Source: a virus (taxonomy: Duplodnaviria; Caudoviricetes). Taken from it: a DNA stretch of 64,000 nucleotides. A model generated the notes under the pieces. It saw only the letters and a program-made list of their open reading frames with translations. It was not told the DNA's origin and searched no databases. Shown piece by piece: positions 1-64,000 of the stretch (position 1 is its first letter; the number at the start of each line of letters is the position of its first letter). Location: the IMG/VR virus record IMGVR_UViG_3300028914_001625, positions 18,751-82,750 of that record; one strand, given 5' to 3'. Position numbers and translations under genes: made by a program.

Positions 1-561
1 CATAGCGAGGAGCGGCATGATTCCCTGGAACATCTGGCCCATAGGATTCTGGTCAGCAGCGGTCTTGCCAGTTGCCTTTCCGCCGAAGAGGTTGCCGTTG
101 TTCATCACTTCCTGCATGACAGCAAGGCCAAGCATGCTCTTAAGCGCGTTGCCGCCCTTGCCGAACTGCTTTCCGAACGGATTTACGACCTTACCGTAGA
201 AGTAGGAAGCACCCCAAAGAACATGATGTTCAGGATAGATGTCTTCACGCTTGTTAGTTTCATAGTCAATGACAGTGACGGTTCCTTCGTCCTTGCCGTT
301 GACCTTGATGACGCACTTTGCTTCGCCATCAACGATAATGACATCACCAGTCTTGACCTTTGCGGTCGGCATGACGAAGAACATATCAATTCCGTTCATG
401 CAGAGTTCAGTGACGTTGGTAAGACGCTTGGTGTTCACATCAAAGGTCTTGTAACCTTTGCTGGTGTTGACTGCAAGCTGGCCGTCAAGAGAAAGAGCGA
501 AGTCGCCCTTATTCATCTTTCCGAACATACCGTTAAACATGTTACCGAGGTTGAGATTCAT
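1..561 (-). CDS. hypothetical phage protein, 3'-truncated by the window edge (MNLNLGNMFNGMFGKMNKGDFALSLDGQLAVNTSKGYKTF...)
   Basis: Hand translation: ATG at 561, open to position 1, AAGGAA RBS and promoter upstream. Absent from the ORF track because it has no stop in the window; the + strand ORFs here are its shadows. Confidence 0.85.
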   Translation of the reverse strand, partial: MNLNLGNMFNGMFGKMNKGDFALSLDGQLAVNTSKGYKTFDVNTKRLTNVTELCMNGIDMFFVMPTAKVKTGDVIIVDGEAKCVIKVNGKDEGTVTVIDYETNKREDIYPEHHVLWGASYFYGKVVNPFGKQFGKGGNALKSMLGLAVMQEVMNNGNLFGGKATGKTAADQNPMGQMFQGIMPLLAM

Positions 562-604
562 AGTAAATTTTCCTTTTTGTTTGGAGGTTTGAGTTTTGTT
601 TGAT

Positions 605-645
605 TACGTAGTAAATATAAAAATAAATGGGTTGTTTGGCAACCC
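605..645 (-). promoter_or_regulatory. sigma70-type early promoter (TTGCCA-17-TATATT, then TACTACGTA) with -35 inside an inverted repeat
   Basis: -35 at 637-642, -10 at 614-619, exact 17-bp spacer; GGGTTG/CAACCC arms at 629-634 and 640-645. Confidence 0.75.
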
Positions 646-651
646 GTTGAA

Positions 652-2658
652 TTAGATTTTTTGCTTTTTGTTTCTCTTAAGAGTAATTACAGGCATTTCC
701 ATGAAAGAGTAAGTTGTTACAGCGTCTGCCTTCTTAGCAGGCTTCTTCAAGGTAATGCGTTCTTCCTTAACTTCCGCGTCTTGCTTTTCTTTAACTTCAA
801 TTTCAAAGTCAAGATCCATTGGAGTGTTGAGCCAGCAATGAAGATGGCCGTCATAAAAGCAATTACACATATCCATAATTTCACGATTAGTCATCTGTCT
901 TACAGTGAAGTCACCCATCTGTTCACAAAGGTGAGGAATACGTCCGTTGTCTTGGTTGATTAAGATGCAGACATCAGGCTTGGTAGCATCAATGTCAAAC
1001 TTATATTCGTGTGCCCAAGAAAGTTTCAAAGTAAGACCAACTTCATTACGGTCAGTTTCCGGATTTCTGTAGATCTTAGAGTCATAATCTACCTTCATGC
1101 CGCGAGACTGAAGATAGCTAGCGACATCGTTGAGATTCTTCTGATTTACAGGAATGACGAGGAGAGATGGAAGCATGTTATCATTAAGATAGACATCTAA
1201 TCTCTGAACGTTCTTAAGAACTTTCTTCTTCTTTACCATTTTCTTTTCTTCCTTTTTCTTTAAGCCAAGATTGCTTTCCATAAGTTGGCGAACCTTCTCT
1301 GACAGATCATTCTTTATTTTTTCAAGTTCATTTGGTTCAGCGCTGCGGCGCAGCATTGTATTTGCGCGGCATCTTGCGACAAAGTCCAGCATTTCTTGCT
1401 GGTTCTTTCGTTCATCACCCCAGCGGTCACAATCGTAACCTTGCATTTCTTGCTGATGCTTTAGTTCGTCACCCCAGCGGTCATAATCGTATCCGACTTC
1501 TTGATTCATTTCTGTTTCCTTTTCAGTTGTGGTTAGTGTAGTTACATGTGGATAAAATTCAATCGGTCCTTCATAAAAGCCAGTGCATTCATTAAGCTTG
1601 AGTTGATAATAGTCGTTAATCATCATGTACTTAACAAGCATGATTCTTGTATTTGCGTAGCACTGACATACATCTGATTTTTCCGACAGTTCGTCACACC
1701 CATATCCGTAGCATTCATCTTCCCAATTCCAAGTTCTATAAGTATACTTGTGGTCATGAATTTTTACATCTATCTGGTCAAGATGTCCAGCAGGATAAAT
1801 CAAGTTCTTGGGAGTTCCATCATTTTTCATCTCAAAGAACTTGTGATACTCCTCACGCGGCAAGGGCGACTGCACTCTTGTCTGCTTTCCAATAGTCTGG
1901 AATACCAAGTCACGTCTGTCGTCATCATCAATGTTTTCAAACTTCTTGCCGACATTAGGCAAGATTTCAGACACAGTACCGAACAGCCAATACTCTGCAT
2001 CACTGTCTTCAGATTTAAATCTGAAGTTCTCGAGAGGGAAGAGCGGCTTGAAACCCTTATGATGAACAGAAGGTCTTGCTCTGTTCTCATTTTCATTACT
2101 CTTCAACGGCCAAGCGTCATTGTAAAGAGTAAGCAAGTAAAGAAGTTTAGCAACCTTCAAATATCTTGGAGTTCCGTATTCAAGCTGGGTTGTCCTGTTA
2201 GAAACTTGCCAAGGAACCTGACCCCAAGATATAGCCTTCACTTCAGAAAGCGGGATGGTAAGTTCTTCATTGGTGTTATAGCTGGCAAAGTCGCCATCTT
2301 CCCAGTCATCATGCCAAGCAGGTTCAAGATGCAAACGTCCTACACAGTCAAACTTCTTAAACCAGTAAGGTTTCAGTGTGAAATTGAAATCTGACCTGAA
2401 GTCGCCGTGAGTGCAGAGCTTGATGTACATCGGCTTGGAAGGTTCAAATTCCTTAAAGAGCGGGAACTCGAAGTAAGTCATTCTTCCCCAGCCCATACGG
2501 TTAAGGCACTTATTGTCCTTAAGAATTTGGCCGGAGATTACATAATCCTTCTCATCCCGCTTGTCAATGTTATCAAGTAAATAACATTTCTTGTCTCCCC
2601 ATACATAACTGACATTCTCGCCAATCGGAGACATCCAAAATTTAAAGTTGCTTGCCAT
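652..2658 (-). CDS. hypothetical protein, 668 aa
   Basis: Long ORF, TAATG-coupled to the upstream gene; no motif recognised. Confidence 0.85.
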   Translation of the reverse strand: MASNFKFWMSPIGENVSYVWGDKKCYLLDNIDKRDEKDYVISGQILKDNKCLNRMGWGRMTYFEFPLFKEFEPSKPMYIKLCTHGDFRSDFNFTLKPYWFKKFDCVGRLHLEPAWHDDWEDGDFASYNTNEELTIPLSEVKAISWGQVPWQVSNRTTQLEYGTPRYLKVAKLLYLLTLYNDAWPLKSNENENRARPSVHHKGFKPLFPLENFRFKSEDSDAEYWLFGTVSEILPNVGKKFENIDDDDRRDLVFQTIGKQTRVQSPLPREEYHKFFEMKNDGTPKNLIYPAGHLDQIDVKIHDHKYTYRTWNWEDECYGYGCDELSEKSDVCQCYANTRIMLVKYMMINDYYQLKLNECTGFYEGPIEFYPHVTTLTTTEKETEMNQEVGYDYDRWGDELKHQQEMQGYDCDRWGDERKNQQEMLDFVARCRANTMLRRSAEPNELEKIKNDLSEKVRQLMESNLGLKKKEEKKMVKKKKVLKNVQRLDVYLNDNMLPSLLVIPVNQKNLNDVASYLQSRGMKVDYDSKIYRNPETDRNEVGLTLKLSWAHEYKFDIDATKPDVCILINQDNGRIPHLCEQMGDFTVRQMTNREIMDMCNCFYDGHLHCWLNTPMDLDFEIEVKEKQDAEVKEERITLKKPAKKADAVTTYSFMEMPVITLKRNKKQKI
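1387..1494. repeat. in-frame 54-bp imperfect tandem duplication (GYDYDRWGDELKHQQEMQ / GYDCDRWGDERKNQQEML)
   Basis: Two copies of gcatttcttgctg...caccccagcggtca.aatcgta.cc with period 54. Confidence 0.9.
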
Positions 2659-2903
2659 TAAGTGTTTCCTCGTGAGTTAGGAGTCTTAGTACTTCCACTC
2701 ACATACTTAGTGTGAATTACATTAGCAGTGATAAAATGTGCTACTTTCTCAAGGAACCTGTCTTCTTCAAGATAGAAGATGTCCATTCCATACCAGCTGC
2801 AAAAGTTTGACATAAACTGACCAAAACGCCAGTCTGGGAAGTTCTTCTTGTGAATTTCCTTCAGTTGTTCATAGAAGGTATCAAGACGAGCAGCATCTCT
2901 CAT
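2658..2903 (-). CDS. small phage hypothetical protein (MRD..R....PDWRFGQ type), 81 aa
   Basis: ORF with AGGAA RBS; N-terminal pattern common in phage hypotheticals. Confidence 0.85.
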   Translation of the reverse strand: MRDAARLDTFYEQLKEIHKKNFPDWRFGQFMSNFCSWYGMDIFYLEEDRFLEKVAHFITANVIHTKYVSGSTKTPNSRGNT

Positions 2904-2935
2904 TTTAAGTTCCTCTTTTAAAGTTTTCTAAAACA

Positions 2936-2970
2936 AAAATATAAAAAACTTGGGGTCTTGTAAACCCCAA
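2936..2970 (-). promoter_or_regulatory. sigma70-type promoter (TTTACA-17-TATTTT) with -35 inside a hairpin that may also terminate the upstream gene
   Basis: -35 at 2959-2964, -10 at 2936-2941; TTGGGGT/ACCCCAA arms at 2950-2970 followed by a T-run on the minus strand. Confidence 0.65.
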
Positions 2971-2993
2971 ATTTATAAGATCTTTCTTAAAGA

Positions 2994-3428
2994 CTAAAGG
3001 CTAAACAAACCATAGCCTGCGCCTTCTAACTGGAAGCTCTGTTCTTGATTCGGAATGTAGTAACGTTCCCATTCAAAGTCAGGAATGAAGTGCTTGACCA
3101 ATTCCATAGCGATGGAAACAAAGTCGTCGTCGCCATCAACCCAGTAGCGCTTATCATCATCGTCGTCATCATCATTTTCAAGATACTCTTCCTTAATGAT
3201 TCCGAGCTCAAGAAGCTTGTCAAGGGCTTCGCCGCGAATATATCTGTCTTCGTAGTCGCTGCACATTTTTTGAACGTCGCAGCCAAGTTCTTTAGCACAC
3301 TTTTCAAGAGCTTTATCAATCTCCTTACCGGAATGATTAGCGCAGATAGTCCAATCTTCTTTAAGACCAGAGCCATCGCCTGACGGATCGCCCATTGTGA
3401 AAGTGATAATGTGATTTTTCTTTGCCAT
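2994..3428 (-). CDS. hypothetical acidic protein, 144 aa
   Basis: ORF with AGGAA RBS; poly-Asp tract; C-terminal GAGYGLF. Confidence 0.85.
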   Translation of the reverse strand: MAKKNHIITFTMGDPSGDGSGLKEDWTICANHSGKEIDKALEKCAKELGCDVQKMCSDYEDRYIRGEALDKLLELGIIKEEYLENDDDDDDDKRYWVDGDDDFVSIAMELVKHFIPDFEWERYYIPNQEQSFQLEGAGYGLFSL

Positions 3429-3441
3429 AGTATGTTTCCTT

Positions 3442-3957
3442 TTATTTTGTTTGAATTCTTTTCACGACGTCAGCCTGCATCTTTGACCAATCAGGATCCG
3501 GCTGTTCGTCCATAATCTTGTCTGACCATTCTTGATTAGCACAAGGCTGGTAGTCACCGCAGGTACCACAGGCACACTTACAGGTATGACAGTAAATGTT
3601 ACCGTCCGAAGGAATGTAAGCACGGAGCTTATCAGACGGGTCAAGATAGACGACAAAGTGGACGGGATATTCCCAGTCGCCGCCTGCCCAACACCAGACG
3701 ATAGCGGTTCCATCAGGAAGAACGCGAGAACCTTCAGTAGCTCCTTCACAGTTCTCGAAGTCAAAATCAATCTTTTCAAGATCCTTACGAGCCTGCGTGT
3801 CGCTGTAAGCCATAGAAGACAGATACTGACAAATTATCTGGTCTTCGTCAGTTTCATCAAAATCTTCTGGGTCAATTTCTTGGTCCTTTCTGATAAACTC
3901 AAGCATCTTTTGAATGATGTCTTGACGAGTTGAACCTTTCTTAGCATATCTTGCCAT
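3442..3957 (-). CDS. hypothetical protein with Cys-rich cluster (CHTCKCACGTCGDYQPC), 171 aa
   Basis: ORF with GGAG RBS; possible metal-binding segment. Confidence 0.85.
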   Translation of the reverse strand: MARYAKKGSTRQDIIQKMLEFIRKDQEIDPEDFDETDEDQIICQYLSSMAYSDTQARKDLEKIDFDFENCEGATEGSRVLPDGTAIVWCWAGGDWEYPVHFVVYLDPSDKLRAYIPSDGNIYCHTCKCACGTCGDYQPCANQEWSDKIMDEQPDPDWSKMQADVVKRIQTK

Positions 3958-3981
3958 AGTTTTACTCCTTTAATACTTTCC

Positions 3982-4182
3982 TTACTTTTGAACACAAACC
4001 CAGTTAACGGAGCCGCCATTACTCTGGTTATTCCTTACACTAGGTTGAGCCTTTGCCCATTCCGCACCTGCAAAGCGGCATGTAGCAGCACTATTAAATT
4101 CCTGAGTTGCTACCGTTGAACTGCCCCAACCCGCATAACCGGAATTACCTGCAAAGACGATAGTCATAATGAGAATCCACAT
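3982..4182 (-). CDS. small secreted/membrane protein (MWILIMTIVFAG...), 66 aa
   Basis: Start moved to ATG 4182 (GAGGT RBS, avoids overlap); hydrophobic N-terminus and two Cys. Confidence 0.7.
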   Translation of the reverse strand: MWILIMTIVFAGNSGYAGWGSSTVATQEFNSAATCRFAGAEWAKAQPSVRNNQSNGGSVNWVCVQK

Positions 4183-4196
4183 TTTTATTACCTCTT

Positions 4197-4520
4197 TTAG
4201 TTGCCGCCTTCGGCTTCTTGAATGATCATATCTTTTACTTTTGGTGAAAGACAAAGTTCATATCTGTCTTTGTCATAATAAACCAATTGCGGTGTGACTT
4301 GAGGCACTTTCGGATCATCTGACATTTCCATCAAGCACATCGCATTGTATGTTTGACCGTCAAGTTCAACGGGAATAGGAAGAGGCATGATCATCTTCTT
4401 ATTCTTAAATTCTTTATTGCGGTCATAAACGTCCTTCCAAGTAAGCATGTGCGTTTCAGCAATCTTATAGAGAAGGTCATTTGCCTTCTTATCTTCTACA
4501 TGTTTAACTTTTGCTTCCAT
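4197..4520 (-). CDS. hypothetical protein (MEAKVKHV...), 107 aa
   Basis: TAATG overlap with the upstream Nudix-fusion stop at 4520. Confidence 0.8.
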   Translation of the reverse strand: MEAKVKHVEDKKANDLLYKIAETHMLTWKDVYDRNKEFKNKKMIMPLPIPVELDGQTYNAMCLMEMSDDPKVPQVTPQLVYYDKDRYELCLSPKVKDMIIQEAEGGN

Positions 4521-5578
4521 TAGCCGTCCCACCTTTCTGTCTTGTTTCCCCAGTCATTGATGATTTGTGCATGATGGAATGCGAGATGCGGAAGGTCATT
4601 AACATTGAACCATCTTGCTTCTGCTGCGTCATCATCGCCCTTAGCAAGTTTCATATCCTGCTTGGAGATTCTTACTGCAAAGGCTACATCAACGATCTTC
4701 ATTCTTGGGTCAAAGTTATGTCCGTAAGCCTTAATCTGCTGGAACTTCTCAGGATCATAATTAAGACCAGTTTCTTCCTTCAATTCTCGTGCAGCGCCGT
4801 AAGCCAAGTCTTCGTCTGTCTTTTCAAAGAATCCACCAGGCAAAGCCCAGTAATTTTGGAAAGGCGGTTTCTTTCTACGGATAAGAAGAATTTCATCACC
4901 GTTCCAAGCGATAGTGTCAGTTGTGACAGAAGGCTCGCCCCAATGATTTTCTTCTTTCTTCTTTGCATATTCCTGAAGGAACTTGAGTTCTTCCTTATCA
5001 TACTCAGGTTTGTTCTGATGATAAAGTCCCCAGTCCTTAATTTCACGGAACGCCTTATGAGTCAAGCAATCATTGACTTCATCATAATGGGTTTCAGGAT
5101 TTCGGTCAAAGATCCGACGAACTTTAGACGAAGAACAGTCAGGCAAATCCAGCTTCATGATCTGGACATTATCAAGATGTTCTACAAGGTTATCTTCACG
5201 GGTAAAGACCAGGAACTTGAAGTTCTTCAAAAGCAAGTCGGAATGAACCCACTCACCGGCCTTAAGCGACTTCCATTCGTCGCCGCCAATAACAATCGTA
5301 TAATCGTTGTCATCTTCAGGTTTAACGTCTTGACGAATGAACTGATACATTCTGTAAGCCTGTTCAACGACTTTGACATTCTTACTGAGCATTCCCTTAA
5401 GAGAAGCACAGACAAGCATCATACGGGAATTGATGCAAGCACCGTATTCCTTTTCGTCATTGTTCGTTACAGCGATGATAAGTTCATCACCATCCTTAAG
5501 CAGTTTCTTGACCTTCTTGATAATCTCAATATGAGCTTTCGTAATCGGGTCAGCGGCAAATCCATAAATGTAATGCAT
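4520..5578 (-). CDS. bifunctional NadD-like (Na)MN adenylyltransferase - Nudix (ADP-ribose pyrophosphatase-like) fusion
   Basis: Nucleotidyltransferase (H/T)xxH motif GFAADPITKAH, NadD-like IVIGGD...W and SSSKVRR; C-terminal Nudix box GGFFEKTDEDLAYGAARELKEETGL with WALPGG and GDDAAEARWF. Confidence 0.85.
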   Translation of the reverse strand: MHYIYGFAADPITKAHIEIIKKVKKLLKDGDELIIAVTNNDEKEYGACINSRMMLVCASLKGMLSKNVKVVEQAYRMYQFIRQDVKPEDDNDYTIVIGGDEWKSLKAGEWVHSDLLLKNFKFLVFTREDNLVEHLDNVQIMKLDLPDCSSSKVRRIFDRNPETHYDEVNDCLTHKAFREIKDWGLYHQNKPEYDKEELKFLQEYAKKKEENHWGEPSVTTDTIAWNGDEILLIRRKKPPFQNYWALPGGFFEKTDEDLAYGAARELKEETGLNYDPEKFQQIKAYGHNFDPRMKIVDVAFAVRISKQDMKLAKGDDDAAEARWFNVNDLPHLAFHHAQIINDWGNKTERWDG

Positions 5579-5579
5579 G

Positions 5580-5963
5580 TTACTTTACCTCTTTGATTTT
5601 AAATTTTTTTCCGTATTTTTCAATGCACCAGTTTGCTTCATCAATCATTTCTTGAACGGACTTATAGTCAGCAGCGTCTGCCCAATCAACAGCAACCCAA
5701 GGCTGCATTCCAATCAAGACTGCTTCGCCATCAGGAAATGCAGCATCATCACAGTCTTCATCGTATGTTTTGTCATTTGCATCTTTAAAGCAGAATTGAA
5801 ATCCTTCAGAGGCTTTATATCCTTTCTTCATAAATTCAATAAAGCCTTTGCTTTCTTTCATGATATAAAAAGTCCCGTCTTTTTCAAACGCTTTTTTCAC
5901 GACTTCTATAGGGAAGCGCGGCTTGTCATACGGCTTCACCTCATCACGGAAAATGTTTTTCAT
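5580..5963 (-). CDS. hypothetical protein, 127 aa
   Basis: ORF, TAATG-coupled. Confidence 0.8.
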   Translation of the reverse strand: MKNIFRDEVKPYDKPRFPIEVVKKAFEKDGTFYIMKESKGFIEFMKKGYKASEGFQFCFKDANDKTYDEDCDDAAFPDGEAVLIGMQPWVAVDWADAADYKSVQEMIDEANWCIEKYGKKFKIKEVK

Positions 5964-6298
5964 TATAGTAGTCTCCCATTCATAAACAGTTCTTTAAGTT
6001 CTTCTTTTGAAAGTTTGTCCCAATCAGGAGACAATTCACAAGTCCTACACCAATGTCGCAGAGCATCTTCATCGTCATTAAACGACATTTCGTAAGCACA
6101 AGAAAGACGCATGTACATTGCATTGTTTCCAGCCTTCTTCTGTTCCCAGGCCTCGTCAAGCGTCTTGAAATTTTCTTTAGAGTCATCAAAGATCTTTTCA
6201 GCGTCATCGCCAAAAACACGCCTGACAGACTTTGCTATCAGGTCAAGATCCTTCTCAAACTCAGGATACTTCGTTTTCAATTTTTCATAGGAAAGCAT
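5963..6298 (-). CDS. hypothetical protein, 111 aa
   Basis: ORF in the operon. Confidence 0.8.
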   Translation of the reverse strand: MLSYEKLKTKYPEFEKDLDLIAKSVRRVFGDDAEKIFDDSKENFKTLDEAWEQKKAGNNAMYMRLSCAYEMSFNDDEDALRHWCRTCELSPDWDKLSKEELKELFMNGRLL

Positions 6299-6300
6299 TT

Positions 6301-6387
6301 CTATACCACCAAGAAAATGATAATAAAAGCGATAGAGACAATCATCGCTATCGCTGCAAAAAGTTTGTCAAGATCCGTCTGCTTCAT
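6301..6387 (-). CDS. 28-aa single-TM peptide (MKQTDLDKLFAAIAMIVSIAFIIIFLVV)
   Basis: Hand translation; fills the gap exactly, ATGA overlap with the upstream gene; below the ORF-track cutoff. Confidence 0.6.
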   Translation of the reverse strand: MKQTDLDKLFAAIAMIVSIAFIIIFLVV

Positions 6388-6611
6388 ACCACTATCCACC
6401 AAAGACCGATAAGAATGATAATCAGCATGATGAAGAGAGGGTAAAATTCTTTGAAGCAATCAATAAGCAGATCATAAGTTACATCAACTGAAATATCCAA
6501 ATCAGGCGAGTTAATGTCCGGCTTGACAGTGCATTTCTCATCGGTGTAGAACTCCTTAAGGTTCTTGAAATGCAAGTAATGTCTTATGATTTTCTTTAAG
6601 AGCTTTTTCAT
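6384..6611 (-). CDS. small membrane protein with C-terminal TM helix, 75 aa
   Basis: Start reassigned to ATG 6611 (AAGGA RBS) because the track start lies inside the promoter. Confidence 0.7.
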   Translation of the reverse strand: MKKLLKKIIRHYLHFKNLKEFYTDEKCTVKPDINSPDLDISVDVTYDLLIDCFKEFYPLFIMLIIILIGLWWIVV

Positions 6612-6633
6612 ATTGTCCTTTTGCTTTTTTGTA

Positions 6634-6670
6634 AAAATAAAAACATTTGGGTCAACTGTCAACCCAAATG
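6634..6670 (-). promoter_or_regulatory. sigma70-type promoter (TTGACA-17-TATTTT) with -35 inside a 9-bp-arm inverted repeat
   Basis: -35 at 6657-6662, -10 at 6634-6639; CATTTGGGT/ACCCAAATG arms at 6644-6670. Confidence 0.75.
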
Positions 6671-6696
6671 CAAAAGAAAAAACAAGATTTTTCTAA

Positions 6697-6927
6697 TTAC
6701 GAGACAGGTTTTGTTTTATCTATCTCGATAGAACGAATGTCATAATCGGTGCCGTAATAAGGTAAGAGCTGTTCTTTAAGGACATTTCTCACCTCATTCT
6801 CATCTTTTCCATAGCGCTTGAAGTACATCAACTGCTTCGGTTGATAAATTATTTTAGCGCCAGTTTTTGGGTGCGTAAAGGTTATTTCTCGGGTTTCTAC
6901 AAGAATCTTGTATCTTTCCATTTCCAT
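6697..6927 (-). CDS. hypothetical protein (~75 aa; start 6927 or 6921)
   Basis: ORF; start trimmed to remove overlap. Confidence 0.7.
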   Translation of the reverse strand: MEMERYKILVETREITFTHPKTGAKIIYQPKQLMYFKRYGKDENEVRNVLKEQLLPYYGTDYDIRSIEIDKTKPVS

Positions 6928-6931
6928 CCTT

Positions 6932-7168
6932 TTAAACGTTACCGACATCTAACTTTCTCACAAAGGTCGCATGGTACTCTTCAATTTCGGTTTCCCAGCC
7001 TTTAGACTGATATGCTTCCGCCATTTTACGAGCCCATGTTTCCATCTTATAATGGTGAGCCTCATGAAGGGCCTTGCAGATACATGTCCGAGCATTCCTC
7101 TTTCCGAGGTAGTGGACATCTGTATATCCGTGGCCCGTCAATTTAACTACAAAGAAATTGAACTCCAT
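6932..7168 (-). CDS. hypothetical protein, 78 aa
   Basis: ORF with GAGG RBS. Confidence 0.75.
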   Translation of the reverse strand: MEFNFFVVKLTGHGYTDVHYLGKRNARTCICKALHEAHHYKMETWARKMAEAYQSKGWETEIEEYHATFVRKLDVGNV

Positions 7169-7176
7169 AAGTCCTC

Positions 7177-8478
7177 TTAGATAGAGTAGTTAGGGTTCTT
7201 TACCTTAAAGGAAACATTGTAGTCATCACGGAGACGAAGAACGAATCCTTCTCTCTTGTGCTTGAGGTTGTTTCCGAAGACAGTGTTCTTGTCAGACTGT
7301 TGAAGCATGATGTCAGCACCAGATACTTCAACACCTTGCTCGTTCACAGTTCCTGCAGGCAACTTGTAATGCTCGTCAAGAACAGGAACGAAAGGAAGTC
7401 CCCACTGTTCAGCAAAGAGCTTAGAGTCTTCGTAGTTCAACTTGACCCAACGAGACTTCATCTTCTTGCCGTTCTTAACATCAAGGTACTTCTCCTTACG
7501 GTAGAAGTCAAAGAAGATGACCTGAGTCTGAGGCAACTTGTAGATGTTACCTTGAATGTTAGGTCCGCAATGTTCACCACGGCACCACCATTCACCAGGA
7601 ATGTTCTTAATCTTTTCATCAAGACCAAGTCTCTTTACAGTGTCCCAGAAGTTCTTACCAGTTCCGTTAGGACGGAGACGGCGAGTTCTAGAGCAGACAC
7701 CGATGTCCTTGACTTCCTTCTTTCTGAACAAACCAAGGAATGTAGGCTTCATGACCATTTCAGAGAAGATAGAGATGTTCTGACCTTCCAACTTCTCAGT
7801 AGCAACCCATTCCTTGTCTGCATACTGTTCATACATTCTCTTGTAGAGCTTCTGAACATTTTCTTCGTCAGACTTTCCAGGGAAGGTTGCGTCCCAACCC
7901 TCAACGATCTGATGAGCCTTACGGAGGTTGCGGAACCAAGAGAATCTCATCAACTTTCTGACAAACCAGTTGTCCTTCTCTCCGCCTACTACTCCTGCTT
8001 CCTCTTCGTCCTGAATTGCTTCAGTGATTTCAAACTTAGCAGTGTAGTCCTGACCTTCCTTGACCTTGTCAAGTCCGATGTCGGAAGGCTTGAAGAGAAT
8101 ACCTTGAGAAATTACTCCGAACTTGGAGAGCTTCATAGACTTAATCTTGAACTTCTTGTCTCTCAAGAACTCGAAGTATGGGAACTTGGACTGTGCTTGA
8201 ACAGCAGCAAGAGCTGCCTTCACTTCCTCTTCAGTTGCAGTCTCACCGAGGGCAGTACCATCCTTGATAGAATCATACTTTACCTTAAGTTCAGGAGAAA
8301 GACCGTCAGGAAGGACAGAGTCAACTTCCACATACATAGCCAAATCACCTGGCTTGTATTCGTTCTTCTTTACTACAACAGTGTAGTCCATTACAGATGC
8401 CAACTCAATGCGGTCAGCACCTGGGATGTTTCTGATTTCACCTACCTTAACGATGTAAGCGAGCTTCTTTCCATACAT
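7177..8478 (-). CDS. RNA ligase, DRB0094/Rnl5-like family (N-terminal OB fold + nucleotidyltransferase)
   Basis: N-terminus KLAYIVKVGEIRNIPGADRIELA...GDLAMYVEVDSVLP; motif I TEKLEGQN; RGEHCGPNIQGNIY; IFFDF; REGFV; SFKVKNPNY. Confidence 0.88.
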   Translation of the reverse strand: MYGKKLAYIVKVGEIRNIPGADRIELASVMDYTVVVKKNEYKPGDLAMYVEVDSVLPDGLSPELKVKYDSIKDGTALGETATEEEVKAALAAVQAQSKFPYFEFLRDKKFKIKSMKLSKFGVISQGILFKPSDIGLDKVKEGQDYTAKFEITEAIQDEEEAGVVGGEKDNWFVRKLMRFSWFRNLRKAHQIVEGWDATFPGKSDEENVQKLYKRMYEQYADKEWVATEKLEGQNISIFSEMVMKPTFLGLFRKKEVKDIGVCSRTRRLRPNGTGKNFWDTVKRLGLDEKIKNIPGEWWCRGEHCGPNIQGNIYKLPQTQVIFFDFYRKEKYLDVKNGKKMKSRWVKLNYEDSKLFAEQWGLPFVPVLDEHYKLPAGTVNEQGVEVSGADIMLQQSDKNTVFGNNLKHKREGFVLRLRDDYNVSFKVKNPNYSI

Positions 8479-8481
8479 ATT

Positions 8482-8826
8482 TTATTTTCCTTTCCTTTTA
8501 GCCATAGGAACGATATTGAAGTATCTGTTTCCATTGGCAGTTGAGTATGTTATCAGCACATCCTCACTATTCTCACAGTCGGGGTACTGTTTAAGATTAG
8601 CGGATAGCTGTGTGAATGCTTCATATAGCTCAGTTTTGGTCAGGTTCGGGTCCGAGGCAAGTACATCATTTGGAATCCAAAACTTCTTTCCAAATGCTTC
8701 TGCAACGCAGAAGTACTTTTTGGTGTCAACTTTACCGTCTGTATTTCCGAGCTTCATAAGAAGACCGAAAATGAACGGTGAAGCAAAGCAAAGAATGATA
8801 AATGCGAAGACAAAAACGACACCCAT
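8482..8826 (-). CDS. membrane-anchored hypothetical protein, 114 aa
   Basis: N-terminal hydrophobic helix; GGAG RBS. Confidence 0.8.
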   Translation of the reverse strand: MGVVFVFAFIILCFASPFIFGLLMKLGNTDGKVDTKKYFCVAEAFGKKFWIPNDVLASDPNLTKTELYEAFTQLSANLKQYPDCENSEDVLITYSTANGNRYFNIVPMAKRKGK

Positions 8827-8835
8827 CTTAATCTC

Positions 8836-9042
8836 CTAGTCTTGACATTCTTTGTTGATTTCGTATGCAGGCTGCGGTTCGGCAGGCACATCAATGCGCT
8901 TGACCTTTACGTCCTGCGGTGTGACGGTTGTGGTACCAATGCTTGCCACGATGATTTCCTTCATTGCATCGTATTCTTCATCGGTTGCTCCGTCGGGGAT
9001 TTCAAATTCACGAACGGCTGTGTATGTTACTTGAAACTTCAT
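8836..9042 (-). CDS. hypothetical protein, 68 aa
   Basis: ORF with AGGAG RBS. Confidence 0.75.
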   Translation of the reverse strand: MKFQVTYTAVREFEIPDGATDEEYDAMKEIIVASIGTTTVTPQDVKVKRIDVPAEPQPAYEINKECQD

Positions 9043-9062
9043 AGTGGTTTCTCCTTTAGTTG

Positions 9063-9431
9063 TTAAACGTTAAGTCCTGCTTTCAAGAATGTCTTAACAT
9101 CATCTTTGTCCATGATCGGCATAGCGTTAAGCATTCCTTCATAAGTGATAGTCGGTTGAGAAGTCGGGTTTTCCTCTTCCTTAAATGTTTCATAGTCAAA
9201 CGAACGGAGCATGTTGCCTTCTTCATCATAAAGATGGCAGCAATAGAAGTCAGTTGTCTCACATTCCTCAATCATTTCCTTTCGGAGAGAGGTTACAAAG
9301 TCAACATATTCTTCTTCATTCTCAATTACGCCTTCAGTGAAACGAAAATCTTTTTCTTTTGTCTTTCCATTGAAAATGGCGGTCTTGCCCGGGTTACCAC
9401 TCTTAGTTCTCAACAACTTGTATTTAAGCAT
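9063..9431 (-). CDS. hypothetical protein, 122 aa
   Basis: ORF, TAATG-coupled. Confidence 0.8.
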   Translation of the reverse strand: MLKYKLLRTKSGNPGKTAIFNGKTKEKDFRFTEGVIENEEEYVDFVTSLRKEMIEECETTDFYCCHLYDEEGNMLRSFDYETFKEEENPTSQPTITYEGMLNAMPIMDKDDVKTFLKAGLNV

Positions 9432-9556
9432 TACTTGTATCTCCTTTTGAGATTATCTATTCTAATCTCAGAAAGAATGTTCTTTTCACGTCTTACAAGT
9501 TTTGAAACAAGATAAATTCCAAAGCAAGCCGACACTATCTTCAAAATTCTTTTCAT
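9431..9556 (-). CDS. 41-aa peptide (MKRILKIVSACFGIYLVSKLVRREKNILSEIRIDNLKRRYK)
   Basis: Hand translation; TAATG overlaps at both ends; below the ORF-track cutoff. Confidence 0.7.
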   Translation of the reverse strand: MKRILKIVSACFGIYLVSKLVRREKNILSEIRIDNLKRRYK

Positions 9557-10224
9557 TATGCGTTATACTGCCTTAGTGACTGCATGATTTCAGCACGATG
9601 GGTCACTTTCGCCATAAGTCGCAGAATCAAAGATTCATAATCTTCACGAGCCTGACGACCTGCCGTGCTGCGTCTTCCTTTTTCTTTGATAATGTCTTTG
9701 AACTGCTTTCCGTCTGTCTTAATCTGCTTGAGAACTTCCTTAAGCTTGGCGTCCTGCCCTCTCCAGTACTGAATTTCATCAGCAAGAGTTTCAAGGTAAG
9801 CGTCAATGTCCTCTTCCGCAACGATCTTGTAGTTCTTCATGTCGCCACGAAGCCATTCATGGTCAGAGAAAGCACGCCAGACTCTTGCAGTTGCAGCGAG
9901 GGCGACCGGACACTTGAGATAAGTTGAACTTGCCTTGAGAGTACCTTCTCTCATGAAGTTCACGTCAATGTCTTCAAGTTTGAGAGCGACAAGTCCGGCT
10001 TCTTCTCTTCCATATTCATCAATAGAAGATGAGAAGACCTCTGCCTGTTCATAATCAAAGTCGCCACCTTTACGGCCGAACTTTTTAGAAAGACCGCAAC
10101 CCATAGTATCAAGAACTACGAGTTCATAGATATGACTACGGACAGAGACTTTGATGCGTCTTGCTTCCAGTCCATTTTTCTCACAGAAGTCAAGAAGTTT
10201 AGCGTTAAGAATTTCAAGTTTCAT
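9556..10224 (-). CDS. hypothetical protein with C-terminal coiled coil, 222 aa
   Basis: ORF with AGGAA RBS, downstream of the promoter. Confidence 0.85.
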   Translation of the reverse strand: MKLEILNAKLLDFCEKNGLEARRIKVSVRSHIYELVVLDTMGCGLSKKFGRKGGDFDYEQAEVFSSSIDEYGREEAGLVALKLEDIDVNFMREGTLKASSTYLKCPVALAATARVWRAFSDHEWLRGDMKNYKIVAEEDIDAYLETLADEIQYWRGQDAKLKEVLKQIKTDGKQFKDIIKEKGRRSTAGRQAREDYESLILRLMAKVTHRAEIMQSLRQYNA

Positions 10225-10243
10225 ATTCTGTTTCCTTTTTGAT

Positions 10244-10281
10244 TACGAATAAAAAATAACAACTTTGAAGAATTTTGGCAA
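10244..10281 (-). promoter_or_regulatory. sigma70-type promoter (TTGCCA-17-TATTTT)
   Basis: -35 at 10276-10281, -10 at 10253-10258, AGTTGT immediately before -10. Confidence 0.75.
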
Positions 10282-10372
10282 TCCATCCAGCCGCAAAATC
10301 TTATAAATCTTTCTCAAACAGATAATTTGCCAGAAAGCAAAGAATTATCACAATCTCGGGTTCTTAAAGAAA

Positions 10373-10407
10373 AAAGGTGCCCTTTCCGAGACAAAATGGG
10401 CACCTTT
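10373..10407 (-). terminator. intrinsic terminator
   Basis: AAAGGTGCCC/GGGCACCTTT arms; T-run follows on the minus strand. Confidence 0.75.
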
Positions 10408-10429
10408 ATTTCACAATTTTTAGGACTAA

Positions 10430-10729
10430 TTAAAGTCCAACGTTTTTAAGGTCCTCAGCGACTTCCTTCAAAGCCTTCTGATAACCCATGTTGAAAGCCT
10501 GTTCCTGCCAGTACTTTGTAGTAGCGTCAAGGACAGCGGAAACTTTCTTGTCATCTGCACCTTCATAAGCTGCCTTAAGAGCCTTGTCAGTCGGCAACTG
10601 GTTTGGATTCTTGAAAGCGCCTGCTTTCTGAAGGCGAAGATCAATGCGCTGCTTAACCTTACGGAAAGCACCAGCAACAAGTTCGTCAGAGTTAAGTGCA
10701 TCAAAAGATGCTGTTTCAAAACTATTCAT
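10430..10729 (-). CDS. hypothetical protein, 99 aa
   Basis: ORF with GAGG RBS, followed by terminator. Confidence 0.8.
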   Translation of the reverse strand: MNSFETASFDALNSDELVAGAFRKVKQRIDLRLQKAGAFKNPNQLPTDKALKAAYEGADDKKVSAVLDATTKYWQEQAFNMGYQKALKEVAEDLKNVGL

Positions 10730-10823
10730 ATTTACCTCACATTATAATGTTATTTGTCATTTCTATTTATCTCAATAAATTTGACGTAGAAAATATAACA
10801 ATTTATATGAGGAAATGAAGTTC

Positions 10824-11531
10824 TTAACAGTAATTCTTTCCGCAGTCTTTTATTTCGCCCTTCTTTAACTCACATTCAACGATCTGTCTAAGACCGTCAC
10901 AAATAGACCAAGACCAAACTGCCTCATTCTGATTCTGAGGTTTTGAATAAGTGTATGTAAGTCGGTCAAGGAAACGATAGCAGGCTAACTCGTCAGCGTT
11001 AGTAAGAATGTCAAACTTGCGCTTAAATTTTCTTAATGTCGTAGCAAGGTCGCCTTCTTTTGTCGTCGAGTTGAAGCGCTTGCTTTTGACATACTTACCA
11101 TCGTAATAGAACTCTGCATCAGAAAACTGCAAAGTGACCTTACTTCCTTTTCCAGTAAGTTCTTTCATTGAAGAAAGATACTCAATGTTTTGGATACGCC
11201 ACTTTCTTGTTACTGAATCTTCTCTCCGATAATACCATTCACGCAGTAAGTTGAGGCTTTGGTTGTCATTTGGGAAGACAGGCGGTTCTTCATCAATGAA
11301 GAAAAGGTTTATCGTTCCTTTGACAGCAGCCTTAATGGTGCTTGGAAAGTTGACTTCCATCCACGCAAGATACTTCTTGTCTTCGGATTCTTCATTTCTG
11401 TTATAGAGATAACACTTAAGGCCAGTTTCAAAGATCTTAAGCGTTTCTCCTAACAGTTCTACCTTCTTAAGGCCTATCTGTCCTCGCCTCATCAATGCGT
11501 CATAGCTTGCGAAACCGAGGATAGTTGACAT
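10824..11531 (-). CDS. hypothetical protein, 235 aa
   Basis: ORF abutting the upstream stop. Confidence 0.8.
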   Translation of the reverse strand: MSTILGFASYDALMRRGQIGLKKVELLGETLKIFETGLKCYLYNRNEESEDKKYLAWMEVNFPSTIKAAVKGTINLFFIDEEPPVFPNDNQSLNLLREWYYRREDSVTRKWRIQNIEYLSSMKELTGKGSKVTLQFSDAEFYYDGKYVKSKRFNSTTKEGDLATTLRKFKRKFDILTNADELACYRFLDRLTYTYSKPQNQNEAVWSWSICDGLRQIVECELKKGEIKDCGKNYC

Positions 11532-11912
11532 TTAGACCTCCCAATCATTTTCGTTGTTGATAACCTGAGTCGCTTGAACGATAATCTGTTCACGAGCCTT
11601 CTTATGGAGTTCATTGAAGAAGAACACAAGGGCTGGGTGAGCCATCTCAATGCAAGCGGAGTCAGGCAAGTAAGAGCAGATTTCTTTGATGTGACGAACA
11701 GAAACGGCTCCGCCCATTTCAAATGGTTCATCTTCTGACGGACGGTGGGCCTTTGCTTCTTTTTCCAACGCCGCCAATTCTCTGAAGTGAGCAATCTCCT
11801 TTCGTGCTTCTTCTTCCTGCTTGCGAAGTTCTTCAGGGTTCATACCCATCATACGGGCAAGCACTTCAAGTTTTCTTTTCTGTTCGTCAGTTAAGTCGTC
11901 GTTGTGAAACAT
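11532..11912 (-). CDS. hypothetical protein, 126 aa
   Basis: ORF with AGGA RBS. Confidence 0.8.
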   Translation of the reverse strand: MFHNDDLTDEQKRKLEVLARMMGMNPEELRKQEEEARKEIAHFRELAALEKEAKAHRPSEDEPFEMGGAVSVRHIKEICSYLPDSACIEMAHPALVFFFNELHKKAREQIIVQATQVINNENDWEV

Positions 11913-11922
11913 AGTTAATTCC

Positions 11923-12153
11923 TTATTTGTTAGGGCACTTAGGTACCTTTTGAATACAGACTTCCGGTTGAGCGATGCACTTGACGTTTGTCATAACATC
12001 TTCAACGATGCTACAGACAGTTACACCAAGAACAATCGTTATAAGTACTGCAATGATGATGACACAGACAGAACGAAACTCGTCTTCAGGGAAGCAGCGT
12101 TCAGCAAGATCACCAAGTTTGTCAAGAATAGTCTTTTCTTTTTGTTCAGCCAT
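11923..12153 (-). CDS. small membrane protein, 76 aa
   Basis: Central TM segment VCVIIIAVLITIVLGVTVC. Confidence 0.8.
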   Translation of the reverse strand: MAEQKEKTILDKLGDLAERCFPEDEFRSVCVIIIAVLITIVLGVTVCSIVEDVMTNVKCIAQPEVCIQKVPKCPNK

Positions 12154-12162
12154 GATTTTCCT

Positions 12163-12363
12163 TTAGTTGATTACGTAGTAAGTGTCTTCGGGCAAGATCG
12201 AGATACCGCCCCAAGTTCCAGAAATAGAACCGTCATCATTCACAGATGTAACTGTTCCAGTTTTTCCGATGAGACGCTTTTCGCTTTCATACATCGTGCC
12301 AGCAAAACCGCAGATCTTAATCTTGTCGCCGACTTTTGCTCTTGCGTCTTTCTTACTCGTCAT
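12163..12363 (-). CDS. small SH3-like/DUF4314-like protein, 66 aa
   Basis: KVGDKIKI...GKTGTVTSVNDDGSISGTWG pattern. Confidence 0.55.
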   Translation of the reverse strand: MTSKKDARAKVGDKIKICGFAGTMYESEKRLIGKTGTVTSVNDDGSISGTWGGISILPEDTYYVIN

Positions 12364-12709
12364 CTTTATACCCCAACTTTGTGCGACGAAGTGTCATCAA
12401 CTGTTCACGCTCATCAGCAGTAAGATTATCACGAGTAAGCAGCTCATCAATTTCTGTCTTGAACTGTGCTCGTGCCTTCGCTTTCTTGTTTACATCAAAC
12501 GCCCACATAACGCCGAGACCGATGTAACATAAAGCTAAGAAGAAACTGCCAGCGAAGATGAAGAGTGCAGCCATGACGATGTTCAGATAGAACATTATCT
12601 GTGCGTTTCGTTGCATCACCGCAAGGTTCTTTTTCTTGATATCTGTGACGATACCGTAGACGCAGAAGGCAATAAAGATAATTACCGCAATAGTGATAAT
12701 TGCATTCAT
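12353..12709 (-). CDS. membrane protein with about 3 TM segments, 118 aa
   Basis: Three hydrophobic stretches; GGA RBS. Confidence 0.8.
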   Translation of the reverse strand: MNAIITIAVIIFIAFCVYGIVTDIKKKNLAVMQRNAQIMFYLNIVMAALFIFAGSFFLALCYIGLGVMWAFDVNKKAKARAQFKTEIDELLTRDNLTADEREQLMTLRRTKLGYKDDE

Positions 12710-12712
12710 TGT

Positions 12713-12802
12713 TTACTTTCCTTTCTTGAGTTTGAGATAGGCAGAAAGAAACTCTTTCCAAGATTTGCCTTCCGCCAGTTTGATAAGTTCTTTAGTATTC
12801 AT
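12713..12802 (-). CDS. 29-aa basic peptide (MNTKELIKLAEGKSWKEFLSAYLKLKKGK)
   Basis: Hand translation; AAGGA RBS; fills the gap exactly. Confidence 0.6.
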   Translation of the reverse strand: MNTKELIKLAEGKSWKEFLSAYLKLKKGK

Positions 12803-12811
12803 ATTTTTCCT

Positions 12812-13066
12812 TTATCCCTTAGGATATGTTTTGATGAAGTGCATATTTATCGGCGAGTTAACATGCTTTTCAATGATTTCGTATCCGTCATCAAAGTACT
12901 TGCTGTTGTCGGCGACCTTCAGATTATAATCTCGTATGACCTTCTCAAGGAAAGCACGATCATCTGAAGAACCGCAGTCGTGATAAGAATAACAAGTAGG
13001 CGCCCCATCTGGACCGAAGTTCATGTGACGCGCTTGCAAGACGTAGTAAGTATCTGCATTAGGCAT
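12812..13066 (-). CDS. hypothetical protein (MPNADTYY...), 84 aa
   Basis: Start reassigned to ATG 13066 with AGGAG RBS. Confidence 0.75.
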   Translation of the reverse strand: MPNADTYYVLQARHMNFGPDGAPTCYSYHDCGSSDDRAFLEKVIRDYNLKVADNSKYFDDGYEIIEKHVNSPINMHFIKTYPKG

Positions 13067-13082
13067 AGTTTGTTTCTCCTGT

Positions 13083-13658
13083 TTACATTCCATTATATTC
13101 GTCAACCTTTGTGACATCTAAAACAGCGTCAACTTCAGTGCAGCCACCGCACCCATCATCCCATGACATCATGCAACAGTCGTCTTCTTCAGCATGTTTC
13201 AATTCATGCGGATAAATTGCTTGTGCATCAGGATCATCATTGATTTCTTGACATTCCTCTAAGACTACATCAAAATTCTCACGCATGGCCTTACATGCCT
13301 CAGCATAATCATCATAGAACTCGATTTCAGCGGCATCACTGTCGCCTGCGCCCATACCAAATGAGATACGAATAAACTGTTTATCAGTTTCAAAAACAAT
13401 GCCGTAAAGTTCGGGGCAGCCTTCATCAACCCAGAAAGGATCATCGTCTTCATTAAGATCAGCAGCCATCGTGCGCCAACAAGCAATAGCATTATCGGGA
13501 AGATCTCTTTGACGGTTGCCTTTTTCAATGTACTCAGGATCCTTGTCTTCAGTCATAGAGAGAAGCAAGCGCTTTACATCTTCTTCTGCTTCCTGAACTG
13601 TGTCATGCTTCTTAAACTGATAAATTCTACGAGCAGAATGAACAAGTGAATAAATCAT
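13083..13658 (-). CDS. hypothetical acidic protein, 191 aa
   Basis: ORF with AGGA RBS. Confidence 0.8.
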   Translation of the reverse strand: MIYSLVHSARRIYQFKKHDTVQEAEEDVKRLLLSMTEDKDPEYIEKGNRQRDLPDNAIACWRTMAADLNEDDDPFWVDEGCPELYGIVFETDKQFIRISFGMGAGDSDAAEIEFYDDYAEACKAMRENFDVVLEECQEINDDPDAQAIYPHELKHAEEDDCCMMSWDDGCGGCTEVDAVLDVTKVDEYNGM

Positions 13659-13674
13659 TTTAAGTTTCCTTTTA

Positions 13675-15006
13675 TTAGCAATCCCTCTTGTTTTCGTAAA
13701 CGAATTTCAAAATCGGGAAGCGGAGAGAGTAAGTTCCGTTCTGATTCTTGGTTTCTTCAAAGTACTGCACAGTGACAGTCTTGCCGATGATCTTGGAAGG
13801 ATCTTCATACCAAGCGATGCGCTGTTCCTTTGTGAGGCCAGAACCGACACGAACGGTATTTCCGCGGTGGGTGATAAGAAGAGCCTTAACACCTGTGTAC
13901 TTGACGTTTCCGAGGCCCGGTTCAGCAGTTGTCATTTCTGCAATTTCAACATCATTGACGACATATTCAGCGTCATCAAATTTCTTGACCTTGAGCAAGT
14001 TCTTGGAACGACCAGTTTCAAACGGAATGTCCTTGCGGAGCATGAAGCCTTCCCAATTTCCATCTTCAACATATTTGGTCCAGCGGTCAAAGTCTTCCTG
14101 AGACTTGATGAGTTCCTGTTTGAGAAGTTTGATTTCCTTGAACTTGTTTCCCTTCATCATCTTCTGCATCTGTTCATAACGAGCAGTGAAGTTTGCAGAC
14201 TTGGTCTCGCCATTAAATTCGGCAAGAGTGCAGAAGTCAAACATCTGATAGCAAGGATCTTCAATAGTCCAGTCCTTTCGCTTGATTTCCTTCATGATGG
14301 CTTGGAAGTCTTCATCGCCATTTTCGTCAACTTTACAAAGTTCGCCGTCGGTAACATAGTCACCGTCCGGAAGATCGCGGAGATACCAAGCAAGTGCGGG
14401 TTTCACCTTGTCAAGTGTTGTGAATTCTTTGTTTCCACGAGAGAGGAAGGTTACATTGACTTCGCCGTCTGCTTTGTGGCACATACCGACGCAGCGGGTG
14501 CCGTCGCATTTACGAGAAGCATAGAAAGTTCCGTCAATCGGGTTCACGCCTTTTGCCTTGTCAAGGTTGATGGCAAGAGTGACTTCAAACTTTTCGGGAA
14601 CACCAGATCCTGCAAGCTTAGCAAATGTGTCCTTAGAAAGACCGATCTTCAAATTGCGGTCAACAATGGCACATAGAATTTCCTGATCTTCTGCGACATA
14701 CTTAGTGATGATGTCAACAACAAGTTCAATGGCGTCATTGCCAGTAACTTCACGAGCCGCAAGTTTATCAAGCACCTTGTGGAACTTGTCGTAATTCTTT
14801 TCAAGAGTAAGTTCACCAGTGAGGAAAGGCGGAACTTCAAATTTCTTGACGTAATACATACGAGACTTATCGTATGTGTCATTGAAAATCTTGATGATGG
14901 TTTCCTTGACGCTTTCATCTTCGAGAGCTTGCTGCATCAGCGCAGTCTTGTCAGAGGAACCGGAGGTGGACTTGATAGAGTTAAAAATCTGGTGAATTTT
15001 AGTCAT
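13675..15006 (-). CDS. lig: ATP-dependent DNA ligase (T4 gp30-like)
   Basis: Motif I SRKCDGTRC, FLSRGNK, TDGEL, YQMFD, WEGFMLRK, LLKVKKF, OB domain ending SLRFPIL; start moved to ATG 15006 (AGGA RBS, below the promoter). Confidence 0.95.
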   Translation of the reverse strand: MTKIHQIFNSIKSTSGSSDKTALMQQALEDESVKETIIKIFNDTYDKSRMYYVKKFEVPPFLTGELTLEKNYDKFHKVLDKLAAREVTGNDAIELVVDIITKYVAEDQEILCAIVDRNLKIGLSKDTFAKLAGSGVPEKFEVTLAINLDKAKGVNPIDGTFYASRKCDGTRCVGMCHKADGEVNVTFLSRGNKEFTTLDKVKPALAWYLRDLPDGDYVTDGELCKVDENGDEDFQAIMKEIKRKDWTIEDPCYQMFDFCTLAEFNGETKSANFTARYEQMQKMMKGNKFKEIKLLKQELIKSQEDFDRWTKYVEDGNWEGFMLRKDIPFETGRSKNLLKVKKFDDAEYVVNDVEIAEMTTAEPGLGNVKYTGVKALLITHRGNTVRVGSGLTKEQRIAWYEDPSKIIGKTVTVQYFEETKNQNGTYSLRFPILKFVYENKRDC

Positions 15007-15036
15007 GGATTTTTCCTTTTGAAATTTTACGATATA

Positions 15037-15065
15037 AAAATAACAACTTTTGAAGCAAATGTCAA
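15037..15065 (-). promoter_or_regulatory. sigma70-type promoter (TTGACA-17-TATTTT)
   Basis: -35 at 15060-15065, -10 at 15037-15042. Confidence 0.8.
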
Positions 15066-15080
15066 TCGGTTTTATGCGAT

Positions 15081-15494
15081 TTATCTTTGTTCTTTCCATT
15101 CAGGCAAGTTGTGGCGCTTTCTGAAGTCTTCCACAATCGGAATCCACTTGTCGCAGAGAGCCTTTCTGTCTTTCCAATACTCAGGGTTGTTATCCAACTT
15201 ACTGACTACATTGGGTTGGTAGGAAAGTTTTATCTTAAACTCCATCGGACAGTCAGGATCCGGCCTGATGTACTTCGCTCTGATGTCCTGCAGCTCCGCT
15301 TGGAACGGGTTCCAAAGTTCATCGTCAAAGATTTTGACTGCTTCATTAAAGCGTCTCATATCTTCCGCACGTTCTTCAGGGTCTAAAGCGACTTTCATGA
15401 AAGGATCAGTCATGTCGCAGTGAGTATCTATCAGCAAGTGCTTGAGTTTGTGTGCCTGAACGTCTTCTTTAAGAGTGTCAATTTCCTGAGACAT
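15081..15494 (-). CDS. hypothetical protein, 137 aa
   Basis: ORF with GGAG RBS. Confidence 0.8.
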   Translation of the reverse strand: MSQEIDTLKEDVQAHKLKHLLIDTHCDMTDPFMKVALDPEERAEDMRRFNEAVKIFDDELWNPFQAELQDIRAKYIRPDPDCPMEFKIKLSYQPNVVSKLDNNPEYWKDRKALCDKWIPIVEDFRKRHNLPEWKEQR

Positions 15495-15506
15495 AAGTTT
15501 TTCTCC

Positions 15507-15722
15507 TTAATCGTCAATGTATTCAGGTTCTTTAGGTTTGACTGTCCCGAGTCTCACAAGAATGTCGTGAACTTCGTCTTCAAGGCGCAAGTATGCATTA
15601 AGCTTAGGAAGCAAGTTTCTGAGACAGTCTCTTGTATCTTCATATTCCAAGTGGCCGTCACGAAGTGCATAACTACATGCTTCCGAAATAGCGTCTATTT
15701 GCTTTCTGTTAAAATCAATCAT
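15507..15722 (-). CDS. hypothetical protein, 71 aa
   Basis: ORF in the operon. Confidence 0.75.
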   Translation of the reverse strand: MIDFNRKQIDAISEACSYALRDGHLEYEDTRDCLRNLLPKLNAYLRLEDEVHDILVRLGTVKPKEPEYIDD

Positions 15723-15725
15723 TTC

Positions 15726-15917
15726 TTAATACTCGATGACTTCGGGGTGAGCCGGAAGAAAGAGAATCTCATAATCATCCGGATAAGTAAGTGTATCAAG
15801 AACCTTCTGTGCTTCTTCTTCAGTATGAAAGCGAGCTCTCAACTTTTTGAGTTTCAAAGTGCGTTCAACAAAGACAAGGCCAATGTTCTTTGGGAGTTCT
15901 TTCTTCTTTCTTGCCAT
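15726..15917 (-). CDS. hypothetical protein (MARKKKELP...), 63 aa
   Basis: Start reassigned to ATG 15917, just after the upstream stop. Confidence 0.7.
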   Translation of the reverse strand: MARKKKELPKNIGLVFVERTLKLKKLRARFHTEEEAQKVLDTLTYPDDYEILFLPAHPEVIEY

Positions 15918-15918
15918 T

Positions 15919-16338
15919 TTACACCTTCCAATCAGAGGTTGCTTGAGCAATTTCTTGCTTTGTGATATTTTTACGGGAAAGAGCCTTAAGTTGGGCACCC
16001 CAAGCGTATTCGTCGCCGACTTTCTTAACGGAACCGTTTTCAACAGCGACTCGGACAAGCTGAGACGCATATTTCTTAAGTCGGTGAGAAAGAAGTTTGT
16101 CTTGTTTCGGAGTGACGCCGCCATGTTTCTTAGCATACTTGGCAATAGAAGTCAAAACCTTCGCATCAGCGTGGTTAAAACCTTTATTGTTGAAGACGTG
16201 GGTCATTTCATCAATGTATTCGCTGTCTGTCTGACGACGGGCAAGAATCTCAAGGGAACGAAGACGCATTTTCGGGGAAGTTTCAATCAAGTTGATGAAT
16301 GCGTTCTTTACATCTTTAATGTCAGTGATTTTAGCCAT
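15919..16338 (-). CDS. hypothetical basic protein, 139 aa
   Basis: ORF with GAGG RBS. Confidence 0.8.
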   Translation of the reverse strand: MAKITDIKDVKNAFINLIETSPKMRLRSLEILARRQTDSEYIDEMTHVFNNKGFNHADAKVLTSIAKYAKKHGGVTPKQDKLLSHRLKKYASQLVRVAVENGSVKKVGDEYAWGAQLKALSRKNITKQEIAQATSDWKV

Positions 16339-16708
16339 AGAAGTTCCTCATTGGAATGTAAGCAACGGTTGAAGGGTCACAGAAATACTTGCCGCAAGCG
16401 GAAGTTGAGCGGACAGTCGCATATCTTTCACCATCAGATGTGGTGAGAAAGACGATATAGTCTCTGTCCATTTCAAGGTCTTGACAAATTTCTCGCGCTT
16501 TGATGTCAATAATTTCGCATTTGTGCAAGTCAAGATAGGCATACTCTTCATATTCACCGACCTGCAGGCCATGGTTCTTCCAAGTCTTGTAGTCCATAGC
16601 CCAGTCGCGGTAGCCTTTCTTACCCTTGTAGAAGAGGATAAAGTCCTCGTGCGACGGACGCTCTTTTTGATAAGCGTTTTTGTAAGTGTCATCAAAGTGC
16701 TTAGTCAT
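16331..16708 (-). CDS. hypothetical protein, ~125 aa
   Basis: ORF; start 16708 or 16714. Confidence 0.75.
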   Translation of the reverse strand: MTKHFDDTYKNAYQKERPSHEDFILFYKGKKGYRDWAMDYKTWKNHGLQVGEYEEYAYLDLHKCEIIDIKAREICQDLEMDRDYIVFLTTSDGERYATVRSTSACGKYFCDPSTVAYIPMRNFYG

Positions 16709-16710
16709 TA

Positions 16711-16902
16711 TCAATCCTCAGAAAGAAGACTTTCTGTCTCGTCTAAGCAGTCAGAGCAAATGTTGTCAAAACTGCGATAGTTTCTTTCTTCATAATCTTG
16801 TTGAACTCTTTCATCATACCCGTTGTCAGCGATTTCGTCAACATAATAACATTTCGATGATCGGCAGCCACAAGCGGCGCAAGTTCCAAAGTGCATATTC
16901 AA
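16711..16902 (-). CDS. small Cys-rich (zinc-ribbon-like) protein, 63 aa
   Basis: CAACGC...C and CSDC; AGGAG RBS. Confidence 0.7.
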   Translation of the reverse strand: MNMHFGTCAACGCRSSKCYYVDEIADNGYDERVQQDYEERNYRSFDNICSDCLDETESLLSED

Positions 16903-16905
16903 CTC

Positions 16906-17136
16906 CTACTTGATAGTGATTTCGTCAAGGAAGATACAAACGGGTTCATTGCGGTCCGGGGCGAAAGGCGACAAATTCTTGTCAAAATCCGCCAGAGCGA
17001 CATCAACACAAGGAATGCCATGTTCCTCAGCGATTTTCTTGATGAACGGAGTTTTCGCTTCCCCGTGGTCAAGGTTGATGGGGCCAAGGTTTGAAAAATC
17101 ACCCAATTCCGGCTTTTGAAAATCCTTGTTTTTCAT
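16906..17136 (-). CDS. hypothetical protein (MKNKDFQK...), 76 aa
   Basis: Start reassigned to ATG 17136 (AGGA RBS) downstream of the promoter. Confidence 0.7.
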   Translation of the reverse strand: MKNKDFQKPELGDFSNLGPINLDHGEAKTPFIKKIAEEHGIPCVDVALADFDKNLSPFAPDRNEPVCIFLDEITIK

Positions 17137-17166
17137 TTTTGTTATTCCTTGTTGTTTTGTTTTGTT

Positions 17167-17204
17167 TACGTAGTAAAAATAACAACTTTCAAGGAATCCG
17201 TCAA
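17167..17204 (-). promoter_or_regulatory. sigma70-type promoter (TTGACG-17-TATTTT, then TACTACGTA)
   Basis: -35 at 17199-17204, -10 at 17176-17181. Confidence 0.8.
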
Positions 17205-17277
17205 TAGAAAAATCACAAAAATATGAAAAAGTGTAATAAATCACGAGATTCTTACAGACGGTCAATTATACAGAATA

Positions 17278-17299
17278 GCGAGATTCGTGGGAATCTCGC
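17278..17299. terminator. hairpin, probable terminator of the late gp14 operon
   Basis: Perfect GCGAGATTC-gtgg-GAATCTCGC. Confidence 0.6.
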
Positions 17300-17352
17300 G
17301 TGTTTTTGTGAAATTTGTGTAATAAAATTGCCGTTTTTGACCCGGAAAACGT

Positions 17353-18156
17353 CTATTTCCAACCCTCAAATGGGTCAAATGACACTTTATCAGATTTTTT
17401 CCTGTAAAGCGGGTCCATTAAGGCAGCGTTTTCTGACTTCTCAATATCTCTGAATTTGTCGTTAAGTTTCAATGGGTCATTTGTGTTATGTTCTTTATGG
17501 AAACCATTAGTAGCGACATCATAAATTGGGTCCGTAGGGTCGGAAAGTGTCGGGTCAAGTTCTATGCCTTTATACCCGTCAGTCGGAATAGAAAATTTGC
17601 AGTCCTTATAGACTCGCATTGTCAAGTCATAAGTCTGTGACTGAAGTCCAAAGGCAGTGTTATAGTACTTGACATCTGCAATTTCGTAGAATGTCTTGTT
17701 TGGTTCAAGATACACAACATCGCCAATTCTTGGTTCAAAGGCGTCATGCTGCTCAGGATCATTTCTTGTTTTGCCACCATAAGTTGACCAATACTGGAAA
17801 GCAGCTCTGCCTACGAAAATCTCTAGAATGTCTGCGCCCCAGATACCCTGAAGTTGGTAGTTCAGAACATTGGGCGGAATCTTGTCAGTATAGCCTTTGA
17901 AATAGAAAGCTCTTTCAACATACTGCAAAGTATCTTCGCCATAAAGTTTATCGCCTGACCATTCTCCGTCATTTTCAAACTGGTGACTGATCTTGTAGTA
18001 TGTGAACTTAAGTCCAAACTTGCCATAAGCCTCTGTTGTGTAAGCTTGGGCTTCATACGCTTCGTCTTCTGAAACGATGTTCTTCACATTTGGCGAAGTA
18101 CATTCATAATCGTCTCTAATTGTGTTGCAGAGCCAAGGATACTTTTCATTTGCCAT
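17353..18156 (-). CDS. neck/head-completion protein (T4 gp14-like)
   Basis: EAYGKFGLKFTYY, LYGEDTLQYVERAF, EPRIGDVVYLEPNKTFYEI and FGLQSQTY align by eye with T4 gp14 features. Confidence 0.75.
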   Translation of the reverse strand: MANEKYPWLCNTIRDDYECTSPNVKNIVSEDEAYEAQAYTTEAYGKFGLKFTYYKISHQFENDGEWSGDKLYGEDTLQYVERAFYFKGYTDKIPPNVLNYQLQGIWGADILEIFVGRAAFQYWSTYGGKTRNDPEQHDAFEPRIGDVVYLEPNKTFYEIADVKYYNTAFGLQSQTYDLTMRVYKDCKFSIPTDGYKGIELDPTLSDPTDPIYDVATNGFHKEHNTNDPLKLNDKFRDIEKSENAALMDPLYRKKSDKVSFDPFEGWK

Positions 18157-18158
18157 AC

Positions 18159-18971
18159 TTACTCCGCCTCAATAAATCCGTTGACATTCCATTTAATGTT
18201 AATTTGGTCAAAACTCGATCTTACCGGCTTAGGGAACTGATAATATGCGATAGGAATCATATCAGGTATCTGCATATTCTGTCCTTTCCAAGACAACAAG
18301 TAACCAACTGCGCCGACAGCAAGAATGTTTTCGTTTCTTCCTTTATATCCCGTGTAATTTGCAGAGATACTGTTGTAGTAACGATTACGGTTTGCTTTCT
18401 TTTCATCATCATCTTTGAAATTGACATCATCGCAAGTCTGTGTAATGCGAGACTCGATGATATCGTCTTCTGGAATGTTCAAACGATAATAAGAACCTTG
18501 CTCATATTCGTTATTCAAGTCATATTCTTGAACGATGGAGTCAAAGTGACGGCCAGATGTTGAAGGCCCACGATAATCATAAGATTTTGTTACTGGACAT
18601 GCTGAAACATATCGTTCAAGACCCTTCGTAAACAGGTAAGCAGATGCCGGTGTGTGACACATGTTCTGATATGTGTATTCAGGAAGTGCTTCCGTATCTT
18701 TATCAACTGAAGTAGTCTTGACTGATCTTAAATAAGTATCTGCTAACTGAACAGTTGCCTGTGGCAATTCCATAAAGTCACGATAACGAAGGTTTGGGTC
18801 AAGAGCATTAACATCAAACCAGCCCTTTATGCCGGTGATAGTCGGAATGTCATGAATGACCCAAGACAAAACGATGTTATTGTTGTTAAAGCCAGATATC
18901 TGGCCTGTGCCTAAAGCATAGCGATAGGCATTGAAGACCATCTTTCTGTTAGCAGCAGAAAAATCTGCCAT
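18159..18971 (-). CDS. putative virion/tail protein, 270 aa
   Basis: Ends VFNAYRYALGTGQI and IAYYQFPKPVRSSFDQINIKWNVNGFI resemble a small phage minor-tail family; located in the late cluster. Confidence 0.65.
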   Translation of the reverse strand: MADFSAANRKMVFNAYRYALGTGQISGFNNNNIVLSWVIHDIPTITGIKGWFDVNALDPNLRYRDFMELPQATVQLADTYLRSVKTTSVDKDTEALPEYTYQNMCHTPASAYLFTKGLERYVSACPVTKSYDYRGPSTSGRHFDSIVQEYDLNNEYEQGSYYRLNIPEDDIIESRITQTCDDVNFKDDDEKKANRNRYYNSISANYTGYKGRNENILAVGAVGYLLSWKGQNMQIPDMIPIAYYQFPKPVRSSFDQINIKWNVNGFIEAE

Positions 18972-21900
18972 TAGTTAACCTCCATCAACAGACCACCGTT
19001 TGTGTTTCCATAATTTATAGCAGGCGTCTCGATGTTATAAGATACATTGTCGAGCTGGGCGCCATTTGTATTATCTATAAACATTACATTTCGGTCTTGC
19101 GAGTCAGTAACAAGAATACCACCAAACTGGTGAGCATCATCTGCAGGAACAATCTCGTTATTTCTAAACATCGCAGCAGAAACTGCAGAAGTAGTGAACG
19201 AAGTGTTATGCAAAAGTGTCTCACGAATATGTCTTGGTGAAACAGAGTTACCGATATGCAAGTAGTTATTGTTATACTTGAAGCCGTCAGCAGAGTTAGT
19301 CAAGTCATCACGGAATGCGTAACCGTAAACTGCCTTGCGTGTATCAGAAATTCTTCTATTATCGTCTTGCTTAACAGCAGAAGTGAACTGAACTTGATGA
19401 CGGAATGTGAAGTCAGTCAAGAATGCGCTTGCGGCTGAGTAAGTATAGCTGAAGTAAAGGTCTTCAGGGTTTGTCTTGCCTTCAAATACCACCTTATCTG
19501 CCAACTTGTCAATGTCAAGTGTAGTTGAATAAGATTCTTGAATAGGTACTGCCTGTCCTGCAGCGCCAGCATCACGGCGTGTCCAGTCTACGGTGTCTCT
19601 GTAATAGATTCTTGAAGGAGAAGACTGGTTAAGCAACTCTTGATTTGCGAAAGTTTGAGCAAGATTTGATGAATACTGCGCTGTCTTCAACTTATTAAGG
19701 TTATCTTTCTGCATTTGAGTTGTTCTAGCAAAGTTAGGAATGAATGACAAGTATGAACCGAAGATAGAATCAACCGACTGGAAGTTCTTCTTGGTCTTAT
19801 AGATGTCAATGTTGTTAGAGAAGTCACCAATTACTTGGCTATTCATCGAAACGCCGTTGAAGTCAAAGATATCACCAAGAACTTCAGTCTTGATATAAAT
19901 CTGAATATCTTCCTTTGAAATCTTTTGGTTGTTTTTAGCAGTTAATAATGTCTGACCATAATCTGGAATAGTATCATTATCCCATCCATAGAATGCTGCG
20001 AACGAGTTACCGATAGGAGCATAATGAGGGTCATAATCAGACAAGGCCAAATCTCTATACATTGGCATAGGAACATCAATAGCCCATGTTGTATAAGTGT
20101 CTGGTCCTGTCCAGTCACCGCCTTTATCTCTACCAGGGCCTTCAGTAGCAAGCACAGAAGGAATTTCGTTGAACTGTGTAGAGATGTAGCCAAACATATT
20201 CAAGTCACTTTCATCAGTCTTGTTTGGTCTGTATTCTTTCAACTTACCAACTGAGTTGACAGACTGCATTGAAAGAAGTTTCTGGCTTGTATTCAATGAT
20301 CTGTTGCCAAGCTGTGAAGTCTGAACGTCAAGCAAACCAGCGAATGAACCGAAGGCGTTATGCACATCCTTGTTAATGATGTAAGCATCGTTTACATGTT
20401 CGTTACAAGATGGGTCATGAATATCATTCAACTGATAGCTAGTGTTGATGTCGCGGAATGTAACGATGTTATACTTTTGATTAGTCTTAAGTTCAATCTT
20501 GTTTTCGTTTTGGTTCGTCGGAATAAGACGGCCAAAGACACCACCCGCATTGAAGATCGGGCGAAGACGGAAAGTAACCACATCGTCAAGCGGCATAGTA
20601 GTAGCATTTTCACAATCTGCATACCATTCTGAACAGAAGTCAATGATTGGTTTTGCTTCCTGATAGAATGCATAGTCGTTTACGTAGTTCGGGTTCTCTG
20701 TGAAGTAAGGATAAAGGTCTGGGTGCTGTAAGCTATAGTTCGTTTCCTTAATACTAGAGCCTTCATCTTGTGTGATACGGTAAACTCTGATGCCTCTCTT
20801 GTTCAAAGTAGTCAAGTATTCAGTGAAGCGGTCAATCTCAGCCTGTGTAGCGTTCTCCCAATCCTCGTATGTTGTCAAAAGACGAGATTCATCAACAAGA
20901 TCCTCAGAATCTTCTGGGTAGTAACGATACTTCTTAGAGTCTTCAGCTGGGTTAGCACCAATTTCTTGAAGTGCTGAAGATTTTGCTCCAGGAATGATAG
21001 GCGTCATCTTATAGCGAACATGGAAGTTGTCGTTCGCTATCTTTGACTTATACTTTGAAATCTGTTCGTTAGCAAGCTCTTGGTTGTAGAAGTCTACAAC
21101 AGGTTCTTGTGCATATTCCATATACCAAGTTGGTTCATCAATGATGTCAGTAGAGACATGTTCAACGAGACCTCTTTCTTGCTTACCAGCAACACCGCCC
21201 AAGAATCCAACGAAGTTACCGCGGTTTCTTCTTGTTGTCTTAACGATGACGTTTGAAATATGTCCATAATTAGCACCAACTACTGGCGAGATGTTATAAG
21301 CAGCTCTTGCCATGTGAGCCATGCGAAGTGGCTTATTATAAACAGCATGTGGAAGGTCAAGATACTTAATGTTCTTGTCCTTAATATCACCTTCATCATA
21401 ATCAGTAAAGAATCCGTTCATTGTTTCGTTGTTCTTGAACATCATCTTCTCAATATTCCAGTTATAATGAATGACGTTTGTGCTCATTCCAAGTGTTGGC
21501 GAGAAGCCCCATGAATTCAAGTAAGGCGTTCCGTAGCCATAAGCAAAGTTTGAAGTTCTAACTACCTGTGTAGTGAAGTCGCCATTGAAGTCAAGGCCGT
21601 AATAACGAGGATCCTTGATGTACATTTCAGCGACATGATGCATTGAGTAAGTAGCTGCTTCAAGTTCGCTACCAAATACATTTGTCCATGAACCTCTGTT
21701 ATTAGCCCAGTTACTGAGAATTTTACCAAAGGTTGAACCAGCATCTCTTACGGTATCATATACGCTACCTGCAACGACTCCAGCTGGGCAAGGAAGGTCT
21801 TCATGACCTTGTCTTGGCACAGCGTGTGTAACTGGAGCATAGTGCAAGTTCTTTGTGTCAATCAAATAGAAGTCAATAGAGCCTTCAATATCATTGACGT

Positions 21901-24634
21901 GACCGTCGTTAATAGTAACGTCACACCATTTATTGGTATGTCTTACCTTTGGCCAATACGTTACGAGCTGCGACTCAGGATGTTCTGGTGTAGCAGGCAA
22001 TTCATATGTTCTAGCTGCATAGAATGACTTCAATGTAGACTTATCGTCTTCATCATTGATTAACCAGCCTGACCAGTCTTTATCATCCTGCCAGAAGCTT
22101 GGGTCAGTATCTATCAAACCTTCCGTCATCGCTGTCATGTTCTGAAGGAAGCAACGAATCAACATCTTTTCACTGATTACATAACCTGTAGTATCGTCAT
22201 CAGTCTTAAATGCGCCACCAAGTGCGTGATTAGGTATTGAAAGAATTGCTGCAAGTGGGCAGCAGTTTTCAGTCCACCAAGGGCCATACTTCTTCTCTAT
22301 ATCATTTTCACTAAGACCTGGTTTTTGTCTTACCAAGTCATTGTCTCGTGCGGAGATAAGAATGTATCTGTCTTTCTCTTCAGAATAATACTTATAGACC
22401 GGGCTTACTGCCTGCCAGCCTGGGTAGTTCTGTGACGGATTGCCGGCATACCAAACCTTAAGCCACTCTTCGTTCCAGTAATACTTAAATGTTTTTTCTT
22501 CACCGGCAGCATTCTTAGCAGTTAACTGCATTGAGCCGAGCGGGTTAGTAGCAAGGTTGATAATCATTCTATCCCAGCAGTGGGTAGAAGAATCACGGTA
22601 CTTCGGTTCCCATGCAAGGTTTGTGAAGTTCTTTGACACGATCTTTGCAGGAGTACCTTCCTGTGTGAAAATCTTAATATCGTCTTCGCCAACAATGTAG
22701 TCAGTTTCAAGTCCGATACCCACATCAGAAATCTTAGACTGCCAACCTAAACTTCTAATCCATGTGTTGTCATATCTGAAGACAACGCGCTGGTCATAAG
22801 ATTCGTTGTTCCAAGAGAAACCGATAGCCATGTTAATGATATGCGACTCAAGAGTCGCATCTTCACCAGCCTCAGTATCTACACCAAGTCCAAGTTTTTT
22901 AAACAAGTCAACCGGCTGTTCAGTGTCTGGGTCAAGGAAGTAACCGAACTCTCTGTTCTTAGCGAGTTCTTTTTGAATGTCTTCCATCACGGCAGGATCG
23001 ACATCAGGGTCTTCATGTTGAAGATCATCAAATGCCAAAGTAACTGGGTCACCATCTTCATCTTTGTCTTGTATGATGATTATCGGTTGATGAGTTTGTT
23101 CGTCATATTTGATACTGCCGTCAGGGTTGCGGTCAAATGTAACGCCTTCAAGCGTGATATCATTTGCATCAAATGATGCTGCGCCGTCAATCATCAACCA
23201 CGGAAGCACTGAAAGATTCATTCTACCAGCACGGAACTTATAGCGACGTTCGCCCATACCTGCTTTCTTATCAAAAGCAGTACCGTGAATTTCAAGGAAG
23301 TATCTTGTCTTAGCTCCAGTATCTTCATTAACTGCATCTTGACCGATGATAAGAATCATGTTTCGTCCATAAGGGTCATCAAACACAGTCAAACGAGATT
23401 TATCGTTTTCGTAAATTCTCTTAAAGGTATCATCAGCTAACATTGAGTCAATGTAGCCTTTACCGCGTGAGCCGAAGTACTTGATGAAGTAAGCAATGTC
23501 TGCTACATTCTCAGTAAGGTCAAGTGACTCAGGAGTCAAACCTGTGTAGTAAGTAGCACGCTGTCTTGGAGCTGCTTCAACACAAGCAAATTGTCCGTTA
23601 GTGTTATAACCACCACCATACTGAGCATAAAGACCTTCAGCGAAATAACCTACATAAGGGCAAATGTTACCCGGAGAGTTAATACACCAAGAGTTCAAGA
23701 AGTAGAAGTTTTCACCATCGTCATACTTCTTACGGATAGTCGAGAAATCTGTGTATTCATCTGACTTATTAGAGACAGAATAAACCTGAGGCACGAAACC
23801 TGAGAACGTAAAGTTGTTAAGTTGAGAACCATCAATGTTTTCAACTCGTCCATAGTTTCTACCAACAAGAATACCAGCATTAACATCTCGTCCATCTGAC
23901 TTGATGTGGTTCAAGTTGATGAGCTTGTTACAAACAAGTGTCGTTGCGTCGTTCTCTGCTTCACGAAGTTTGAAGTTTCTTACGATACCGTCTTGTCCAA
24001 GAACACCTACAAGACCGTTGTCATCATTATCACAAATGATAGTGCCAGCGACTGTATGTCCGTTACCGTCAAAGATACCTTGGAACGGATACTTTTCATC
24101 TTTACCAATCTGTCCACGGATAACGCCGTTGATGTCGTCACCGATAACACCGATTACTCGGTTGTTTGCTTCATTGACGTGGTCAGCAAACCAACGAAGT
24201 TCTTCCTTCGTTCTGATGTAATAGAAACCACCTTGCTCAAGATAGTCGCTGATAGCCTTATTAGCAGAAATATCTGAGTAGTAAGTAGTCTTACAGAAGC
24301 GTTCCCAGTTTGACTCTTTACTGTAAACGCCTTTCTCGCCCATAGCACCGGAGGTAATGAACATCGGCTTCTTGGTGCCGCTTGTATCAGCAGGACGATA
24401 CCAAGTGATGTCATTACGAATGCCAGAAAAACGCATATCGTAATATGCTTCTTGCTTATTCATCTTGAAGTCATCAAGTGAACGATACTGCGCTAGCTTA
24501 TAATTCGATGATGGGCTGTCACCGAACTCGTCTTTAAAACGGTTATTCACAGGAATGAAGTTCCAAGTGTCATTACCTGGAACTTCGCCATTAAGGAAAC
24601 GCTGCTTAAATGAATTGAAAATAACAGACGCCAT
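18971..24634 (-). CDS. giant virion protein (~1887 aa) with GLUG-like beta-helical segments
   Basis: Start MASVIFNSF at 24634 (TAATG overlap); YIRTKEELRWFADHVN...FQGIFDGNGHTV...GLVGVLG...NAGILVGRNYGRVEN plus two later GG.VG-type segments. Confidence 0.75.
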   Translation of the reverse strand: MASVIFNSFKQRFLNGEVPGNDTWNFIPVNNRFKDEFGDSPSSNYKLAQYRSLDDFKMNKQEAYYDMRFSGIRNDITWYRPADTSGTKKPMFITSGAMGEKGVYSKESNWERFCKTTYYSDISANKAISDYLEQGGFYYIRTKEELRWFADHVNEANNRVIGVIGDDINGVIRGQIGKDEKYPFQGIFDGNGHTVAGTIICDNDDNGLVGVLGQDGIVRNFKLREAENDATTLVCNKLINLNHIKSDGRDVNAGILVGRNYGRVENIDGSQLNNFTFSGFVPQVYSVSNKSDEYTDFSTIRKKYDDGENFYFLNSWCINSPGNICPYVGYFAEGLYAQYGGGYNTNGQFACVEAAPRQRATYYTGLTPESLDLTENVADIAYFIKYFGSRGKGYIDSMLADDTFKRIYENDKSRLTVFDDPYGRNMILIIGQDAVNEDTGAKTRYFLEIHGTAFDKKAGMGERRYKFRAGRMNLSVLPWLMIDGAASFDANDITLEGVTFDRNPDGSIKYDEQTHQPIIIIQDKDEDGDPVTLAFDDLQHEDPDVDPAVMEDIQKELAKNREFGYFLDPDTEQPVDLFKKLGLGVDTEAGEDATLESHIINMAIGFSWNNESYDQRVVFRYDNTWIRSLGWQSKISDVGIGLETDYIVGEDDIKIFTQEGTPAKIVSKNFTNLAWEPKYRDSSTHCWDRMIINLATNPLGSMQLTAKNAAGEEKTFKYYWNEEWLKVWYAGNPSQNYPGWQAVSPVYKYYSEEKDRYILISARDNDLVRQKPGLSENDIEKKYGPWWTENCCPLAAILSIPNHALGGAFKTDDDTTGYVISEKMLIRCFLQNMTAMTEGLIDTDPSFWQDDKDWSGWLINDEDDKSTLKSFYAARTYELPATPEHPESQLVTYWPKVRHTNKWCDVTINDGHVNDIEGSIDFYLIDTKNLHYAPVTHAVPRQGHEDLPCPAGVVAGSVYDTVRDAGSTFGKILSNWANNRGSWTNVFGSELEAATYSMHHVAEMYIKDPRYYGLDFNGDFTTQVVRTSNFAYGYGTPYLNSWGFSPTLGMSTNVIHYNWNIEKMMFKNNETMNGFFTDYDEGDIKDKNIKYLDLPHAVYNKPLRMAHMARAAYNISPVVGANYGHISNVIVKTTRRNRGNFVGFLGGVAGKQERGLVEHVSTDIIDEPTWYMEYAQEPVVDFYNQELANEQISKYKSKIANDNFHVRYKMTPIIPGAKSSALQEIGANPAEDSKKYRYYPEDSEDLVDESRLLTTYEDWENATQAEIDRFTEYLTTLNKRGIRVYRITQDEGSSIKETNYSLQHPDLYPYFTENPNYVNDYAFYQEAKPIIDFCSEWYADCENATTMPLDDVVTFRLRPIFNAGGVFGRLIPTNQNENKIELKTNQKYNIVTFRDINTSYQLNDIHDPSCNEHVNDAYIINKDVHNAFGSFAGLLDVQTSQLGNRSLNTSQKLLSMQSVNSVGKLKEYRPNKTDESDLNMFGYISTQFNEIPSVLATEGPGRDKGGDWTGPDTYTTWAIDVPMPMYRDLALSDYDPHYAPIGNSFAAFYGWDNDTIPDYGQTLLTAKNNQKISKEDIQIYIKTEVLGDIFDFNGVSMNSQVIGDFSNNIDIYKTKKNFQSVDSIFGSYLSFIPNFARTTQMQKDNLNKLKTAQYSSNLAQTFANQELLNQSSPSRIYYRDTVDWTRRDAGAAGQAVPIQESYSTTLDIDKLADKVVFEGKTNPEDLYFSYTYSAASAFLTDFTFRHQVQFTSAVKQDDNRRISDTRKAVYGYAFRDDLTNSADGFKYNNNYLHIGNSVSPRHIRETLLHNTSFTTSAVSAAMFRNNEIVPADDAHQFGGILVTDSQDRNVMFIDNTNGAQLDNVSYNIETPAINYGNTNGGLLMEVN

Positions 24635-26883
24635 TATGATTCCCACCTCTCAACGTAATCGCCCTTAGTGCCTTCATCAGTTTCTGGATATTGGCGCGGG
24701 ACGCTTAACGTAATACTAAACTTATCCATATCCGTATGTATAGTATTTATTTCCTCAGCGTCATAAAGCGTTGACTCGTTGTCGAGAATGATGTCTGTTG
24801 CTGATTCATCTCCTGAAGCAATGATCTTGTAGAATCGCTTCCAGTCAGTCATGATCTGCTTATCATCGCCGTCGCCAAAATAAGCCTTACATACTGAATT
24901 GATGAAGTCAATGTTATCAGTTCTGACCACATCAACGTTCTTTGACATTCCTGGAAGTTTCAAAGTATAGAAAATTTCAACTTCACCAGAAGGCAAACGA
25001 CAAAGGACAGGAATACCAATCGTATTCGGATAACGGTCAGTGCCCTTTGAAGCATAGTGAACCTTTGGCAGTCTTACTGTCTGATAATTTCGTTCGTCAT
25101 AATGCGAAAACTTCGTGTCATGAATCATCTTGATAGACTTATAGTCAAATCGCATTGAGTCATGAACGATAGCAGAGGTCATGCGAGGTCCTTTAATGAA
25201 ACGAGTGATGTCGTAATAGTAAAGCACCTTTGACGAGCCTGTGTAGCGAGGCTCTTTCATAATCTCGTCAAACTTATCCCAGCCGTTCTTGCCGTTCCAA
25301 ACGAACAATTCAGTTGTGTACTGTGTCGTTCTCTTGAATGTACACCAGTTAGCCAAAGTGTTTGACCACCACCAGACAGGTTTCGTCATCTTATCTTCAT
25401 CATTATTCATAAGTACTTTTGACTTTAAGTAACCGTTCTCACCTTCAGGCAATGTGTCAGTAGTAGCGCCTTGTGCGTAATACTCCTTAGGAGTTTTCCA
25501 AGCATTCTTGGGATCGTTCAATGCTTCATCGAGAATTTCATCAACATTTCTATTGTCAGAAAGTACTGGCTTAATGTTAATCGCTTTGACGAAGATAGAC
25601 TCGGTCGTGTAGTAATGTCTTGCCATTACATTATAGTTGGCCTTGACATAGTTTCCGCCGTCCATGTAAATCAAAGCAAGGTTATCATCATTTGTTCTTG
25701 TAGTCGATGTAGCTGTAATGTCTTCTGTATTCTGAATGATAGGTGTCTCATCTCTAAATTCATTAGCGAAGAGAACCATATCCTTCATCTTGTAAGTAGC
25801 AGAATAAGTATAGTAAGTGCAAGTGCCAAAAAGACTGTTGCTTCTTATCTGCATTATGTTATTCAAGACATTCTTATACACTGGGTTGTCTACCCAGTAA
25901 TAAATTCCTGATGAAGTATTAGTCACTGGTCTATACCAATCGTCACCTAGCTTAAACATGTGGAGTTTAAGTGTAGAGTTCCAGAAGAGGTTATTGGTAT
26001 GAAGCAAGCAAAGCGCATTATTATCAAAGATCTTAAGGTCAGGTCTTTGTGCATTGATAAGCGGCCAGAAATAATCAATAGTAGCGACATCTGGCAAAGA
26101 AGCTGGAATAGCGACTGCCTGTCCTGTAGTCGGGTCTATGACTCCTCTAAGTCCAAAGAATCCCCAGAAAGCAGTAAGTATCTGCCACATATCATTCTTT
26201 TTGTTTATAGGATAGTTTGGATCTCTTAAAGTGACAGCCCATCTACCAAAATCGTAAAGAGTGAACTCATCTTGAGTCCAGCGTTTTGAACAGTAGCTTC
26301 TTACATACCACAAGAACGAAGAAAATGCGTTCATGTCAGTAGCATTAGCAAGTGGAATCGTATTTCCTTGTGCATCAAGAATTGCTTGATTAGTGGTTTC
26401 GTCCCACTTTATGCCGTTGACTAAAACGCCTGCTTCATATCCTAGAAGATAGTAAGCATGCCCATTTTCAGGTGCAGTTATTTCGTCAAGTGTGCCTTTT
26501 ACGTCAGTAGGTAAAAGTCTTACTACTGTCAGACGCTTATCATTAATGAAGTCATAATCAGTACCGTAGCATTTATCAGCGGTCATAACTTCGCCAGGCT
26601 TGAGCGGAGTCAATGTAGGCCATGAATCAGTGTTCAATCCTTTATTAAGAATCGTAGCATCTGACGCATTAGCCATGTATTCTAATGCATTGTCATTAAA
26701 CTTTGTGTTCTGAAGAATTCTTGGGTCTTCTGCTACATCTTCATATCTGGAAAGGTCTGTCTTAATGTAAGGACAGAGTGTAGCATCTGCTTCGGTGCCG
26801 TTTTTCGGTATGTAGTAATGGACAAACCCAGGCCAGATATGTCCAAGACGATCTATGTTCCAATCATAATAAACCATACCCAT
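24634..26883 (-). CDS. hypothetical (probably virion) protein, 749 aa
   Basis: Long ORF; TAAATA late-promoter-like motif just upstream. Confidence 0.8.
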   Translation of the reverse strand: MGMVYYDWNIDRLGHIWPGFVHYYIPKNGTEADATLCPYIKTDLSRYEDVAEDPRILQNTKFNDNALEYMANASDATILNKGLNTDSWPTLTPLKPGEVMTADKCYGTDYDFINDKRLTVVRLLPTDVKGTLDEITAPENGHAYYLLGYEAGVLVNGIKWDETTNQAILDAQGNTIPLANATDMNAFSSFLWYVRSYCSKRWTQDEFTLYDFGRWAVTLRDPNYPINKKNDMWQILTAFWGFFGLRGVIDPTTGQAVAIPASLPDVATIDYFWPLINAQRPDLKIFDNNALCLLHTNNLFWNSTLKLHMFKLGDDWYRPVTNTSSGIYYWVDNPVYKNVLNNIMQIRSNSLFGTCTYYTYSATYKMKDMVLFANEFRDETPIIQNTEDITATSTTRTNDDNLALIYMDGGNYVKANYNVMARHYYTTESIFVKAINIKPVLSDNRNVDEILDEALNDPKNAWKTPKEYYAQGATTDTLPEGENGYLKSKVLMNNDEDKMTKPVWWWSNTLANWCTFKRTTQYTTELFVWNGKNGWDKFDEIMKEPRYTGSSKVLYYYDITRFIKGPRMTSAIVHDSMRFDYKSIKMIHDTKFSHYDERNYQTVRLPKVHYASKGTDRYPNTIGIPVLCRLPSGEVEIFYTLKLPGMSKNVDVVRTDNIDFINSVCKAYFGDGDDKQIMTDWKRFYKIIASGDESATDIILDNESTLYDAEEINTIHTDMDKFSITLSVPRQYPETDEGTKGDYVERWES

Positions 26884-26889
26884 TATTTA

Positions 26890-28383
26890 TTAGTATAGTT
26901 TATAGACGCGCTCGACCGTCTCGAACTTTTCTCCTTCATAATATGCCTGTCTTTCTCTCCAGTGCTTGACAAGATAGTTGTCAACTGTTCTACCTGTTCG
27001 AGTCTGATAGGTAAGATCATCAATGACATCAAACAATGTAACATTGTTCTTCTGCTGATGCTTTCTCAATCCACGACCGATAGTCTGAAGAACTGTAATC
27101 TTTGATTTACTATCTGCGAAGAGAATTACATCGTGAAGCTTAGGTACATTCACGCCCACTGCCATCGTCTGGTAGTTAGCGACAAGAATAGTTCCGTCCT
27201 CGGTATTGATGTCCTTTCTAATCTTATTACGTTCGGAGCCTTTAACGCCGCCGTAAATGACTTCAATCTTGCGAGTCGGGAAAACCTTCTTCAACCAGCT
27301 TGCTACGTCCTTTAGATGCTGGACGTGGTTCACGAGTATAAGAATGTTATTGTTTATATTACGATGAGAAATAATGAATTCCAGGACATTATTCCGGCCC
27401 TCAAATGACTCGACCATTTTGACCTCTTCCTGCCAAGATCTGTTCTTGTTTTGCTGAACAAACTCAGGCGGGAACTTGGCAAAGATATTCATTATCTTAA
27501 TCTTCGCAAGAACGCCTTGGTCAATCAGTTCATGAGACTTAAGCTCATAGATGATATTTCCAAGGTTTGCTTGAATCTTCATCTGCGAGAGTTCATCAGT
27601 AGGTAAAGTACCAGTACATCCGAACTTTACTTTTGCATTTACGCAGTGTTGAAGAATGTCAAAGAGCTTCATCGCCTTAGCGCCGTGCGTTTCGTCAACG
27701 ATTACAGCGTCATACTTCTCAAAGAACTCTGGTTCCTTATGCTGTAACGATTCCCATGTCGAGATAAGGACAGGCATGTCAAAGTCTGCCTTGTTGCCGT
27801 CTCCCTGGATGGTAATCTCTTTATCAGGATCGTCATAACCGTAATCGAGAAGGTCATCACGCATCTGATAGATGAGATGAATCGTCGGAACGATAAGAAG
27901 AATGTGCTTGTAATTTTCCTTTCTTAACGCACGGACAATGTTATAGATCATCAAGGACTTACCTGAGCCTGTGCAGGAAAGCAAGATGCCTCTCTTGTGT
28001 GTAAGGGCAGCTCTTATCGCCTCGTCTTGATAAGGACGAAGTGTCTTTCCCGAGTTTCTCATGAAGTACTCGGTGCTCTCTTTATACTTAGCTTCATTCA
28101 AGGTTCTTGTGAGTTTCTCTTCATCAATGCCGTCGAGCTCATATTCATAATGCTCTTGCTTGCACCAGTTGAGAAGGTCTTCCAAGAATCCGTAAGGAAG
28201 CAACCCTGAGCCAGGACGGAAGAAATGTGTCTTGCCGTCCCAACGTCTGTCTTTATATGCTTGAGAATACTGATAGCCTGACTTGTATGCTGCATAACGA
28301 GAATGCACTTCAGACAAGATGTCTAGCTCACCTTGTAACTCAAGAAATGATTCGTTTACTTTGCTAATTCTAATATCTGTCAT
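26890..28383 (-). CDS. uvsW: UvsW SF2 DNA helicase
   Basis: LRPYQ, Walker A CTGSGKS, DETH box, GCTGT, TMAVGVNVPKL, LQTIGRGLR; T4 UvsW-type N-terminus RWDGKTHFF. Confidence 0.92.
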   Translation of the reverse strand: MTDIRISKVNESFLELQGELDILSEVHSRYAAYKSGYQYSQAYKDRRWDGKTHFFRPGSGLLPYGFLEDLLNWCKQEHYEYELDGIDEEKLTRTLNEAKYKESTEYFMRNSGKTLRPYQDEAIRAALTHKRGILLSCTGSGKSLMIYNIVRALRKENYKHILLIVPTIHLIYQMRDDLLDYGYDDPDKEITIQGDGNKADFDMPVLISTWESLQHKEPEFFEKYDAVIVDETHGAKAMKLFDILQHCVNAKVKFGCTGTLPTDELSQMKIQANLGNIIYELKSHELIDQGVLAKIKIMNIFAKFPPEFVQQNKNRSWQEEVKMVESFEGRNNVLEFIISHRNINNNILILVNHVQHLKDVASWLKKVFPTRKIEVIYGGVKGSERNKIRKDINTEDGTILVANYQTMAVGVNVPKLHDVILFADSKSKITVLQTIGRGLRKHQQKNNVTLFDVIDDLTYQTRTGRTVDNYLVKHWRERQAYYEGEKFETVERVYKLY

Positions 28384-28387
28384 AAAT

Positions 28388-28395
28388 TATTTATA
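28388..28395 (-). promoter_or_regulatory. T4-type late promoter TATAAATA upstream of uvsW
   Basis: Exact TATAAATA on the minus strand, ending 4 bp before the start codon. Confidence 0.6.
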
Positions 28396-28400
28396 AGAAA

Positions 28401-28422
28401 AGAGGGAGCATACACTCCCTCT
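28401..28422 (-). terminator. intrinsic terminator
   Basis: AGAGGGAG/CTCCCTCT arms, followed by TTTCTT on the minus strand. Confidence 0.75.
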
Positions 28423-28452
28423 AATTGCTTAAATTATGACAGAAAGGACTAC

Positions 28453-29022
28453 TTATTCTTCGTCAGTCTTTTTCTTTCTTGTTGCTTTCTTTACTGGTGT
28501 TTCTTCTTCAACAGTAGCAGGCTCTTCTGCGATGTCTACTGGTGCATCAGTGACTTCTTCAGTTTCACCTTCGGTCTTACCATCATCTTCACATACTGGT
28601 TCTTCAGTAGCTGTGTACTGAATTGGTTCAGCAGGCTCAGTTGCTTCTGTCTGAACGTAAGACATTTCAGGTGGAAGAATTGGTTCCTCTTCCTTCTTAG
28701 CGTTCATTGCTTCATACTGTGCTACTGTCATCTTGCGCTCGACGAGAAGCTTTCTGTATTCAGCTGGAACATTGTGCGACTTACAGTATTTCATCAATAT
28801 CATGAATGCCTCATATTCCTTTTCCCACTCATCCATCGCTGACTGCTGTGGCTGAGGTCTATGAACTGGAACTACCTTCGGTAATACCCTTGCTGCTGTC
28901 TGCTTGTTCTTCTTATTCTGTTCTTTCAATACACTATCAGGTACTGGGAACTTTGTATTTGCATTTGCTGTGTGGAACATTCCGTATGCCATGTTTCTTT
29001 TATCCCTCCTTAATTTTCTCAT
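28453..29022 (-). CDS. hypothetical protein with acidic low-complexity tail (start uncertain: 28992, 29022 or 29076)
   Basis: ORF; TAAATA motif near 29056; E/T/P-rich C-terminus. Confidence 0.75.
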   Translation of the reverse strand: MRKLRRDKRNMAYGMFHTANANTKFPVPDSVLKEQNKKNKQTAARVLPKVVPVHRPQPQQSAMDEWEKEYEAFMILMKYCKSHNVPAEYRKLLVERKMTVAQYEAMNAKKEEEPILPPEMSYVQTEATEPAEPIQYTATEEPVCEDDGKTEGETEEVTDAPVDIAEEPATVEEETPVKKATRKKKTDEE

Positions 29023-29070
29023 AATAAGAAACTCTCCATTATAATAATTTCTATATTTATTTGGAGGCTC

Positions 29071-29392
29071 TACCATCTTTATTTGATATGGTAACTGGAG
29101 ACAGTAAGCCCATACGGGGAACTTACTGACTCAAGGCTTTCACTTTATTTTGACTGGTGAACTGTTTGACCTTGTAAGAAGTCTTACTGTAAGTTTTACT
29201 GGGCGGCTATCCGGTACCCAGGCTTAACTAACTTACATGCTTATAGCGGCATGCAAAACACGGGCTAGGTGTTTTTCCTTCGGTTCTACATATATGAGTC
29301 TGAAGCGAACCTTATTCAGATATGACTTGCACATGCCGATAGCTCATTGGGTTGAGTCTCGCTCCTGTAAGCAAGATTAAAATGTTTGAGTC
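29071..29392 (-). ncRNA. candidate structured non-coding RNA (multi-stem, family unassigned)
   Basis: No ORF; at least 8 hairpins plus a long-range closing helix GACUCAA/UUGAGUC; TATATT -10-like box immediately 5' on the minus strand. Confidence 0.55.
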
Positions 29393-29625
29393 AAATATAA
29401 TTACTTTTGCCGGCTAAATGAACAACGGAAAAATTTTTCCTAAGAGCCTAGAGAATCCTGTAAAAGTCCTTTTGACTTGTTCTATATATAACAACTTTTT
29501 TCGTTTTTGGCGGTTTTACTTCAAATTCTTTCTCAGGAGTTCATGCTTCCTTCTGCTAGGAAAGATTTTAAGCGGACAAATTTTAAGTATAAATTTATTA
29601 AATTTCAATCAGAGGTTATAAGTAT

Positions 29626-30054
29626 ATGGCACTACTGACTAATGAAAAATTTGCGGCTATGAAGATCATGGCGGACGCCGATGTAAAGATGGGCGACACC
29701 TTGACGGAGATAGCTAAGAAAAACTCTGAATTACCTGGCTTAATTCAGAAATGGACTAAGTATTATACAAGACAGAACTATGAAGTCACAATGCTGGAAA
29801 TCGCATTAGATGAATCATACGGCGAGTTGTATAGAGACAAGAAGTTTAATGACAATGTAGACTGGGGAACATCTTCTAAAGGGATAGATTCTCAGATTAG
29901 ATGCGATAAGGGATACTGCGAAAAGCTTAGACAGTTGGCGGCGCAGAAATACTACCTTAATTTCATTTCGGAAACTCTTGCTAATTTAAAGCAGATGCAT
30001 TACACTATCAAGAACTTCAACGACTACAAGAAAATTACAACGACAAACTTGTAA
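29626..30054 (+). CDS. uvsY: UvsY-like recombination mediator
   Basis: 142-aa helical protein matching the UvsY pattern (KW...Y, D..., L..LKQMHYTIKNF.DYKK), next to uvsW, gp46 and gp47. Confidence 0.75.
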   Translation: MALLTNEKFAAMKIMADADVKMGDTLTEIAKKNSELPGLIQKWTKYYTRQNYEVTMLEIALDESYGELYRDKKFNDNVDWGTSSKGIDSQIRCDKGYCEKLRQLAAQKYYLNFISETLANLKQMHYTIKNFNDYKKITTTNL

Positions 30055-30134
30055 TAAATTTAGAAAATTTTCATGCAGCAAAGAATTGTGTAAATTCTTT
30101 GTTATATTTTATTATGTAAAAAGAAGGTTTAATA

Positions 30135-31892
30135 ATGCATGTAGAGTTCAAAACATTAAAATTCAAAAACGTGCTTTCTTATGGTAACCGTTGGACAGAA
30201 ATTGACTTTACTTCTGGCTTGAACTTAATCAAGGCTACCAACGGTTCGGGTAAGTCTGCAATTCTTGACGCTATAAACTTTTGCTTGTTTGGAAAGCCCT
30301 TTAGAAATATAAAAATAGGGCAGCTCATCAACAAGTATAATGCGAAGAATCTCGTTGTCGGAATGACATTCCAGATTAACAAAGACGAGTATGAAATTAT
30401 TCGTGGCTTAAAGCCTGGCATTTTCAAACTCGCCCGAAACGGAAATGAAATTGATGACTTGTCTTCAAAGCGTTTGAACCAGGAAGAAATTGAAAAGCTC
30501 CTCGGAATTAATGAAAGACTTTTTAAGAACATTGTTGGTATCGCTGTTACGAATAACAAACCGTTCTTGACAATGTCTATCGGCGATAAGCGTTCTCTCA
30601 TCGAGTCCATCTTCAACATTGACGTCTTGTCAGCGATGGCTCGTGAAGTAAAGAAGAGAAACACTTTGAATGACTCTGAGCTTCGTCTTAAGCTCAGTGA
30701 GAATAAAGGCATTCAGACCTCTATCGCTGATAACAAGTCTTACATCGAGCGCATCAACAAGTACATTGAACAGTTTGATGAAACGAAGAGAACAACTTGT
30801 GAAAATCTTCAGAAGTCAATTGGTGAGTATGAAAAGGCAATTACTTCTATTGAGTCAAACATCAGCAAGGGCAACAGCGCAGTCGAGAAACTCGAAGCAA
30901 AGGTTGAACCTCCAAGTACTGAAGACTTCATAAAGGTCTCTCAGGAAATTGGTGCTGCTCAAAATACAGAGAAGACTGTAACGAAAAATTTGAAGGACAT
31001 TGGCGAAGGCGCCTTCTGTCCGCTCTGTGGTGGTGAACTTGATGAAGGACATTCTGTCACTCACATCAAGGAGCTTAAAGCAACGCTTGACAAGTTGAAG
31101 AATGAAGTACTTCCTCGTTTGCTTGAACAGCAAGCAGCTCTCAACAAGAAGAAAGAAGAGTATGATGCTTTGCAGCAGAAGATTAACGTCATCAAGCAAA
31201 AGGTAGTTGCTGAACAAGTCAAGTTGAAGACAAACACACAGCACCTCGAGACTTTAAGAAAACAGCTCAAGACAGAACAAGAAAAGAAATGCGACTTCAA
31301 TACAGCCGATTATGAAAAGAAACTTGTTGAACTTGAGATTACCGCAGCAAAGCTTGGTTCTGAAATCACTGAAGCAGAACATCGTCTCAAGATAGACAGT
31401 AAACTTATTGATATTCTTGGTGACGAAGGTTTGAGAATGTACTTCTTCAAGAAGTTGCTTCCAATTCTTAACAAGCGCATCAACTATTACTTGAAGCGTT
31501 TTGAATTGCCTGCTACTCTTGAACTCAACCCGATGATGGAAGAGACAATCACGACTGGTCGTTTCGAGCAATCGTATAACCAGTTCTCAAATGGTGAGAA
31601 GGCTCGCATTGACATGGCTATCTTGTTGTCATTCTTTGACATCAGTAAGATGATCTCTAACTGGTCATGCTCAATCTTGTTCGTTGATGAAGTGATGGAC
31701 GCAGGCGTTGACTCGAACGGTACTGAACAGTTCTTGTCAACATTCTATTCAATCGTTTCTGAGGAAGACAAGAATGTTGGAATTTATATCATCTCCCACA
31801 AGTTGGCAGATGTACAGATTAACTGGAGTAATGTAATTGAAGTTCAGAAGAAGTCTATGTTCTCTGAGCTCAAGAAAGGAAGTGAAAAATGA
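30135..31892 (+). CDS. recombination endonuclease ATPase subunit (T4 gp46; Rad50/SbcC-like)
   Basis: FKNVLSYGN, Walker A NGSGKS, CPLCGG zinc hook, signature FSNGEKARID, Walker B LFVDE, YIISH. Confidence 0.95.
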   Translation: MHVEFKTLKFKNVLSYGNRWTEIDFTSGLNLIKATNGSGKSAILDAINFCLFGKPFRNIKIGQLINKYNAKNLVVGMTFQINKDEYEIIRGLKPGIFKLARNGNEIDDLSSKRLNQEEIEKLLGINERLFKNIVGIAVTNNKPFLTMSIGDKRSLIESIFNIDVLSAMAREVKKRNTLNDSELRLKLSENKGIQTSIADNKSYIERINKYIEQFDETKRTTCENLQKSIGEYEKAITSIESNISKGNSAVEKLEAKVEPPSTEDFIKVSQEIGAAQNTEKTVTKNLKDIGEGAFCPLCGGELDEGHSVTHIKELKATLDKLKNEVLPRLLEQQAALNKKKEEYDALQQKINVIKQKVVAEQVKLKTNTQHLETLRKQLKTEQEKKCDFNTADYEKKLVELEITAAKLGSEITEAEHRLKIDSKLIDILGDEGLRMYFFKKLLPILNKRINYYLKRFELPATLELNPMMEETITTGRFEQSYNQFSNGEKARIDMAILLSFFDISKMISNWSCSILFVDEVMDAGVDSNGTEQFLSTFYSIVSEEDKNVGIYIISHKLADVQINWSNVIEVQKKSMFSELKKGSEK

Positions 31893-32932
31893 AAGTAGCT
31901 TTAATCGCTGACTTGCATATTGGTGTAAAGAAATCTGATAAGACTTTTCAGGAGTCGCAGTTACGATTTTTCAGAGAGCAGTTTGTTCCTGAACTCATTG
32001 ACGAAGGCGTCAAGACAATCATCGTTTGCGGCGACGTCTTTGACACAAGACAGACTATCAACGTAAGCACTGAGAACGTCGTTCTTGACTTGTTTAAGAA
32101 TACATTCAAGGATTTTGATGTTCACGTCATTGTAGGCAACCACGACATCTATCATACAACGACTACTGAGGTCAACTCATTGAAAGCGTTGAACTTGTTG
32201 CCTAATGTCACTGTTTACGAGAACCCAACTGAGGTAATGCTTGGTAATGAAAAGGTCTTAATGCTTCCGTGGATTACGAAGTATGAAGACTTTGACAAGA
32301 TAGTTCTTGACAACTATCGTTATTGCTTCGCTCATCTTGACGTCGTCGGTTTTGATATGGGCTGCAAGAATATGTCAACCGATGGCATAAGCGTTCAGTC
32401 AGTCATTAAGAAGATTCAGTACACATTCACTGGACATTATCATACAAGATCTCACCGCGTCATGCCAAAGGGACAGGAGATTACTTACATCGGTTCTCCT
32501 TATCAGATTACCCGTGCTGACAGAGGCGAGGACAGAGGTTACATCTTGCTTGAACTTGATGACGGTATGTTTGAATGGAAGAACAACACGAAATCAATGC
32601 TCTTCACCAAGTATGTCTATCCTGTTATTAACAAGAGCAAGATTAAAGGCAATCAGGTTGACATCGAAATTCCGTTCAACATGCAGAACGAGACAAAGAA
32701 GATCTATGACCTTGTTGCTGAGCTTAACGCATTAGGTCCGGCTTACCCAATCAACACATTCTATGGTGAACCGCCTGACGCTGATGATAAGATTACCATT
32801 GATGTTGACCAGCTCAACCTCATTGTTCTCTTTAAGTCATACATCGAGCAGATAGAGACTGACCTTGATAAGAATGAACTTTATCAAGAACTAATCAAAC
32901 TGTTTGATATGTTCAAAGGAGCTAACTCTTAA
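31889..32932 (+). CDS. recombination endonuclease nuclease subunit (T4 gp47; Mre11/SbcD-like)
   Basis: Metallophosphoesterase motifs DLHIG, GDVFD, GNHD, AHL, TGHYH, YIGSPYQ. Confidence 0.95.
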   Translation: MKVALIADLHIGVKKSDKTFQESQLRFFREQFVPELIDEGVKTIIVCGDVFDTRQTINVSTENVVLDLFKNTFKDFDVHVIVGNHDIYHTTTTEVNSLKALNLLPNVTVYENPTEVMLGNEKVLMLPWITKYEDFDKIVLDNYRYCFAHLDVVGFDMGCKNMSTDGISVQSVIKKIQYTFTGHYHTRSHRVMPKGQEITYIGSPYQITRADRGEDRGYILLELDDGMFEWKNNTKSMLFTKYVYPVINKSKIKGNQVDIEIPFNMQNETKKIYDLVAELNALGPAYPINTFYGEPPDADDKITIDVDQLNLIVLFKSYIEQIETDLDKNELYQELIKLFDMFKGANS

Positions 32933-33183
32933 TGACAGCACAAGAATTAGTCGCTAACAAAGACAAGATCTTTGACTTAGCATTTACACTAATCAAAACA
33001 AATCAAGTCGGACGATGGAGATGGTCCGACTTCGTTGATTATGTAACTGAATATAAGCTAGATGAAAATTTAGATGACTGCTTTGACTTTAAAGACGACA
33101 TGCCAATGATGACAAGCGCTCACTTTACAGCAAATAGAATCTTATACAAAATTGAAGAACACATCAAGAAAGGAAACTACTAA
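32932..33183 (+). CDS. hypothetical protein, 83 aa
   Basis: TAATG-coupled at both ends. Confidence 0.75.
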   Translation: MTAQELVANKDKIFDLAFTLIKTNQVGRWRWSDFVDYVTEYKLDENLDDCFDFKDDMPMMTSAHFTANRILYKIEEHIKKGNY

Positions 33184-34124
33184 TGAATAAGCACATCGTT
33201 TTACTTACTAAGCCTTATGACGTTAAGGAATGGGCACATTGGTATGCCTATCACAAGGCTATGGGTTGGATCATTCACGTCATTGCTAACCTTGACGGCG
33301 AAGCAGATACTGACTGCAAGAAGGCTATGGAAAAGATGATACAGCCTGGCCTTGACATTTGGTATGGACAAGCGGTTAATGCCTACTCGTCTATTCCTGT
33401 TCATAACAGCCAGTATGACACATTTGAAGTTCTTTACGGTTGGCCTGACCAATGGAATCTTTTCAACAAGATCTTGAACACAAACAAGTATGGTTTTCGT
33501 GAAGGCGATTTGGTCACTTTCATTGATGACGACGAGTACTTGTGGTTCTACGCTGACTTCTGGGCATTAGCTGAAGCAGGAACCCCTGAAGCAAACGGCA
33601 AGCATTACGAAACGCTTGCAGAATACATGAAGAAGAACAACCCACACAAGAAACCGCTTCTTGTTCCACAGATTTTGATGTCAGATAAGACTTTGCCTGA
33701 CTATGATTTCAGCGTTAAGTCTGCAGTAAGCACAAAGTTCTATGCAAGAAATGACCAGTCTTCTCAGGGCAAGGCAATTATCATATTTGACCCGAATGTC
33801 ACTTACGATTTTACATTCAAGTCTGGTGAAGAATTGGGACATGTGCCTGCTATCAACGGCGTTCGTGACTCTCTTGTAAACATGGTAGGCGAGTCATTCA
33901 CGACTTATGGAGCTCTTGACCCGAATGCTTGTGTTCGTCTTTACCACTATCATTTGAAGTCAAAGTCTGACTATTTGAAGAAGTGGAGAAGAGGCTCTGT
34001 ATCTCATCAGCAACAGTGGAAACCTGAAGACGTGACAAAGAATCTTGCTTACGGCAACTATACACGTCTTGATATGACAATGCAGAACACTTGTGCTTTG
34101 TTAGGTTTGGAGATTAGAAGATAA
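33183..34124 (+). CDS. GT-A fold glycosyltransferase (GT2_4/GT92-like)
   Basis: EWAHWYAYHKAMG, DxD-type TFIDDDEYL, QGKAII, LYHYHLKSKSDYLKKWRRG. Confidence 0.75.
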   Translation: MNKHIVLLTKPYDVKEWAHWYAYHKAMGWIIHVIANLDGEADTDCKKAMEKMIQPGLDIWYGQAVNAYSSIPVHNSQYDTFEVLYGWPDQWNLFNKILNTNKYGFREGDLVTFIDDDEYLWFYADFWALAEAGTPEANGKHYETLAEYMKKNNPHKKPLLVPQILMSDKTLPDYDFSVKSAVSTKFYARNDQSSQGKAIIIFDPNVTYDFTFKSGEELGHVPAINGVRDSLVNMVGESFTTYGALDPNACVRLYHYHLKSKSDYLKKWRRGSVSHQQQWKPEDVTKNLAYGNYTRLDMTMQNTCALLGLEIRR

Positions 34125-35041
34125 TGCTTGGAAACGATTATAGAGACGAGTATCTTGCGGGCAAACACCCGCATAATCCTTATGATGACTGCCGTTTCGC
34201 GGAAGACAAAGTTGCTTACGCTAAGAAATGGTTGACTGAAATCAAAGGAAGAGACATCGACTTCGAGAACCCGCGTAACATCGTTGACGTCATTTGTAAG
34301 GAGAAGGTGGATTTGATTACAGCTCCTTACGAAAAGCTCCTGGAAAAGCAACTATGGGCCGACAAAATCCTTGTTAGGGACCAATTGAAGAAGCTTGGAA
34401 TTGAAAATGAACTGCCTTTGCCTCATAGCATCTACACAGGTCATCATACATCTATTACTGACAAAGAGATGGACCTTATTTGGACAACGATGATGAATTG
34501 CAGTAAAAATTACGGCAGCAAATTCATTATCAAGACCAATCACGGGTCTGGATGGAATATGAAAGTTGACATCAACACGACTCCTAGAGAGTTTGTCCAG
34601 AAGCAGTTGAACGAATGGCTCAGTCTTAACTATGCTTACGTTTCAGGATATGAAATTCAGTATAAGTTTATTCGGCCTGGCATCATCGTTCAACCGTTAC
34701 TTGCTGAAGAGCTTATTGACTGGTCATTCTGGTGCGTGGACGGAGAAATTGAGTTCATCGGTCTGACGAAGAAATTCGGTAAGAACTTTGAAGAGTACAT
34801 CGCTTGGACTGATAAAGATGGTAACAAGACGCATCACATTATCGGTACCTATCCTGAGATGTACTTCTTACCGCCTACTATGAAAAAGACCATTGAAGAA
34901 ATGAAACCTTATGTTCATGCTATCGCAAAACCGTTTAAGTTCGTAAGAGTTGACTTATACAGAGTCAATGGACAGAACTACTTCGGTGAAGCGACATTCA
35001 CGCCTTGTTCTGGTGTACTTGATTATGTTGAGGTAAAATAA
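34124..35041 (+). CDS. TupA-like ATP-grasp protein
   Basis: ADKILVRDQL, FIIKTNHGSGWN, FWCVDGEIEF, FVRVDLY, YFGEATFTPCSG. Confidence 0.85.
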   Translation: MLGNDYRDEYLAGKHPHNPYDDCRFAEDKVAYAKKWLTEIKGRDIDFENPRNIVDVICKEKVDLITAPYEKLLEKQLWADKILVRDQLKKLGIENELPLPHSIYTGHHTSITDKEMDLIWTTMMNCSKNYGSKFIIKTNHGSGWNMKVDINTTPREFVQKQLNEWLSLNYAYVSGYEIQYKFIRPGIIVQPLLAEELIDWSFWCVDGEIEFIGLTKKFGKNFEEYIAWTDKDGNKTHHIIGTYPEMYFLPPTMKKTIEEMKPYVHAIAKPFKFVRVDLYRVNGQNYFGEATFTPCSGVLDYVEVK

Positions 35042-35065
35042 AAGGAGCTGCTTAGCAGCTCCTTT
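35041..35065. terminator. bidirectional intrinsic terminator between convergent genes
   Basis: Perfect AAAGGAGCTGC-tta-GCAGCTCCTTT. Confidence 0.85.
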
Positions 35066-35087
35066 GTTCTTTTATATTCACTTGCTA

Positions 35088-35540
35088 TTAAGCCCCAAGT
35101 GAATTATAGAATGTAATTATAGCGGCACAAAGATCCAATGCAGAAAGGTCACGAGAGCTTGAATGACGAATAGTCTTATAAGCAATCGGTGAAGAATTTT
35201 CTGGTGTTGGGTCAAAGTGCTTAGCTTCAACAACAGCTTGGATCTGTTGGCAGGCACCGCGAAGTGTCTTTTCCCAGTTCTTAATCTGTTGTTTCATTTC
35301 TTTGAATTTCTTAGTCTTAGCACAGTCGTCCTTATATGCTTCAGTCACAGAAGTGATAAGTGACTTAGCCACCTCGACTTGTGGTTCAATAGCAAGACGA
35401 ACGGCTTCACGAGGATCATTTGGTTCAGTTGACTCCTCATGTTCCATCGGAATATCGTCAGGTGAAGAAATAGGAATGTCTTCATCTTCGTTTATCTTTG
35501 CTACTTCATCAACGATACGATAAAATTCTTCTTTAAGCAT
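35088..35540 (-). CDS. hypothetical (late) protein, 150 aa
   Basis: ORF with GAGG RBS; TAAATA upstream. Confidence 0.8.
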   Translation of the reverse strand: MLKEEFYRIVDEVAKINEDEDIPISSPDDIPMEHEESTEPNDPREAVRLAIEPQVEVAKSLITSVTEAYKDDCAKTKKFKEMKQQIKNWEKTLRGACQQIQAVVEAKHFDPTPENSSPIAYKTIRHSSSRDLSALDLCAAIITFYNSLGA

Positions 35541-35557
35541 GTTAACCTCTAGTGTAT

Positions 35558-36997
35558 TTATTCGGCAGGCGTAATAAAGTAATTTCTAGCAAGAGTTACG
35601 ATAGGCGGTGGGTAATCATATCGGCCAGGCTCCTGTGAATGAGATCTGTCGCATGTTTGGAGCCACTGCATACTCTTGCTTGATTGGTAGTTGTGTGTAT
35701 GAACTGCACTGAATGATACCGTTGATTGTGATCCCCAGTCATAAGTTTCAAGGTCAGCAATCTTTTCATCAATGGTCATCTCTCTGTAAACCAAATCATG
35801 CCCTTGGCAAGACTGTTTTGTTGGGAAATAACCTGTGCCATCGCCCCAGACCATAGAACCATCTTGATAATCTGTCGTTCCTGAAGGACCACCTGCATAA
35901 TAGACGTATCTTGGCTGACCCGTGTGAGGCAGGATCTTAATCTGGATTGCATCGCCCGCATAAGCTTTATTACGAAGCGTCAACTCATTCTGTGTAATGA
36001 GATAAACCATCTCGCCTATGTAAGCAGCGTTATCACCAGGCACGTAGCTGTTTGCTTTATAGTGTGGAAGGAACATAAAGTTTTTGTCCTTTATGTAGTA
36101 GACATCATTCTGAATCTTTCTTGCTTCCTTCTTAAGGTCATAGTACTTCAAATATCCATGACTTACTGGGTCAAAAGCACCACCACCGATTCGTGTACAT
36201 CCTTTAACACCAATAGCAATCCAACCATTAGCGCCGTAATATGTTCTTGAGTTATGTGTGCTTTCAATGTATCTTGTCAAACCATCGCCACTAATGACTG
36301 ACTCAAAGCCAAGATAAGCATCTTGATTAAAGTTAACCTGAAATTCAACTTCTTCATAATTGCTTAAGCTGCCACTTCTTGGAACGACGCTGAAACCTGC
36401 AGGTGCATTACAATTTTCAACTGACATGTCAGTTCTATGTGTGCCTTGTTGGTCCGACCATTTACCGCGTAATACTGGACTGTTAGTGCAGATTCGTCCG
36501 CAGTTTGTATGAAGATAGTAAGGAATATCGCCGTCTAAGTATGTAAATGTTTCAGGAACACCGTTAGCACTAAAGCAGCTATACATTTCCCAGTCACGAA
36601 AATAATCGTTATTCTTCATAGCGTCCCAGCAGTCTGAGATGTATCGTCTTACAGATTCTTCATCACAACTCCAAGCGTTGTTGGTTGAAGTACTTCCAGG
36701 ATATCCGTCATACATTTGCGGTGTAGACCAGTTATCAAACATGTAGTAGTCATCACTTGTAGCACGTCTATAAGAATAGAATGTGTTATCATTTTCATGC
36801 TTATACGCATTCTTAACGACCAAGCAGTTATCTTCTTTCTTTAGAAAATCAGCAAAATAGAAAGGATGATACTGAAGAGTATGCGATGTCCAACCACCAG
36901 TTGGGTGGTCGCCAACTATATCGTCATGGCCTCCAGTTTTGTGAATGACCATTGCATCTACTGCTTTATTATTTTGTGTTTTCTTAAATTCTGCCAT
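35558..36997 (-). CDS. putative tail tip/receptor-binding protein, 479 aa
   Basis: Aromatic/Gly/Asn-rich; immediately downstream of a fibre gene. Confidence 0.55.
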   Translation of the reverse strand: MAEFKKTQNNKAVDAMVIHKTGGHDDIVGDHPTGGWTSHTLQYHPFYFADFLKKEDNCLVVKNAYKHENDNTFYSYRRATSDDYYMFDNWSTPQMYDGYPGSTSTNNAWSCDEESVRRYISDCWDAMKNNDYFRDWEMYSCFSANGVPETFTYLDGDIPYYLHTNCGRICTNSPVLRGKWSDQQGTHRTDMSVENCNAPAGFSVVPRSGSLSNYEEVEFQVNFNQDAYLGFESVISGDGLTRYIESTHNSRTYYGANGWIAIGVKGCTRIGGGAFDPVSHGYLKYYDLKKEARKIQNDVYYIKDKNFMFLPHYKANSYVPGDNAAYIGEMVYLITQNELTLRNKAYAGDAIQIKILPHTGQPRYVYYAGGPSGTTDYQDGSMVWGDGTGYFPTKQSCQGHDLVYREMTIDEKIADLETYDWGSQSTVSFSAVHTHNYQSSKSMQWLQTCDRSHSQEPGRYDYPPPIVTLARNYFITPAE

Positions 36998-37008
36998 AAT
37001 AAATTCAC

Positions 37009-38313
37009 TTAAATGAGATAGAAAGTATTGTCCTCAAGTGTAGATGGTATTTCTGATACAACTTGTAATCTATGTCCAGCTAAAGCAATGTCATTAGCCT
37101 TTCGTGCATACATTTCGCAGCTAGGCGTAGAACTATCAGGATCTCTGAAAAGTTCAATATGAACAATTTCTGGAGCGCCATCATTATAAAGTGTTTTCAA
37201 AACATCTTTATAACCATCTCTAGTACTTATCTTAAATGCAGGCATAGCGCTTGTATGCATGAATTCTGTATCAGCATAAGCTGAGTATTCATTAAACCCA
37301 GTCTTAGACATGTACATGCTTAAAGTATTGTCTATTGTGCTCTTGTTATAGTAGTCTCCAAACTTTGTAGTCAACTGGCTGTTGCTTGATGTCTCTGTTT
37401 TCTTATAGTAGTCAGAAGAACAAGATTTAGGCCAGTATGTAGCTGCTGCATCGGTCTTAGTCAAATAAAAGTTAAGTTCAGTTTTATCAGCCTTTGCTGC
37501 AATCATCGTGTTGATTTCAGCAGTCGAGTAATAAGCAGGCATAGAACCTACAACGGTGAACGAATCAAATGGCACATCGCCAGTAGTCTTCTTATTACCA
37601 GTATACTTATAGTAAGTCATTTGGTCTTGGTTATCGCCGCCGCTCAAAACCTTAATGATAGCGTTTCTTGTAAGAACGCCGCCGGCAGGAATATGGTAAG
37701 GACTAATATCAGATACATGACCTACAACGTCAGCAACGTCAGAGCCTGCATCAATAGCGTCAATCTGGCTCTGAAGATCTGCACTTGCTGATTTAAGTCC
37801 ACCAATATCAGAAGTATGCGTTGTAAGCGTAGATGCTACATCAGCACTCCATGTATTGATTCCATTTCTCCAACCGTTTATGTCAGTTCTGAACTCAGAG
37901 AACTGTCCTGAAACATACTCGATCTTTGGGTTATATTCGTTCTGTGCAGTTGTCAATGCATAAGCACTGCATGCTCTTGCATAAGCAGAAAGATCTGTAT
38001 CTCCTTGGATTCTAGCATTCTTTTCTGTTATGATAGCGTTATCCAAGTATGCGCTTGCTTCATTGAGTTGCTGAACAATCGCATTGTCATAATTTTCTCT
38101 AGCAGTTGCTTCGTCAGTAATAGCCTGTCTCAAAGCAGCAGCAGATGCAACAAGTTTTCCTTCAAGTGCATCGATGAACATACCTAACTGTTCATCATTA
38201 CCGTTAAGAACGTCAAATGTATTACGCTGCATCCACTGGCCGTCAGCTACAGTGCTGCGGTGCCATCTAGCAGGCTCATGCTGTTGGATATATTCTTGTG
38301 CATCATTTGCCAT
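37009..38313 (-). CDS. tail fibre-like protein (coiled-coil N-half), 434 aa
   Basis: Heptad-rich E..AR segments, Y.KTE repeats, C-terminal DNTFYLI. Confidence 0.7.
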   Translation of the reverse strand: MANDAQEYIQQHEPARWHRSTVADGQWMQRNTFDVLNGNDEQLGMFIDALEGKLVASAAALRQAITDEATARENYDNAIVQQLNEASAYLDNAIITEKNARIQGDTDLSAYARACSAYALTTAQNEYNPKIEYVSGQFSEFRTDINGWRNGINTWSADVASTLTTHTSDIGGLKSASADLQSQIDAIDAGSDVADVVGHVSDISPYHIPAGGVLTRNAIIKVLSGGDNQDQMTYYKYTGNKKTTGDVPFDSFTVVGSMPAYYSTAEINTMIAAKADKTELNFYLTKTDAAATYWPKSCSSDYYKKTETSSNSQLTTKFGDYYNKSTIDNTLSMYMSKTGFNEYSAYADTEFMHTSAMPAFKISTRDGYKDVLKTLYNDGAPEIVHIELFRDPDSSTPSCEMYARKANDIALAGHRLQVVSEIPSTLEDNTFYLI

Positions 38314-38330
38314 AATCTTTTACCTCTAGA

Positions 38331-38969
38331 TTATTTATCTTCTTCAGCGGTATAGAAGAAGTCCTCGGAAGTTGCGTAAGTAATCGCATCAGCTGCATCA
38401 AGCATGTCTTCATACTTTTGAAGTCTTTCAGGTGTTAAGAATGAGTCAGGCTCAACTGTCTTAAGCACCATCTTTGCTTCACGGAATGAACCTGTCTGTA
38501 CTAAAGCAATTACAGTCAAGAGCTTTTGAGCAATCTCAAGTGGTGTGATATCCTTGAAGTCTGTAAAGATACATTCTTCACGGAACAATGAAATGAATTC
38601 ATTACCGATGTTGATGTTATACTCGACTTCACCAGCAACGCCGTCTATAGAATTTAAGCGTGTTACGTTATTATTATACTCAACTTCAAAACGATACTTA
38701 TCAACTGGCTTACCCATAAAGTCAAGTACTTCATGTTCTTCATAATCTACAAGAACATCCGGTGCATATTTTATCCAGAACTCTTTAGAGTTATATGCAC
38801 ATTTTCCGTCAACATAAACAATGCGTGAAATGTATTTCATATCAAGATCCTGTGTTATGAAAAAATCTTCTTCTTTGTAGGTTGAATTTTCAATCCAATC
38901 TTTTGCTTGTTTTAGATTACCAAACTGTCCTTGTAATAGCCAGTTGCTTTTCTTTATAACAAAAATCAT
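38331..38969 (-). CDS. putative tail-fibre assembly chaperone, 212 aa
   Basis: Position among fibre genes; C-terminal LVQTGSFREA...DSFLTPERLQKY pattern. Confidence 0.5.
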   Translation of the reverse strand: MIFVIKKSNWLLQGQFGNLKQAKDWIENSTYKEEDFFITQDLDMKYISRIVYVDGKCAYNSKEFWIKYAPDVLVDYEEHEVLDFMGKPVDKYRFEVEYNNNVTRLNSIDGVAGEVEYNINIGNEFISLFREECIFTDFKDITPLEIAQKLLTVIALVQTGSFREAKMVLKTVEPDSFLTPERLQKYEDMLDAADAITYATSEDFFYTAEEDK

Positions 38970-39628
38970 ACTTGTACTCCATTTACCTCGGCTTTAATTT
39001 TATGATCATTATGGCTAGTTAACATGGATAATATATTAGTGTTTTGTTGTAAATAATAATCTTCACCGATAAATTCAGCATAATCTCCAGTTGCATTAGA
39101 ATATACTAGTGGGACCCAATAATCACTTGTATATGCTGTACCGAAATAGATATAATAATCTGTTCCTTCTTCAACAGGTATATTTAAATTATCTTTATAT
39201 AATGTATATACTGTTTTACTAGTGCCATTTACTATTAATGTATCAGTGGAATACGAAGGACTAACACCCTGATGCATCTCGTAAATAGTATCTCCTGTCG
39301 ATGCGTTTAAAATTTTTATTACTTCATTATAATTATTATGATCAGAATTTGACCATAATTTTAAACTTGTAATTGATGATGAAGTTGCATGATATTTAAA
39401 TAAAATTTTCTGCGATGTATTAAACGCATCACTATATTCATCACCTCCAGGTGAATGATCTCTTTTCCAAACCAATTTAGCAGTCACACCATCTGGACAC
39501 CAATATACTTCTTTTACACTTCTGCTAACATTATTGTGATCTCGCCAGTATATGTTTCTTACAAGTTTTGATGTAAGAGTAGAATCTGGCGCTACCAGAA
39601 CGATGTTATCCAAATCACCAGCTGCCAT
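38966..39628 (-). CDS. putative small receptor-binding/fibre-tip protein, AT-rich, 220 aa
   Basis: N-terminal SVKEVYW...LVWKR; markedly AT-rich coding body. Confidence 0.6.
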   Translation of the reverse strand: MAAGDLDNIVLVAPDSTLTSKLVRNIYWRDHNNVSRSVKEVYWCPDGVTAKLVWKRDHSPGGDEYSDAFNTSQKILFKYHATSSSITSLKLWSNSDHNNYNEVIKILNASTGDTIYEMHQGVSPSYSTDTLIVNGTSKTVYTLYKDNLNIPVEEGTDYYIYFGTAYTSDYWVPLVYSNATGDYAEFIGEDYYLQQNTNILSMLTSHNDHKIKAEVNGVQV

Positions 39629-39630
39629 TA

Positions 39631-41706
39631 TTATACCTCATAAACAAAATAGTAAGTATTAGGAGTCAAAGTGACATTATTCATATCAGTGCAGTTAACG
39701 AATCCAGCACCGATAGTGAACTGGCCATCCGCATTCTTTGCGATTAAGTAGTTAGGACCAGATACCAAGTTTGCATTGCCAGATGTTGTCATCGCATCGC
39801 AAGATGATTTAGTCGGGTTAAGAATTTGTGTTTCCGGACAGTCATTTCCATTATTCTTTGCTCGAGCAAAAAGCTGTCCTTTATTAGTTGGAGTAAATTC
39901 TACTTGCATTTCATTGTTAGAATTTAAATCACCAACATTTCCACCTTGTGTATATTTTAAGAAACCACGATACATGCCAGGACCGCCAACGCCCATCCAA
40001 GTAGTACCCATTGCAGTGTTATTCTGTCCAAAGTTTGCCTCGGACTGTCTTGATGCACCGACTAATGAAGCAGCTGATGCAACAGCAAGGATGTTCTGAC
40101 CGGTTGCAGCACTAAAGTTTGTTCTTCCTGTTACAGTTCCACCAGAAAGCGGCAAGTAGTCACCACCGCTTTGAATCTCCGTCCAAGCGTGTGTATCATA
40201 ATCCCAACCATATTGTTTAGTAGCAGCCATGCCAGTTTCATCGATGCCAAACAAGTTTCCAGCACCAGAAGCACCGATACCAGAGAATGCATGCTGTGCT
40301 GAGTTACAATGAACATATTTAATTGCTGCATGTATTTCATCAGCAATTAACCCATCTAAACCTATCTGTGTAGTAGCACCATTACCGCTTATAGTAGTTC
40401 CGTCAGTACTTACTGTCTTTAAGAAGTCACTTGAAGCAGTCTTGTATGCTAAAGCAACATTGTATGCTTCTTCCCAATGATCTGTATAAGTCTTCTTCAA
40501 ACCGAGAGCATTCTGGAAAGTACCATTACCTGAGAAGAATGTTGTGTCAGGTGTAATTGGAAGTTCTGACTGCAACTGGACCCACGAGTTATCTCGCCAG
40601 CCGTAATAAGCACCAGCAATAGTTGATGCTGGTTTCTTTACGAAGTCACCTGATGCATTCACATAAGCATTAGCAATTTCCTTTGCAGAATCCCAAGCAT
40701 CAGTAAATGACTTCTTAATGCCGATAGCGTTATTAGTAGTGCCATCACCAGAAAGGTATGTATTATCAACTTCAACTTGATACATGCCTTCTTCCAATTC
40801 AGCCCAACCTGTGCTCTTCATCACATACTGCTTACCAGCTTCAACGCCTTCCATCGTGATGAAGTCGCCAGATGTACTATCCCAAATTGTCTTATCAAGT
40901 TTTGCTGATACATCATTCCAACCTGCGGAAGCGGCTGCAAGAACAGGCACTTTTGCCAAAGCTGTTTGTGTATCTGTATCAAGCGCTACATTAAAGTTAT
41001 CGCCTGTTCTTACAACATCAATGCCGGTACCTTCTGAAACGGTAAAGCTAGCGCCTTCTCCGTTAGTACCATTATAAATGTTTATGCTTTCCGTCTGGCC
41101 TCCTTCTGGACCATACTGGAATGTAAGTTTATAACCACCACGACTATCTACAGATGTCGGAATAACTTCAGCACTTACAGTAGGTGAGAAACCATCAGTA
41201 CCATTATTACCCGAAGTAATCAAGTCAAGATTTTTCCAACCTTGTTCGCCTTCACCAACATATTCCCACTGGAACATCGAGTCGGTTTCACGAACTCTGA
41301 ATGTAGGTGTTCTACCAGCTTCACCGCGTTCACCTTCAGGTCCCTGAGAACCAGATGTAATCATACCTGTATCAGTCCAACCAGATGTAGCATCTTCATA
41401 CTTCCAAAGGAAATGAGAATTTTCTGGGTCAATACTGATAACTGGTGTTCTACCATTTACACCATCAGCACCAGGGTCACCGTCTTGTCCTCTAACAACA
41501 TATTCATCAGGAGTAGAAACGCTCTTGCTTAATGTCCAGGACATTCTACCATTTGCGTCCACACTTGGTCGCCAGTATGAATAGTCGCTATATCCAGCTG
41601 AGATAATAGGATAAAGCGTTTCACGAATTACGTCTATCTCCTCAGGAGACAAATCGTAAGAATGATTTGTTAAAATCTTATTAAAAGAATTAAGTCTTGT
41701 GCTCAT
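39631..41706 (-). CDS. collagen-like tail fibre protein, 691 aa
   Basis: G-X-Y runs (GQDGDPGADGVNG, GSQGPEGERGEAG), repeated SG(D/N)GT hinges, C-terminal PNTYYFVYEV. Confidence 0.8.
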   Translation of the reverse strand: MSTRLNSFNKILTNHSYDLSPEEIDVIRETLYPIISAGYSDYSYWRPSVDANGRMSWTLSKSVSTPDEYVVRGQDGDPGADGVNGRTPVISIDPENSHFLWKYEDATSGWTDTGMITSGSQGPEGERGEAGRTPTFRVRETDSMFQWEYVGEGEQGWKNLDLITSGNNGTDGFSPTVSAEVIPTSVDSRGGYKLTFQYGPEGGQTESINIYNGTNGEGASFTVSEGTGIDVVRTGDNFNVALDTDTQTALAKVPVLAAASAGWNDVSAKLDKTIWDSTSGDFITMEGVEAGKQYVMKSTGWAELEEGMYQVEVDNTYLSGDGTTNNAIGIKKSFTDAWDSAKEIANAYVNASGDFVKKPASTIAGAYYGWRDNSWVQLQSELPITPDTTFFSGNGTFQNALGLKKTYTDHWEEAYNVALAYKTASSDFLKTVSTDGTTISGNGATTQIGLDGLIADEIHAAIKYVHCNSAQHAFSGIGASGAGNLFGIDETGMAATKQYGWDYDTHAWTEIQSGGDYLPLSGGTVTGRTNFSAATGQNILAVASAASLVGASRQSEANFGQNNTAMGTTWMGVGGPGMYRGFLKYTQGGNVGDLNSNNEMQVEFTPTNKGQLFARAKNNGNDCPETQILNPTKSSCDAMTTSGNANLVSGPNYLIAKNADGQFTIGAGFVNCTDMNNVTLTPNTYYFVYEV

Positions 41707-41722
41707 GTTTCAATCCTTTATC

Positions 41723-44700
41723 TTAAACTGTCTTAACGCGGTTTCTTATCTGCATGAAGAATCTTGGAACCTCTGGGAGCTCGTGGAAGTTATAGTCACC
41801 AGCCCATGAACCCCAACCAAAATTGTTGAATGACAAGTCATTCATGTCGTTAGGCCATGAATCTTTACCTTTAATGTAATGTCCAGTCTGCAAATAACCA
41901 CCAATGTTAGCTTGGTCAAGTGTCAACTGAGGTACTGCATTGAATGTATTATTCTGTCCATAACCCGGGCAAGATGCAAGCAAAATGTTGCTTCCAGAAT
42001 CAACAGGAACATAAATAGCAGCATAATACAAGCAACCAGATTTAAGTTCTTTATCAGTCTCACCCAAATTGTTGAAGTGCTTGATAGTAAATTCATTTAA
42101 GCCTTGCTTAAGGTTGACAGGACCAGTATCACATTTAGGAACGGTACGTCCCCATTCATGTGTTTGTTCATTATAGTAAGATGGGTCATATTCATATAGA
42201 CCGAGGATGATATTTGACTGATCCCAAACTTGCTTACTATAAACACCTATAACCGATTCATAATCTTGGCTATCATTAGGTCCGTAAAGTGTGCTGTTAA
42301 TCGGCACAGCGAACAAGAATCCAAGGAGAACACCTGAATGAGTTGTGCTGCCTTGGTTAGCAAAATCAGTTACGCCTGCAATGTTAGCATAGTCAAAGTT
42401 AACAGTTACCTTTGTCTGAAGGTCACTTTCCATCTTCTGAACTTCCTGAATAACTTCTTCAGTTACTTCGTTAAGTTCAAGAGTACCTTCAAGAGCTCCA
42501 GATTCAATGATCTTTAAACCATTACCGGCCTTAACCCTTAATGTGTTAGTTGCTTGGTCAATCTCAAGACCGCCACCAGCATTAACATTGATAGAGTTAG
42601 TGTCAGGCGAGATGGAAATTGCTTCACCATCAATGTAGGTTGTTCCAGCGCCGCCTATAAGTTGTGCGATAGATGTTATCTGTTCATGAATGTTGATGTT
42701 CTGAATTTCATAATCAGTTCTAACGCCTGCAGGTAAACCAGTGACTGAAATACCAAACTTCTTTCTGCTATCAATCTTTACGTCAAATGAAAGTTCAATA
42801 GTCTCAGTGTGCTGGTAAGTGTTTTCAACTTCACGTGTTACAGTAGGACGCTGCAAAACAGTGCTTCCAATCTTTGGAGCAACTTGAATTGTGTAATTAC
42901 CAACCGCGTCATCATAGATGTTAGCAGGAACGACAATGTTGACCTGTGTATCAATGTGGAAGATACCTGGGTTAAGGTAAATCTCGTTGGTTGTAGTGTC
43001 ATACTCAATAGTGTCGCCATAAAGCTCAGACTTGTTGTAATAGTTTTCACCATCATTAAGCATCTGATAGAATCTACCGAATGAAACGACGGCATCAGAA
43101 AGACCAATTACCCATTCACCAGTTTCTTCATTCTTTTCAGCGCTAATACCACGATGTGCTGAAATTTGAGTTACATCACCAGGTTCAACGTGAAGTGTAT
43201 ACTTGTATGTACCATCTTGAAGTATTTCTCTGTCAATGTCAACAGTTTCGTCTGCTGAAAGAACGGTATTATGGAAACCGCTTACTGCAGAAGTCAAAGC
43301 ATAAGGCTTAAGAGCTTCTTCAAGTTCATGTTCATCTACAAAGTCGCCGCTGAACGATACGATATGATTTTCAATTTTGATACCGTCTGCACCAGAATAT
43401 CCCTGAAGATCCCAATTAGCACTTGCTGCACTTGAGATGAAATTCTGTTCAACCCATTCTTCTGAAGCAAGTCCTTCAAGGTCTTCAGTCTTTGCATACT
43501 TTGCGAATTCTTCAGAAAGCTGGTCTGCAGCGCTTGTATTATCTTTGGTATAACGATTATCGAGCGCAGAAGCAATATCAGCGCTATAAGCGTTAAAATC
43601 AGTTTTATCAAGTTTGGCACTTACTTCATTCCAATTGCCTGAGAAGTTGCTTACCAATCTATAAGCCTCGTTCCAATCTGCGCTTGCAGTCTTGAACGGT
43701 TCAATAGACTGTTCAGTAAGGAATGTGCCATTTGCCCAAGCAGAAGTTAAACGGAACTGTTCATTTACATCCGCAGTCTTTGCGTAAGGCACAAGAGCAG
43801 CGCTTGTAATGAACTTGCCGTTTGCCCATGCTGAGATTTCTTCTGCTTTATCAGTCAATTCTTGCTTTGTAGCATAGTCGCCTTTCAACTGATATCTTGT
43901 ATCTGCTTCTGCAGAAGTAATGAAGTCTTCAATCTTCTGGTCAATCGTTGACTTATTGTAATAGTCGTCAAGAGCATTTGCCGAAAGGTAATCTCCCTTC
44001 GGTTGATAGTTAGCGCTTACCCATGACTGCTTAGCATATTGGGTGATTCTTGCGTCCCATTCATCTTCAGTAACATAGTCTTCAAGTTCAAGCGATGTGG
44101 TGCCAATACAAACCCAATCATTGCTCAACCAAATCCATTCTGAATAGTTGTCTTTTCTGCTATCAGATTCTTTTGTCAAGAAGATGTACTTACCGCGTTC
44201 AGCAACAGGCACATCAGTTTCTGGCTTCTGTGTCTGTGGGTTATATGTAGCGAGCTTATATCCACCAAGTTGAGAGATGAGATGTTCTACTTCTTCCTTG
44301 GTATAATAATTTTCTGCAAGAGTGTTGCTGAGTGCTTGAAGTTCTTCAGGTGTAGCGAACCAAGTACCGATAATCTTAATCTTATGGTTACTGTCTACAT
44401 CAATCTTTTGACCGTCACCTGAGTAAGGAGTAACATCCCAGTTCTGTGTTCTTGAATTGAACTGAGCGTTAGTCATGTAGTCACCAGCTGGCTGATAATC
44501 GCCTTTAGGCTGGAATCTTTGGTCAGAAACTGTCTTACTGTAATAATTTTCATTGACCCAAGGCTTTGTAGCATAGTCTCCAGACGGTGCTGTGCGAGCA
44601 AAGTTTTGGTCAACCCAAGCAGAAGTTGCAAGATCATTGAAATTCTTCACGCCAAGTGGACTTGCGGAAGTACCGTTACCTGACAATGAAACAGTGTCAG

Positions 44701-44746
44701 TCTTAGCAGGTCCTATCGCTAAAATTTTACCTTCGTGTACAAGCAT
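41723..44746 (-). CDS. long tail fibre-like protein, 1007 aa
   Basis: SGNGTSASPLGV motif, repeated GDY and W(V/A)xxx(F/Y) units, beta-rich C-terminal head; late promoter upstream. Confidence 0.75.
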   Translation of the reverse strand: MLVHEGKILAIGPAKTDTVSLSGNGTSASPLGVKNFNDLATSAWVDQNFARTAPSGDYATKPWVNENYYSKTVSDQRFQPKGDYQPAGDYMTNAQFNSRTQNWDVTPYSGDGQKIDVDSNHKIKIIGTWFATPEELQALSNTLAENYYTKEEVEHLISQLGGYKLATYNPQTQKPETDVPVAERGKYIFLTKESDSRKDNYSEWIWLSNDWVCIGTTSLELEDYVTEDEWDARITQYAKQSWVSANYQPKGDYLSANALDDYYNKSTIDQKIEDFITSAEADTRYQLKGDYATKQELTDKAEEISAWANGKFITSAALVPYAKTADVNEQFRLTSAWANGTFLTEQSIEPFKTASADWNEAYRLVSNFSGNWNEVSAKLDKTDFNAYSADIASALDNRYTKDNTSAADQLSEEFAKYAKTEDLEGLASEEWVEQNFISSAASANWDLQGYSGADGIKIENHIVSFSGDFVDEHELEEALKPYALTSAVSGFHNTVLSADETVDIDREILQDGTYKYTLHVEPGDVTQISAHRGISAEKNEETGEWVIGLSDAVVSFGRFYQMLNDGENYYNKSELYGDTIEYDTTTNEIYLNPGIFHIDTQVNIVVPANIYDDAVGNYTIQVAPKIGSTVLQRPTVTREVENTYQHTETIELSFDVKIDSRKKFGISVTGLPAGVRTDYEIQNINIHEQITSIAQLIGGAGTTYIDGEAISISPDTNSINVNAGGGLEIDQATNTLRVKAGNGLKIIESGALEGTLELNEVTEEVIQEVQKMESDLQTKVTVNFDYANIAGVTDFANQGSTTHSGVLLGFLFAVPINSTLYGPNDSQDYESVIGVYSKQVWDQSNIILGLYEYDPSYYNEQTHEWGRTVPKCDTGPVNLKQGLNEFTIKHFNNLGETDKELKSGCLYYAAIYVPVDSGSNILLASCPGYGQNNTFNAVPQLTLDQANIGGYLQTGHYIKGKDSWPNDMNDLSFNNFGWGSWAGDYNFHELPEVPRFFMQIRNRVKTV

Positions 44747-44783
44747 GAAAACCTCTTGAAGCAGATATAAATTCTATTTTTAG

Positions 44784-44791
44784 TATTTATA
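44784..44791 (-). promoter_or_regulatory. T4-type late promoter TATAAATA
   Basis: Exact motif heading the tail-fibre operon. Confidence 0.7.
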
Positions 44792-44807
44792 CAAGAAAAG
44801 ACAACGC

Positions 44808-45236
44808 TTAATGCGTTGTCCATTCCGAATTTGCTTCAAGAATTTCAACTTTCCGAAGATCTCTTTTCTTCTTTTTCTCTCCAGGAATAGTTCTATTTGT
44901 CAAAATGTTCAGAAACTGTTTAATATCTCCTTTTTGTCCCGCTTGCCATGAATATCCGGGTACTTTAGAGCCGTTTATTTCTATCAGTCCAGTATACCAT
45001 TGAACTCGCCAAAAAACCCGTTGGAGGTCATTCGCGAAGAAGGTAATGGAGCCTAAATTTTCCTCTTCCGACATGCCAAAAAAGACTGCTACAGAGCAGT
45101 CTATTCTTTCTTCAGCATTAGGGTCTAAATCATTCCTAATAGAGACATGCAATCCAAAGAACTCAGCGGTCTTCTGAAATGCTTCTACATATTTGGAGAT
45201 AACCTCAATGTTGTGAATGTATGGCTGTATGTCCAT
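44808..45236 (-). CDS. hypothetical protein, C-terminal-motif array member (..RDLRKVEILEANSEWTTH)
   Basis: ORF; shares the C-terminal motif with the 46.6-61.8 kb genes. Confidence 0.75.
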   Translation of the reverse strand: MDIQPYIHNIEVISKYVEAFQKTAEFFGLHVSIRNDLDPNAEERIDCSVAVFFGMSEEENLGSITFFANDLQRVFWRVQWYTGLIEINGSKVPGYSWQAGQKGDIKQFLNILTNRTIPGEKKKKRDLRKVEILEANSEWTTH

Positions 45237-45253
45237 ACATTATTTATCATTTC

Positions 45254-46561
45254 TTACTTTTCCGATGCTGGACGGTGCTTTTCAATGAGAGGGTTAAAGA
45301 TTTCGTCAATGAACTCGCCGTTGAAGTACTTGTCTTCAAGCAAGTCATAAATCTGTCCAAGCAACTTCTTGTATTCATCAGGATTTTCCATCAAGAAACG
45401 AATACGGCTCCACATCTCATCAGGAGAAGTGACCTTACAGTAGTCAGGAAGTTCCTTAAACAAGTTGTCAGTGTCATAAGTGTTCTTGTCCCAGAACGGA
45501 ATGATGCCATAGTACATCATCTTCCAGACCTTCTGTGTAACGAAGTTCTTTCTGGACTTCATGAAAGAAGGAACGAATGTGAACTTTGCTTGCCACATCT
45601 TGTCTTGAATTTCAACGATGCCCTTCTTGATGAATGTTTCAGGATACTTTGCCTGAGCTTCATCGTCCCACTTACCATAGACCTTGCAGTGAGGAAGTTT
45701 CTTAAGAACCCAGTTCTCCAAGAATTCCAAACGGTCATAACCACCGTTCAATGTCAAGATGAACGGACTTGACTTCTGATATGTCTTACGTCCAACCTTG
45801 ATGTTGTCAGGATCTCTGAAGTCAACCTTGTTAAGTTTTCTCAAGAACCATCTTTCTGTCTTGTAGTACTTAAGAATGAACGGTTTCTTTTCATAAGTAT
45901 CAGGATCCTGTGTATAAGAATCCATACAAGACTGCTGATATTCAGCGTTGCATTGAGACAAGTTAAACTCTTCGTGGTGAATTACGTCAACGTCCTGAAC
46001 AGGAACATAACGAGGGTCTTCAATAATGTTATACCACGGGAACTTATACTTGTTAATCAAGTGACGCATCGGTCCGTTATACAAAGCAGCCATCATCAAG
46101 CACTGAGAGAACGAACCTTTCTTGTTCTTACAAGGAATGCCTTCGCCCATAACAGAAACTCGGGCATCTGGACCCTGCATGAAAATTCCAAGGTCAAACT
46201 TCAAGCCATGTGTCTCGACATACTCATCAAGCATGCGCCACGGTTCCTTTCCTGGGACCTTGTAAAGCATGTCTTCTGTATATCCCTTGACTCCAAAGTT
46301 ATACTTGGCTCCAATTTCTGCCTTTGCGGAGTTCCACACATCAACGATGTTCTCAGGAACTTCTTCTTCAGCGAAAAAGCCAGTGTTCTTTTCTTTCCAC
46401 TTTGTAAAGTCAGAAGCACCAAGAATATAGAATGTGTCGTTTGGGTGCTTCTTTGCAAGTTCAAGATAGACGATCTTTGGAGAATCGTCACCTGCATAAA
46501 TGGACCATGAACTTTCATCAAAGTACATGCTTCGTCCAAATTTGCCGATAGCTATGTTCAT
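45254..46561 (-). CDS. GT-B glycosyltransferase resembling T4 DNA beta-glucosyltransferase
   Basis: N-terminus MNIAIGKFG; C-terminus NFVTQKVWKMM...D..YDTDNL...VTSPDEMWSRIRFLMENPDEYKKLL parallels T4 BGT NFITLRVWETM...EFDTKH...VNNRAELIDRVNELKHSDVLRKEML. Confidence 0.65.
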   Translation of the reverse strand: MNIAIGKFGRSMYFDESSWSIYAGDDSPKIVYLELAKKHPNDTFYILGASDFTKWKEKNTGFFAEEEVPENIVDVWNSAKAEIGAKYNFGVKGYTEDMLYKVPGKEPWRMLDEYVETHGLKFDLGIFMQGPDARVSVMGEGIPCKNKKGSFSQCLMMAALYNGPMRHLINKYKFPWYNIIEDPRYVPVQDVDVIHHEEFNLSQCNAEYQQSCMDSYTQDPDTYEKKPFILKYYKTERWFLRKLNKVDFRDPDNIKVGRKTYQKSSPFILTLNGGYDRLEFLENWVLKKLPHCKVYGKWDDEAQAKYPETFIKKGIVEIQDKMWQAKFTFVPSFMKSRKNFVTQKVWKMMYYGIIPFWDKNTYDTDNLFKELPDYCKVTSPDEMWSRIRFLMENPDEYKKLLGQIYDLLEDKYFNGEFIDEIFNPLIEKHRPASEK

Positions 46562-46631
46562 AAATTTACTCCTTTTAAGCTCTTTAGATAAAATATAACA
46601 AATTATTTATGAGTTTAGCAGTTTGCTGAAA

Positions 46632-47342
46632 TTAAATTGTCCAATCAGATGAGCATCTTGCCCGTTCAAACTCCTTCATCATATTTTCTTGAAATAGATT
46701 ATGTTGTTTGATGGACAGTTCTCTGAGCTCATCAATCTGTTTTCTTATAGCCTGAAATTCTTCTTTATATCCTTTAATCTTGTTGGAAAAAAGCATTTCA
46801 TTTACCATTTTGACATCACGAATGTATCGCTTGATAGCACATATCGCCGGTTCAATGTCAAAGGCCAATTCATTCAGTTCTATTTTCGTAAGATGAAAGC
46901 CTACATGGTCAATGTCATACAGTCCAAACGGCGATGTTCGTTTTTCCCAAAGGTAATTGCTTATAGCGCCTCTTACGTCGTTAATCTTTTCCCACATAAT
47001 CCATTCGCCTTCAAGTTCAACACGTTCTTTACTGATTCTTTCATCTATGCAATGTAGATTAACTGCAAAAACTCTATCTTTCGTATCCTGACAAGGCACT
47101 CCCAGTTTTTCATAAAAGTCTCTTAATTCAGGAATGTCTTTCCAAGTGATTCCTCTAAAGACTGTTCCAATCCCACAAGGACTTTTATCCATTTCTGGAT
47201 GCAGCTCATGAAACTTACGGCGGTCTTCAAAGTCCATATCTTCTAACTGAAACTTCAATCTTTCAACTTCGTAAAGGTCAGTACCTAAAGCATCATCAAG
47301 TTTCTTGAGAACTTCCATTCCCGTCATTCTTTGTCTTTTCAT
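46632..47342 (-). CDS. hypothetical protein, array member, 236 aa
   Basis: ORF; ends KEFERARCSSDWTI. Confidence 0.8.
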   Translation of the reverse strand: MKRQRMTGMEVLKKLDDALGTDLYEVERLKFQLEDMDFEDRRKFHELHPEMDKSPCGIGTVFRGITWKDIPELRDFYEKLGVPCQDTKDRVFAVNLHCIDERISKERVELEGEWIMWEKINDVRGAISNYLWEKRTSPFGLYDIDHVGFHLTKIELNELAFDIEPAICAIKRYIRDVKMVNEMLFSNKIKGYKEEFQAIRKQIDELRELSIKQHNLFQENMMKEFERARCSSDWTI

Positions 47343-47344
47343 AG

Positions 47345-48241
47345 TTACTCCATAACATATTGGTTCTTCATCGCTTCATATCTGATAATGAATTTCTGAA
47401 GAAGAACGCAGTAGTACTTATAAACCATCATTGTGAATTCGTCTGGCGGAGCGCCGAACTTGATTTCACTTGGGTCATGTATCTTTCCACAAGAAGCGAA
47501 GAGATGAACTTTAGGAAAGATTCTGTTTCCTGACCAAGATGTCAAGAAGTCATCAGGATTTGCATCTATAACTTCCTCAATTCTCTTGCTCAATTCAATC
47601 ATCTTCGGGTCAAAGTAAAGATTTTCCACCATCTCCATTCGTTGACGATAGACGTTAATAGCGGCCTTTAGAGCCTCTTCTGTAACAACTGGATATTTGA
47701 TACAGTCAATCCCAAAGCCATGACGTAGCGCCCATCTAACCAGCTTCTCATCCGAACCAATGTCACTGTAATAAGTCCAAGTCTTGATGAGAGCGTCTAT
47801 ACCTTTGTCAAAGACCATGTCTCCGTTGCTGATGTAGTTGTTGGACATTAAAGCGGTCGGAACAGAGAATTCTGCAATGATGTGCTTGTCCTGAATAGAC
47901 GGGTCAGTGATAGACTTTCCTTCAAACGGACTTATATGATCATTCCCTGGACCATCATAGCTGACAGTCAACAAGTCAAGATAGGACTTGATTATTCCAT
48001 CCCACTTCTTGACGAACTTTTCTGTTACTTCATCAAGATCGCCTTGGTCAGCATGATATCTAAACGCATAATACTTACAAGGAGATTTATTCGTGACCGC
48101 ATGCCAGCCTGGGTTTCTGACGACCTGAGTCTGATAGAACTTTTTCTCAGGATCTGTAATGAGGTTCGTTTCTTTGAGAATACGAAGTAGCCCGCCTACT
48201 GTAAGACGGGTAGAAGTTTTAAAGACCATTGCATTCATCAT
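47345..48241 (-). CDS. hypothetical protein, 298 aa
   Basis: ORF with ATGA overlap. Confidence 0.8.
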   Translation of the reverse strand: MMNAMVFKTSTRLTVGGLLRILKETNLITDPEKKFYQTQVVRNPGWHAVTNKSPCKYYAFRYHADQGDLDEVTEKFVKKWDGIIKSYLDLLTVSYDGPGNDHISPFEGKSITDPSIQDKHIIAEFSVPTALMSNNYISNGDMVFDKGIDALIKTWTYYSDIGSDEKLVRWALRHGFGIDCIKYPVVTEEALKAAINVYRQRMEMVENLYFDPKMIELSKRIEEVIDANPDDFLTSWSGNRIFPKVHLFASCGKIHDPSEIKFGAPPDEFTMMVYKYYCVLLQKFIIRYEAMKNQYVME

Positions 48242-48909
48242 AATACATTATACTGTGCTTTTAGTGTTGTGAAGTCAATGAGCATTCTTCGCTCAAATTT
48301 GTTAAAGTTCTTTCTGATAAACTCTTTCTTGTCTTCTTCAGCCTTCAAGAGCTTATAGTCTGTAATGATATCCGGAAGTTTCGGGTTGTTCCACAAGTCA
48401 ATCGTATACTTATAGAAGAAACGGAAAACTTTCAAGTACCAAAGAAGTGCTGCCTTTTCTGTCTTAAAGCCAGAAGCGACTTTCGTCCATCCGCTTGCGC
48501 CGCCATTAAATTCATACGGGCTAGGTTCTTCATCAACAGCGACTGCTGTAAAGTCAGAGTCGCCGCCGGCGAAGAGTATCGGGGATCTTTCTTCTTTGAT
48601 GACTTCAGAGATGTATCTTTCAAAACCGACTGGCTTCCAGAGAGAAGTTGTGTTCACATAGATTTCTGAAACTTGATAGCCTCGTTCATCTCCAAGAGAA
48701 TACTGTGAACCCATAATGTCAAAGGTCTTACATTCAACGATGTTGATGTTTCCCATTGACCATTCAAAGATGTCTGTCTTATTCTTAAATAAGTCAGCGG
48801 TTGGGCCAAAGTCCTTAAGCGGAACTCTCGCATTCATGCTAAAGTCCGCTGGAAGTCTGGTCTTAAATCCAATTTCTTGTATCACATTATTAAACTCAGA
48901 AAGTAGCAT
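48238..48909 (-). CDS. hypothetical protein (MLLSEFNN...), 223 aa
   Basis: Start reassigned to ATG 48909 with AGGAG RBS. Confidence 0.78.
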   Translation of the reverse strand: MLLSEFNNVIQEIGFKTRLPADFSMNARVPLKDFGPTADLFKNKTDIFEWSMGNINIVECKTFDIMGSQYSLGDERGYQVSEIYVNTTSLWKPVGFERYISEVIKEERSPILFAGGDSDFTAVAVDEEPSPYEFNGGASGWTKVASGFKTEKAALLWYLKVFRFFYKYTIDLWNNPKLPDIITDYKLLKAEEDKKEFIRKNFNKFERRMLIDFTTLKAQYNVL

Positions 48910-50149
48910 TTTGTTCTCCTGGGATCTGCTGGCCTTCTGCACGAATGTCAGCAATTTTCTGAATCTTATCTTTTGCTCTATCAGCAAATGTTCTGAACTC
49001 GCTCATCTTTGCGTTGAACTGTTCTGCCATCTTAATGACAGAGTCAACATATTCATTCCATTCAGTAGCAATCTTTTCAAGTTTTTCCTTGAGTGTATTT
49101 AAAATACCAATCGCACTGTCAAGTTCAGTGAAGTGCTTGATTAAGTCAGTCTCGCCTTTATCAAGATATCTATGAATAAGAGCATCAGGCGACTCCTCAT
49201 AAGTATTGTAAGAGGCCTTTCTCTTATATGCTCTTTCAACCATCATAGCCACTTCTTCTGCAGGGTCCAACTTATTTGTGAATTCGTTTTCTTCCTTTCG
49301 GTTGACAATTTCTTCACAGTCACGACCGATGAAATAGCCACTTCTGAACTTGCTTATCACATGTTCTTCAGATGTACCGAAGTCGTGAAGAATGTTCTTG
49401 ATGACAGGAGCATGAATTCTGAAGTTCAAAACACCCCATTCGTCTCGCTGAATTTCAAAGAGAGTTCTGTAGCAGACTTCATCATACAACGAAGTACTGA
49501 TACGATTTCTTTTTGCTACTTCCTTCACTTTGTCAAGTTCAAACGGAAAGATGTCAAGCAAGTCAAGTTTGAATACCGGCTTATCAGTAATTTTGTTAAG
49601 TCTCTGAAGAGCTTCTTCATCAATATGATCCTTCTTCATTCTTTTCTCGATAGCAGGCCAGATATTCTTGAACATACGAAGTGTGTTGAAAACAACTTTA
49701 AGGTTCCATTCAGGACAGTTGATGTTGTTCTCACGAGACTTAGCCTTAGCCTCTGCCATTCTCTTTTCTGCTTCCTTGATTCTTTCGTAATAAGCGCGGT
49801 TCTTTTCATATTCCTCACGCTGCATACGAGCAAACTGCTCATAAGACTGAACATCGTTATAGCCAGTTGAGAACCATTGACCGTTCTTTTCATCATAGAC
49901 TCTTACATAGCTACCACCCGCAAGTGCTGGCTTGAACGCATCGTCATTCCAGTACTCGTAATAAGGCTGCGTGTATTCTTCTACTTCAGTACCGTCTGTT
50001 GAACCGTCATACTTGGAGATAAACATGCGTCCTGCCTGTGGACCCCAAGACGAGTTCTTGTCTATTTCTCTCTGTGCTTCATGCTTCTGGCACAAAGCAG
50101 CCGCATACTGTTCGTATAATGCTCTTTGTTCATCTCTTTTAATAGGCAT
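48896..50149 (-). CDS. hypothetical coiled-coil-rich protein, 417 aa
   Basis: Long ORF with GAGG RBS. Confidence 0.8.
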   Translation of the reverse strand: MPIKRDEQRALYEQYAAALCQKHEAQREIDKNSSWGPQAGRMFISKYDGSTDGTEVEEYTQPYYEYWNDDAFKPALAGGSYVRVYDEKNGQWFSTGYNDVQSYEQFARMQREEYEKNRAYYERIKEAEKRMAEAKAKSRENNINCPEWNLKVVFNTLRMFKNIWPAIEKRMKKDHIDEEALQRLNKITDKPVFKLDLLDIFPFELDKVKEVAKRNRISTSLYDEVCYRTLFEIQRDEWGVLNFRIHAPVIKNILHDFGTSEEHVISKFRSGYFIGRDCEEIVNRKEENEFTNKLDPAEEVAMMVERAYKRKASYNTYEESPDALIHRYLDKGETDLIKHFTELDSAIGILNTLKEKLEKIATEWNEYVDSVIKMAEQFNAKMSEFRTFADRAKDKIQKIADIRAEGQQIPGEQNATF

Positions 50150-50151
50150 GT

Positions 50152-51345
50152 TTATTCCTCACAGATAAATTCTTTTGCTGAACTTGTAATTTCAGTCATT
50201 CTTCTAATCTTCTTACAGACCTGCTCCTTGAACGCTTTATTTTCTCTTTGCATTTCAGTCAATTTTGCAGCTCTTGCATCAATCTCCGCGATGTTCTTTT
50301 TAATCGTTTCAGAATTGAAGTAAGAAAGATTATAGTCAACATATTCCTTTATGTACTTTTCAAATCTTGCTTTAAATTCATTCATTGATGTATCAAGAAT
50401 GCGTGTAACGCCGTGGTCAGTGCCTTGCCAGTTGAATTTTCTATACTCTGCTGCATCACCTCGCCAGACAGGATGTACTTCATACGGATCTCTTGTCTTG
50501 ACAACGATAGACTTTACATATCCTTGATTATGCTGGTTAATTCTTGACTCAATGTCATGAGCACAAGTCCAGTCAGTGACCTTACCAGCCTTATGACGCT
50601 TAACCGCATAGATCTTCTTGCCTACGCGAAGGAAGTCAAGCAAATGTTGGCTCATAAGTACATTGTTACCGTCTGCATTTCTTAAAGACTCTTTTCCGAA
50701 TCCAATTGCAGTTCCGTCAAACAAGTGACGTATGATACCTATAAGCAATGCGTCGTCATTATCAGAATCTGTAAAATCTGTTCCTACATGGTTGTATTTC
50801 TCCATGAACATGTAGTATTCTTCATCTTCAAAAATCAACTTGTTTCTTACAAAGCCAAGCATGATAAGCGGAAGGGCACCCCTCCCAGTTTCTTTCGGAC
50901 CAATCGTTTTCTCAATATCCGGAAGTTCATGCGGATAGATGTAAACCAAAACTCCATCTGCATTACACGGAGCAACTCCGTTATATCTTTCTTTGAACGA
51001 AGTAGAGACTCTGTATTGAGAAATAAGTTCAGCGAAAGTAAAGCAGCCTTCTTGTCCACAAAGCGTGTACCCAATGTCCTTAGACTTAAGATAATTAAGA
51101 ACTTTCCTCAAAGTAATGAAGTCATTCTTTTCAAAGCCAGACCAGATAGAAACACTCTCGTTCGCTACTCTGTCAATGAATTGCTGTTCAATTCTTTGCA
51201 TAGCATACTTTGCAGAAATTGCTTTATACTCTTCACTGCCTTGCTCAATCATATACTGCCTTATCTTATCTTTCTGTTCATTAAGAACTTTTTCAAAGTT
51301 CGCTCTTGCTTTATTTCTTACAGTATTATTCATTAGCGGTCTCAT
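50152..51345 (-). CDS. hypothetical protein, array member, 397 aa
   Basis: Ends KKIRRMTEITSSAKEFICEE. Confidence 0.8.
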   Translation of the reverse strand: MRPLMNNTVRNKARANFEKVLNEQKDKIRQYMIEQGSEEYKAISAKYAMQRIEQQFIDRVANESVSIWSGFEKNDFITLRKVLNYLKSKDIGYTLCGQEGCFTFAELISQYRVSTSFKERYNGVAPCNADGVLVYIYPHELPDIEKTIGPKETGRGALPLIMLGFVRNKLIFEDEEYYMFMEKYNHVGTDFTDSDNDDALLIGIIRHLFDGTAIGFGKESLRNADGNNVLMSQHLLDFLRVGKKIYAVKRHKAGKVTDWTCAHDIESRINQHNQGYVKSIVVKTRDPYEVHPVWRGDAAEYRKFNWQGTDHGVTRILDTSMNEFKARFEKYIKEYVDYNLSYFNSETIKKNIAEIDARAAKLTEMQRENKAFKEQVCKKIRRMTEITSSAKEFICEE

Positions 51346-52033
51346 ATTCTTCGCTCGCTCTGTTAATCTTGTATCTTCTAAATTCTTTTTCAGTCTGCTT
51401 AATGTGCTTAATGTACTTCACAATGAATTCTCTCATGACGGGGCGATAGTCAAGATGGAAGTAAGAACAAACTCTCATAAAGTCTCTCGGATCTTCCAAG
51501 AACTCGACTTCAAGAGGATGCAAGACTTTATCTGCATACTTTCCATCAATGATGTCAACATCACGAATCTCTGAAGTTTCATAACCTACAAGCACATCTG
51601 ACGTTTCCTCTTCATACACGGGAAGGATAAGAAGATAAGGAGTCATGTTCATAGGATTTCTGTTGTTATCTGGAAACAAGACTCTTTCATTTCTATCTCT
51701 TGTGTCGTTATACATCTGATTATTGACATACACAGAAAAGAGAATATCATACGAATCATTAAACCAAACGGAACTTTCAAGCGTGAACGAGAATGTATCT
51801 GTGTAAGAACCAGAAGCACGGTTACGCTTAAGACCGTTTTCAGTCAGAATGTCCATGATGTCCTTGATAGCATAAGTAGGCTGAACCTCTGGAACAATCT
51901 TAATCAAATTTTCCCAGTTCTTACATACCGAAACATTATGAAGAGCTTCATTGATGTCTTCATCGTCTATTTCATGCCAGTCAGTGACAATTCTTTTTCT
52001 GTCACAGCAAAGTGGTGCGGGTACTGTCATCAT
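51326..52033 (-). CDS. hypothetical protein, array member, 235 aa
   Basis: Ends KEFRRYKINRASEEYETANE. Confidence 0.8.
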   Translation of the reverse strand: MMTVPAPLCCDRKRIVTDWHEIDDEDINEALHNVSVCKNWENLIKIVPEVQPTYAIKDIMDILTENGLKRNRASGSYTDTFSFTLESSVWFNDSYDILFSVYVNNQMYNDTRDRNERVLFPDNNRNPMNMTPYLLILPVYEEETSDVLVGYETSEIRDVDIIDGKYADKVLHPLEVEFLEDPRDFMRVCSYFHLDYRPVMREFIVKYIKHIKQTEKEFRRYKINRASEEYETANE

Positions 52034-52494
52034 ACTTTATACTCCTCAGAAGCACTGTTAATCATCTTGCGTCTGATTTCATTTTCCATCGGCTTAATCT
52101 TTTTGTAAAGCACATCAAACTGATGTTTTACTTCTTCAAAGAACTGATCTTTGTCATTAATGTGCATTAAGATTTCATGTGATAAAAAGTCGTCATCAAG
52201 ATGAATGGACAGTTTATCTTTTTCATCCCAATAAGTATCTACATAAGGATGAAGAAAAAGATAAATCGCTGGAGCCACATGTATAGAATTCTGTCTCCTA
52301 AACATGGCAGCTATTGAACTTGTGTGATTGGGAGAAACCATTCTTGAATTGGGCAAGAATAGATGATATGCAGAAGAATCTCTTCTTTTCGCAAGTGCTG
52401 GATAATTTTCCTCTGTTACATATACAAGGTTACATTCATTCACGAGGAAGTCAATCATCTTATGTTCGTCAAAAATGAATTTACTATACAGCAT
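52030..52494 (-). CDS. hypothetical protein, array member (MLYSKF...), 154 aa
   Basis: ATG 52494 with GGAG RBS; ends NEIRRKMINSASEEYKV. Confidence 0.8.
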   Translation of the reverse strand: MLYSKFIFDEHKMIDFLVNECNLVYVTEENYPALAKRRDSSAYHLFLPNSRMVSPNHTSSIAAMFRRQNSIHVAPAIYLFLHPYVDTYWDEKDKLSIHLDDDFLSHEILMHINDKDQFFEEVKHQFDVLYKKIKPMENEIRRKMINSASEEYKV

Positions 52495-53119
52495 AGTCTT
52501 CTCCAGTAGCCATGATTTCTGCTTTTCTGTTTTCAATTTCAACTCGCTTTACCTTTTGAATGATCTCACTCAAAAGTTTGATAAGCGCTTCTTTAAGATC
52601 TTGATGCGCGTAATACCTATCCTGCTGTGTACCACGTAACAGTCTTTGCATTTCCCACTTGTCTTTAAAGTACTCAATGTCTTTTTCACTCATACGCTCA
52701 AAGACTGTGACTGCATTTCCATAACTTTTAGGTTTTTCTTGTCTTGCGCTTTCAATGTCATTCATGTAATAGACTGTGTGCATGTCAGCGTAGTTGTCTC
52801 TGTCATGACGATGCTCAATGCAAAGATTCGGATAGAAATCACTTGTCAAAGGCACATCATTCTTAACATCATTTACTGTATAAGATTCAGTTATGATGAC
52901 TGCTTTGTTCGTCATGATGAGTTCTTCTCTGTCTGAACTCTTCGCATAATAGCTACTATTGTCAAAGATCTTAGACGGAATTAAAAGATACATCGTATAA
53001 AGGCGACATTCACTTGTTGAATTATATGCCTCTTTGACGTGAACTTCACATCCGCTTTCTTTCGCTATCTTAAGCCATTCATGATAGGAAAATTCTAACT
53101 GAAACTCATGTTGCGTCAT
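52484..53119 (-). CDS. hypothetical protein, array member (MTQHEF...), 211 aa
   Basis: ATG 53119 with AGGA RBS; ends IENRKAEIMATGEDYAV. Confidence 0.8.
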   Translation of the reverse strand: MTQHEFQLEFSYHEWLKIAKESGCEVHVKEAYNSTSECRLYTMYLLIPSKIFDNSSYYAKSSDREELIMTNKAVIITESYTVNDVKNDVPLTSDFYPNLCIEHRHDRDNYADMHTVYYMNDIESARQEKPKSYGNAVTVFERMSEKDIEYFKDKWEMQRLLRGTQQDRYYAHQDLKEALIKLLSEIIQKVKRVEIENRKAEIMATGEDYAV

Positions 53120-53660
53120 AGGTTCCTGCACTTTTAGCGATAGCGTGTTTCTTAATCTTCTTTTCAACGGACTTAATGTCTCGCATAACAACATCGAGTC
53201 TGTTTATCAATGTCTGCTTCATCTTATCAACGTCGGAATGAACGTAAAGACAATAATCTGCCCAAGTGTTCGGTTCACTGCCTAAGTTGAAAGAACCTGA
53301 GTACATAGTGACATCAGCGCCTCTAGCAATCTTGTTAAGTCTTCTTACTCTTGCAAGAAAACCAATCTGAATCTTGATGACGCCTCTTACATAGTCAAGT
53401 TCAACAAGTCCAGTGTTGTCTCTATCCCTCTTGGGATACTTAGGTTGGTTGACGAGCGGTCCGTTGTAAGAGAACATAATGTGTTTTCCAGTTTCACCGC
53501 CCCAGAGACCTATAGAGACTAAGTCAGTTCTTTCAAGTCCCAATGATGAAGCATAGTCAGCCAAAGCATCAGCGACCATTCTGAACTTAGTCTTCGTAAT
53601 GTCATTTACTTGAATGACACCTGACTTTGTCTTCCATTCTTCAATAATTTTGTCAAACAT
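53106..53660 (-). CDS. hypothetical protein, array member (MFDKII...), 184 aa
   Basis: Ends KKIKKHAIAKSAGTYDAT. Confidence 0.8.
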   Translation of the reverse strand: MFDKIIEEWKTKSGVIQVNDITKTKFRMVADALADYASSLGLERTDLVSIGLWGGETGKHIMFSYNGPLVNQPKYPKRDRDNTGLVELDYVRGVIKIQIGFLARVRRLNKIARGADVTMYSGSFNLGSEPNTWADYCLYVHSDVDKMKQTLINRLDVVMRDIKSVEKKIKKHAIAKSAGTYDAT

Positions 53661-54057
53661 GATACTGCTCACTTGCTTTTCTAATAAGTTTCCGTTTTTC
53701 TAAAATTTCTTCTTCTTTCTTGCGCTTCATAACAACATCAATCAGAAAAGAATGAAGTACTCTTTCAGTCAATCCTTTAATTTTCCAATCAAGATAGTTG
53801 CCAGCACTTCTGTCAAACTCAAAGTTCTTAATATGTTCTTTACCACCGCCAAAGAAAGCAAATTTGTCAATGATTTTACTAGTATCATTACTGAAACTTT
53901 TCCAAGTAACTCCCATGAACGGGTGCGAATCATACTTCTTAGGTGATGCTGGGTCAAAGACACTTTCATCAAGCATGTACCACCAATAAAGATCATTTGA
54001 CACTTTGAAGATAGGAAAGTTTCCATCTACATACCAAATCAATCCGTTAAGCGTCAT
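53653..54057 (-). CDS. hypothetical protein, array member (MTLNGL...), 134 aa
   Basis: Ends LEKRKLIRKASEQYHV. Confidence 0.78.
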   Translation of the reverse strand: MTLNGLIWYVDGNFPIFKVSNDLYWWYMLDESVFDPASPKKYDSHPFMGVTWKSFSNDTSKIIDKFAFFGGGKEHIKNFEFDRSAGNYLDWKIKGLTERVLHSFLIDVVMKRKKEEEILEKRKLIRKASEQYHV

Positions 54058-54448
54058 ATCTTTTTGCTGTGGCATCTATGAATTCCTTCTTTGCTTTCTT
54101 CTCAAGCTTTCTCTTATCTTGCATTGTCAATTCAAGCAAATTCTTCAATGTCGTTTCATCTAAATCAATGATTTCAGTTTCTCTAATACTGTCGCCGCCT
54201 GGCTTCGCCTTGAAAATAGCACGGTATTCAAAATTTAACTTCGTTGTGTCAATGAAGTATATACTTCCAAGATTATCTCCCCACTGATCTGTCCAGTCAA
54301 AATCAATGAATATGTGCATCACAGGTCTTTGCTTTGATTTATCTTCAAACATGTATTCATCAACGTCAAAGTAAAAAGTGAAGTCCTGAGTCATATCCAA
54401 TTCAGGATAATTATCAAGAACATAATCAATCATTTCCTGAAACGTCAT
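54047..54448 (-). CDS. hypothetical protein, array member, 133 aa
   Basis: Ends KKAKKEFIDATAKRYDA. Confidence 0.8.
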   Translation of the reverse strand: MTFQEMIDYVLDNYPELDMTQDFTFYFDVDEYMFEDKSKQRPVMHIFIDFDWTDQWGDNLGSIYFIDTTKLNFEYRAIFKAKPGGDSIRETEIIDLDETTLKNLLELTMQDKRKLEKKAKKEFIDATAKRYDA

Positions 54449-55160
54449 AATCTAAACCAGCCATCTTTACTTCATTCTTTCTAATCAAGTTGCTGTAACG
54501 ATGCCAAGAGCTAATCAGATTCTTAAACATCACTTCAACTTTGTTCGGGTTCATTCTTGTAACATTTTCCATCTGAAGCGGATAATCAGGTTCCGACCCA
54601 GGTTCTACATCAAAGCAGCCATAGTAGGCACCCTTGACCCAATGATACTTGTCTGTCTTAAGGAATCTTTTGTAAATCCCATCAGTAGTCAAAGGGTAAG
54701 TTCTAAACAGCAAGAAACTTGCATTATAGCAAGGTCTGAAGGAAGCGATAGTAACTCTCGTTGACTTAAAGACCGGTTCATATCGCTTGAACATTTCTTC
54801 ATCAGTTCCAACGAACTTTGGCGGTCTTCCAATACGGTGAGACATCAACTTTTCTTCATTGTCCTTGACATGCCAGAAGTTATAGAACTCGCCTACCCAA
54901 TTGATAGTCGCTTCAGGAACTTCATCAGTACCCATTTCCCATCCCGGGAAGTATTCATCAAGTTTTTCCTTGGTGAAATACGCCTTTGAGGAAGTAGCGT
55001 GATAAACATTTTGGTTGAATGTGTAATCAGAGATAGTAGGAGTAAGACCGTTGCTTCTAAGCAATTCACTTATCCACATTACACAATCTTTCCTAGGAAT
55101 GTCACAAATTTCGCTTTTCCAATCTTCGGGTTTTAAAAATCTTTGATAGAGGTATTCCAT
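54426..55160 (-). CDS. hypothetical protein, array member, 244 aa
   Basis: Ends LIRKNEVKMAGLDYDVSGND; first gene after the promoter at 55183-55211. Confidence 0.8.
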   Translation of the reverse strand: MEYLYQRFLKPEDWKSEICDIPRKDCVMWISELLRSNGLTPTISDYTFNQNVYHATSSKAYFTKEKLDEYFPGWEMGTDEVPEATINWVGEFYNFWHVKDNEEKLMSHRIGRPPKFVGTDEEMFKRYEPVFKSTRVTIASFRPCYNASFLLFRTYPLTTDGIYKRFLKTDKYHWVKGAYYGCFDVEPGSEPDYPLQMENVTRMNPNKVEVMFKNLISSWHRYSNLIRKNEVKMAGLDYDVSGND

Positions 55161-55182
55161 TCTTAAGTTCCTTGTTTTTCAA

Positions 55183-55211
55183 AATATAACAAATTTTCTT
55201 AAAACTGTAAA
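55183..55211 (-). promoter_or_regulatory. sigma70-type promoter (TTTACA-17-TATATT)
   Basis: -35 at 55206-55211, -10 at 55183-55188. Confidence 0.75.
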
Positions 55212-55259
55212 TACCATCTGTCAGAAATTCTTACAAATCTTTCTAAACAAAATAAGAAA

Positions 55260-56375
55260 TTAGGCTGACCACCCGCCAGCGTCAGCCTTAATTTCCTGCT
55301 TCCTTATGTCATTTTTCTTTTTACGACATGCCTGTTGAATACCGCAGGCATACTTGACTTGTTTAGGAAGAATCTCTTTAAGAAGATCTAAGCATTCATC
55401 TTCTGTTAACTGTCCTGTAGCGAAGTCTGGCACAATTCTTGCTTCTTGCATTCTAACCATGTCCGCACGGGCGAAGGTCATGACATTATTTCTCTGACCA
55501 ATTCGGACAACAAGATTAAAGACCATCTTGCCAGTTTCAGTGTTCCATCCGACTTCCTCAAATCCTAAAGAAATACCGGAAGTTCTGAACTGATGGCAGA
55601 ACAGTGCAGTAAGACCTTGATGTTCATCAGATGAGAAGAGCTTTTTCTCAATCTTTGCTTTTCTGTCTGACTTGTATCTGATAATGTCATCAATGTCATG
55701 ATCTGAAATGAGCTTTTCATCGCATGCTTTCCAAACATCTTTTCCATACTTGAGCTTCTTGATGTTCTTGGTGATACGATTATACATCTTTTCAGTACTG
55801 ACATTCATATAGACGCGCATCTGAACTTCACCTTCTTTCCAGCCTCTGCGAGAGTGAGCAACTATTCCCACTGCTTCATTCGGAGCATTCATCTTTGCAT
55901 TGATGTGAGGCTCAACAGAATCATTAAGAGTTACGGAGTTGATGACACGAGCGACTGGACCACCACTTCCTACCTTTGGAAGAGTGTAATGATTAGCTTC
56001 ATTTCTGAACGCATCAGGATCTTCTCCGGAGTCATAGATGTAAGTAAGACCGGAGTCAGCCATGATAGACTTGACTTTGTCAAGGAAAGCGTTTCGCATT
56101 GGTGTGTAAGCAAGATTCGTTTTGCCATCTTCAAGCGGAATGTACTTGATGCGGTCTTTTGTGTTTGCTTTAATGAGAAGATTTCTGGCATTCTCTTTGC
56201 CGATTATCTCATTCAAAGTTCTTTTAGCGATGAAAGGAAATAATGTTTCCCTCAGTATGTTTTCCCATTCAGGCATTATTATGTCTCCTAGTAAATAATC
56301 AAACATTTCTTCCATTGGCACATGAGCAACCAAGTACCAAAAGTCTTGTGCATAATCTATAAAATTCTGTCTCAT
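55260..56375 (-). CDS. hypothetical protein, array member (MRQNF...), 371 aa
   Basis: ATGA overlap start; ends NDIRKQEIKADAGGWSA. Confidence 0.8.
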   Translation of the reverse strand: MRQNFIDYAQDFWYLVAHVPMEEMFDYLLGDIIMPEWENILRETLFPFIAKRTLNEIIGKENARNLLIKANTKDRIKYIPLEDGKTNLAYTPMRNAFLDKVKSIMADSGLTYIYDSGEDPDAFRNEANHYTLPKVGSGGPVARVINSVTLNDSVEPHINAKMNAPNEAVGIVAHSRRGWKEGEVQMRVYMNVSTEKMYNRITKNIKKLKYGKDVWKACDEKLISDHDIDDIIRYKSDRKAKIEKKLFSSDEHQGLTALFCHQFRTSGISLGFEEVGWNTETGKMVFNLVVRIGQRNNVMTFARADMVRMQEARIVPDFATGQLTEDECLDLLKEILPKQVKYACGIQQACRKKKNDIRKQEIKADAGGWSA

Positions 56376-56815
56376 ATTTCCCAATTGATGCGTCTTAATC
56401 TTGCTGCAATCATTTCGTCAAGATCTTCTCGTTCACAGGCGTTGAACTCGCTTTCATAGATAGAAAGCACGATTTCATCCCACCCATTATCAACAAGCAC
56501 ATTTATTTTAATGTCTTTAAGTTCATTTGCTGGGCCTTCAAAAATTGGGAAGAACTTAAAGTCGTTTCCCGTCATTATGCCGCCTAACGGCCAAGTAAGA
56601 CGGCCTTCTTTAACATCACGGACTACTTGCAGTGAAGGCGGTTTTTTCCTCTTCATGCCCAAGTTGCTACCTGGGTTCCAAGGACTTATGATTAGCGCAT
56701 ACCAGAAAATCTTAAGAAAGAGTTTCTGACATTCATCACGTCGTTCTCTTTCAAAGTTTCTTGTATCTATTGCAGCGACATAATTTGTCAATACAAAGTA
56801 TTCACGCGGTGTCAT
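56372..56815 (-). CDS. hypothetical protein, weak array member (MTPREYF...), 147 aa
   Basis: ATGA overlap; ends AARLRRINWEI. Confidence 0.75.
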   Translation of the reverse strand: MTPREYFVLTNYVAAIDTRNFERERRDECQKLFLKIFWYALIISPWNPGSNLGMKRKKPPSLQVVRDVKEGRLTWPLGGIMTGNDFKFFPIFEGPANELKDIKINVLVDNGWDEIVLSIYESEFNACEREDLDEMIAARLRRINWEI

Positions 56816-57270
56816 CTTGCATCCCACATATAAGCAGCCTTCTTGATGGCTTCTTTCTTTGCTTTAAGTTCATCTTTCTTCAAATCAGCACTAAGCAAAA
56901 TAAGAGCATCTTCATAGTCTTGAATTGCTTTTCTGATTCTGCCTCTTGCCCACTCAAAATGTTCAGGACGACGATAACGATAGGTTACCATTGACTTTGT
57001 CTCGCCGTCTTTATCAATGAATGTAGTTCTGATAATGCGTCCGCTGAAGGCATGATAAGTAAAGCCATGAACTACGTCAAGTTCATCAATAGCATGTCCT
57101 TTTCTAAAACACTTCTTTGATTGTGAATAATTACTAAGCTCAGCGATGACCATTTTTGTCCCAGATACATTATTCGGCGACTGATAAGACCATTCATCAT
57201 TCCACTTAGATGCTTTCACAAGTCCTTCACTGCGAAGCATGTCTTCAATCTTTTTCTTATAATCTATCAT
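56812..57270 (-). CDS. hypothetical protein, array member, 152 aa
   Basis: Ends ELKAKKEAIKKAAYMWDAR. Confidence 0.8.
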   Translation of the reverse strand: MIDYKKKIEDMLRSEGLVKASKWNDEWSYQSPNNVSGTKMVIAELSNYSQSKKCFRKGHAIDELDVVHGFTYHAFSGRIIRTTFIDKDGETKSMVTYRYRRPEHFEWARGRIRKAIQDYEDALILLSADLKKDELKAKKEAIKKAAYMWDAR

Positions 57271-57686
57271 ACTATCCAGCCTTCTTGCGCTGTTTCAATT
57301 TCTTCCATGTGCTGAATCTTCTTTTGCTCAACTGCCCACCTTTCGCACCTAGCTTTTGTTTCTTTCAAATTCTTCTTAAGAAACTTAAGGTGTTCTTTCA
57401 TCTTTTCAAAGTCTGCAGGCTGGTCATATCTGAACTTTAACTCAGTAGTCCAAGATGCAGGATATCTGGTTCTGTGTGCAAGATACTTGGTCTTATATGC
57501 CTTAATGACAAGATGCCCATCTTCTATGTCGCATTCAAATTCAGTCGGCATTTCAACAATCTTATCAACCGCATCTTTGACAGTTAAGATTTCCAAGCCA
57601 TCATAAGACCAGATGTCTTCCCAGCTTGAAGTAGTTAAGCCATACTCACAAAGCAGCTCTACAAGTTTCTTACGATGGTTTTTCAT
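57267..57686 (-). CDS. hypothetical protein, array member, 139 aa
   Basis: Ends KKIQHMEEIETAQEGWIV. Confidence 0.8.
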   Translation of the reverse strand: MKNHRKKLVELLCEYGLTTSSWEDIWSYDGLEILTVKDAVDKIVEMPTEFECDIEDGHLVIKAYKTKYLAHRTRYPASWTTELKFRYDQPADFEKMKEHLKFLKKNLKETKARCERWAVEQKKIQHMEEIETAQEGWIV

Positions 57687-58076
57687 TTAAATTTCCCAAT
57701 CAGAAGTGGAGTTTCTTATTTCTCTTTTCTTTGCATTTACTTCAAGTCGCTTAAAGTAAGCGACCGCTTTTGCTTGCGCATCATCAAACTCTTTCTTTAC
57801 TTTAAGTATCTGCGCCTTGATGTCTAAAAGAGAATCATTCTCATAGTTGAAAGACACAGTGTCTAACTTACCATTTGAATCCTTCCTGTAATAGACAGTA
57901 CCATCATTGTAATAGAATCCTACAGGAAGAGTAATTGTGCGAGGTGAGAACTTGACCAATGCAAAGTCAGCAGATTCATAACGCCAGTTCGTTGTTGTCT
58001 CATTGAAACTGTGTGACTCTGTATCAGTGCATCCTAGTTCACGAAGGAATGCAGATATTTCAGATAATCTTGTCAT
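57687..58076 (-). CDS. hypothetical protein, array member (MTRLSEI...), 129 aa
   Basis: TAATG overlap start; ends VNAKKREIRNSTSDWEI. Confidence 0.8.
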   Translation of the reverse strand: MTRLSEISAFLRELGCTDTESHSFNETTTNWRYESADFALVKFSPRTITLPVGFYYNDGTVYYRKDSNGKLDTVSFNYENDSLLDIKAQILKVKKEFDDAQAKAVAYFKRLEVNAKKREIRNSTSDWEI

Positions 58077-58303
58077 TAGTCTTTCCACTGCTTTCTTGCA
58101 TCGTGACCCTTACCGGCATTCCAATTCCACGGTTCACCAGTCGGGTCGTTCCAATCATTACCAAGTGCGGTCCCATCAGGACCAGTCAGCAAGCAAGTGT
58201 CATCGTCAGGTTCCATGCCGCTCATCAGTTGCTTGTTTGTGCGTCTGATGTTTCGGTTGTAACTCTGCTTCCACTTTTTGCCGTTATTATCTGCGTGACT
58301 CAT
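58076..58303 (-). CDS. hypothetical protein, 75 aa
   Basis: GAGG RBS; Trp/Asp-rich. Confidence 0.7.
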   Translation of the reverse strand: MSHADNNGKKWKQSYNRNIRRTNKQLMSGMEPDDDTCLLTGPDGTALGNDWNDPTGEPWNWNAGKGHDARKQWKD

Positions 58304-58311
58304 ATTTCCTC

Positions 58312-58470
58312 TTAGACTGCGTATTCAAGTCCACAATCTCTGATTTCTCTAAGATGATCTTGCTTCTCGCTTTCCTTCAGCATCTTTAACCATTCGTCAA
58401 CATCGGGAAGCGTCTTGTAGCCCATTTCAACTACTTTAATTACTGTGCTTAGCCGTTCCGTCGTTTCCAT
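58312..58470 (-). CDS. 52-aa array member (METTERLSTVIKVVEMGYKTLPDVDEWLKMLKESEKQDHLREIRDCGLEYAV)
   Basis: Hand translation; below the ORF-track cutoff; carries the full C-terminal motif. Confidence 0.7.
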   Translation of the reverse strand: METTERLSTVIKVVEMGYKTLPDVDEWLKMLKESEKQDHLREIRDCGLEYAV

Positions 58471-58798
58471 CTTTTATCCATCCTGCTTTTCTTTTAAGGC
58501 GGTAAGCCTCTTCTTCATTCTTTCTGATAAAAAGCAGGAGACTGTCCACTTCTTTCTCCCTACTTTCTTTGTATCGTTTGACCCAATAGGTAGAGTCTGC
58601 ATTTGCCTTCACAAGCAGCGAACGATACTGGTCCTCAGCCAGGCACTCGCCCAAGATCTTATTCTTGATGATGACTTCTGTCGTTTTAGCGACAAGCGCC
58701 TCATCGTGTTCTTTAACCTTTTTAGGCAGATAAATGGCAACTCCTACAAAGACCGTAATGATAACGACGTAGATAGCAATGAGTTTCACAATATCCAT
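58436..58798 (-). CDS. membrane-anchored protein, 120 aa
   Basis: N-terminal TM helix IAIYVVIITVFVGVAIYL. Confidence 0.75.
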   Translation of the reverse strand: MDIVKLIAIYVVIITVFVGVAIYLPKKVKEHDEALVAKTTEVIIKNKILGECLAEDQYRSLLVKANADSTYWVKRYKESREKEVDSLLLFIRKNEEEAYRLKRKAGWIKDGNDGTAKHSN

Positions 58799-58813
58799 AG
58801 ATGCGCCTCCCGG

Positions 58814-59326
58814 TTATCCCAAATAGTCCACTTCAATGCCATGTTCTGCATTGACTTTAAATCTTACTGCTCGCTTTTCATTCGGGTCAACCGAAATGCG
58901 AACCTTGTTGACCACCAACTCAAGGAACCCGTGCTTTCTGATACATGCCAACAGCGACAGAACGCCGTTCCACTCGATGCACTGGAGGTCAAAGGAAAGA
59001 TACCCGCTGTCCATAGAGACGCCTTCAGGATTCCAAGAATAGCAAAGTTTCGGATTCACAACGAAGTCATTCATATGAACCACCACTTGAACATTTTCAA
59101 TCGAGTCTGCCACAAGCACCTTACGGTAAGGATTTTCATCACGGTCAAGTTCCGCAGCAAGTTCAGGAATACCAATCCGATAATCAAAGTAGACGCTTTC
59201 TCCATCGCAGAAGACCGTCACGCTTCCGTCTTGGTCTCCGTCAATAGTGCAAGCGCAGTCCGGGGTAGAATACTTCTTAAGAAGCATAGCAAGATCCACC
59301 AGCATGTTCTTCATGTTTTCTTTCAT
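58814..59326 (-). CDS. hypothetical protein, 170 aa
   Basis: GGAG RBS; first gene after the promoter. Confidence 0.8.
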   Translation of the reverse strand: MKENMKNMLVDLAMLLKKYSTPDCACTIDGDQDGSVTVFCDGESVYFDYRIGIPELAAELDRDENPYRKVLVADSIENVQVVVHMNDFVVNPKLCYSWNPEGVSMDSGYLSFDLQCIEWNGVLSLLACIRKHGFLELVVNKVRISVDPNEKRAVRFKVNAEHGIEVDYLG

Positions 59327-59356
59327 TTATCGGCTCCTTGTTGAGTTGTTTTCCAT

Positions 59357-59394
59357 TACGTAGTAAAAATAACAATTTTTGCCCATTCTGTAAA
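59357..59394 (-). promoter_or_regulatory. sigma70-type promoter (TTTACA-17-TATTTT, then TACTACGTA)
   Basis: -35 at 59389-59394, -10 at 59366-59371. Confidence 0.8.
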
Positions 59395-59430
59395 TACCAG
59401 CCAGCTAAAATTCTTATCTATCTTTCCAAA

Positions 59431-59898
59431 CTACTTAGCATTCCAATTTCTAACACAGTCCCTTATTTCTTCTTTCTGCCTTCTCTTTCTATCTTCCATC
59501 AACCTCTTATTCCTTTCAATCACAAGTCTGTCTAATTGTCTAACTTGCTCTACAATGTCCTTAAACATCTCTTCTCTATTTTCCAAATCATACTTACGCG
59601 GACTATATCTTCCGTCATTATTCTTTAAAATCTTATACCATACTGGATGCAGACTAAAATCATGGTTAACCCACATTTCCGTAATACTTCCCATCCAATC
59701 TACAAAGACCACCTGTATCTCTTTCTCTTCTTCAACATATCCATCCTGCAAATCAGGATTAGAATAATACCACTTTCTTCTATTCCCTACATCATAACTA
59801 TATAGTCCTATCTTTTCTAATCTTTTATAAATGGATTCTTTCATTTTGCCATTCATAATCATATTCATTTCTATTTGACTCAATTGACTCATTTCCAA
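59431..59898 (-). CDS. hypothetical protein, array member, 155 aa
   Basis: GGAG RBS; ends KRRQKEEIRDCVRNWNAK. Confidence 0.75.
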   Translation of the reverse strand: MEMSQLSQIEMNMIMNGKMKESIYKRLEKIGLYSYDVGNRRKWYYSNPDLQDGYVEEEKEIQVVFVDWMGSITEMWVNHDFSLHPVWYKILKNNDGRYSPRKYDLENREEMFKDIVEQVRQLDRLVIERNKRLMEDRKRRQKEEIRDCVRNWNAK

Positions 59899-60667
59899 AT
59901 ATCTCCTTTAATATCCCAGAATAAACAACATATCAACAAACACACCTAAAAATCTCAATCTCAACCCATCTTAACTACTCAGAATTTTTTTCCGGCCCAT
60001 ATACATCAAAAAAGCACTATTTATTACACAAAATCCAAAATCTCGGGAATCTCACCCATATACAGTCAACTACCCATCTTACAGCGTTCTGTCGTCAAAA
60101 ATACGATTTATCAACATTTTATCAACATTTTTCCAAAATGTTTCTAATTCTTTATCAACAACACACCTATATTTTTCCGAACTATTCATTCAACTACTCA
60201 GAATTTTTTTCCGAGCCCACTAAAATCCGAAAAGTCTAGAAACTATATATAGAAGAAGACTTAAGTTTTTTCCGAAGACCTTATGAGGGAGATCTTTCTC
60301 TTTCTATATTAACAATAAACCATTCTTCAACATAGTAGCGATTTTTTTCTACGGACCTTAGGAGAGACATCTTTCTCTGTCTGTTAGTCCATAGCTTTGC
60401 TGGCAAAACTGGGTGGGGGTAGACGTTTGCCTTAATACATTTTTTCAAAGTTTAGCAAGTCAGTTTTCAGCAACAGTCAAAATACCCATACAGGTTTCCT
60501 GTCAAAAACCATGTCAAAATCACAATTCTTAAAGACCGCCTCTTTCGTCATCTATAAGCGCCTCTTTCTCCTCTAAAATAAATAGAAATGTACATATATT
60601 AGTACTCAAACGAGTGGATACGTCAATCGTATCCATTTAATTGTTTTAATTCAATGGAGGTAATAAC
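59899..60667. other. 770-bp AT-rich non-coding region with direct repeats (replication origin or genome-terminus candidate)
   Basis: No ORF of 60 aa or more; 22-bp direct repeat at 59973 and 60192; three TTATCAACA copies; inverted repeat at 60615-60635. Confidence 0.5.
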
Positions 60668-61057
60668 ATGCGACTAATACCACAGATATTGCGATACTAT
60701 CTCGTATTCAATTCAGTACGTTCGTTGTCAGTTGATGTGATGCTAGACCACTGCGACTCCTTCCCCCACTTGCTGCACGTTAAGCAGACGTTGCTCCATG
60801 ATATCCCCAAGGCATACAAGTTGATAGATGATACCCTTGAGGAGCTCGGGAATGGCACGTTCCATTTCAAGTATCGTAGCAGAAAGGAACAGGGAAAGGA
60901 TTACGATCCGATGATACTCTGGGAGGAGGATATAGCAGAGGCTACGTATACTAACTGGCAGCTTATGGAGGTCTGTAGAAATATACGGACGTGGCTATCT
61001 CACCAGCGTCCCTATAAGTATCCAGCCGAGATATACGAATCGTTATACAGTAAATAG
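60668..61057 (+). CDS. hypothetical protein, 129 aa (only + strand gene in the right 29 kb)
   Basis: GGAGG RBS before ATG; convergent with 61043-61792. Confidence 0.65.
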   Translation: MRLIPQILRYYLVFNSVRSLSVDVMLDHCDSFPHLLHVKQTLLHDIPKAYKLIDDTLEELGNGTFHFKYRSRKEQGKDYDPMILWEEDIAEATYTNWQLMEVCRNIRTWLSHQRPYKYPAEIYESLYSK

Positions 61058-61792
61058 ACTACAGCATTCGCGTATCTCCTTCTGGCGTTCTGCCTTCCGG
61101 TGCTCGATGTACTTGCGCTGAACCTTCTTTATATGCTTAGCGATAGTATCAAGGCACTGCTGGCGGAACGCTTTATCTGTATTCAATCGTTCAATCGTCT
61201 GTATCCCGGCGTAAGCAGAACCAGTACGTCTGCCCAGTTCGTCCTTGGTGCAGTCAAGGCCCCAGAGCCATTTGTTCTGTCTGTCCTCTAGCTTCTCGAC
61301 CGAGGGGTGCTCGTACTGGCGGACTATCTGTGCAGCCTCGTCTTCGTATTCCCAGACCAGTTCGTCACCAACCCAGAAATCCAATTCACCAGTGTTCGGC
61401 CAGAACGCAACGATCGTGTCGTCGTCGAGATTCCAATGCTCTTTATCCTTACCGTCGTCAATCAATACCCACGATTCGTTCTCGTGGCTCACTGCATCAA
61501 ATAGCCTGGTAACTGGGTGACTGTAGCCTAGGTCAGCGCATTCCGACTCTGTCATGCACAGCCAATCACAGTCAAGCCTGACCCCGACTTCTGTCCGCCA
61601 GAATTCCTGCAGCTTGAAAGGATCTGGCGTCCACCAGTTGTACTGTTTCTCAGGCTTGTGGCGCCGGTAAAGTCCACAGTCTTGGCATACCTTCGCTACG
61701 TCTTTGTAGAAATCATACGCGAGGCGCCGGTAATACTGTGCGGACTTGTTATGTTCACTGATAATGTCTAATCTGTTGTTTACGATAGTCAT
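61043..61792 (-). CDS. hypothetical protein, array member, 249 aa
   Basis: Ends HRKAERQKEIRECCSLFTV. Confidence 0.8.
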   Translation of the reverse strand: MTIVNNRLDIISEHNKSAQYYRRLAYDFYKDVAKVCQDCGLYRRHKPEKQYNWWTPDPFKLQEFWRTEVGVRLDCDWLCMTESECADLGYSHPVTRLFDAVSHENESWVLIDDGKDKEHWNLDDDTIVAFWPNTGELDFWVGDELVWEYEDEAAQIVRQYEHPSVEKLEDRQNKWLWGLDCTKDELGRRTGSAYAGIQTIERLNTDKAFRQQCLDTIAKHIKKVQRKYIEHRKAERQKEIRECCSLFTV

Positions 61793-61858
61793 ACGTTCGT
61801 CTTCTGCGCGTCTTTAAATAGTTTGCTGTTGAATTATATCAGTAAAAGAAAGGCAGGC

Positions 61859-63130
61859 TTATTTGCCCGCCTGGATGTCTTCAATATCCATCGCAATGTG
61901 CCATTCTTCATTTCTCGTATGATCATAGAGTTTCCAGAGCTTCTCCTCAGCTGCGATGACGCGTCTGACCAGAGCCTTTGCTTCGTCAAGATCGCTGGCA
62001 GTAATAAAGAAGTTGGATTCCTTTCTGCCTCCTCTGATGGCCTTCTGGACCACGGGATGAAAGTTGCCCATTAACGAGTACTTGATGGAGAACTTATCGC
62101 GGGACTGCACAGTCGGCCAGTACTGCACTGTGAAGTACATTTCTGTTTCCTCCGTATATTCCTGCAGGTTCTTATTGAAACGTTTGTCCAACGAATACCA
62201 CTTCGGAATGGCACGCTTGGTGCCTGCGTTGAACCAATCCGTCAAGTCATACTCAAAGTTCTTTTCCTCTGCCTTAAGATCAATAACATCCTTGAGTTTC
62301 TTATCGTAATCGGTATTGAGACTTGGACGTGAAAGGTACATTTTGGCACGTTCTTTGTATAGATCCTTCTGGTCTCGCTGCAGGAACTGTGCGAATGTAT
62401 CGCAATTTCTCCAGAGTTCGTAACGTTCAGCGTTACGCCAGTTCGTAATACTCACAGACCATTTCTGTGGTACATCTCTGGTCGTATCTTCCACGATGAT
62501 ACGAGTCTCGAGACCAGTGCCAGCCAACAGTTCTTTGAGCTGTTCCTCAATGGCGCCAGCAATGTACTCGCCGTTGCTGGACTCGATCTCAGCCTTCTTT
62601 ATCGCTCGCTTAAAGTTGGCAAGCGCCTCCATGTTAGCGAGCTTGCATTTGTTCAGTGTATTGGACTTGTTGATGTACTTGGCGATCTTATCAACCCATC
62701 GCTCGAAGTCTTCGGGATGTCCAAAGGAAATAGTTCGGTCACGGCTGAAGGCGCTGCAATCGTAACGATGGCCGCCCAGCTTTGTCCAGAAACTCATGTT
62801 TCGCTTGCTGTAATGTACTTTGATGTCGCCTGTAGAAACGTAACAGTCAACCTTGCGGTCCTTCATATCTTCCAGACGGATGTATGCCGTCTCGCCGTTT
62901 GTCCATACTCGCCAGTCGAGTTCAAGGCCGTGAGCCTGATCTTCATACTCAGGCATATCGTGCATGTAAACAGACCACGAGTCTTCATAGCCATCACGAG
63001 TCTGGACCACAACGCCTCCGAACCCAACTTGGCCTGCAAGATCGCAGAGCAAGTTAACTCCGTCGTTGAGCTTGCTCTTCATTGGAGTTTTCAGGTTGAG
63101 GGATAAAAGTGCGTTGTAGTCTAGCTTCAT
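61859..63130 (-). CDS. hypothetical protein, 423 aa
   Basis: Long ORF with AGGT RBS. Confidence 0.85.
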   Translation of the reverse strand: MKLDYNALLSLNLKTPMKSKLNDGVNLLCDLAGQVGFGGVVVQTRDGYEDSWSVYMHDMPEYEDQAHGLELDWRVWTNGETAYIRLEDMKDRKVDCYVSTGDIKVHYSKRNMSFWTKLGGHRYDCSAFSRDRTISFGHPEDFERWVDKIAKYINKSNTLNKCKLANMEALANFKRAIKKAEIESSNGEYIAGAIEEQLKELLAGTGLETRIIVEDTTRDVPQKWSVSITNWRNAERYELWRNCDTFAQFLQRDQKDLYKERAKMYLSRPSLNTDYDKKLKDVIDLKAEEKNFEYDLTDWFNAGTKRAIPKWYSLDKRFNKNLQEYTEETEMYFTVQYWPTVQSRDKFSIKYSLMGNFHPVVQKAIRGGRKESNFFITASDLDEAKALVRRVIAAEEKLWKLYDHTRNEEWHIAMDIEDIQAGK

Positions 63131-63140
63131 GTTGTTACCT

Positions 63141-63236
63141 TTAAAGAACGTTGATGATTACGAAAGTGAGCATGTCTGCCGGCAGCTGAGCGACGGCGAG
63201 CATTGCGTTTGTCAAATGATACTTAATCTTTTTCAT
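63141..63236 (-). CDS. 31-aa hydrophobic peptide (MKKIKYHLTNAMLAVAQLPADMLTFVIINVL)
   Basis: GAGGT RBS; fills the gap. The longer track ORF 63141-63545 is an extension over the next gene. Confidence 0.5.
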   Translation of the reverse strand: MKKIKYHLTNAMLAVAQLPADMLTFVIINVL

Positions 63237-63237
63237 G

Positions 63238-63558
63238 TTAGATACCTCTGTAAGAATCTGCCCATTCAAGCATTTCTTCAATCGAGAAAAGGGCATCGGG
63301 TTCAGTGTGTGCAAGATCAATGTTGAAGACTTCATCAACATATTCAACAAAATCGTTCCAATCCTTGGGCTCAATGATATCATCAAGGTAGTTGAGCGTT
63401 GACCAAGCCGGGCCTTTAGCAATCTTATCAAGTTCAGCAGCTGCTTCATCCACTTCTTCAGGGGTGATACTTGCGGAACAGTCAACCGCCAGAACAAATA
63501 GGTCGGGATGTTTTTCTGCCATCTTTTCCATTGCGTATGCTTCAATCTCTTCAGCCAT
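63238..63558 (-). CDS. acidic hypothetical protein with VWA-like LAVDCSAS motif, 106 aa
   Basis: GAGAGG RBS; DxSxS motif after a hydrophobic strand. Confidence 0.7.
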   Translation of the reverse strand: MAEEIEAYAMEKMAEKHPDLFVLAVDCSASITPEEVDEAAAELDKIAKGPAWSTLNYLDDIIEPKDWNDFVEYVDEVFNIDLAHTEPDALFSIEEMLEWADSYRGI

Positions 63559-63560
63559 GA

Positions 63561-63917
63561 TTAGCCTCTCTTCATCTTCTTGTTCAAGGTTTCAACGATC
63601 AGATCAATGGCCGAGTCAATCTTGAGGCCGTTGCAGTCAACAATCTGTCCGCCCATGTGGTCAGACCAGTGATAGCCTTCACTATCGTATCCGACGAAGA
63701 TCTCGTCAATTTCAATCTTGTGCTTTTCAGCAGTAGGCTTAACCTCAAAAAGCGTGGCGTTGATGCAATGACGCAAGCCTTGCTTTTCAGCAGCGAACTT
63801 GAGGTGAAGCGTATTTCCTTCAATGTGACTGGTGAGTCGCTTCAGAATTTCCTTGTTTGATACGGCCCAAGCGCAAGCGAGATTTTCGTAGAATACCGTG
63901 ATGTCCATTTTTGCCAT
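63561..63917 (-). CDS. hypothetical protein (MAKMDIT...), 118 aa
   Basis: GAGG RBS before ATG 63917. Confidence 0.75.
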   Translation of the reverse strand: MAKMDITVFYENLACAWAVSNKEILKRLTSHIEGNTLHLKFAAEKQGLRHCINATLFEVKPTAEKHKIEIDEIFVGYDSEGYHWSDHMGGQIVDCNGLKIDSAIDLIVETLNKKMKRG

Positions 63918-63957
63918 TTTCAACCTCAATTCCGTTGACTTACCATTTCCATTTGTT

Positions 63958-63995
63958 TACGTAGATAATATAACAATTTCTGCGGTATCCGTCAA
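63958..63995 (-). promoter_or_regulatory. sigma70-type promoter (TTGACG-17-TATATT, then ATCTACGTA)
   Basis: -35 at 63990-63995, -10 at 63967-63972. Confidence 0.8.
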
Positions 63996-64000
63996 TAGAA

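Follow-up and report, generated by a model that had tools for sequence, protein, structure and literature searches.

What does the non-coding gap beside uvsY encode in this phage? The source was an 82.7-kb IMG/VR virus record, estimated to be 25% complete, and the window analysed here is a stretch of 64,000 nucleotides that forms part of that record. The gap lies between an unassigned open reading frame and UvsY, with a UvsW-type helicase next in line (Table 1), and gp46/gp47-like SbcC and SbcD genes are also present near the locus. The source phage is T4-like. Within the gap, an interval on the strand opposite to uvsY, at a point of divergent transcription, had been put forward from the sequence as a structured non-coding RNA candidate. 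This original prediction was borne out in part, and the boundaries claimed for the candidate were nearly exact. Based on the sequence comparisons described below, we have high confidence that the interval is a real gene for a conserved structured non-coding RNA, representing one paralogue type of the cow-rumen-2 family. The GC skew around the locus tracked gene direction only.

Table 1. Genes, RNA domains and signals at the locus, in window coordinates.
Feature	Position	Strand	Remarks
UvsW-type helicase	26890-28383	minus	
ORF without Pfam or PHROG match	28453-29022	minus	directly downstream of the RNA
Gap between ORF 28453-29022 and UvsY			600 nt
UvsY	29626-30054	plus	
AAATAAATA-type motif	29051-29062	minus	between the RNA and the next gene; resembles a T4 late promoter
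RNA gene, predicted extent	29065-29387	minus	~323 nt; ends placed from the -10 box and ACAU (5') and from the end of conservation (3')
A-rich module 2 (tail hairpin)	29065-29097	minus	near-copy of module 1
3' domain	29098-29174	minus	helix, A-rich module 1, long hairpin
Long 3' hairpin	29132-29122 with 29108-29098	minus	loop carries the family UUCC motif
A-rich module 1 (internal)	29164-29134	minus	
3'-domain helix	29174-29170 with 29136-29132	minus	encloses A-rich module 1
Core, RF02947 match	29175-29281	minus	UAGC-loop hairpin, GCCGC junction, long bulged stem, inner hairpin
Pseudoknot region	29282-29324	minus	P3, variable hairpin, PK1
Pseudoknot PK1	loop 29311-29307 with 29286-29282	minus	partner immediately 5' of the Rfam motif
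Variable hairpin	29320-29315 with 29304-29299	minus	loop 29311-29307
Junction stem P3	29324-29320 with 29293-29289	minus	encloses the variable hairpin
5' domain	29326-29375	minus	P1 and P2; outside the Rfam model
P2 hairpin loop	29353-29346	minus	8 nt, nearly invariant
Stem P1	29375-29371 and 29368-29366 with 29333-29326	minus	encloses a conserved GGAG junction and hairpin P2
-10 box TATATT	29394-29399	minus	sigma-70-like promoter; conserved columns in the family

The neighbouring reading frames were also inspected. The ORF downstream of the RNA begins with an arginine-rich N-terminus that the syntenic relatives retain (MRKLRRDKRN / MRTLQRRRHKRG). Behind it come a short EYEAF block, also conserved, then a long acidic tail and finally an end rich in lysine. 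The arginine-rich N-terminus could represent a putative RNA-binding peptide. A 749-aa ORF downstream of uvsW (24634-26883, minus strand) had no Pfam or PHROG match. The word TTATATATAG (minus sense, 29482-29491), located ~135 nt upstream of uvsY, was invariant in three syntenic contigs within a spacer that was otherwise poorly conserved, and may be a candidate plus-strand promoter for uvsY.

The original prediction regarded the RNA as novel, and named a match to a known Rfam family as the result that would remove this novelty. A search with cmscan against Rfam 15 identified such a match, and the centre of the RNA is therefore not new. Model positions 1-106 of cow-rumen-2 (RF02947) matched 29281-29175 on the minus strand with a score of 68.5 bits (E = 1.3 × 10−10 on the 64-kb window), which passes the curated gathering score of 66 bits. 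The syntenic relatives also matched the model, with scores of 69.5 and 70.1 bits; typical family copies scored 90-108 bits. The window subgroup is thus a divergent cow-rumen-2 variant, barely above the cut-off. The borderline score is due to the junction and loop, where the window and four syntenic relatives carry variants (GCCGCUA and ACCGGAUAGCC in the window) of the cow-rumen-2 consensus (AGCCGCCA and ACAGGAUGACC). The 7-bp hairpin with a UAGC-type loop and the long GUA-bulge stem enclosing a GG/CC hairpin were both present, and have been kept by compensatory change.

No family besides cow-rumen-2 was identified by cmscan against Rfam 15 in the whole window. A permissive search of 28900-29700 (E up to 10) returned only cow-rumen-2 and two chance-level matches on the other strand. 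Consistent with the predicted lack of tRNA, tmRNA and RNase P hallmarks, ARAGORN identified neither a tRNA nor a tmRNA at the interval, and the models of RNase P, 6S, SRP and the other described RNA families gave no cmscan match there. Likenesses to the RNase P P4 element, tmRNA ends, a sarcin-ricin loop and the L11-binding site of rRNA were considered by eye and rejected for wrong order or no covariation, and also because no model matched.

Cow-rumen-2 was reportedly first described in the supplement of a 224-motif survey (2017). The Rfam entry comprises 106 nt, is typed 'Gene; sRNA' and is given without organism or function. Within the searchable literature, which does not extend to the supplements of the 2017 survey, the only paper to name the family is that on Rfam 15, which lists it (PMC11701678). 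A 2023 survey of structured RNAs in IMG/VR dropped those candidates that overlapped Rfam families, and no RNA above 151 nt was reported. The 5' domain, the 3' domain and phage carriers of cow-rumen-2 were absent from Rfam and from the searchable literature, and it is for these two domains and for the phage origin that the claim of novelty stands. A blastn search of GenBank phages with the whole spacer gave no match. Judging from the full-length alignments described below, the 106-nt Rfam motif forms no more than the central part of a knotted RNA that is roughly three times longer (320-400 nt).

Two contigs found via UvsY showed the same gene arrangement and the same RF02947 match. Alignment with these contigs revealed a block of ~320 nt that was far better conserved than the remaining gap, with an identity of 76-86% compared to 44-62% in the flanking spacers. 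A degenerate core pattern and a separate pattern of the 5' part were then each found in many viral contigs, and essentially all of these matched an nhmmer profile over the full length, and not over the core alone. The full-length matches comprised 5 syntenic and about 50 more distant copies. After duplicate removal there were 56 distinct copies with a mean identity of 56%, all of them on T4-like phage contigs from ruminant-gut samples. A 15-mer exact scan returned mostly chance matches, with L004 and L008 as the only new relatives. The absence of an ORF, as originally claimed, was borne out: no conserved ORF was present in the interval, and the longest ORFs in 11 relatives (27-79 aa) were not shared. 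The RNA block had a G+C content of 45% compared to 41% for the window. The folding energy of the interval (-82.8 kcal/mol) was better than that of the shuffled controls (z = -2.73).

The structure of the 5' domain and core was modelled on 45 aligned sequences using RNAalifold, a covariation scan and mutual information. In this alignment, 88.8% of the cells were paired, compared to 68.4% in shuffled alignments and 30-41% with slid partners, and the covariation score was 0.512 compared to 0.173 in the control. The homologues covary, with 42 of the 53 pairs changed on both sides. The structure was assigned to the minus strand based on an excess of G-U over A-C, albeit modest (108 compared to 64), together with the strand-specific RF02947 match.

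Within the 5' domain, P1 was paired in 88.6% and P2 in 81.7% of the cells, and 7 of the 9 P1 pairs had changed on both sides; compensatory changes in this domain were also seen within the window subgroup (L004). Stem P3 was 94.3% paired, with all 4 pairs changed on both sides (45 sequences). The variable hairpin corresponds to the UCUGAA/UUCAGA hairpin of the original prediction and PK1 to the suggested pairing of its GGUUC loop with GAACC, and both were supported. Across the family, the PK1 partner is formed by the 5-7 nt immediately ahead of the Rfam motif, for which more than 25 different sequences are used. The two sides change together: cognate strands paired over 4.75 bases on average and non-cognate strands over 3.75, and 0 of 5000 permutations reached the cognate value, in a control that ignores relatedness. 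Among the five syntenic copies alone, the PK1 strands co-vary in four different pair sets. A run-length test of the whole region was non-discriminating, and became discriminating once limited to the hairpin loop.

The core helices (6, 8, 9, 10 and 11) were 79-100% paired in the 45 sequences, with most pairs double-changed, and those of the window were 76-96% paired in 11 relatives. The G of the UAGC loop contacts the AGCC junction (columns 217/264: G-C in 33 sequences, A-U in 10). Covariation throughout the family was also seen in the outer stem of the Rfam model (columns 245/311: G-C in 30, A-U in 12; columns 247/308: C-G in 28, U-A in 14). The family also contains a second pseudoknot, PK2, in which the strand preceding the UAGC hairpin pairs over 2-3 bp with the 3' strand of the inner hairpin; it was not evident in the window subgroup (columns 201-202 of the 45-sequence alignment). 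One further hairpin outside the Rfam model was supported family-wide and is lacking in the window subgroup.

The remaining helices of the original prediction were scored on the 11 and on the 45 relatives. The AAAACAC/GUGUUUU helix of the UAGC hairpin had 7 of 7 pairs changed on both sides (11 relatives), and the long UGUAAGUU/AACUUACA arm with CUGGG/CCCAG was 89-96% paired. The CAGUAAG/CUUACUG 3' hairpin was 97% paired in the 11 relatives, with CCC/GGG replaced by U-A in three sequences. The AAGG/CCUU and UUCAC/GUGAA helices and the last hairpin held in the closest relatives but not beyond them. The GACUCAA/UUGAGUC helix, thought to close the whole domain, was not supported: only 46% of its cells were paired, near the level of the slid controls. 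Its 5' strand (29392-29386) spans -5 to +2 of the presumed start, i.e., lies in the promoter, and is therefore probably mostly untranscribed. The GCAUGC/GCAUGU and GUAAG/CUUAC helices each share positions with the outer stem of the Rfam model, which covaries, and in the form proposed they are doubtful or unlikely; GUAAG/CUUAC was 96% paired in the subgroup and could be an alternative pairing. The RNA contains GUAAG three times and CUUAC four times (29103-29372, minus strand). Several mutually exclusive pairings result, so that alternative folds are possible.

Other long-range contacts were considered. Pairings of the P2 loop with the UYGA junction, of the UUCC loop with GGAG and of the 3' hairpin loop with the 5' domain were rejected as subgroup-specific (L160 type) or as involving invariant bases. 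In L160 (752-1076), L155 and L148, an 8-nt complementarity links the 3' hairpin loop CUCUACCGG with the conserved CGGUAGAG in the 5' domain and may allow a long-range pairing, which is not seen in the other subgroups.

Homology spans the entire 3' domain, although this domain is more variable and could not be aligned family-wide. In MFE folds of the tails, three features recurred: a helix between a GAGA-type strand and the conserved UCUC strand, a UUCC-loop hairpin ending in GGCU, and a pair of nearly identical A-rich modules. When the internal element was locally aligned with the tail element, the mean score was 18.2 for cognate and 12.6 for non-cognate combinations (0 of 1000 permutations). 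In one 424-kb phage, each of the four paralogues has a different twin sequence; the twin is therefore a property of the copy type rather than of the phage. A search of the rest of the window for the twin motif or its complement, as antisense targets, gave 6 matches with 6.6 expected.

The predicted TATATT box was conserved across the 56 copies (column counts T54 A52 T50 A44 T43 T52), and its spacing to the first helix was constant in 43-54 of them. Most family members carry TTTACA at a 17-nt spacing upstream of this -10 box; the -35 position of the window (29422-29417) is degenerate. A conserved ACAU is located 8-10 nt downstream of the -10 box (29385-29382 in the window). From these signals and the extent of conservation, the window RNA would start near 29387-29385 and end near 29065. 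A reading of the promoter as a Bacteroidota -7 box (TAnnTTTG) was dropped, as these bases also agree with a sigma-70 -10/-35 pair spaced by 17 nt. The full Bacteroidota promoter pattern was not enriched, and the promoter was not taken as Bacteroidota-specific because Shine-Dalgarno motifs are common in the window. No MotA-box-like motif was conserved upstream of the 56 copies.

No terminator-like site was found after the window copy, and the window RNA could therefore be a long 5' leader of the next gene. Several other copies have clear hairpin-plus-U terminators directly after the tail, and in the L064 group the RNA forms an antisense island between genes of the other strand, which argues for a discrete RNA. 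The space that separates the RNA from the next gene contains TATAAATA, the late-promoter word of T4, in most other copies and AAATAAATA in the window, and the window motif presumably has a late-promoter role by analogy with T4.

Multiple dispersed copies are present per genome. Four copies each, dispersed and on both strands, are present in two complete genomes of 424 kb and 416 kb that have terminal repeats, and three in a 411-kb genome; the window's record contains one. The genes downstream fall into at least 8 unrelated contexts, including a baseplate hub, a tail tube, a 1000-aa protein and several unknowns. Adjacency to uvsY is limited to the 5 syntenic copies of the window subgroup. Approximately three quarters of the copies are followed by a co-directional ORF starting within ~130 nt, and some copies are convergent with the next gene. 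A tRNA array adjoins the RNA at 1 of 51 loci only, this being L159, in which 18 tRNA genes (1820-4041, minus strand) lie directly upstream of and on the same strand as the RNA copy (~1383-1751). Furthermore, ARAGORN identified a tmRNA gene (tag ANTYAMAA) in L086 (4369-4722, minus strand), a 137-kb T4-like contig, ~3 kb from a cow-rumen-2-type copy.

The RNA family is restricted to T4-like phages of the ruminant gut. A search for the 5' pattern across 185,579 species genomes matched only contigs of ruminant-gut MAGs. The MAG labels were incompatible with each other (Bacilli, Methanobrevibacter, Clostridia and others), and the T4 gp23 capsid gene was present in 5 of the 5 MAGs checked, in the Bacilli MAG on the same contig as three RNA copies. 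The RNA-bearing MAG contigs are thus mis-binned giant phage genomes. Contigs of 173-266 kb that carry the RNA in MAGs labelled Bacilli or Methanobrevibacter are L179, L180, L187 (JAZLKX010000052.1), L181 and L183.

For the function of the RNA we offer a proposal. A free-standing gene of ~320 nt would be read leftwards from its own sigma-70-like promoter, presumably by the host polymerase early in infection. The transcript would fold into three domains, namely a 5' stem-loop, a compact knotted centre and, towards the 3' end, a domain comprising the long hairpin and the twin modules. In the centre, the loop of the variable hairpin would pair ahead of the Rfam motif, and the UAGC loop would touch the AGCC junction. 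The product would most likely act as RNA and in trans, with the invariant knotted core binding a conserved partner (a protein, or further molecules of the same RNA) and with the twin A-rich modules, which differ between paralogue types, giving each copy its specific contact. An invariant knotted core, conserved unpaired bases, copy-specific twins and early-type promoters together form the profile of a scaffold or a ribozyme. Our confidence is evenly balanced on the reading as a whole, an enlarged cow-rumen-2 paralogue gene yielding an early-promoter, trans-acting RNA that binds a protein or itself. The mechanism, a trans-acting protein-binding or self-assembling scaffold, is put forward with low confidence.

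As a cis-acting leader, the RNA would stay on the polymerase or mRNA and act as an attenuator, a riboswitch or a processive antiterminator of the HK022 put or lambda nut type. This reading is unlikely, although many features are consistent with it. The RNA is always directly behind a promoter, the ORF that usually follows is close and co-directional, the window copy lacks a terminator, each RNA contains two similar hairpin modules, several copies occupy different operon positions, and the next ORF in the window subgroup starts arginine-rich. However, the downstream genes are unrelated, a late-type promoter of its own usually intervenes between the RNA and the downstream gene, and some copies face the next gene or end in a clear terminator. 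A cis role fits poorly with this diversity of downstream genes and with the terminated copies. Furthermore, a length of 330-400 nt with pseudoknots is far above the known sizes of antiterminator RNAs, and we know of no antiterminator RNA in this range.

A wider reading, also doubtful, is that the family represents a new large functional RNA class of giant T4-like phages, either a ribozyme or a subunit of an early phage RNP, with the four paralogues specialised via their twins; the modules would then, for example, capture different host or phage partners. A ribozyme in its own right, in which the large knotted conserved core might catalyse self-cleavage, processing or a reaction on another substrate, is quite unlikely. 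The many invariant unpaired nucleotides, multistem junctions and pseudoknots fit such an activity, and the same profile has been used to nominate candidates such as ROOL (PMC5737381), but no ribozyme family in Rfam matched by cmscan and no conserved cleavage-site signature was recognised.

An assembly of RNA only, by which the RNA might form a multimeric cage or lattice like the phage-associated ROOL and GOLLD (10.1101/2024.12.08.627333 for the precedent), is very unlikely. This idea draws on the shared habitat and carriers (rumen, phages), the large ornate fold, the several paralogues per genome and the repeated A-rich modules, which could make intermolecular contacts. Against it, the RNA is smaller than ROOL and GOLLD and has no homology to either, no self-complementary kissing loop emerged from the analysis, and the UAGC loop, in its palindromic part, covaries with a partner inside the molecule.

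The structured pre-primer of an R-loop replication origin near uvsY, in the manner of T4 ori(uvsY) or ColE1 RNA II, which the original prediction had offered, is extremely unlikely: the place of the window copy beside uvsY at a point of divergent transcription, the three to four dispersed copies per giant genome (similar to the number of T4 origins), the early-type promoter and the A-rich modules speak for it, but the four dispersed copies lie in unrelated contexts (beside baseplate, tail-tube and unknown genes), so that the proximity to uvsY is incidental, the pairing under selection is that of the RNA and includes pseudoknots, which an R-loop would not need, neither a MotA-type middle promoter nor an AT-rich unwinding element is conserved, and the local GC skew merely follows gene direction.

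For annotation, a false lead is thereby removed, as the RNA block is not evidence for a uvsY-type origin. An orphan 106-nt 'sRNA' in Rfam is now the core of a knotted RNA of 320-400 nt, and its carriers are identified as giant T4-like phages of the ruminant gut. Complete genomes of these phages maintain four copies that have diverged and lie dispersed, every one behind a promoter of its own. The meaningful object for experiments is the full-length RNA, and not the 106-nt piece. To our knowledge, few phage RNAs are large, conserved and pseudoknotted, and those described so far (ROOL, GOLLD) proved architecturally unprecedented.

Several known systems bear comparison. In T4, ori(uvsY)/oriF is an R-loop origin at which a transcript arises from a host-type promoter near uvsY, and RNA II of ColE1 is a folded RNA able to prime replication. 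T4-type R-loop origins (oriF/oriG) are tied to the promoter region of uvsY or gene 34, and combine a middle-mode promoter (MotA box) and a following AT-rich unwinding element with a persistent RNA-DNA hybrid. The window RNA likewise would be transcribed from a host-type promoter near uvsY; however, the family is not tied to uvsY, and it is the knotted fold that is conserved, not an unwinding element or a middle promoter. In HK022 put and lambda nut, two similar hairpins lie directly behind early promoters; RNAs of this type act in cis on the polymerase that transcribes them, and always precede co-directional genes whose terminators they override. The family shares with them two similar hairpins behind a promoter, several copies per genome and a position upstream of co-directional genes, whereas it is five times larger, has a conserved knotted core that put and nut do not, and includes copies that are terminated or facing the next gene. 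ROOL and GOLLD are likewise large, intricate, free-standing, pseudoknotted and function-orphan RNAs of the rumen and of phages (PMC5737381; 10.1101/2024.12.08.627333). The window RNA is about half their size, has no sequence or model similarity to them and is generally not beside tRNA genes. The closest relative remains cow-rumen-2 (RF02947) itself, with which the window RNA shares the UAGC-loop hairpin, the GCCGC junction, the long bulged stem and the inner GG/CC hairpin, and which it extends by the 5' domain, P3 with PK1, the loop-junction contact and the twin-module 3' domain.

Follow-up and report, generated by a model that had tools for sequence, protein, structure and literature searches.

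In an uncultured T4-like giant phage, a row of mostly small ORFs with otherwise dissimilar products shares one C-terminal ending, which raises the question of what maintains this ending and what it may do. We analyzed a window of 64,000 nucleotides belonging to an 82.7-kb record. All 16 ORFs that an earlier note had listed between positions 44808 and 61792 were present on the minus strand with stop coordinates and endings as quoted (Table 1). The motif comprises 14 residues ([RK]-K-x-E-I-[KR]-x-[ACS]-[SGA]-x-[DE]-[YWF]-x-[VAI]), ends a basic helix and is followed by 0-4 residues. It terminates 24 ORFs of the record. Outside the span of the earlier note, three such ORFs map to 9.5-11.9 kb of the window (9556-10224, 10824-11531 and 11532-11912) and four to the 18.7 kb preceding it; the statement that accessory genes at 1-17 kb do not end this way was wrong. 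ORF 11532-11912 matched with an E value of 4e-8 a profile that included itself, and was not recovered by leave-one-out. Extra non-terminal copies occur in two proteins, 61859-63130 (internal) and 50152-51345 (N-terminal).

The motif constitutes the last 14 residues of a conserved C-terminal part of approx. 33 residues. Counted from the aromatic residue, a heptad-like hydrophobic stripe of the C-terminal helix runs through positions -30, -26, -23/-22, -19, -16 and -12 (4-3-4-3-4 spacing), and its register to the terminal motif is fixed and ungapped across the 24 proteins. The Ile, the small and the aromatic residue of the motif (i, i+3, i+7) fall on one helical face with fixed charges on either side.

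Table 1. Motif-bearing proteins of the window and neighboring promoter- and terminator-like sites.
Coordinates	Strand	Feature	Ending and remarks
9556-10224	-	member, 222 aa	EIMQSLRQYNA; 10.3 bits; outside span of earlier note
10824-11531	-	member, 235 aa	EIKDCGKNYC; 15.3 bits; outside span of earlier note
11532-11912	-	weak member, 126 aa	QVINNENDWEV; outside span of earlier note
44784-44821	-	terminator-like hairpin (44799-44821), then T4-type late box (44784-44791)	late box TATAAATA
44808-45236	-	member, 142 aa	KVEILEANSEWTTH; 12.3 bits; last gene before fibre genes
46632-47342	-	degenerate member, 236 aa	FERARCSSDWTI; Ile position lost; 8.1 bits
50152-51345	-	member, 397 aa	EITSSAKEFICEE
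51220-51261	-	N-terminal motif copy of 50152-51345, residues 29-42	RQYMIEQGSEEYKA; 15.4 bits
51326-52033	-	member, 235 aa	KINRASEEYETANE; Tyr codon holds ATG of next gene
52030-52542	-	member, 154 aa from probable true start	MINSASEEYKV
52484-53194	-	member	EIMATGEDYAV; 22.9 bits; database form from Met26, 211 aa
53106-53672	-	member	AIAKSAGTYDAT
53653-54075	-	member, subfamily B	LIRKASEQYHV; N-terminus similar to 54047-54448
54047-54448	-	member, 133 aa, subfamily B, modelled	FIDATAKRYDA
54426-55160	-	member, 244 aa	EVKMAGLDYDVSGND; extension is overlap with next gene
55183-55211	-	sigma-70-like promoter, TTTACA-17-TATATT with TG	gap upstream of 54426-55160
55260-56384	-	member, 338 aa from MPEWEN in relatives	EIKADAGGWSA
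56812-57270	-	member, 152 aa, subfamily A	AIKKAAYMWDAR
57267-57686	-	member, 139 aa, subfamily A, modelled	EIETAQEGWIV
57687-58088	-	member, subfamily A	EIRNSTSDWEI
58312-58470	-	member, 52-aa ORF, hardly more than helix and tail	EIRDCGLEYAV; 21.5 bits
59366-59394	-	sigma-70-like promoter, TTTACA-17-TATTTT with TG	gap upstream of 58814-59326
59431-59898	-	member, subfamily A	EIRDCVRNWNAK
61043-61792	-	member, 249 aa	EIRECCSLFTV
61859-63130	-	423-aa protein, internal motif copy at residues 178-191 (62558-62599)	KKAEIESSNGEYIA; 20.9 bits

The tail is conserved at the protein level

Enrichment of the motif was measured with a leave-one-out PSSM of 14 positions built from the 24 members, using 21,251 windows of the other 98 ORFs for comparison. 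The best window coincided with the C-terminal end in 22 of the 24 members (7.7-22.9 bits). At least 10 bits were reached by two of the comparison windows, the top one being the internal copy of 61859-63130. Searching the record with the profile in all six frames gave 25 matches at E≤1; 24 were the members, all at ORF ends on the minus strand, and the weakest match (E 0.017) was a non-member.

Codon positions 1, 2 and 3 carried 1.34, 1.75 and 0.29 bits of information at the Ile and 2.00, 0.62 and 0.72 bits at the aromatic residue, and most third positions of the tail remained below 0.4 bits. As the information resides in the first two codon positions, the signal acts on the protein, and the free third positions rule out recent gene conversion. 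Between close orthologs, the 11 tail residues differed by 14.6% and the bodies by 15.8%, so that the tail overall is not more conserved.

Tight gene packing might produce such an ending if the motif were a by-product of initiation signals (Shine-Dalgarno sequence and start codon) that the following gene has within the tail-coding DNA. In fact, the next gene starts inside or directly beside the tail-coding DNA in 16 of the 24 cases (no more than 20 nt away), 7 of 13 Tyr tails provide the next ATG from their Tyr codon (T-ATG-N), and some tails carry GAGGAG (Glu-Glu) just upstream. Packing may also contribute to two preferences, namely Tyr with a G-initial codon after it and purine-rich codons at positions -3 to -1. 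However, eight tails are not followed by any start over the next 76 nt and still score 8-17 bits for the motif, which shows that start-codon overlap is not the explanation. Moreover, Trp (TGG), Phe (TTT) and Tyr replace each other, as do Ala, Cys and Ser, third positions are free, and the motif is absent from the record's other overlapping genes. With the aromatic codon 21-33 nt downstream, the Ile (-7), the Glu (-8) and the two basic residues (-11/-10) are too remote to form a ribosome-binding site. Contradicted by codon-position, tail-scoring and start-overlap analyses alike, this explanation is hardly tenable.

Distribution and expression of the array

A motif profile run against 5.8 billion proteins returned matches from the same clade only, and a profile search with 25 matches in this record had none in five related phage records. 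A single phage clade thus harbors the motif. A homolog with less than 50% identity, P0016, keeps HQKEIIEAQEGWEV. In the sister phage G001, the same syntenic slot is occupied by an array whose ORFs end differently, in N-x4-G-L-x(1-2); this ending was present at five G001 ORF ends compared to 0.11 expected and never in G000. Array flanks are common to G000 and G001 (86% and 54% identity), whereas the array content is not. In G001, 44808-45236 has a syntenic ortholog with a similar helix, but the motif is missing and the ending reads QLKEERETL. In the relative L003, two neighboring genes underwent a crossover within their tail-coding DNA, which deleted 53653-54075 and left a chimeric tail.

Early-type, sigma-70-like promoters (TTTACA-17-TGTTATATT) were found in the few intergenic gaps of the array. 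The T4 late box occurs only past the last member, before the fibre gene, and together with the hairpin it shows where the array ends and the fibre gene unit begins. Judged from the promoter-like boxes, the array genes are probably expressed early. The assignment of the array to early promoters in the earlier note agrees with the boxes in the gaps, but promoter-like sites in the whole region (45) did not exceed the shuffled expectation (42.4).

Early expression, if it occurs, would suit a degron or timing signal by which a protease or unfoldase of host or phage recognises the proteins and clears the whole set together. The C-terminal position of the tail is in line with this, and the [DE]-Y-A-V ending loosely resembles the E-N-Y-A-L-A-A end of ssrA tags. 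Yet recognition of C-terminal degrons starts at the free end, and here [VAI] is not terminal in 10 of 24 tails (nine with 1-4 extra residues, one ending one residue short), with final residues varying among V, A, I, H, E, N, D, R, K, T and C. An Ala-Ala end is absent, and copies of the motif are also internal and N-terminal. We regard such a signal as very improbable.

Bodies, predicted fold and a possible role of the tail

All-against-all blastp among the members gave matches nearly exclusively in the tails. With the tails cut, HHalign scores between members were no better than those between members and controls, so that the description of the bodies as otherwise dissimilar was borne out at the sequence level. 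Unbiased motif discovery performed no better with the bodies than with control sets, and no Pfam or PHROG domain was recognisable in any member. Subfamily A consists of four full-length paralogs; its profile matches residues 94-186 of 61859-63130 (E 0.009), which looks like two fused family units. The body of 61043-61792 is weakly similar to 50152-51345 (HHalign score 31.5, P 8.5e-4).

The AF2 model of 57267-57686 (pLDDT 76) contains a helix (2-14), four strands (25-28, 43-55, 58-69 and 72-86) and a helix of 48 residues (90-137) that extends to the protein end with confidence dropping from 91 to 61; the predicted strands, of only 4-15 residues, are far shorter. The low-confidence model of 54047-54448 (pLDDT 57) displays helix 3-13, four strands and helix 98-130. 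Both models, representing two of approx. 20 body types, thus share the order N-terminal helix, four strands, long C-terminal helix. The whole tail is predicted as helical only at pLDDT 61-72, and it is just as possible that a helix cap leads into a short strand at [SGA]-x-[DE]-[YWF]-x-[VAI]. Foldseek with the 57267-57686 model found no match at E≤0.001.

The long helices might instead represent a purely structural or self-association element, either a homo-oligomeric coiled coil or a pairing between members, with the motif as cap or trigger of a helix bundle and no external partner. The heptad-like hydrophobic columns from -30 to -12 and C-terminal helices of 33-48 residues in both models would fit, and a small residue at a d-like position (-4) beside Ile and an aromatic residue occurs in tightly packed helix pairs. 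However, a two-layer alpha/beta sandwich requires the same stripe as a cover for its sheet, leaving about 12 residues free, and coiled-coil ends normally do not require ten conserved positions with fixed charges across otherwise dissimilar paralogs. We consider self-association unlikely as the role of the tail.

A portable address tag, i.e. a mobile tail of approx. 14-33 residues recombined onto heads of different origin and fold to deliver cargo to one receptor, would account for bodies without similarity once the tails are cut, for the 52-aa ORF that is nearly tail alone, for the additional copies in 50152-51345 and 61859-63130, for the natural crossover in L003 that removed one body, and for the motif-free helix of the G001 ortholog. 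In contrast, secondary-structure order is the same in both modelled subfamilies, no variable linker separates stripe and motif, stop/start junctions recur, and no recognisable domain marks a foreign origin; fusion of neighboring family genes explains the non-terminal copies equally well. A mobile tag, which corresponds to the model of the earlier note apart from capsid packaging, is therefore doubtful.

Because of the shared element order, the conserved unit of approx. 33 residues and the recurring stop/start overlaps, we favor, with a probability of roughly 0.45, a lineage-specific, tandemly amplified and fast-diverging family of small, probably early proteins whose tail is a common binding surface for one shared partner. 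Recurrence of the T-ATG junction in seven tails would follow if one overlapping unit had been duplicated in tandem, and we infer common descent of all heads. A common interaction surface is a reasonable reading of a tail present on dissimilar bodies and near-solitary in the 52-aa ORF. The fast-evolving head would consist of an N-terminal helix and a four-stranded antiparallel sheet, as in the models, onto which the hydrophobic stripe of the first two-thirds of the tail helix may pack. The last 14 residues probably project past the head. Their Ile/small/aromatic face is under purifying selection at the protein level, with heads diverged beyond sequence recognition, and most likely connects every one of these heads with one putative common partner, a phage or host protein.

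This modifies the proposal of the earlier note. A docking signal common to variable domains is compatible with the protein-level conservation of the tail on dissimilar bodies; unrelated modular effector folds agree with the missing sequence similarity, but not with the common order in the models (the second one weak), the fixed register and the recurring junction. The two models, the 33-residue unit and the junctions point to a diverged tandem family, in agreement with the plain gene family named there as the counter-hypothesis.

Comparison with known systems

Structural matches of the 57267-57686 model over residues 1-110 (frataxins of the Frataxin/CyaY-like type, Z 8.0, rmsd 2.5 Å over 78 residues; Med17C, Z 8.2; type III secretion chaperones of the SycN/YscB type, Z 5-6; C-terminal domain of T4 MotA, Z 5.2-5.8) have Z values at the level that the tool gives for models without a true match. 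Frataxin/CyaY-like proteins and type III chaperones are two-layer alpha/beta sandwiches. The protruding conserved tail is absent from all of the matched families, and the likeness of the predicted fold is one of common arrangement only.

The T-even internal proteins (IPI, IPII, IPIII and Alt) likewise form a very diverse set with one short conserved terminal peptide and a common interaction, in variable genome regions of T4-like phages. Their capsid-targeting sequence (CTS) is N-terminal, approx. 10 residues long and cut off by the prohead protease. In contrast, the element described here is C-terminal, helical, in fixed register with the body and located behind early-type promoters, with no link to the head. 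Capsid packaging after the T4 model, as the earlier note had suggested, finds no support in a C-terminal tag with no protease-site context, early-looking timing and no virion link; the two systems are alike in their logic, which does not make the array proteins members of the T4 group. Encapsulin cargo-loading peptides are short conserved C-terminal peptides that bring diverse proteins to one receptor. They are Gly/Ser/Leu-rich and extended, whereas the tail is a charged helix, so that this too is an analogy only.

The fast-diverging tandem families in hyperplastic regions of large phages and the tandem arrays of small, polymorphic immunity-type alpha/beta proteins also consist of small ORFans between conserved flanks, and they share lineage specificity and quick turnover with the array. 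Families of this kind are usually recognised over their whole length; here recognition is confined to the last 14-33 residues, and two sister phages carry different endings.

Extent and setting of the C-terminal motif

Twenty-four minus-strand ORFs, out of about 120 in the fragment, share a C-terminal helix motif (hereafter members; the shared ending is the tail, the remainder the body or head). Anchoring the 24 proteins on the last aromatic residue gives an ungapped alignment with the consensus [RK](-11)-K(-10)-x-E(-8)-I(-7)-[KR]-x-[ACS](-4)-[SGA](-3)-x-[DE](-1)-[YWF](0)-x-[VAI](+2). The stop codon follows exactly after [YWF]-x-[VAI] in 14 of 24 members, comes after one to four extra residues in nine and is reached one residue early in one. 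All 16 endings quoted in the earlier note were recovered, each at its stop codon. Its statement that genes of the 1-17 kb region do not end in this way was wrong, as ORFs 9556-10224, 10824-11531 and 11532-11912 carry the ending. Simple gene calling across the full record added a degenerate form at 46632-47342 and four ORFs located in the 18.7 kb that precede the window. With a leave-one-out position matrix of 14 columns, the best-scoring window was the C-end in 22 of 24 members (7.7-22.9 bits), and at least 10 bits were reached in two of the 21,251 background windows from the 98 other ORFs. A six-frame profile search of the record returned 25 matches. Twenty-four are the members, all at ORF ends on the minus strand, and the weakest (E 0.017) is a non-member.

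Two proteins contain internal motif copies (see the table). The body preceding the copy in the 423-aa protein matches the profile of subfamily A (the paralogs 56812, 57267, 57687 and 59431, named by first coordinate) with an E value of 0.009, so that this protein resembles two fused family units. Loss of a stop codon appears to have fused neighbouring family genes in both this protein and the 397-aa member.

The 82.75-kb IMG/VR virus record, of which the window covers bases 18751-82750, has an estimated completeness of about 25% (CheckV) and encodes a helicase, SbcCD-like gp46/gp47, a DNA ligase and long fibre-like proteins. Genes of the flagged region are tightly packed and nearly all on the minus strand. 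Megablast of 8.5 kb of array DNA against 50,697 phage records gave no match. The neighbouring 435-aa gene produced tblastn matches at 26-28% identity only, in Enterococcus and Pseudoalteromonas phages, indicating that this uncultured phage has no cultured relative. The 435-aa protein has homologs in many large phages, at 86% down to 25% identity, and some of these phages are without the array; its match to Glyco_trans_1_2 is sub-threshold, with nothing better.

The few intergenic gaps of the array carry matching sigma-70-like promoters (GGTATTTACAG, 17 nt, TGTTATATT), which by their boxes look early rather than late in type; promoter-like sites overall were not above shuffled expectation. The late box has its sole other copy in the window at 28388-28395. 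Since sigma-70-like boxes lie in the gaps and the late box of the array region only past the last member, early expression of the array is plausible. The largest non-coding gap harbors a 22-nt direct repeat with identical copies at 59973-59994 and 60192-60213, four TTTATCAACA units within 60096-60186, the first three spaced by 11 nt, and a 40-nt pair of 80% identity (60266-60382). This gap could be a regulatory or origin-like region.

Coordinates of features in and around the array (window coordinates unless a record or locus is named)
Feature	Position	Remark
Sigma-70-like promoters	55211-55183, 59394-59366	In array gaps
Terminator-like hairpin, then perfect T4 late box TATAAATA	44784-44821	After last member, upstream of 1007-aa fibre-like gene
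435-aa protein, glycosyltransferase-like	45254-46561	Adjoins array; member 44808-45236 on its far side
Largest non-coding gap of array	59880-60450	Repeats
Internal motif copy KKAEIESSNGEYIA	61859-63130 (423-aa protein), residues 178-191	20.9 bits, best of the two background windows of at least 10 bits
Second motif copy near N-terminus	50152-51345 (397-aa member), residues 29-42	15.4 bits
Seven T-ATG-N gene pairs	51326-55160 and record 9805-11242	Tyr codon of upstream tail supplies start
Crossover evidence, two close relatives	L003:9230-9345 versus L006:8942-9057 and L006:9357-9472	In-frame deletion
Array of sister phage G001	L002:2660-9924 (G001 108353-115617)	About 10 consecutive ORFs, 205-283 aa

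Selection on the tail and diversity of the bodies

In the aligned tail-coding DNA, per-base information falls on the first two codon positions: the Ile codon has 1.34, 1.75 and 0.29 bits, and third positions mostly stay below 0.4. Trp, Tyr and Phe interchange in the aromatic slot, as do Ala, Cys and Ser in the small one. This alternation places conservation at the amino-acid level and excludes recent gene conversion; the motif is clearly selected at the protein level. Overlap with the next gene start had been raised as a possible source of the ending. The packing constraint is real, with the next start at most 20 nt from the aromatic codon in 16 of 24 tails, but it is not the cause of the motif. 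Eight tails without a start within 76 nt still score 8-17 bits, and the conserved Ile, Glu and basic pair are encoded another 21-33 nt upstream, so an origin by gene overlap was rejected. Short extensions past the motif are due to this overlap, which may also strengthen the bias towards Tyr with Asp, Glu or Ala after it. Seven of the 13 Tyr tails themselves provide the start codon of the next gene, whose ATG (read as T-ATG) combines the Tyr codon with the G that follows. Four of the seven downstream genes start with Met-Thr.

At the sequence level the bodies are diverse and have only the tail in common, in agreement with their earlier description as otherwise dissimilar. Matches in an all-against-all blastp were almost confined to the tails. 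Relations between bodies are limited to the full-length paralogs of subfamily A, an N-terminal part common to 53653 and 54047, and one 52-column stretch common to 50152 and 61043; nothing further was found. After removal of the last 22 residues, 276 member-member pairs had a median HHalign score of 12.9 (10 pairs at 20 or more) versus 12.45 for 288 member-control pairs (7 at 20 or more). A Gibbs motif search on the bodies performed no better than on control sets: it returned a helix ending in G-L in about half of the bodies, which we do not claim as a motif because its total of 508 bits falls within the control range of 488-510. The N-termini of the members showed no conservation. PHROGs gave no family for 10 members, and Pfam at the curated cut-off gave no match for 17 window members and two of the four upstream members; these scans covered members other than the three at 9.5-11.9 kb, the 52-aa ORF and two upstream members. 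Non-member genes of the array had nothing above threshold in PHROGs and Pfam. ESM Atlas offered no usable match for two members, a related-locus search with one member as query found no relatives, and an iterated subfamily A HMM stopped, in the pooled proteomes, at the four paralogs and their orthologs.

Structure prediction with AF2 on the subfamily A alignment (57267-57686, pLDDT 76) yielded a helix (2-14), strands at 25-28, 43-55, 58-69 and 72-86, and a single 48-residue helix (90-137) reaching the protein end, along which confidence drops from 91 to 61. The model of 54047-54448 shows the same order of elements, namely an N-helix, four strands and a helix (98-130), at a pLDDT of 57 and with no sequence signal linking the two subfamilies. 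The common order of elements weakly favours related bodies over dissimilar ones. A portable tag attached to truly unrelated folds, which the sequence diversity of the bodies would allow, appears unlikely. A structure search with the 57267-57686 model listed two-layer alpha/beta sandwiches, namely frataxin (Z 8.0), Med17C (8.2), type III chaperones (5-6) and the MotA C-domain (5-6); the best values, 8.0-8.2 over 78-87 residues, equal the tool's own background level. Foldseek against the PDB returned nothing at E≤0.001.

In the anchored alignment, hydrophobic columns at -30, -26, -23/-22, -19, -16 and -12 lead into Ile(-7), the small residue (-4) and the aromatic residue (0), which defines a conserved unit of about 33 residues. 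The hydrophobic stripe presumably covers the sheet, and the terminal patch is on another face of the same helix in fixed register with it. A tail that serves purely for self-association of the helix is improbable in our view. Three features, the constancy of this register, the repeated T-ATG junction and the tandem layout, are consistent with a family which arose from tandem duplication and whose heads diverged beyond recognition. We therefore favour, at a probability of about 0.45, a lineage-specific, tandemly amplified early-gene family whose last 14 residues serve as a common binding face. One unit would have been duplicated in tandem, its heads would have been free to diverge past recognition, and the 14 residues would have been kept as common face for a putative partner.

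Distribution among related phages

The motif is confined to one clade. Five close relatives (L003, L004, L006, L007 and L031; orthologs 60-100% identical) contain the same array with gene-by-gene variation. L003 is without an ortholog of 53653-54075, and its ortholog of 54047-54448 switches parent gene at the Ile codon of the tail. Here, two adjacent genes recombined within their tail-coding DNA, which led to the loss of one body and left a chimeric tail. Tail and body did not differ in conservation among close orthologs. Among 1.84 billion proteins the subfamily A profile found nine matches at E≤0.001. All full-length ones belong to the same clade, among them the homolog P0016, which is less than 50% identical and retains HQKEIIEAQEGWEV, and two partial ones lie in long proteins of 706 and 2,655 aa. 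The tail profile revealed no new body type in a set of 5.8 billion: its longer proteins gave 23 matches at E≤10, six were inspected, each an ortholog or a fragment of a known member, and the remainder agree with members in length. Five related phage records gave no match to the tail profile, versus 25 in the studied record, and no comparable array accompanies relatives of the glycosyltransferase-like gene at 55-25% identity.

The 435-aa gene (86% identity) and the plus-strand gene 60668-61057 (54%) have counterparts in the sister phage G001, which has an array in the same slot that displays no sequence similarity to that of the window. Each ORF of the G001 array carries a long charged C-terminal helix, and four end in N-[AE]-x3-G-L-x(1-2). 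The ending N-x4-G-L-x(1-2)-stop occurs at five ORF ends of G001 (four of them in the array) versus 0.11 expected, and was never found in the clade of the studied record. Among the members, only 44808-45236 has a syntenic ortholog in G001; the two have the basic helix in common but not the motif.

A different ending in the same slot would follow if the tail were an address label. A single receptor of phage or host would then bind the helical face formed by the Ile, small and aromatic residues and gather about a fifth of the early proteome at one site, receptor and label co-evolving. We regard this as a tentative, rather doubtful proposal; if true, it could point to a general, hitherto undescribed means by which giant phages arrange their accessory proteins.

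Comparison with known C-terminal signals and T4 internal proteins

In large phages, small early genes without a known function number in the hundreds, and most of them cannot be grouped. Here, one 14-residue element links two dozen such genes in one genome and differs between sister phages. This provides an experimental handle: the tail peptide can serve as bait for common contacts, and the heads can be studied as variations on one theme. Should the tail be no more than the helix that is best conserved in a rapidly evolving family, it would still be a useful annotation marker for the clade, of modest general interest. A literature search by keyword for tandemly arranged phage paralogs that share a C-terminal motif gave nothing relevant.

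Degrons of the ssrA and ClpX C-motif 1 type are defined by non-polar, Ala-rich residues at the very end of the chain, set at a constant distance from the carboxylate. The members, in contrast, lack an Ala-Ala end, the [VAI] position is not the exact end in 10 of 24 tails and the final residues are variable, so that a role of the tail as degron is very improbable. Ligands of class II PDZ domains and tail-specific proteases present hydrophobic-x-hydrophobic-COOH as last three residues; the corresponding ending [YWF]-x-[VAI]-stop is exact in 14 of 24 members and not in 10, and internal copies exist. Sliding-clamp peptides follow QL[SD]LF or the PIP box Qxx[ILM]xx[FY][FY]. This identity was rejected, as the motif has no conserved Gln, only one aromatic residue and an Ile-to-aromatic spacing of 7 instead of 3-4. 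Three further candidates were dismissed on motif grounds only: a membrane-targeting amphipathic helix (too few hydrophobic residues, acidic residues beside the aromatic one), an inverted bZIP-like end for DNA binding (acidic residues conserved at -8, -1 and +1) and the EEY/F tail of tubulin/EB1 (aromatic residue not terminal, no phage tubulin noted among the genes examined).

The capsid targeting sequence (CTS) of T4 type is an N-terminal element of about 10 residues that is cut off at an L/I-x-E prohead-protease site directly after it, and its carriers are packaged in the head. Packaging into the capsid, suggested in the earlier note, is unsupported for the members: the element is C-terminal in all 24 ORFs, whereas the CTS is N-terminal; the motif lies 1-6 residues from the stop with no I/L-x-E after it; and the promoters look early. 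A single receptor, if real, would make the tail a C-terminal early-gene counterpart of the CTS and an example of how accessory or anti-defence proteins are organised in giant phages. The closest described logic is that of the T-even internal proteins, diverse proteins united only by their CTS (PMC3012670). The members resemble them, as judged from sequence, in having diverse bodies with the tag alone in common. As location, structure and probable timing differ, this likeness is one of analogy and not of membership.
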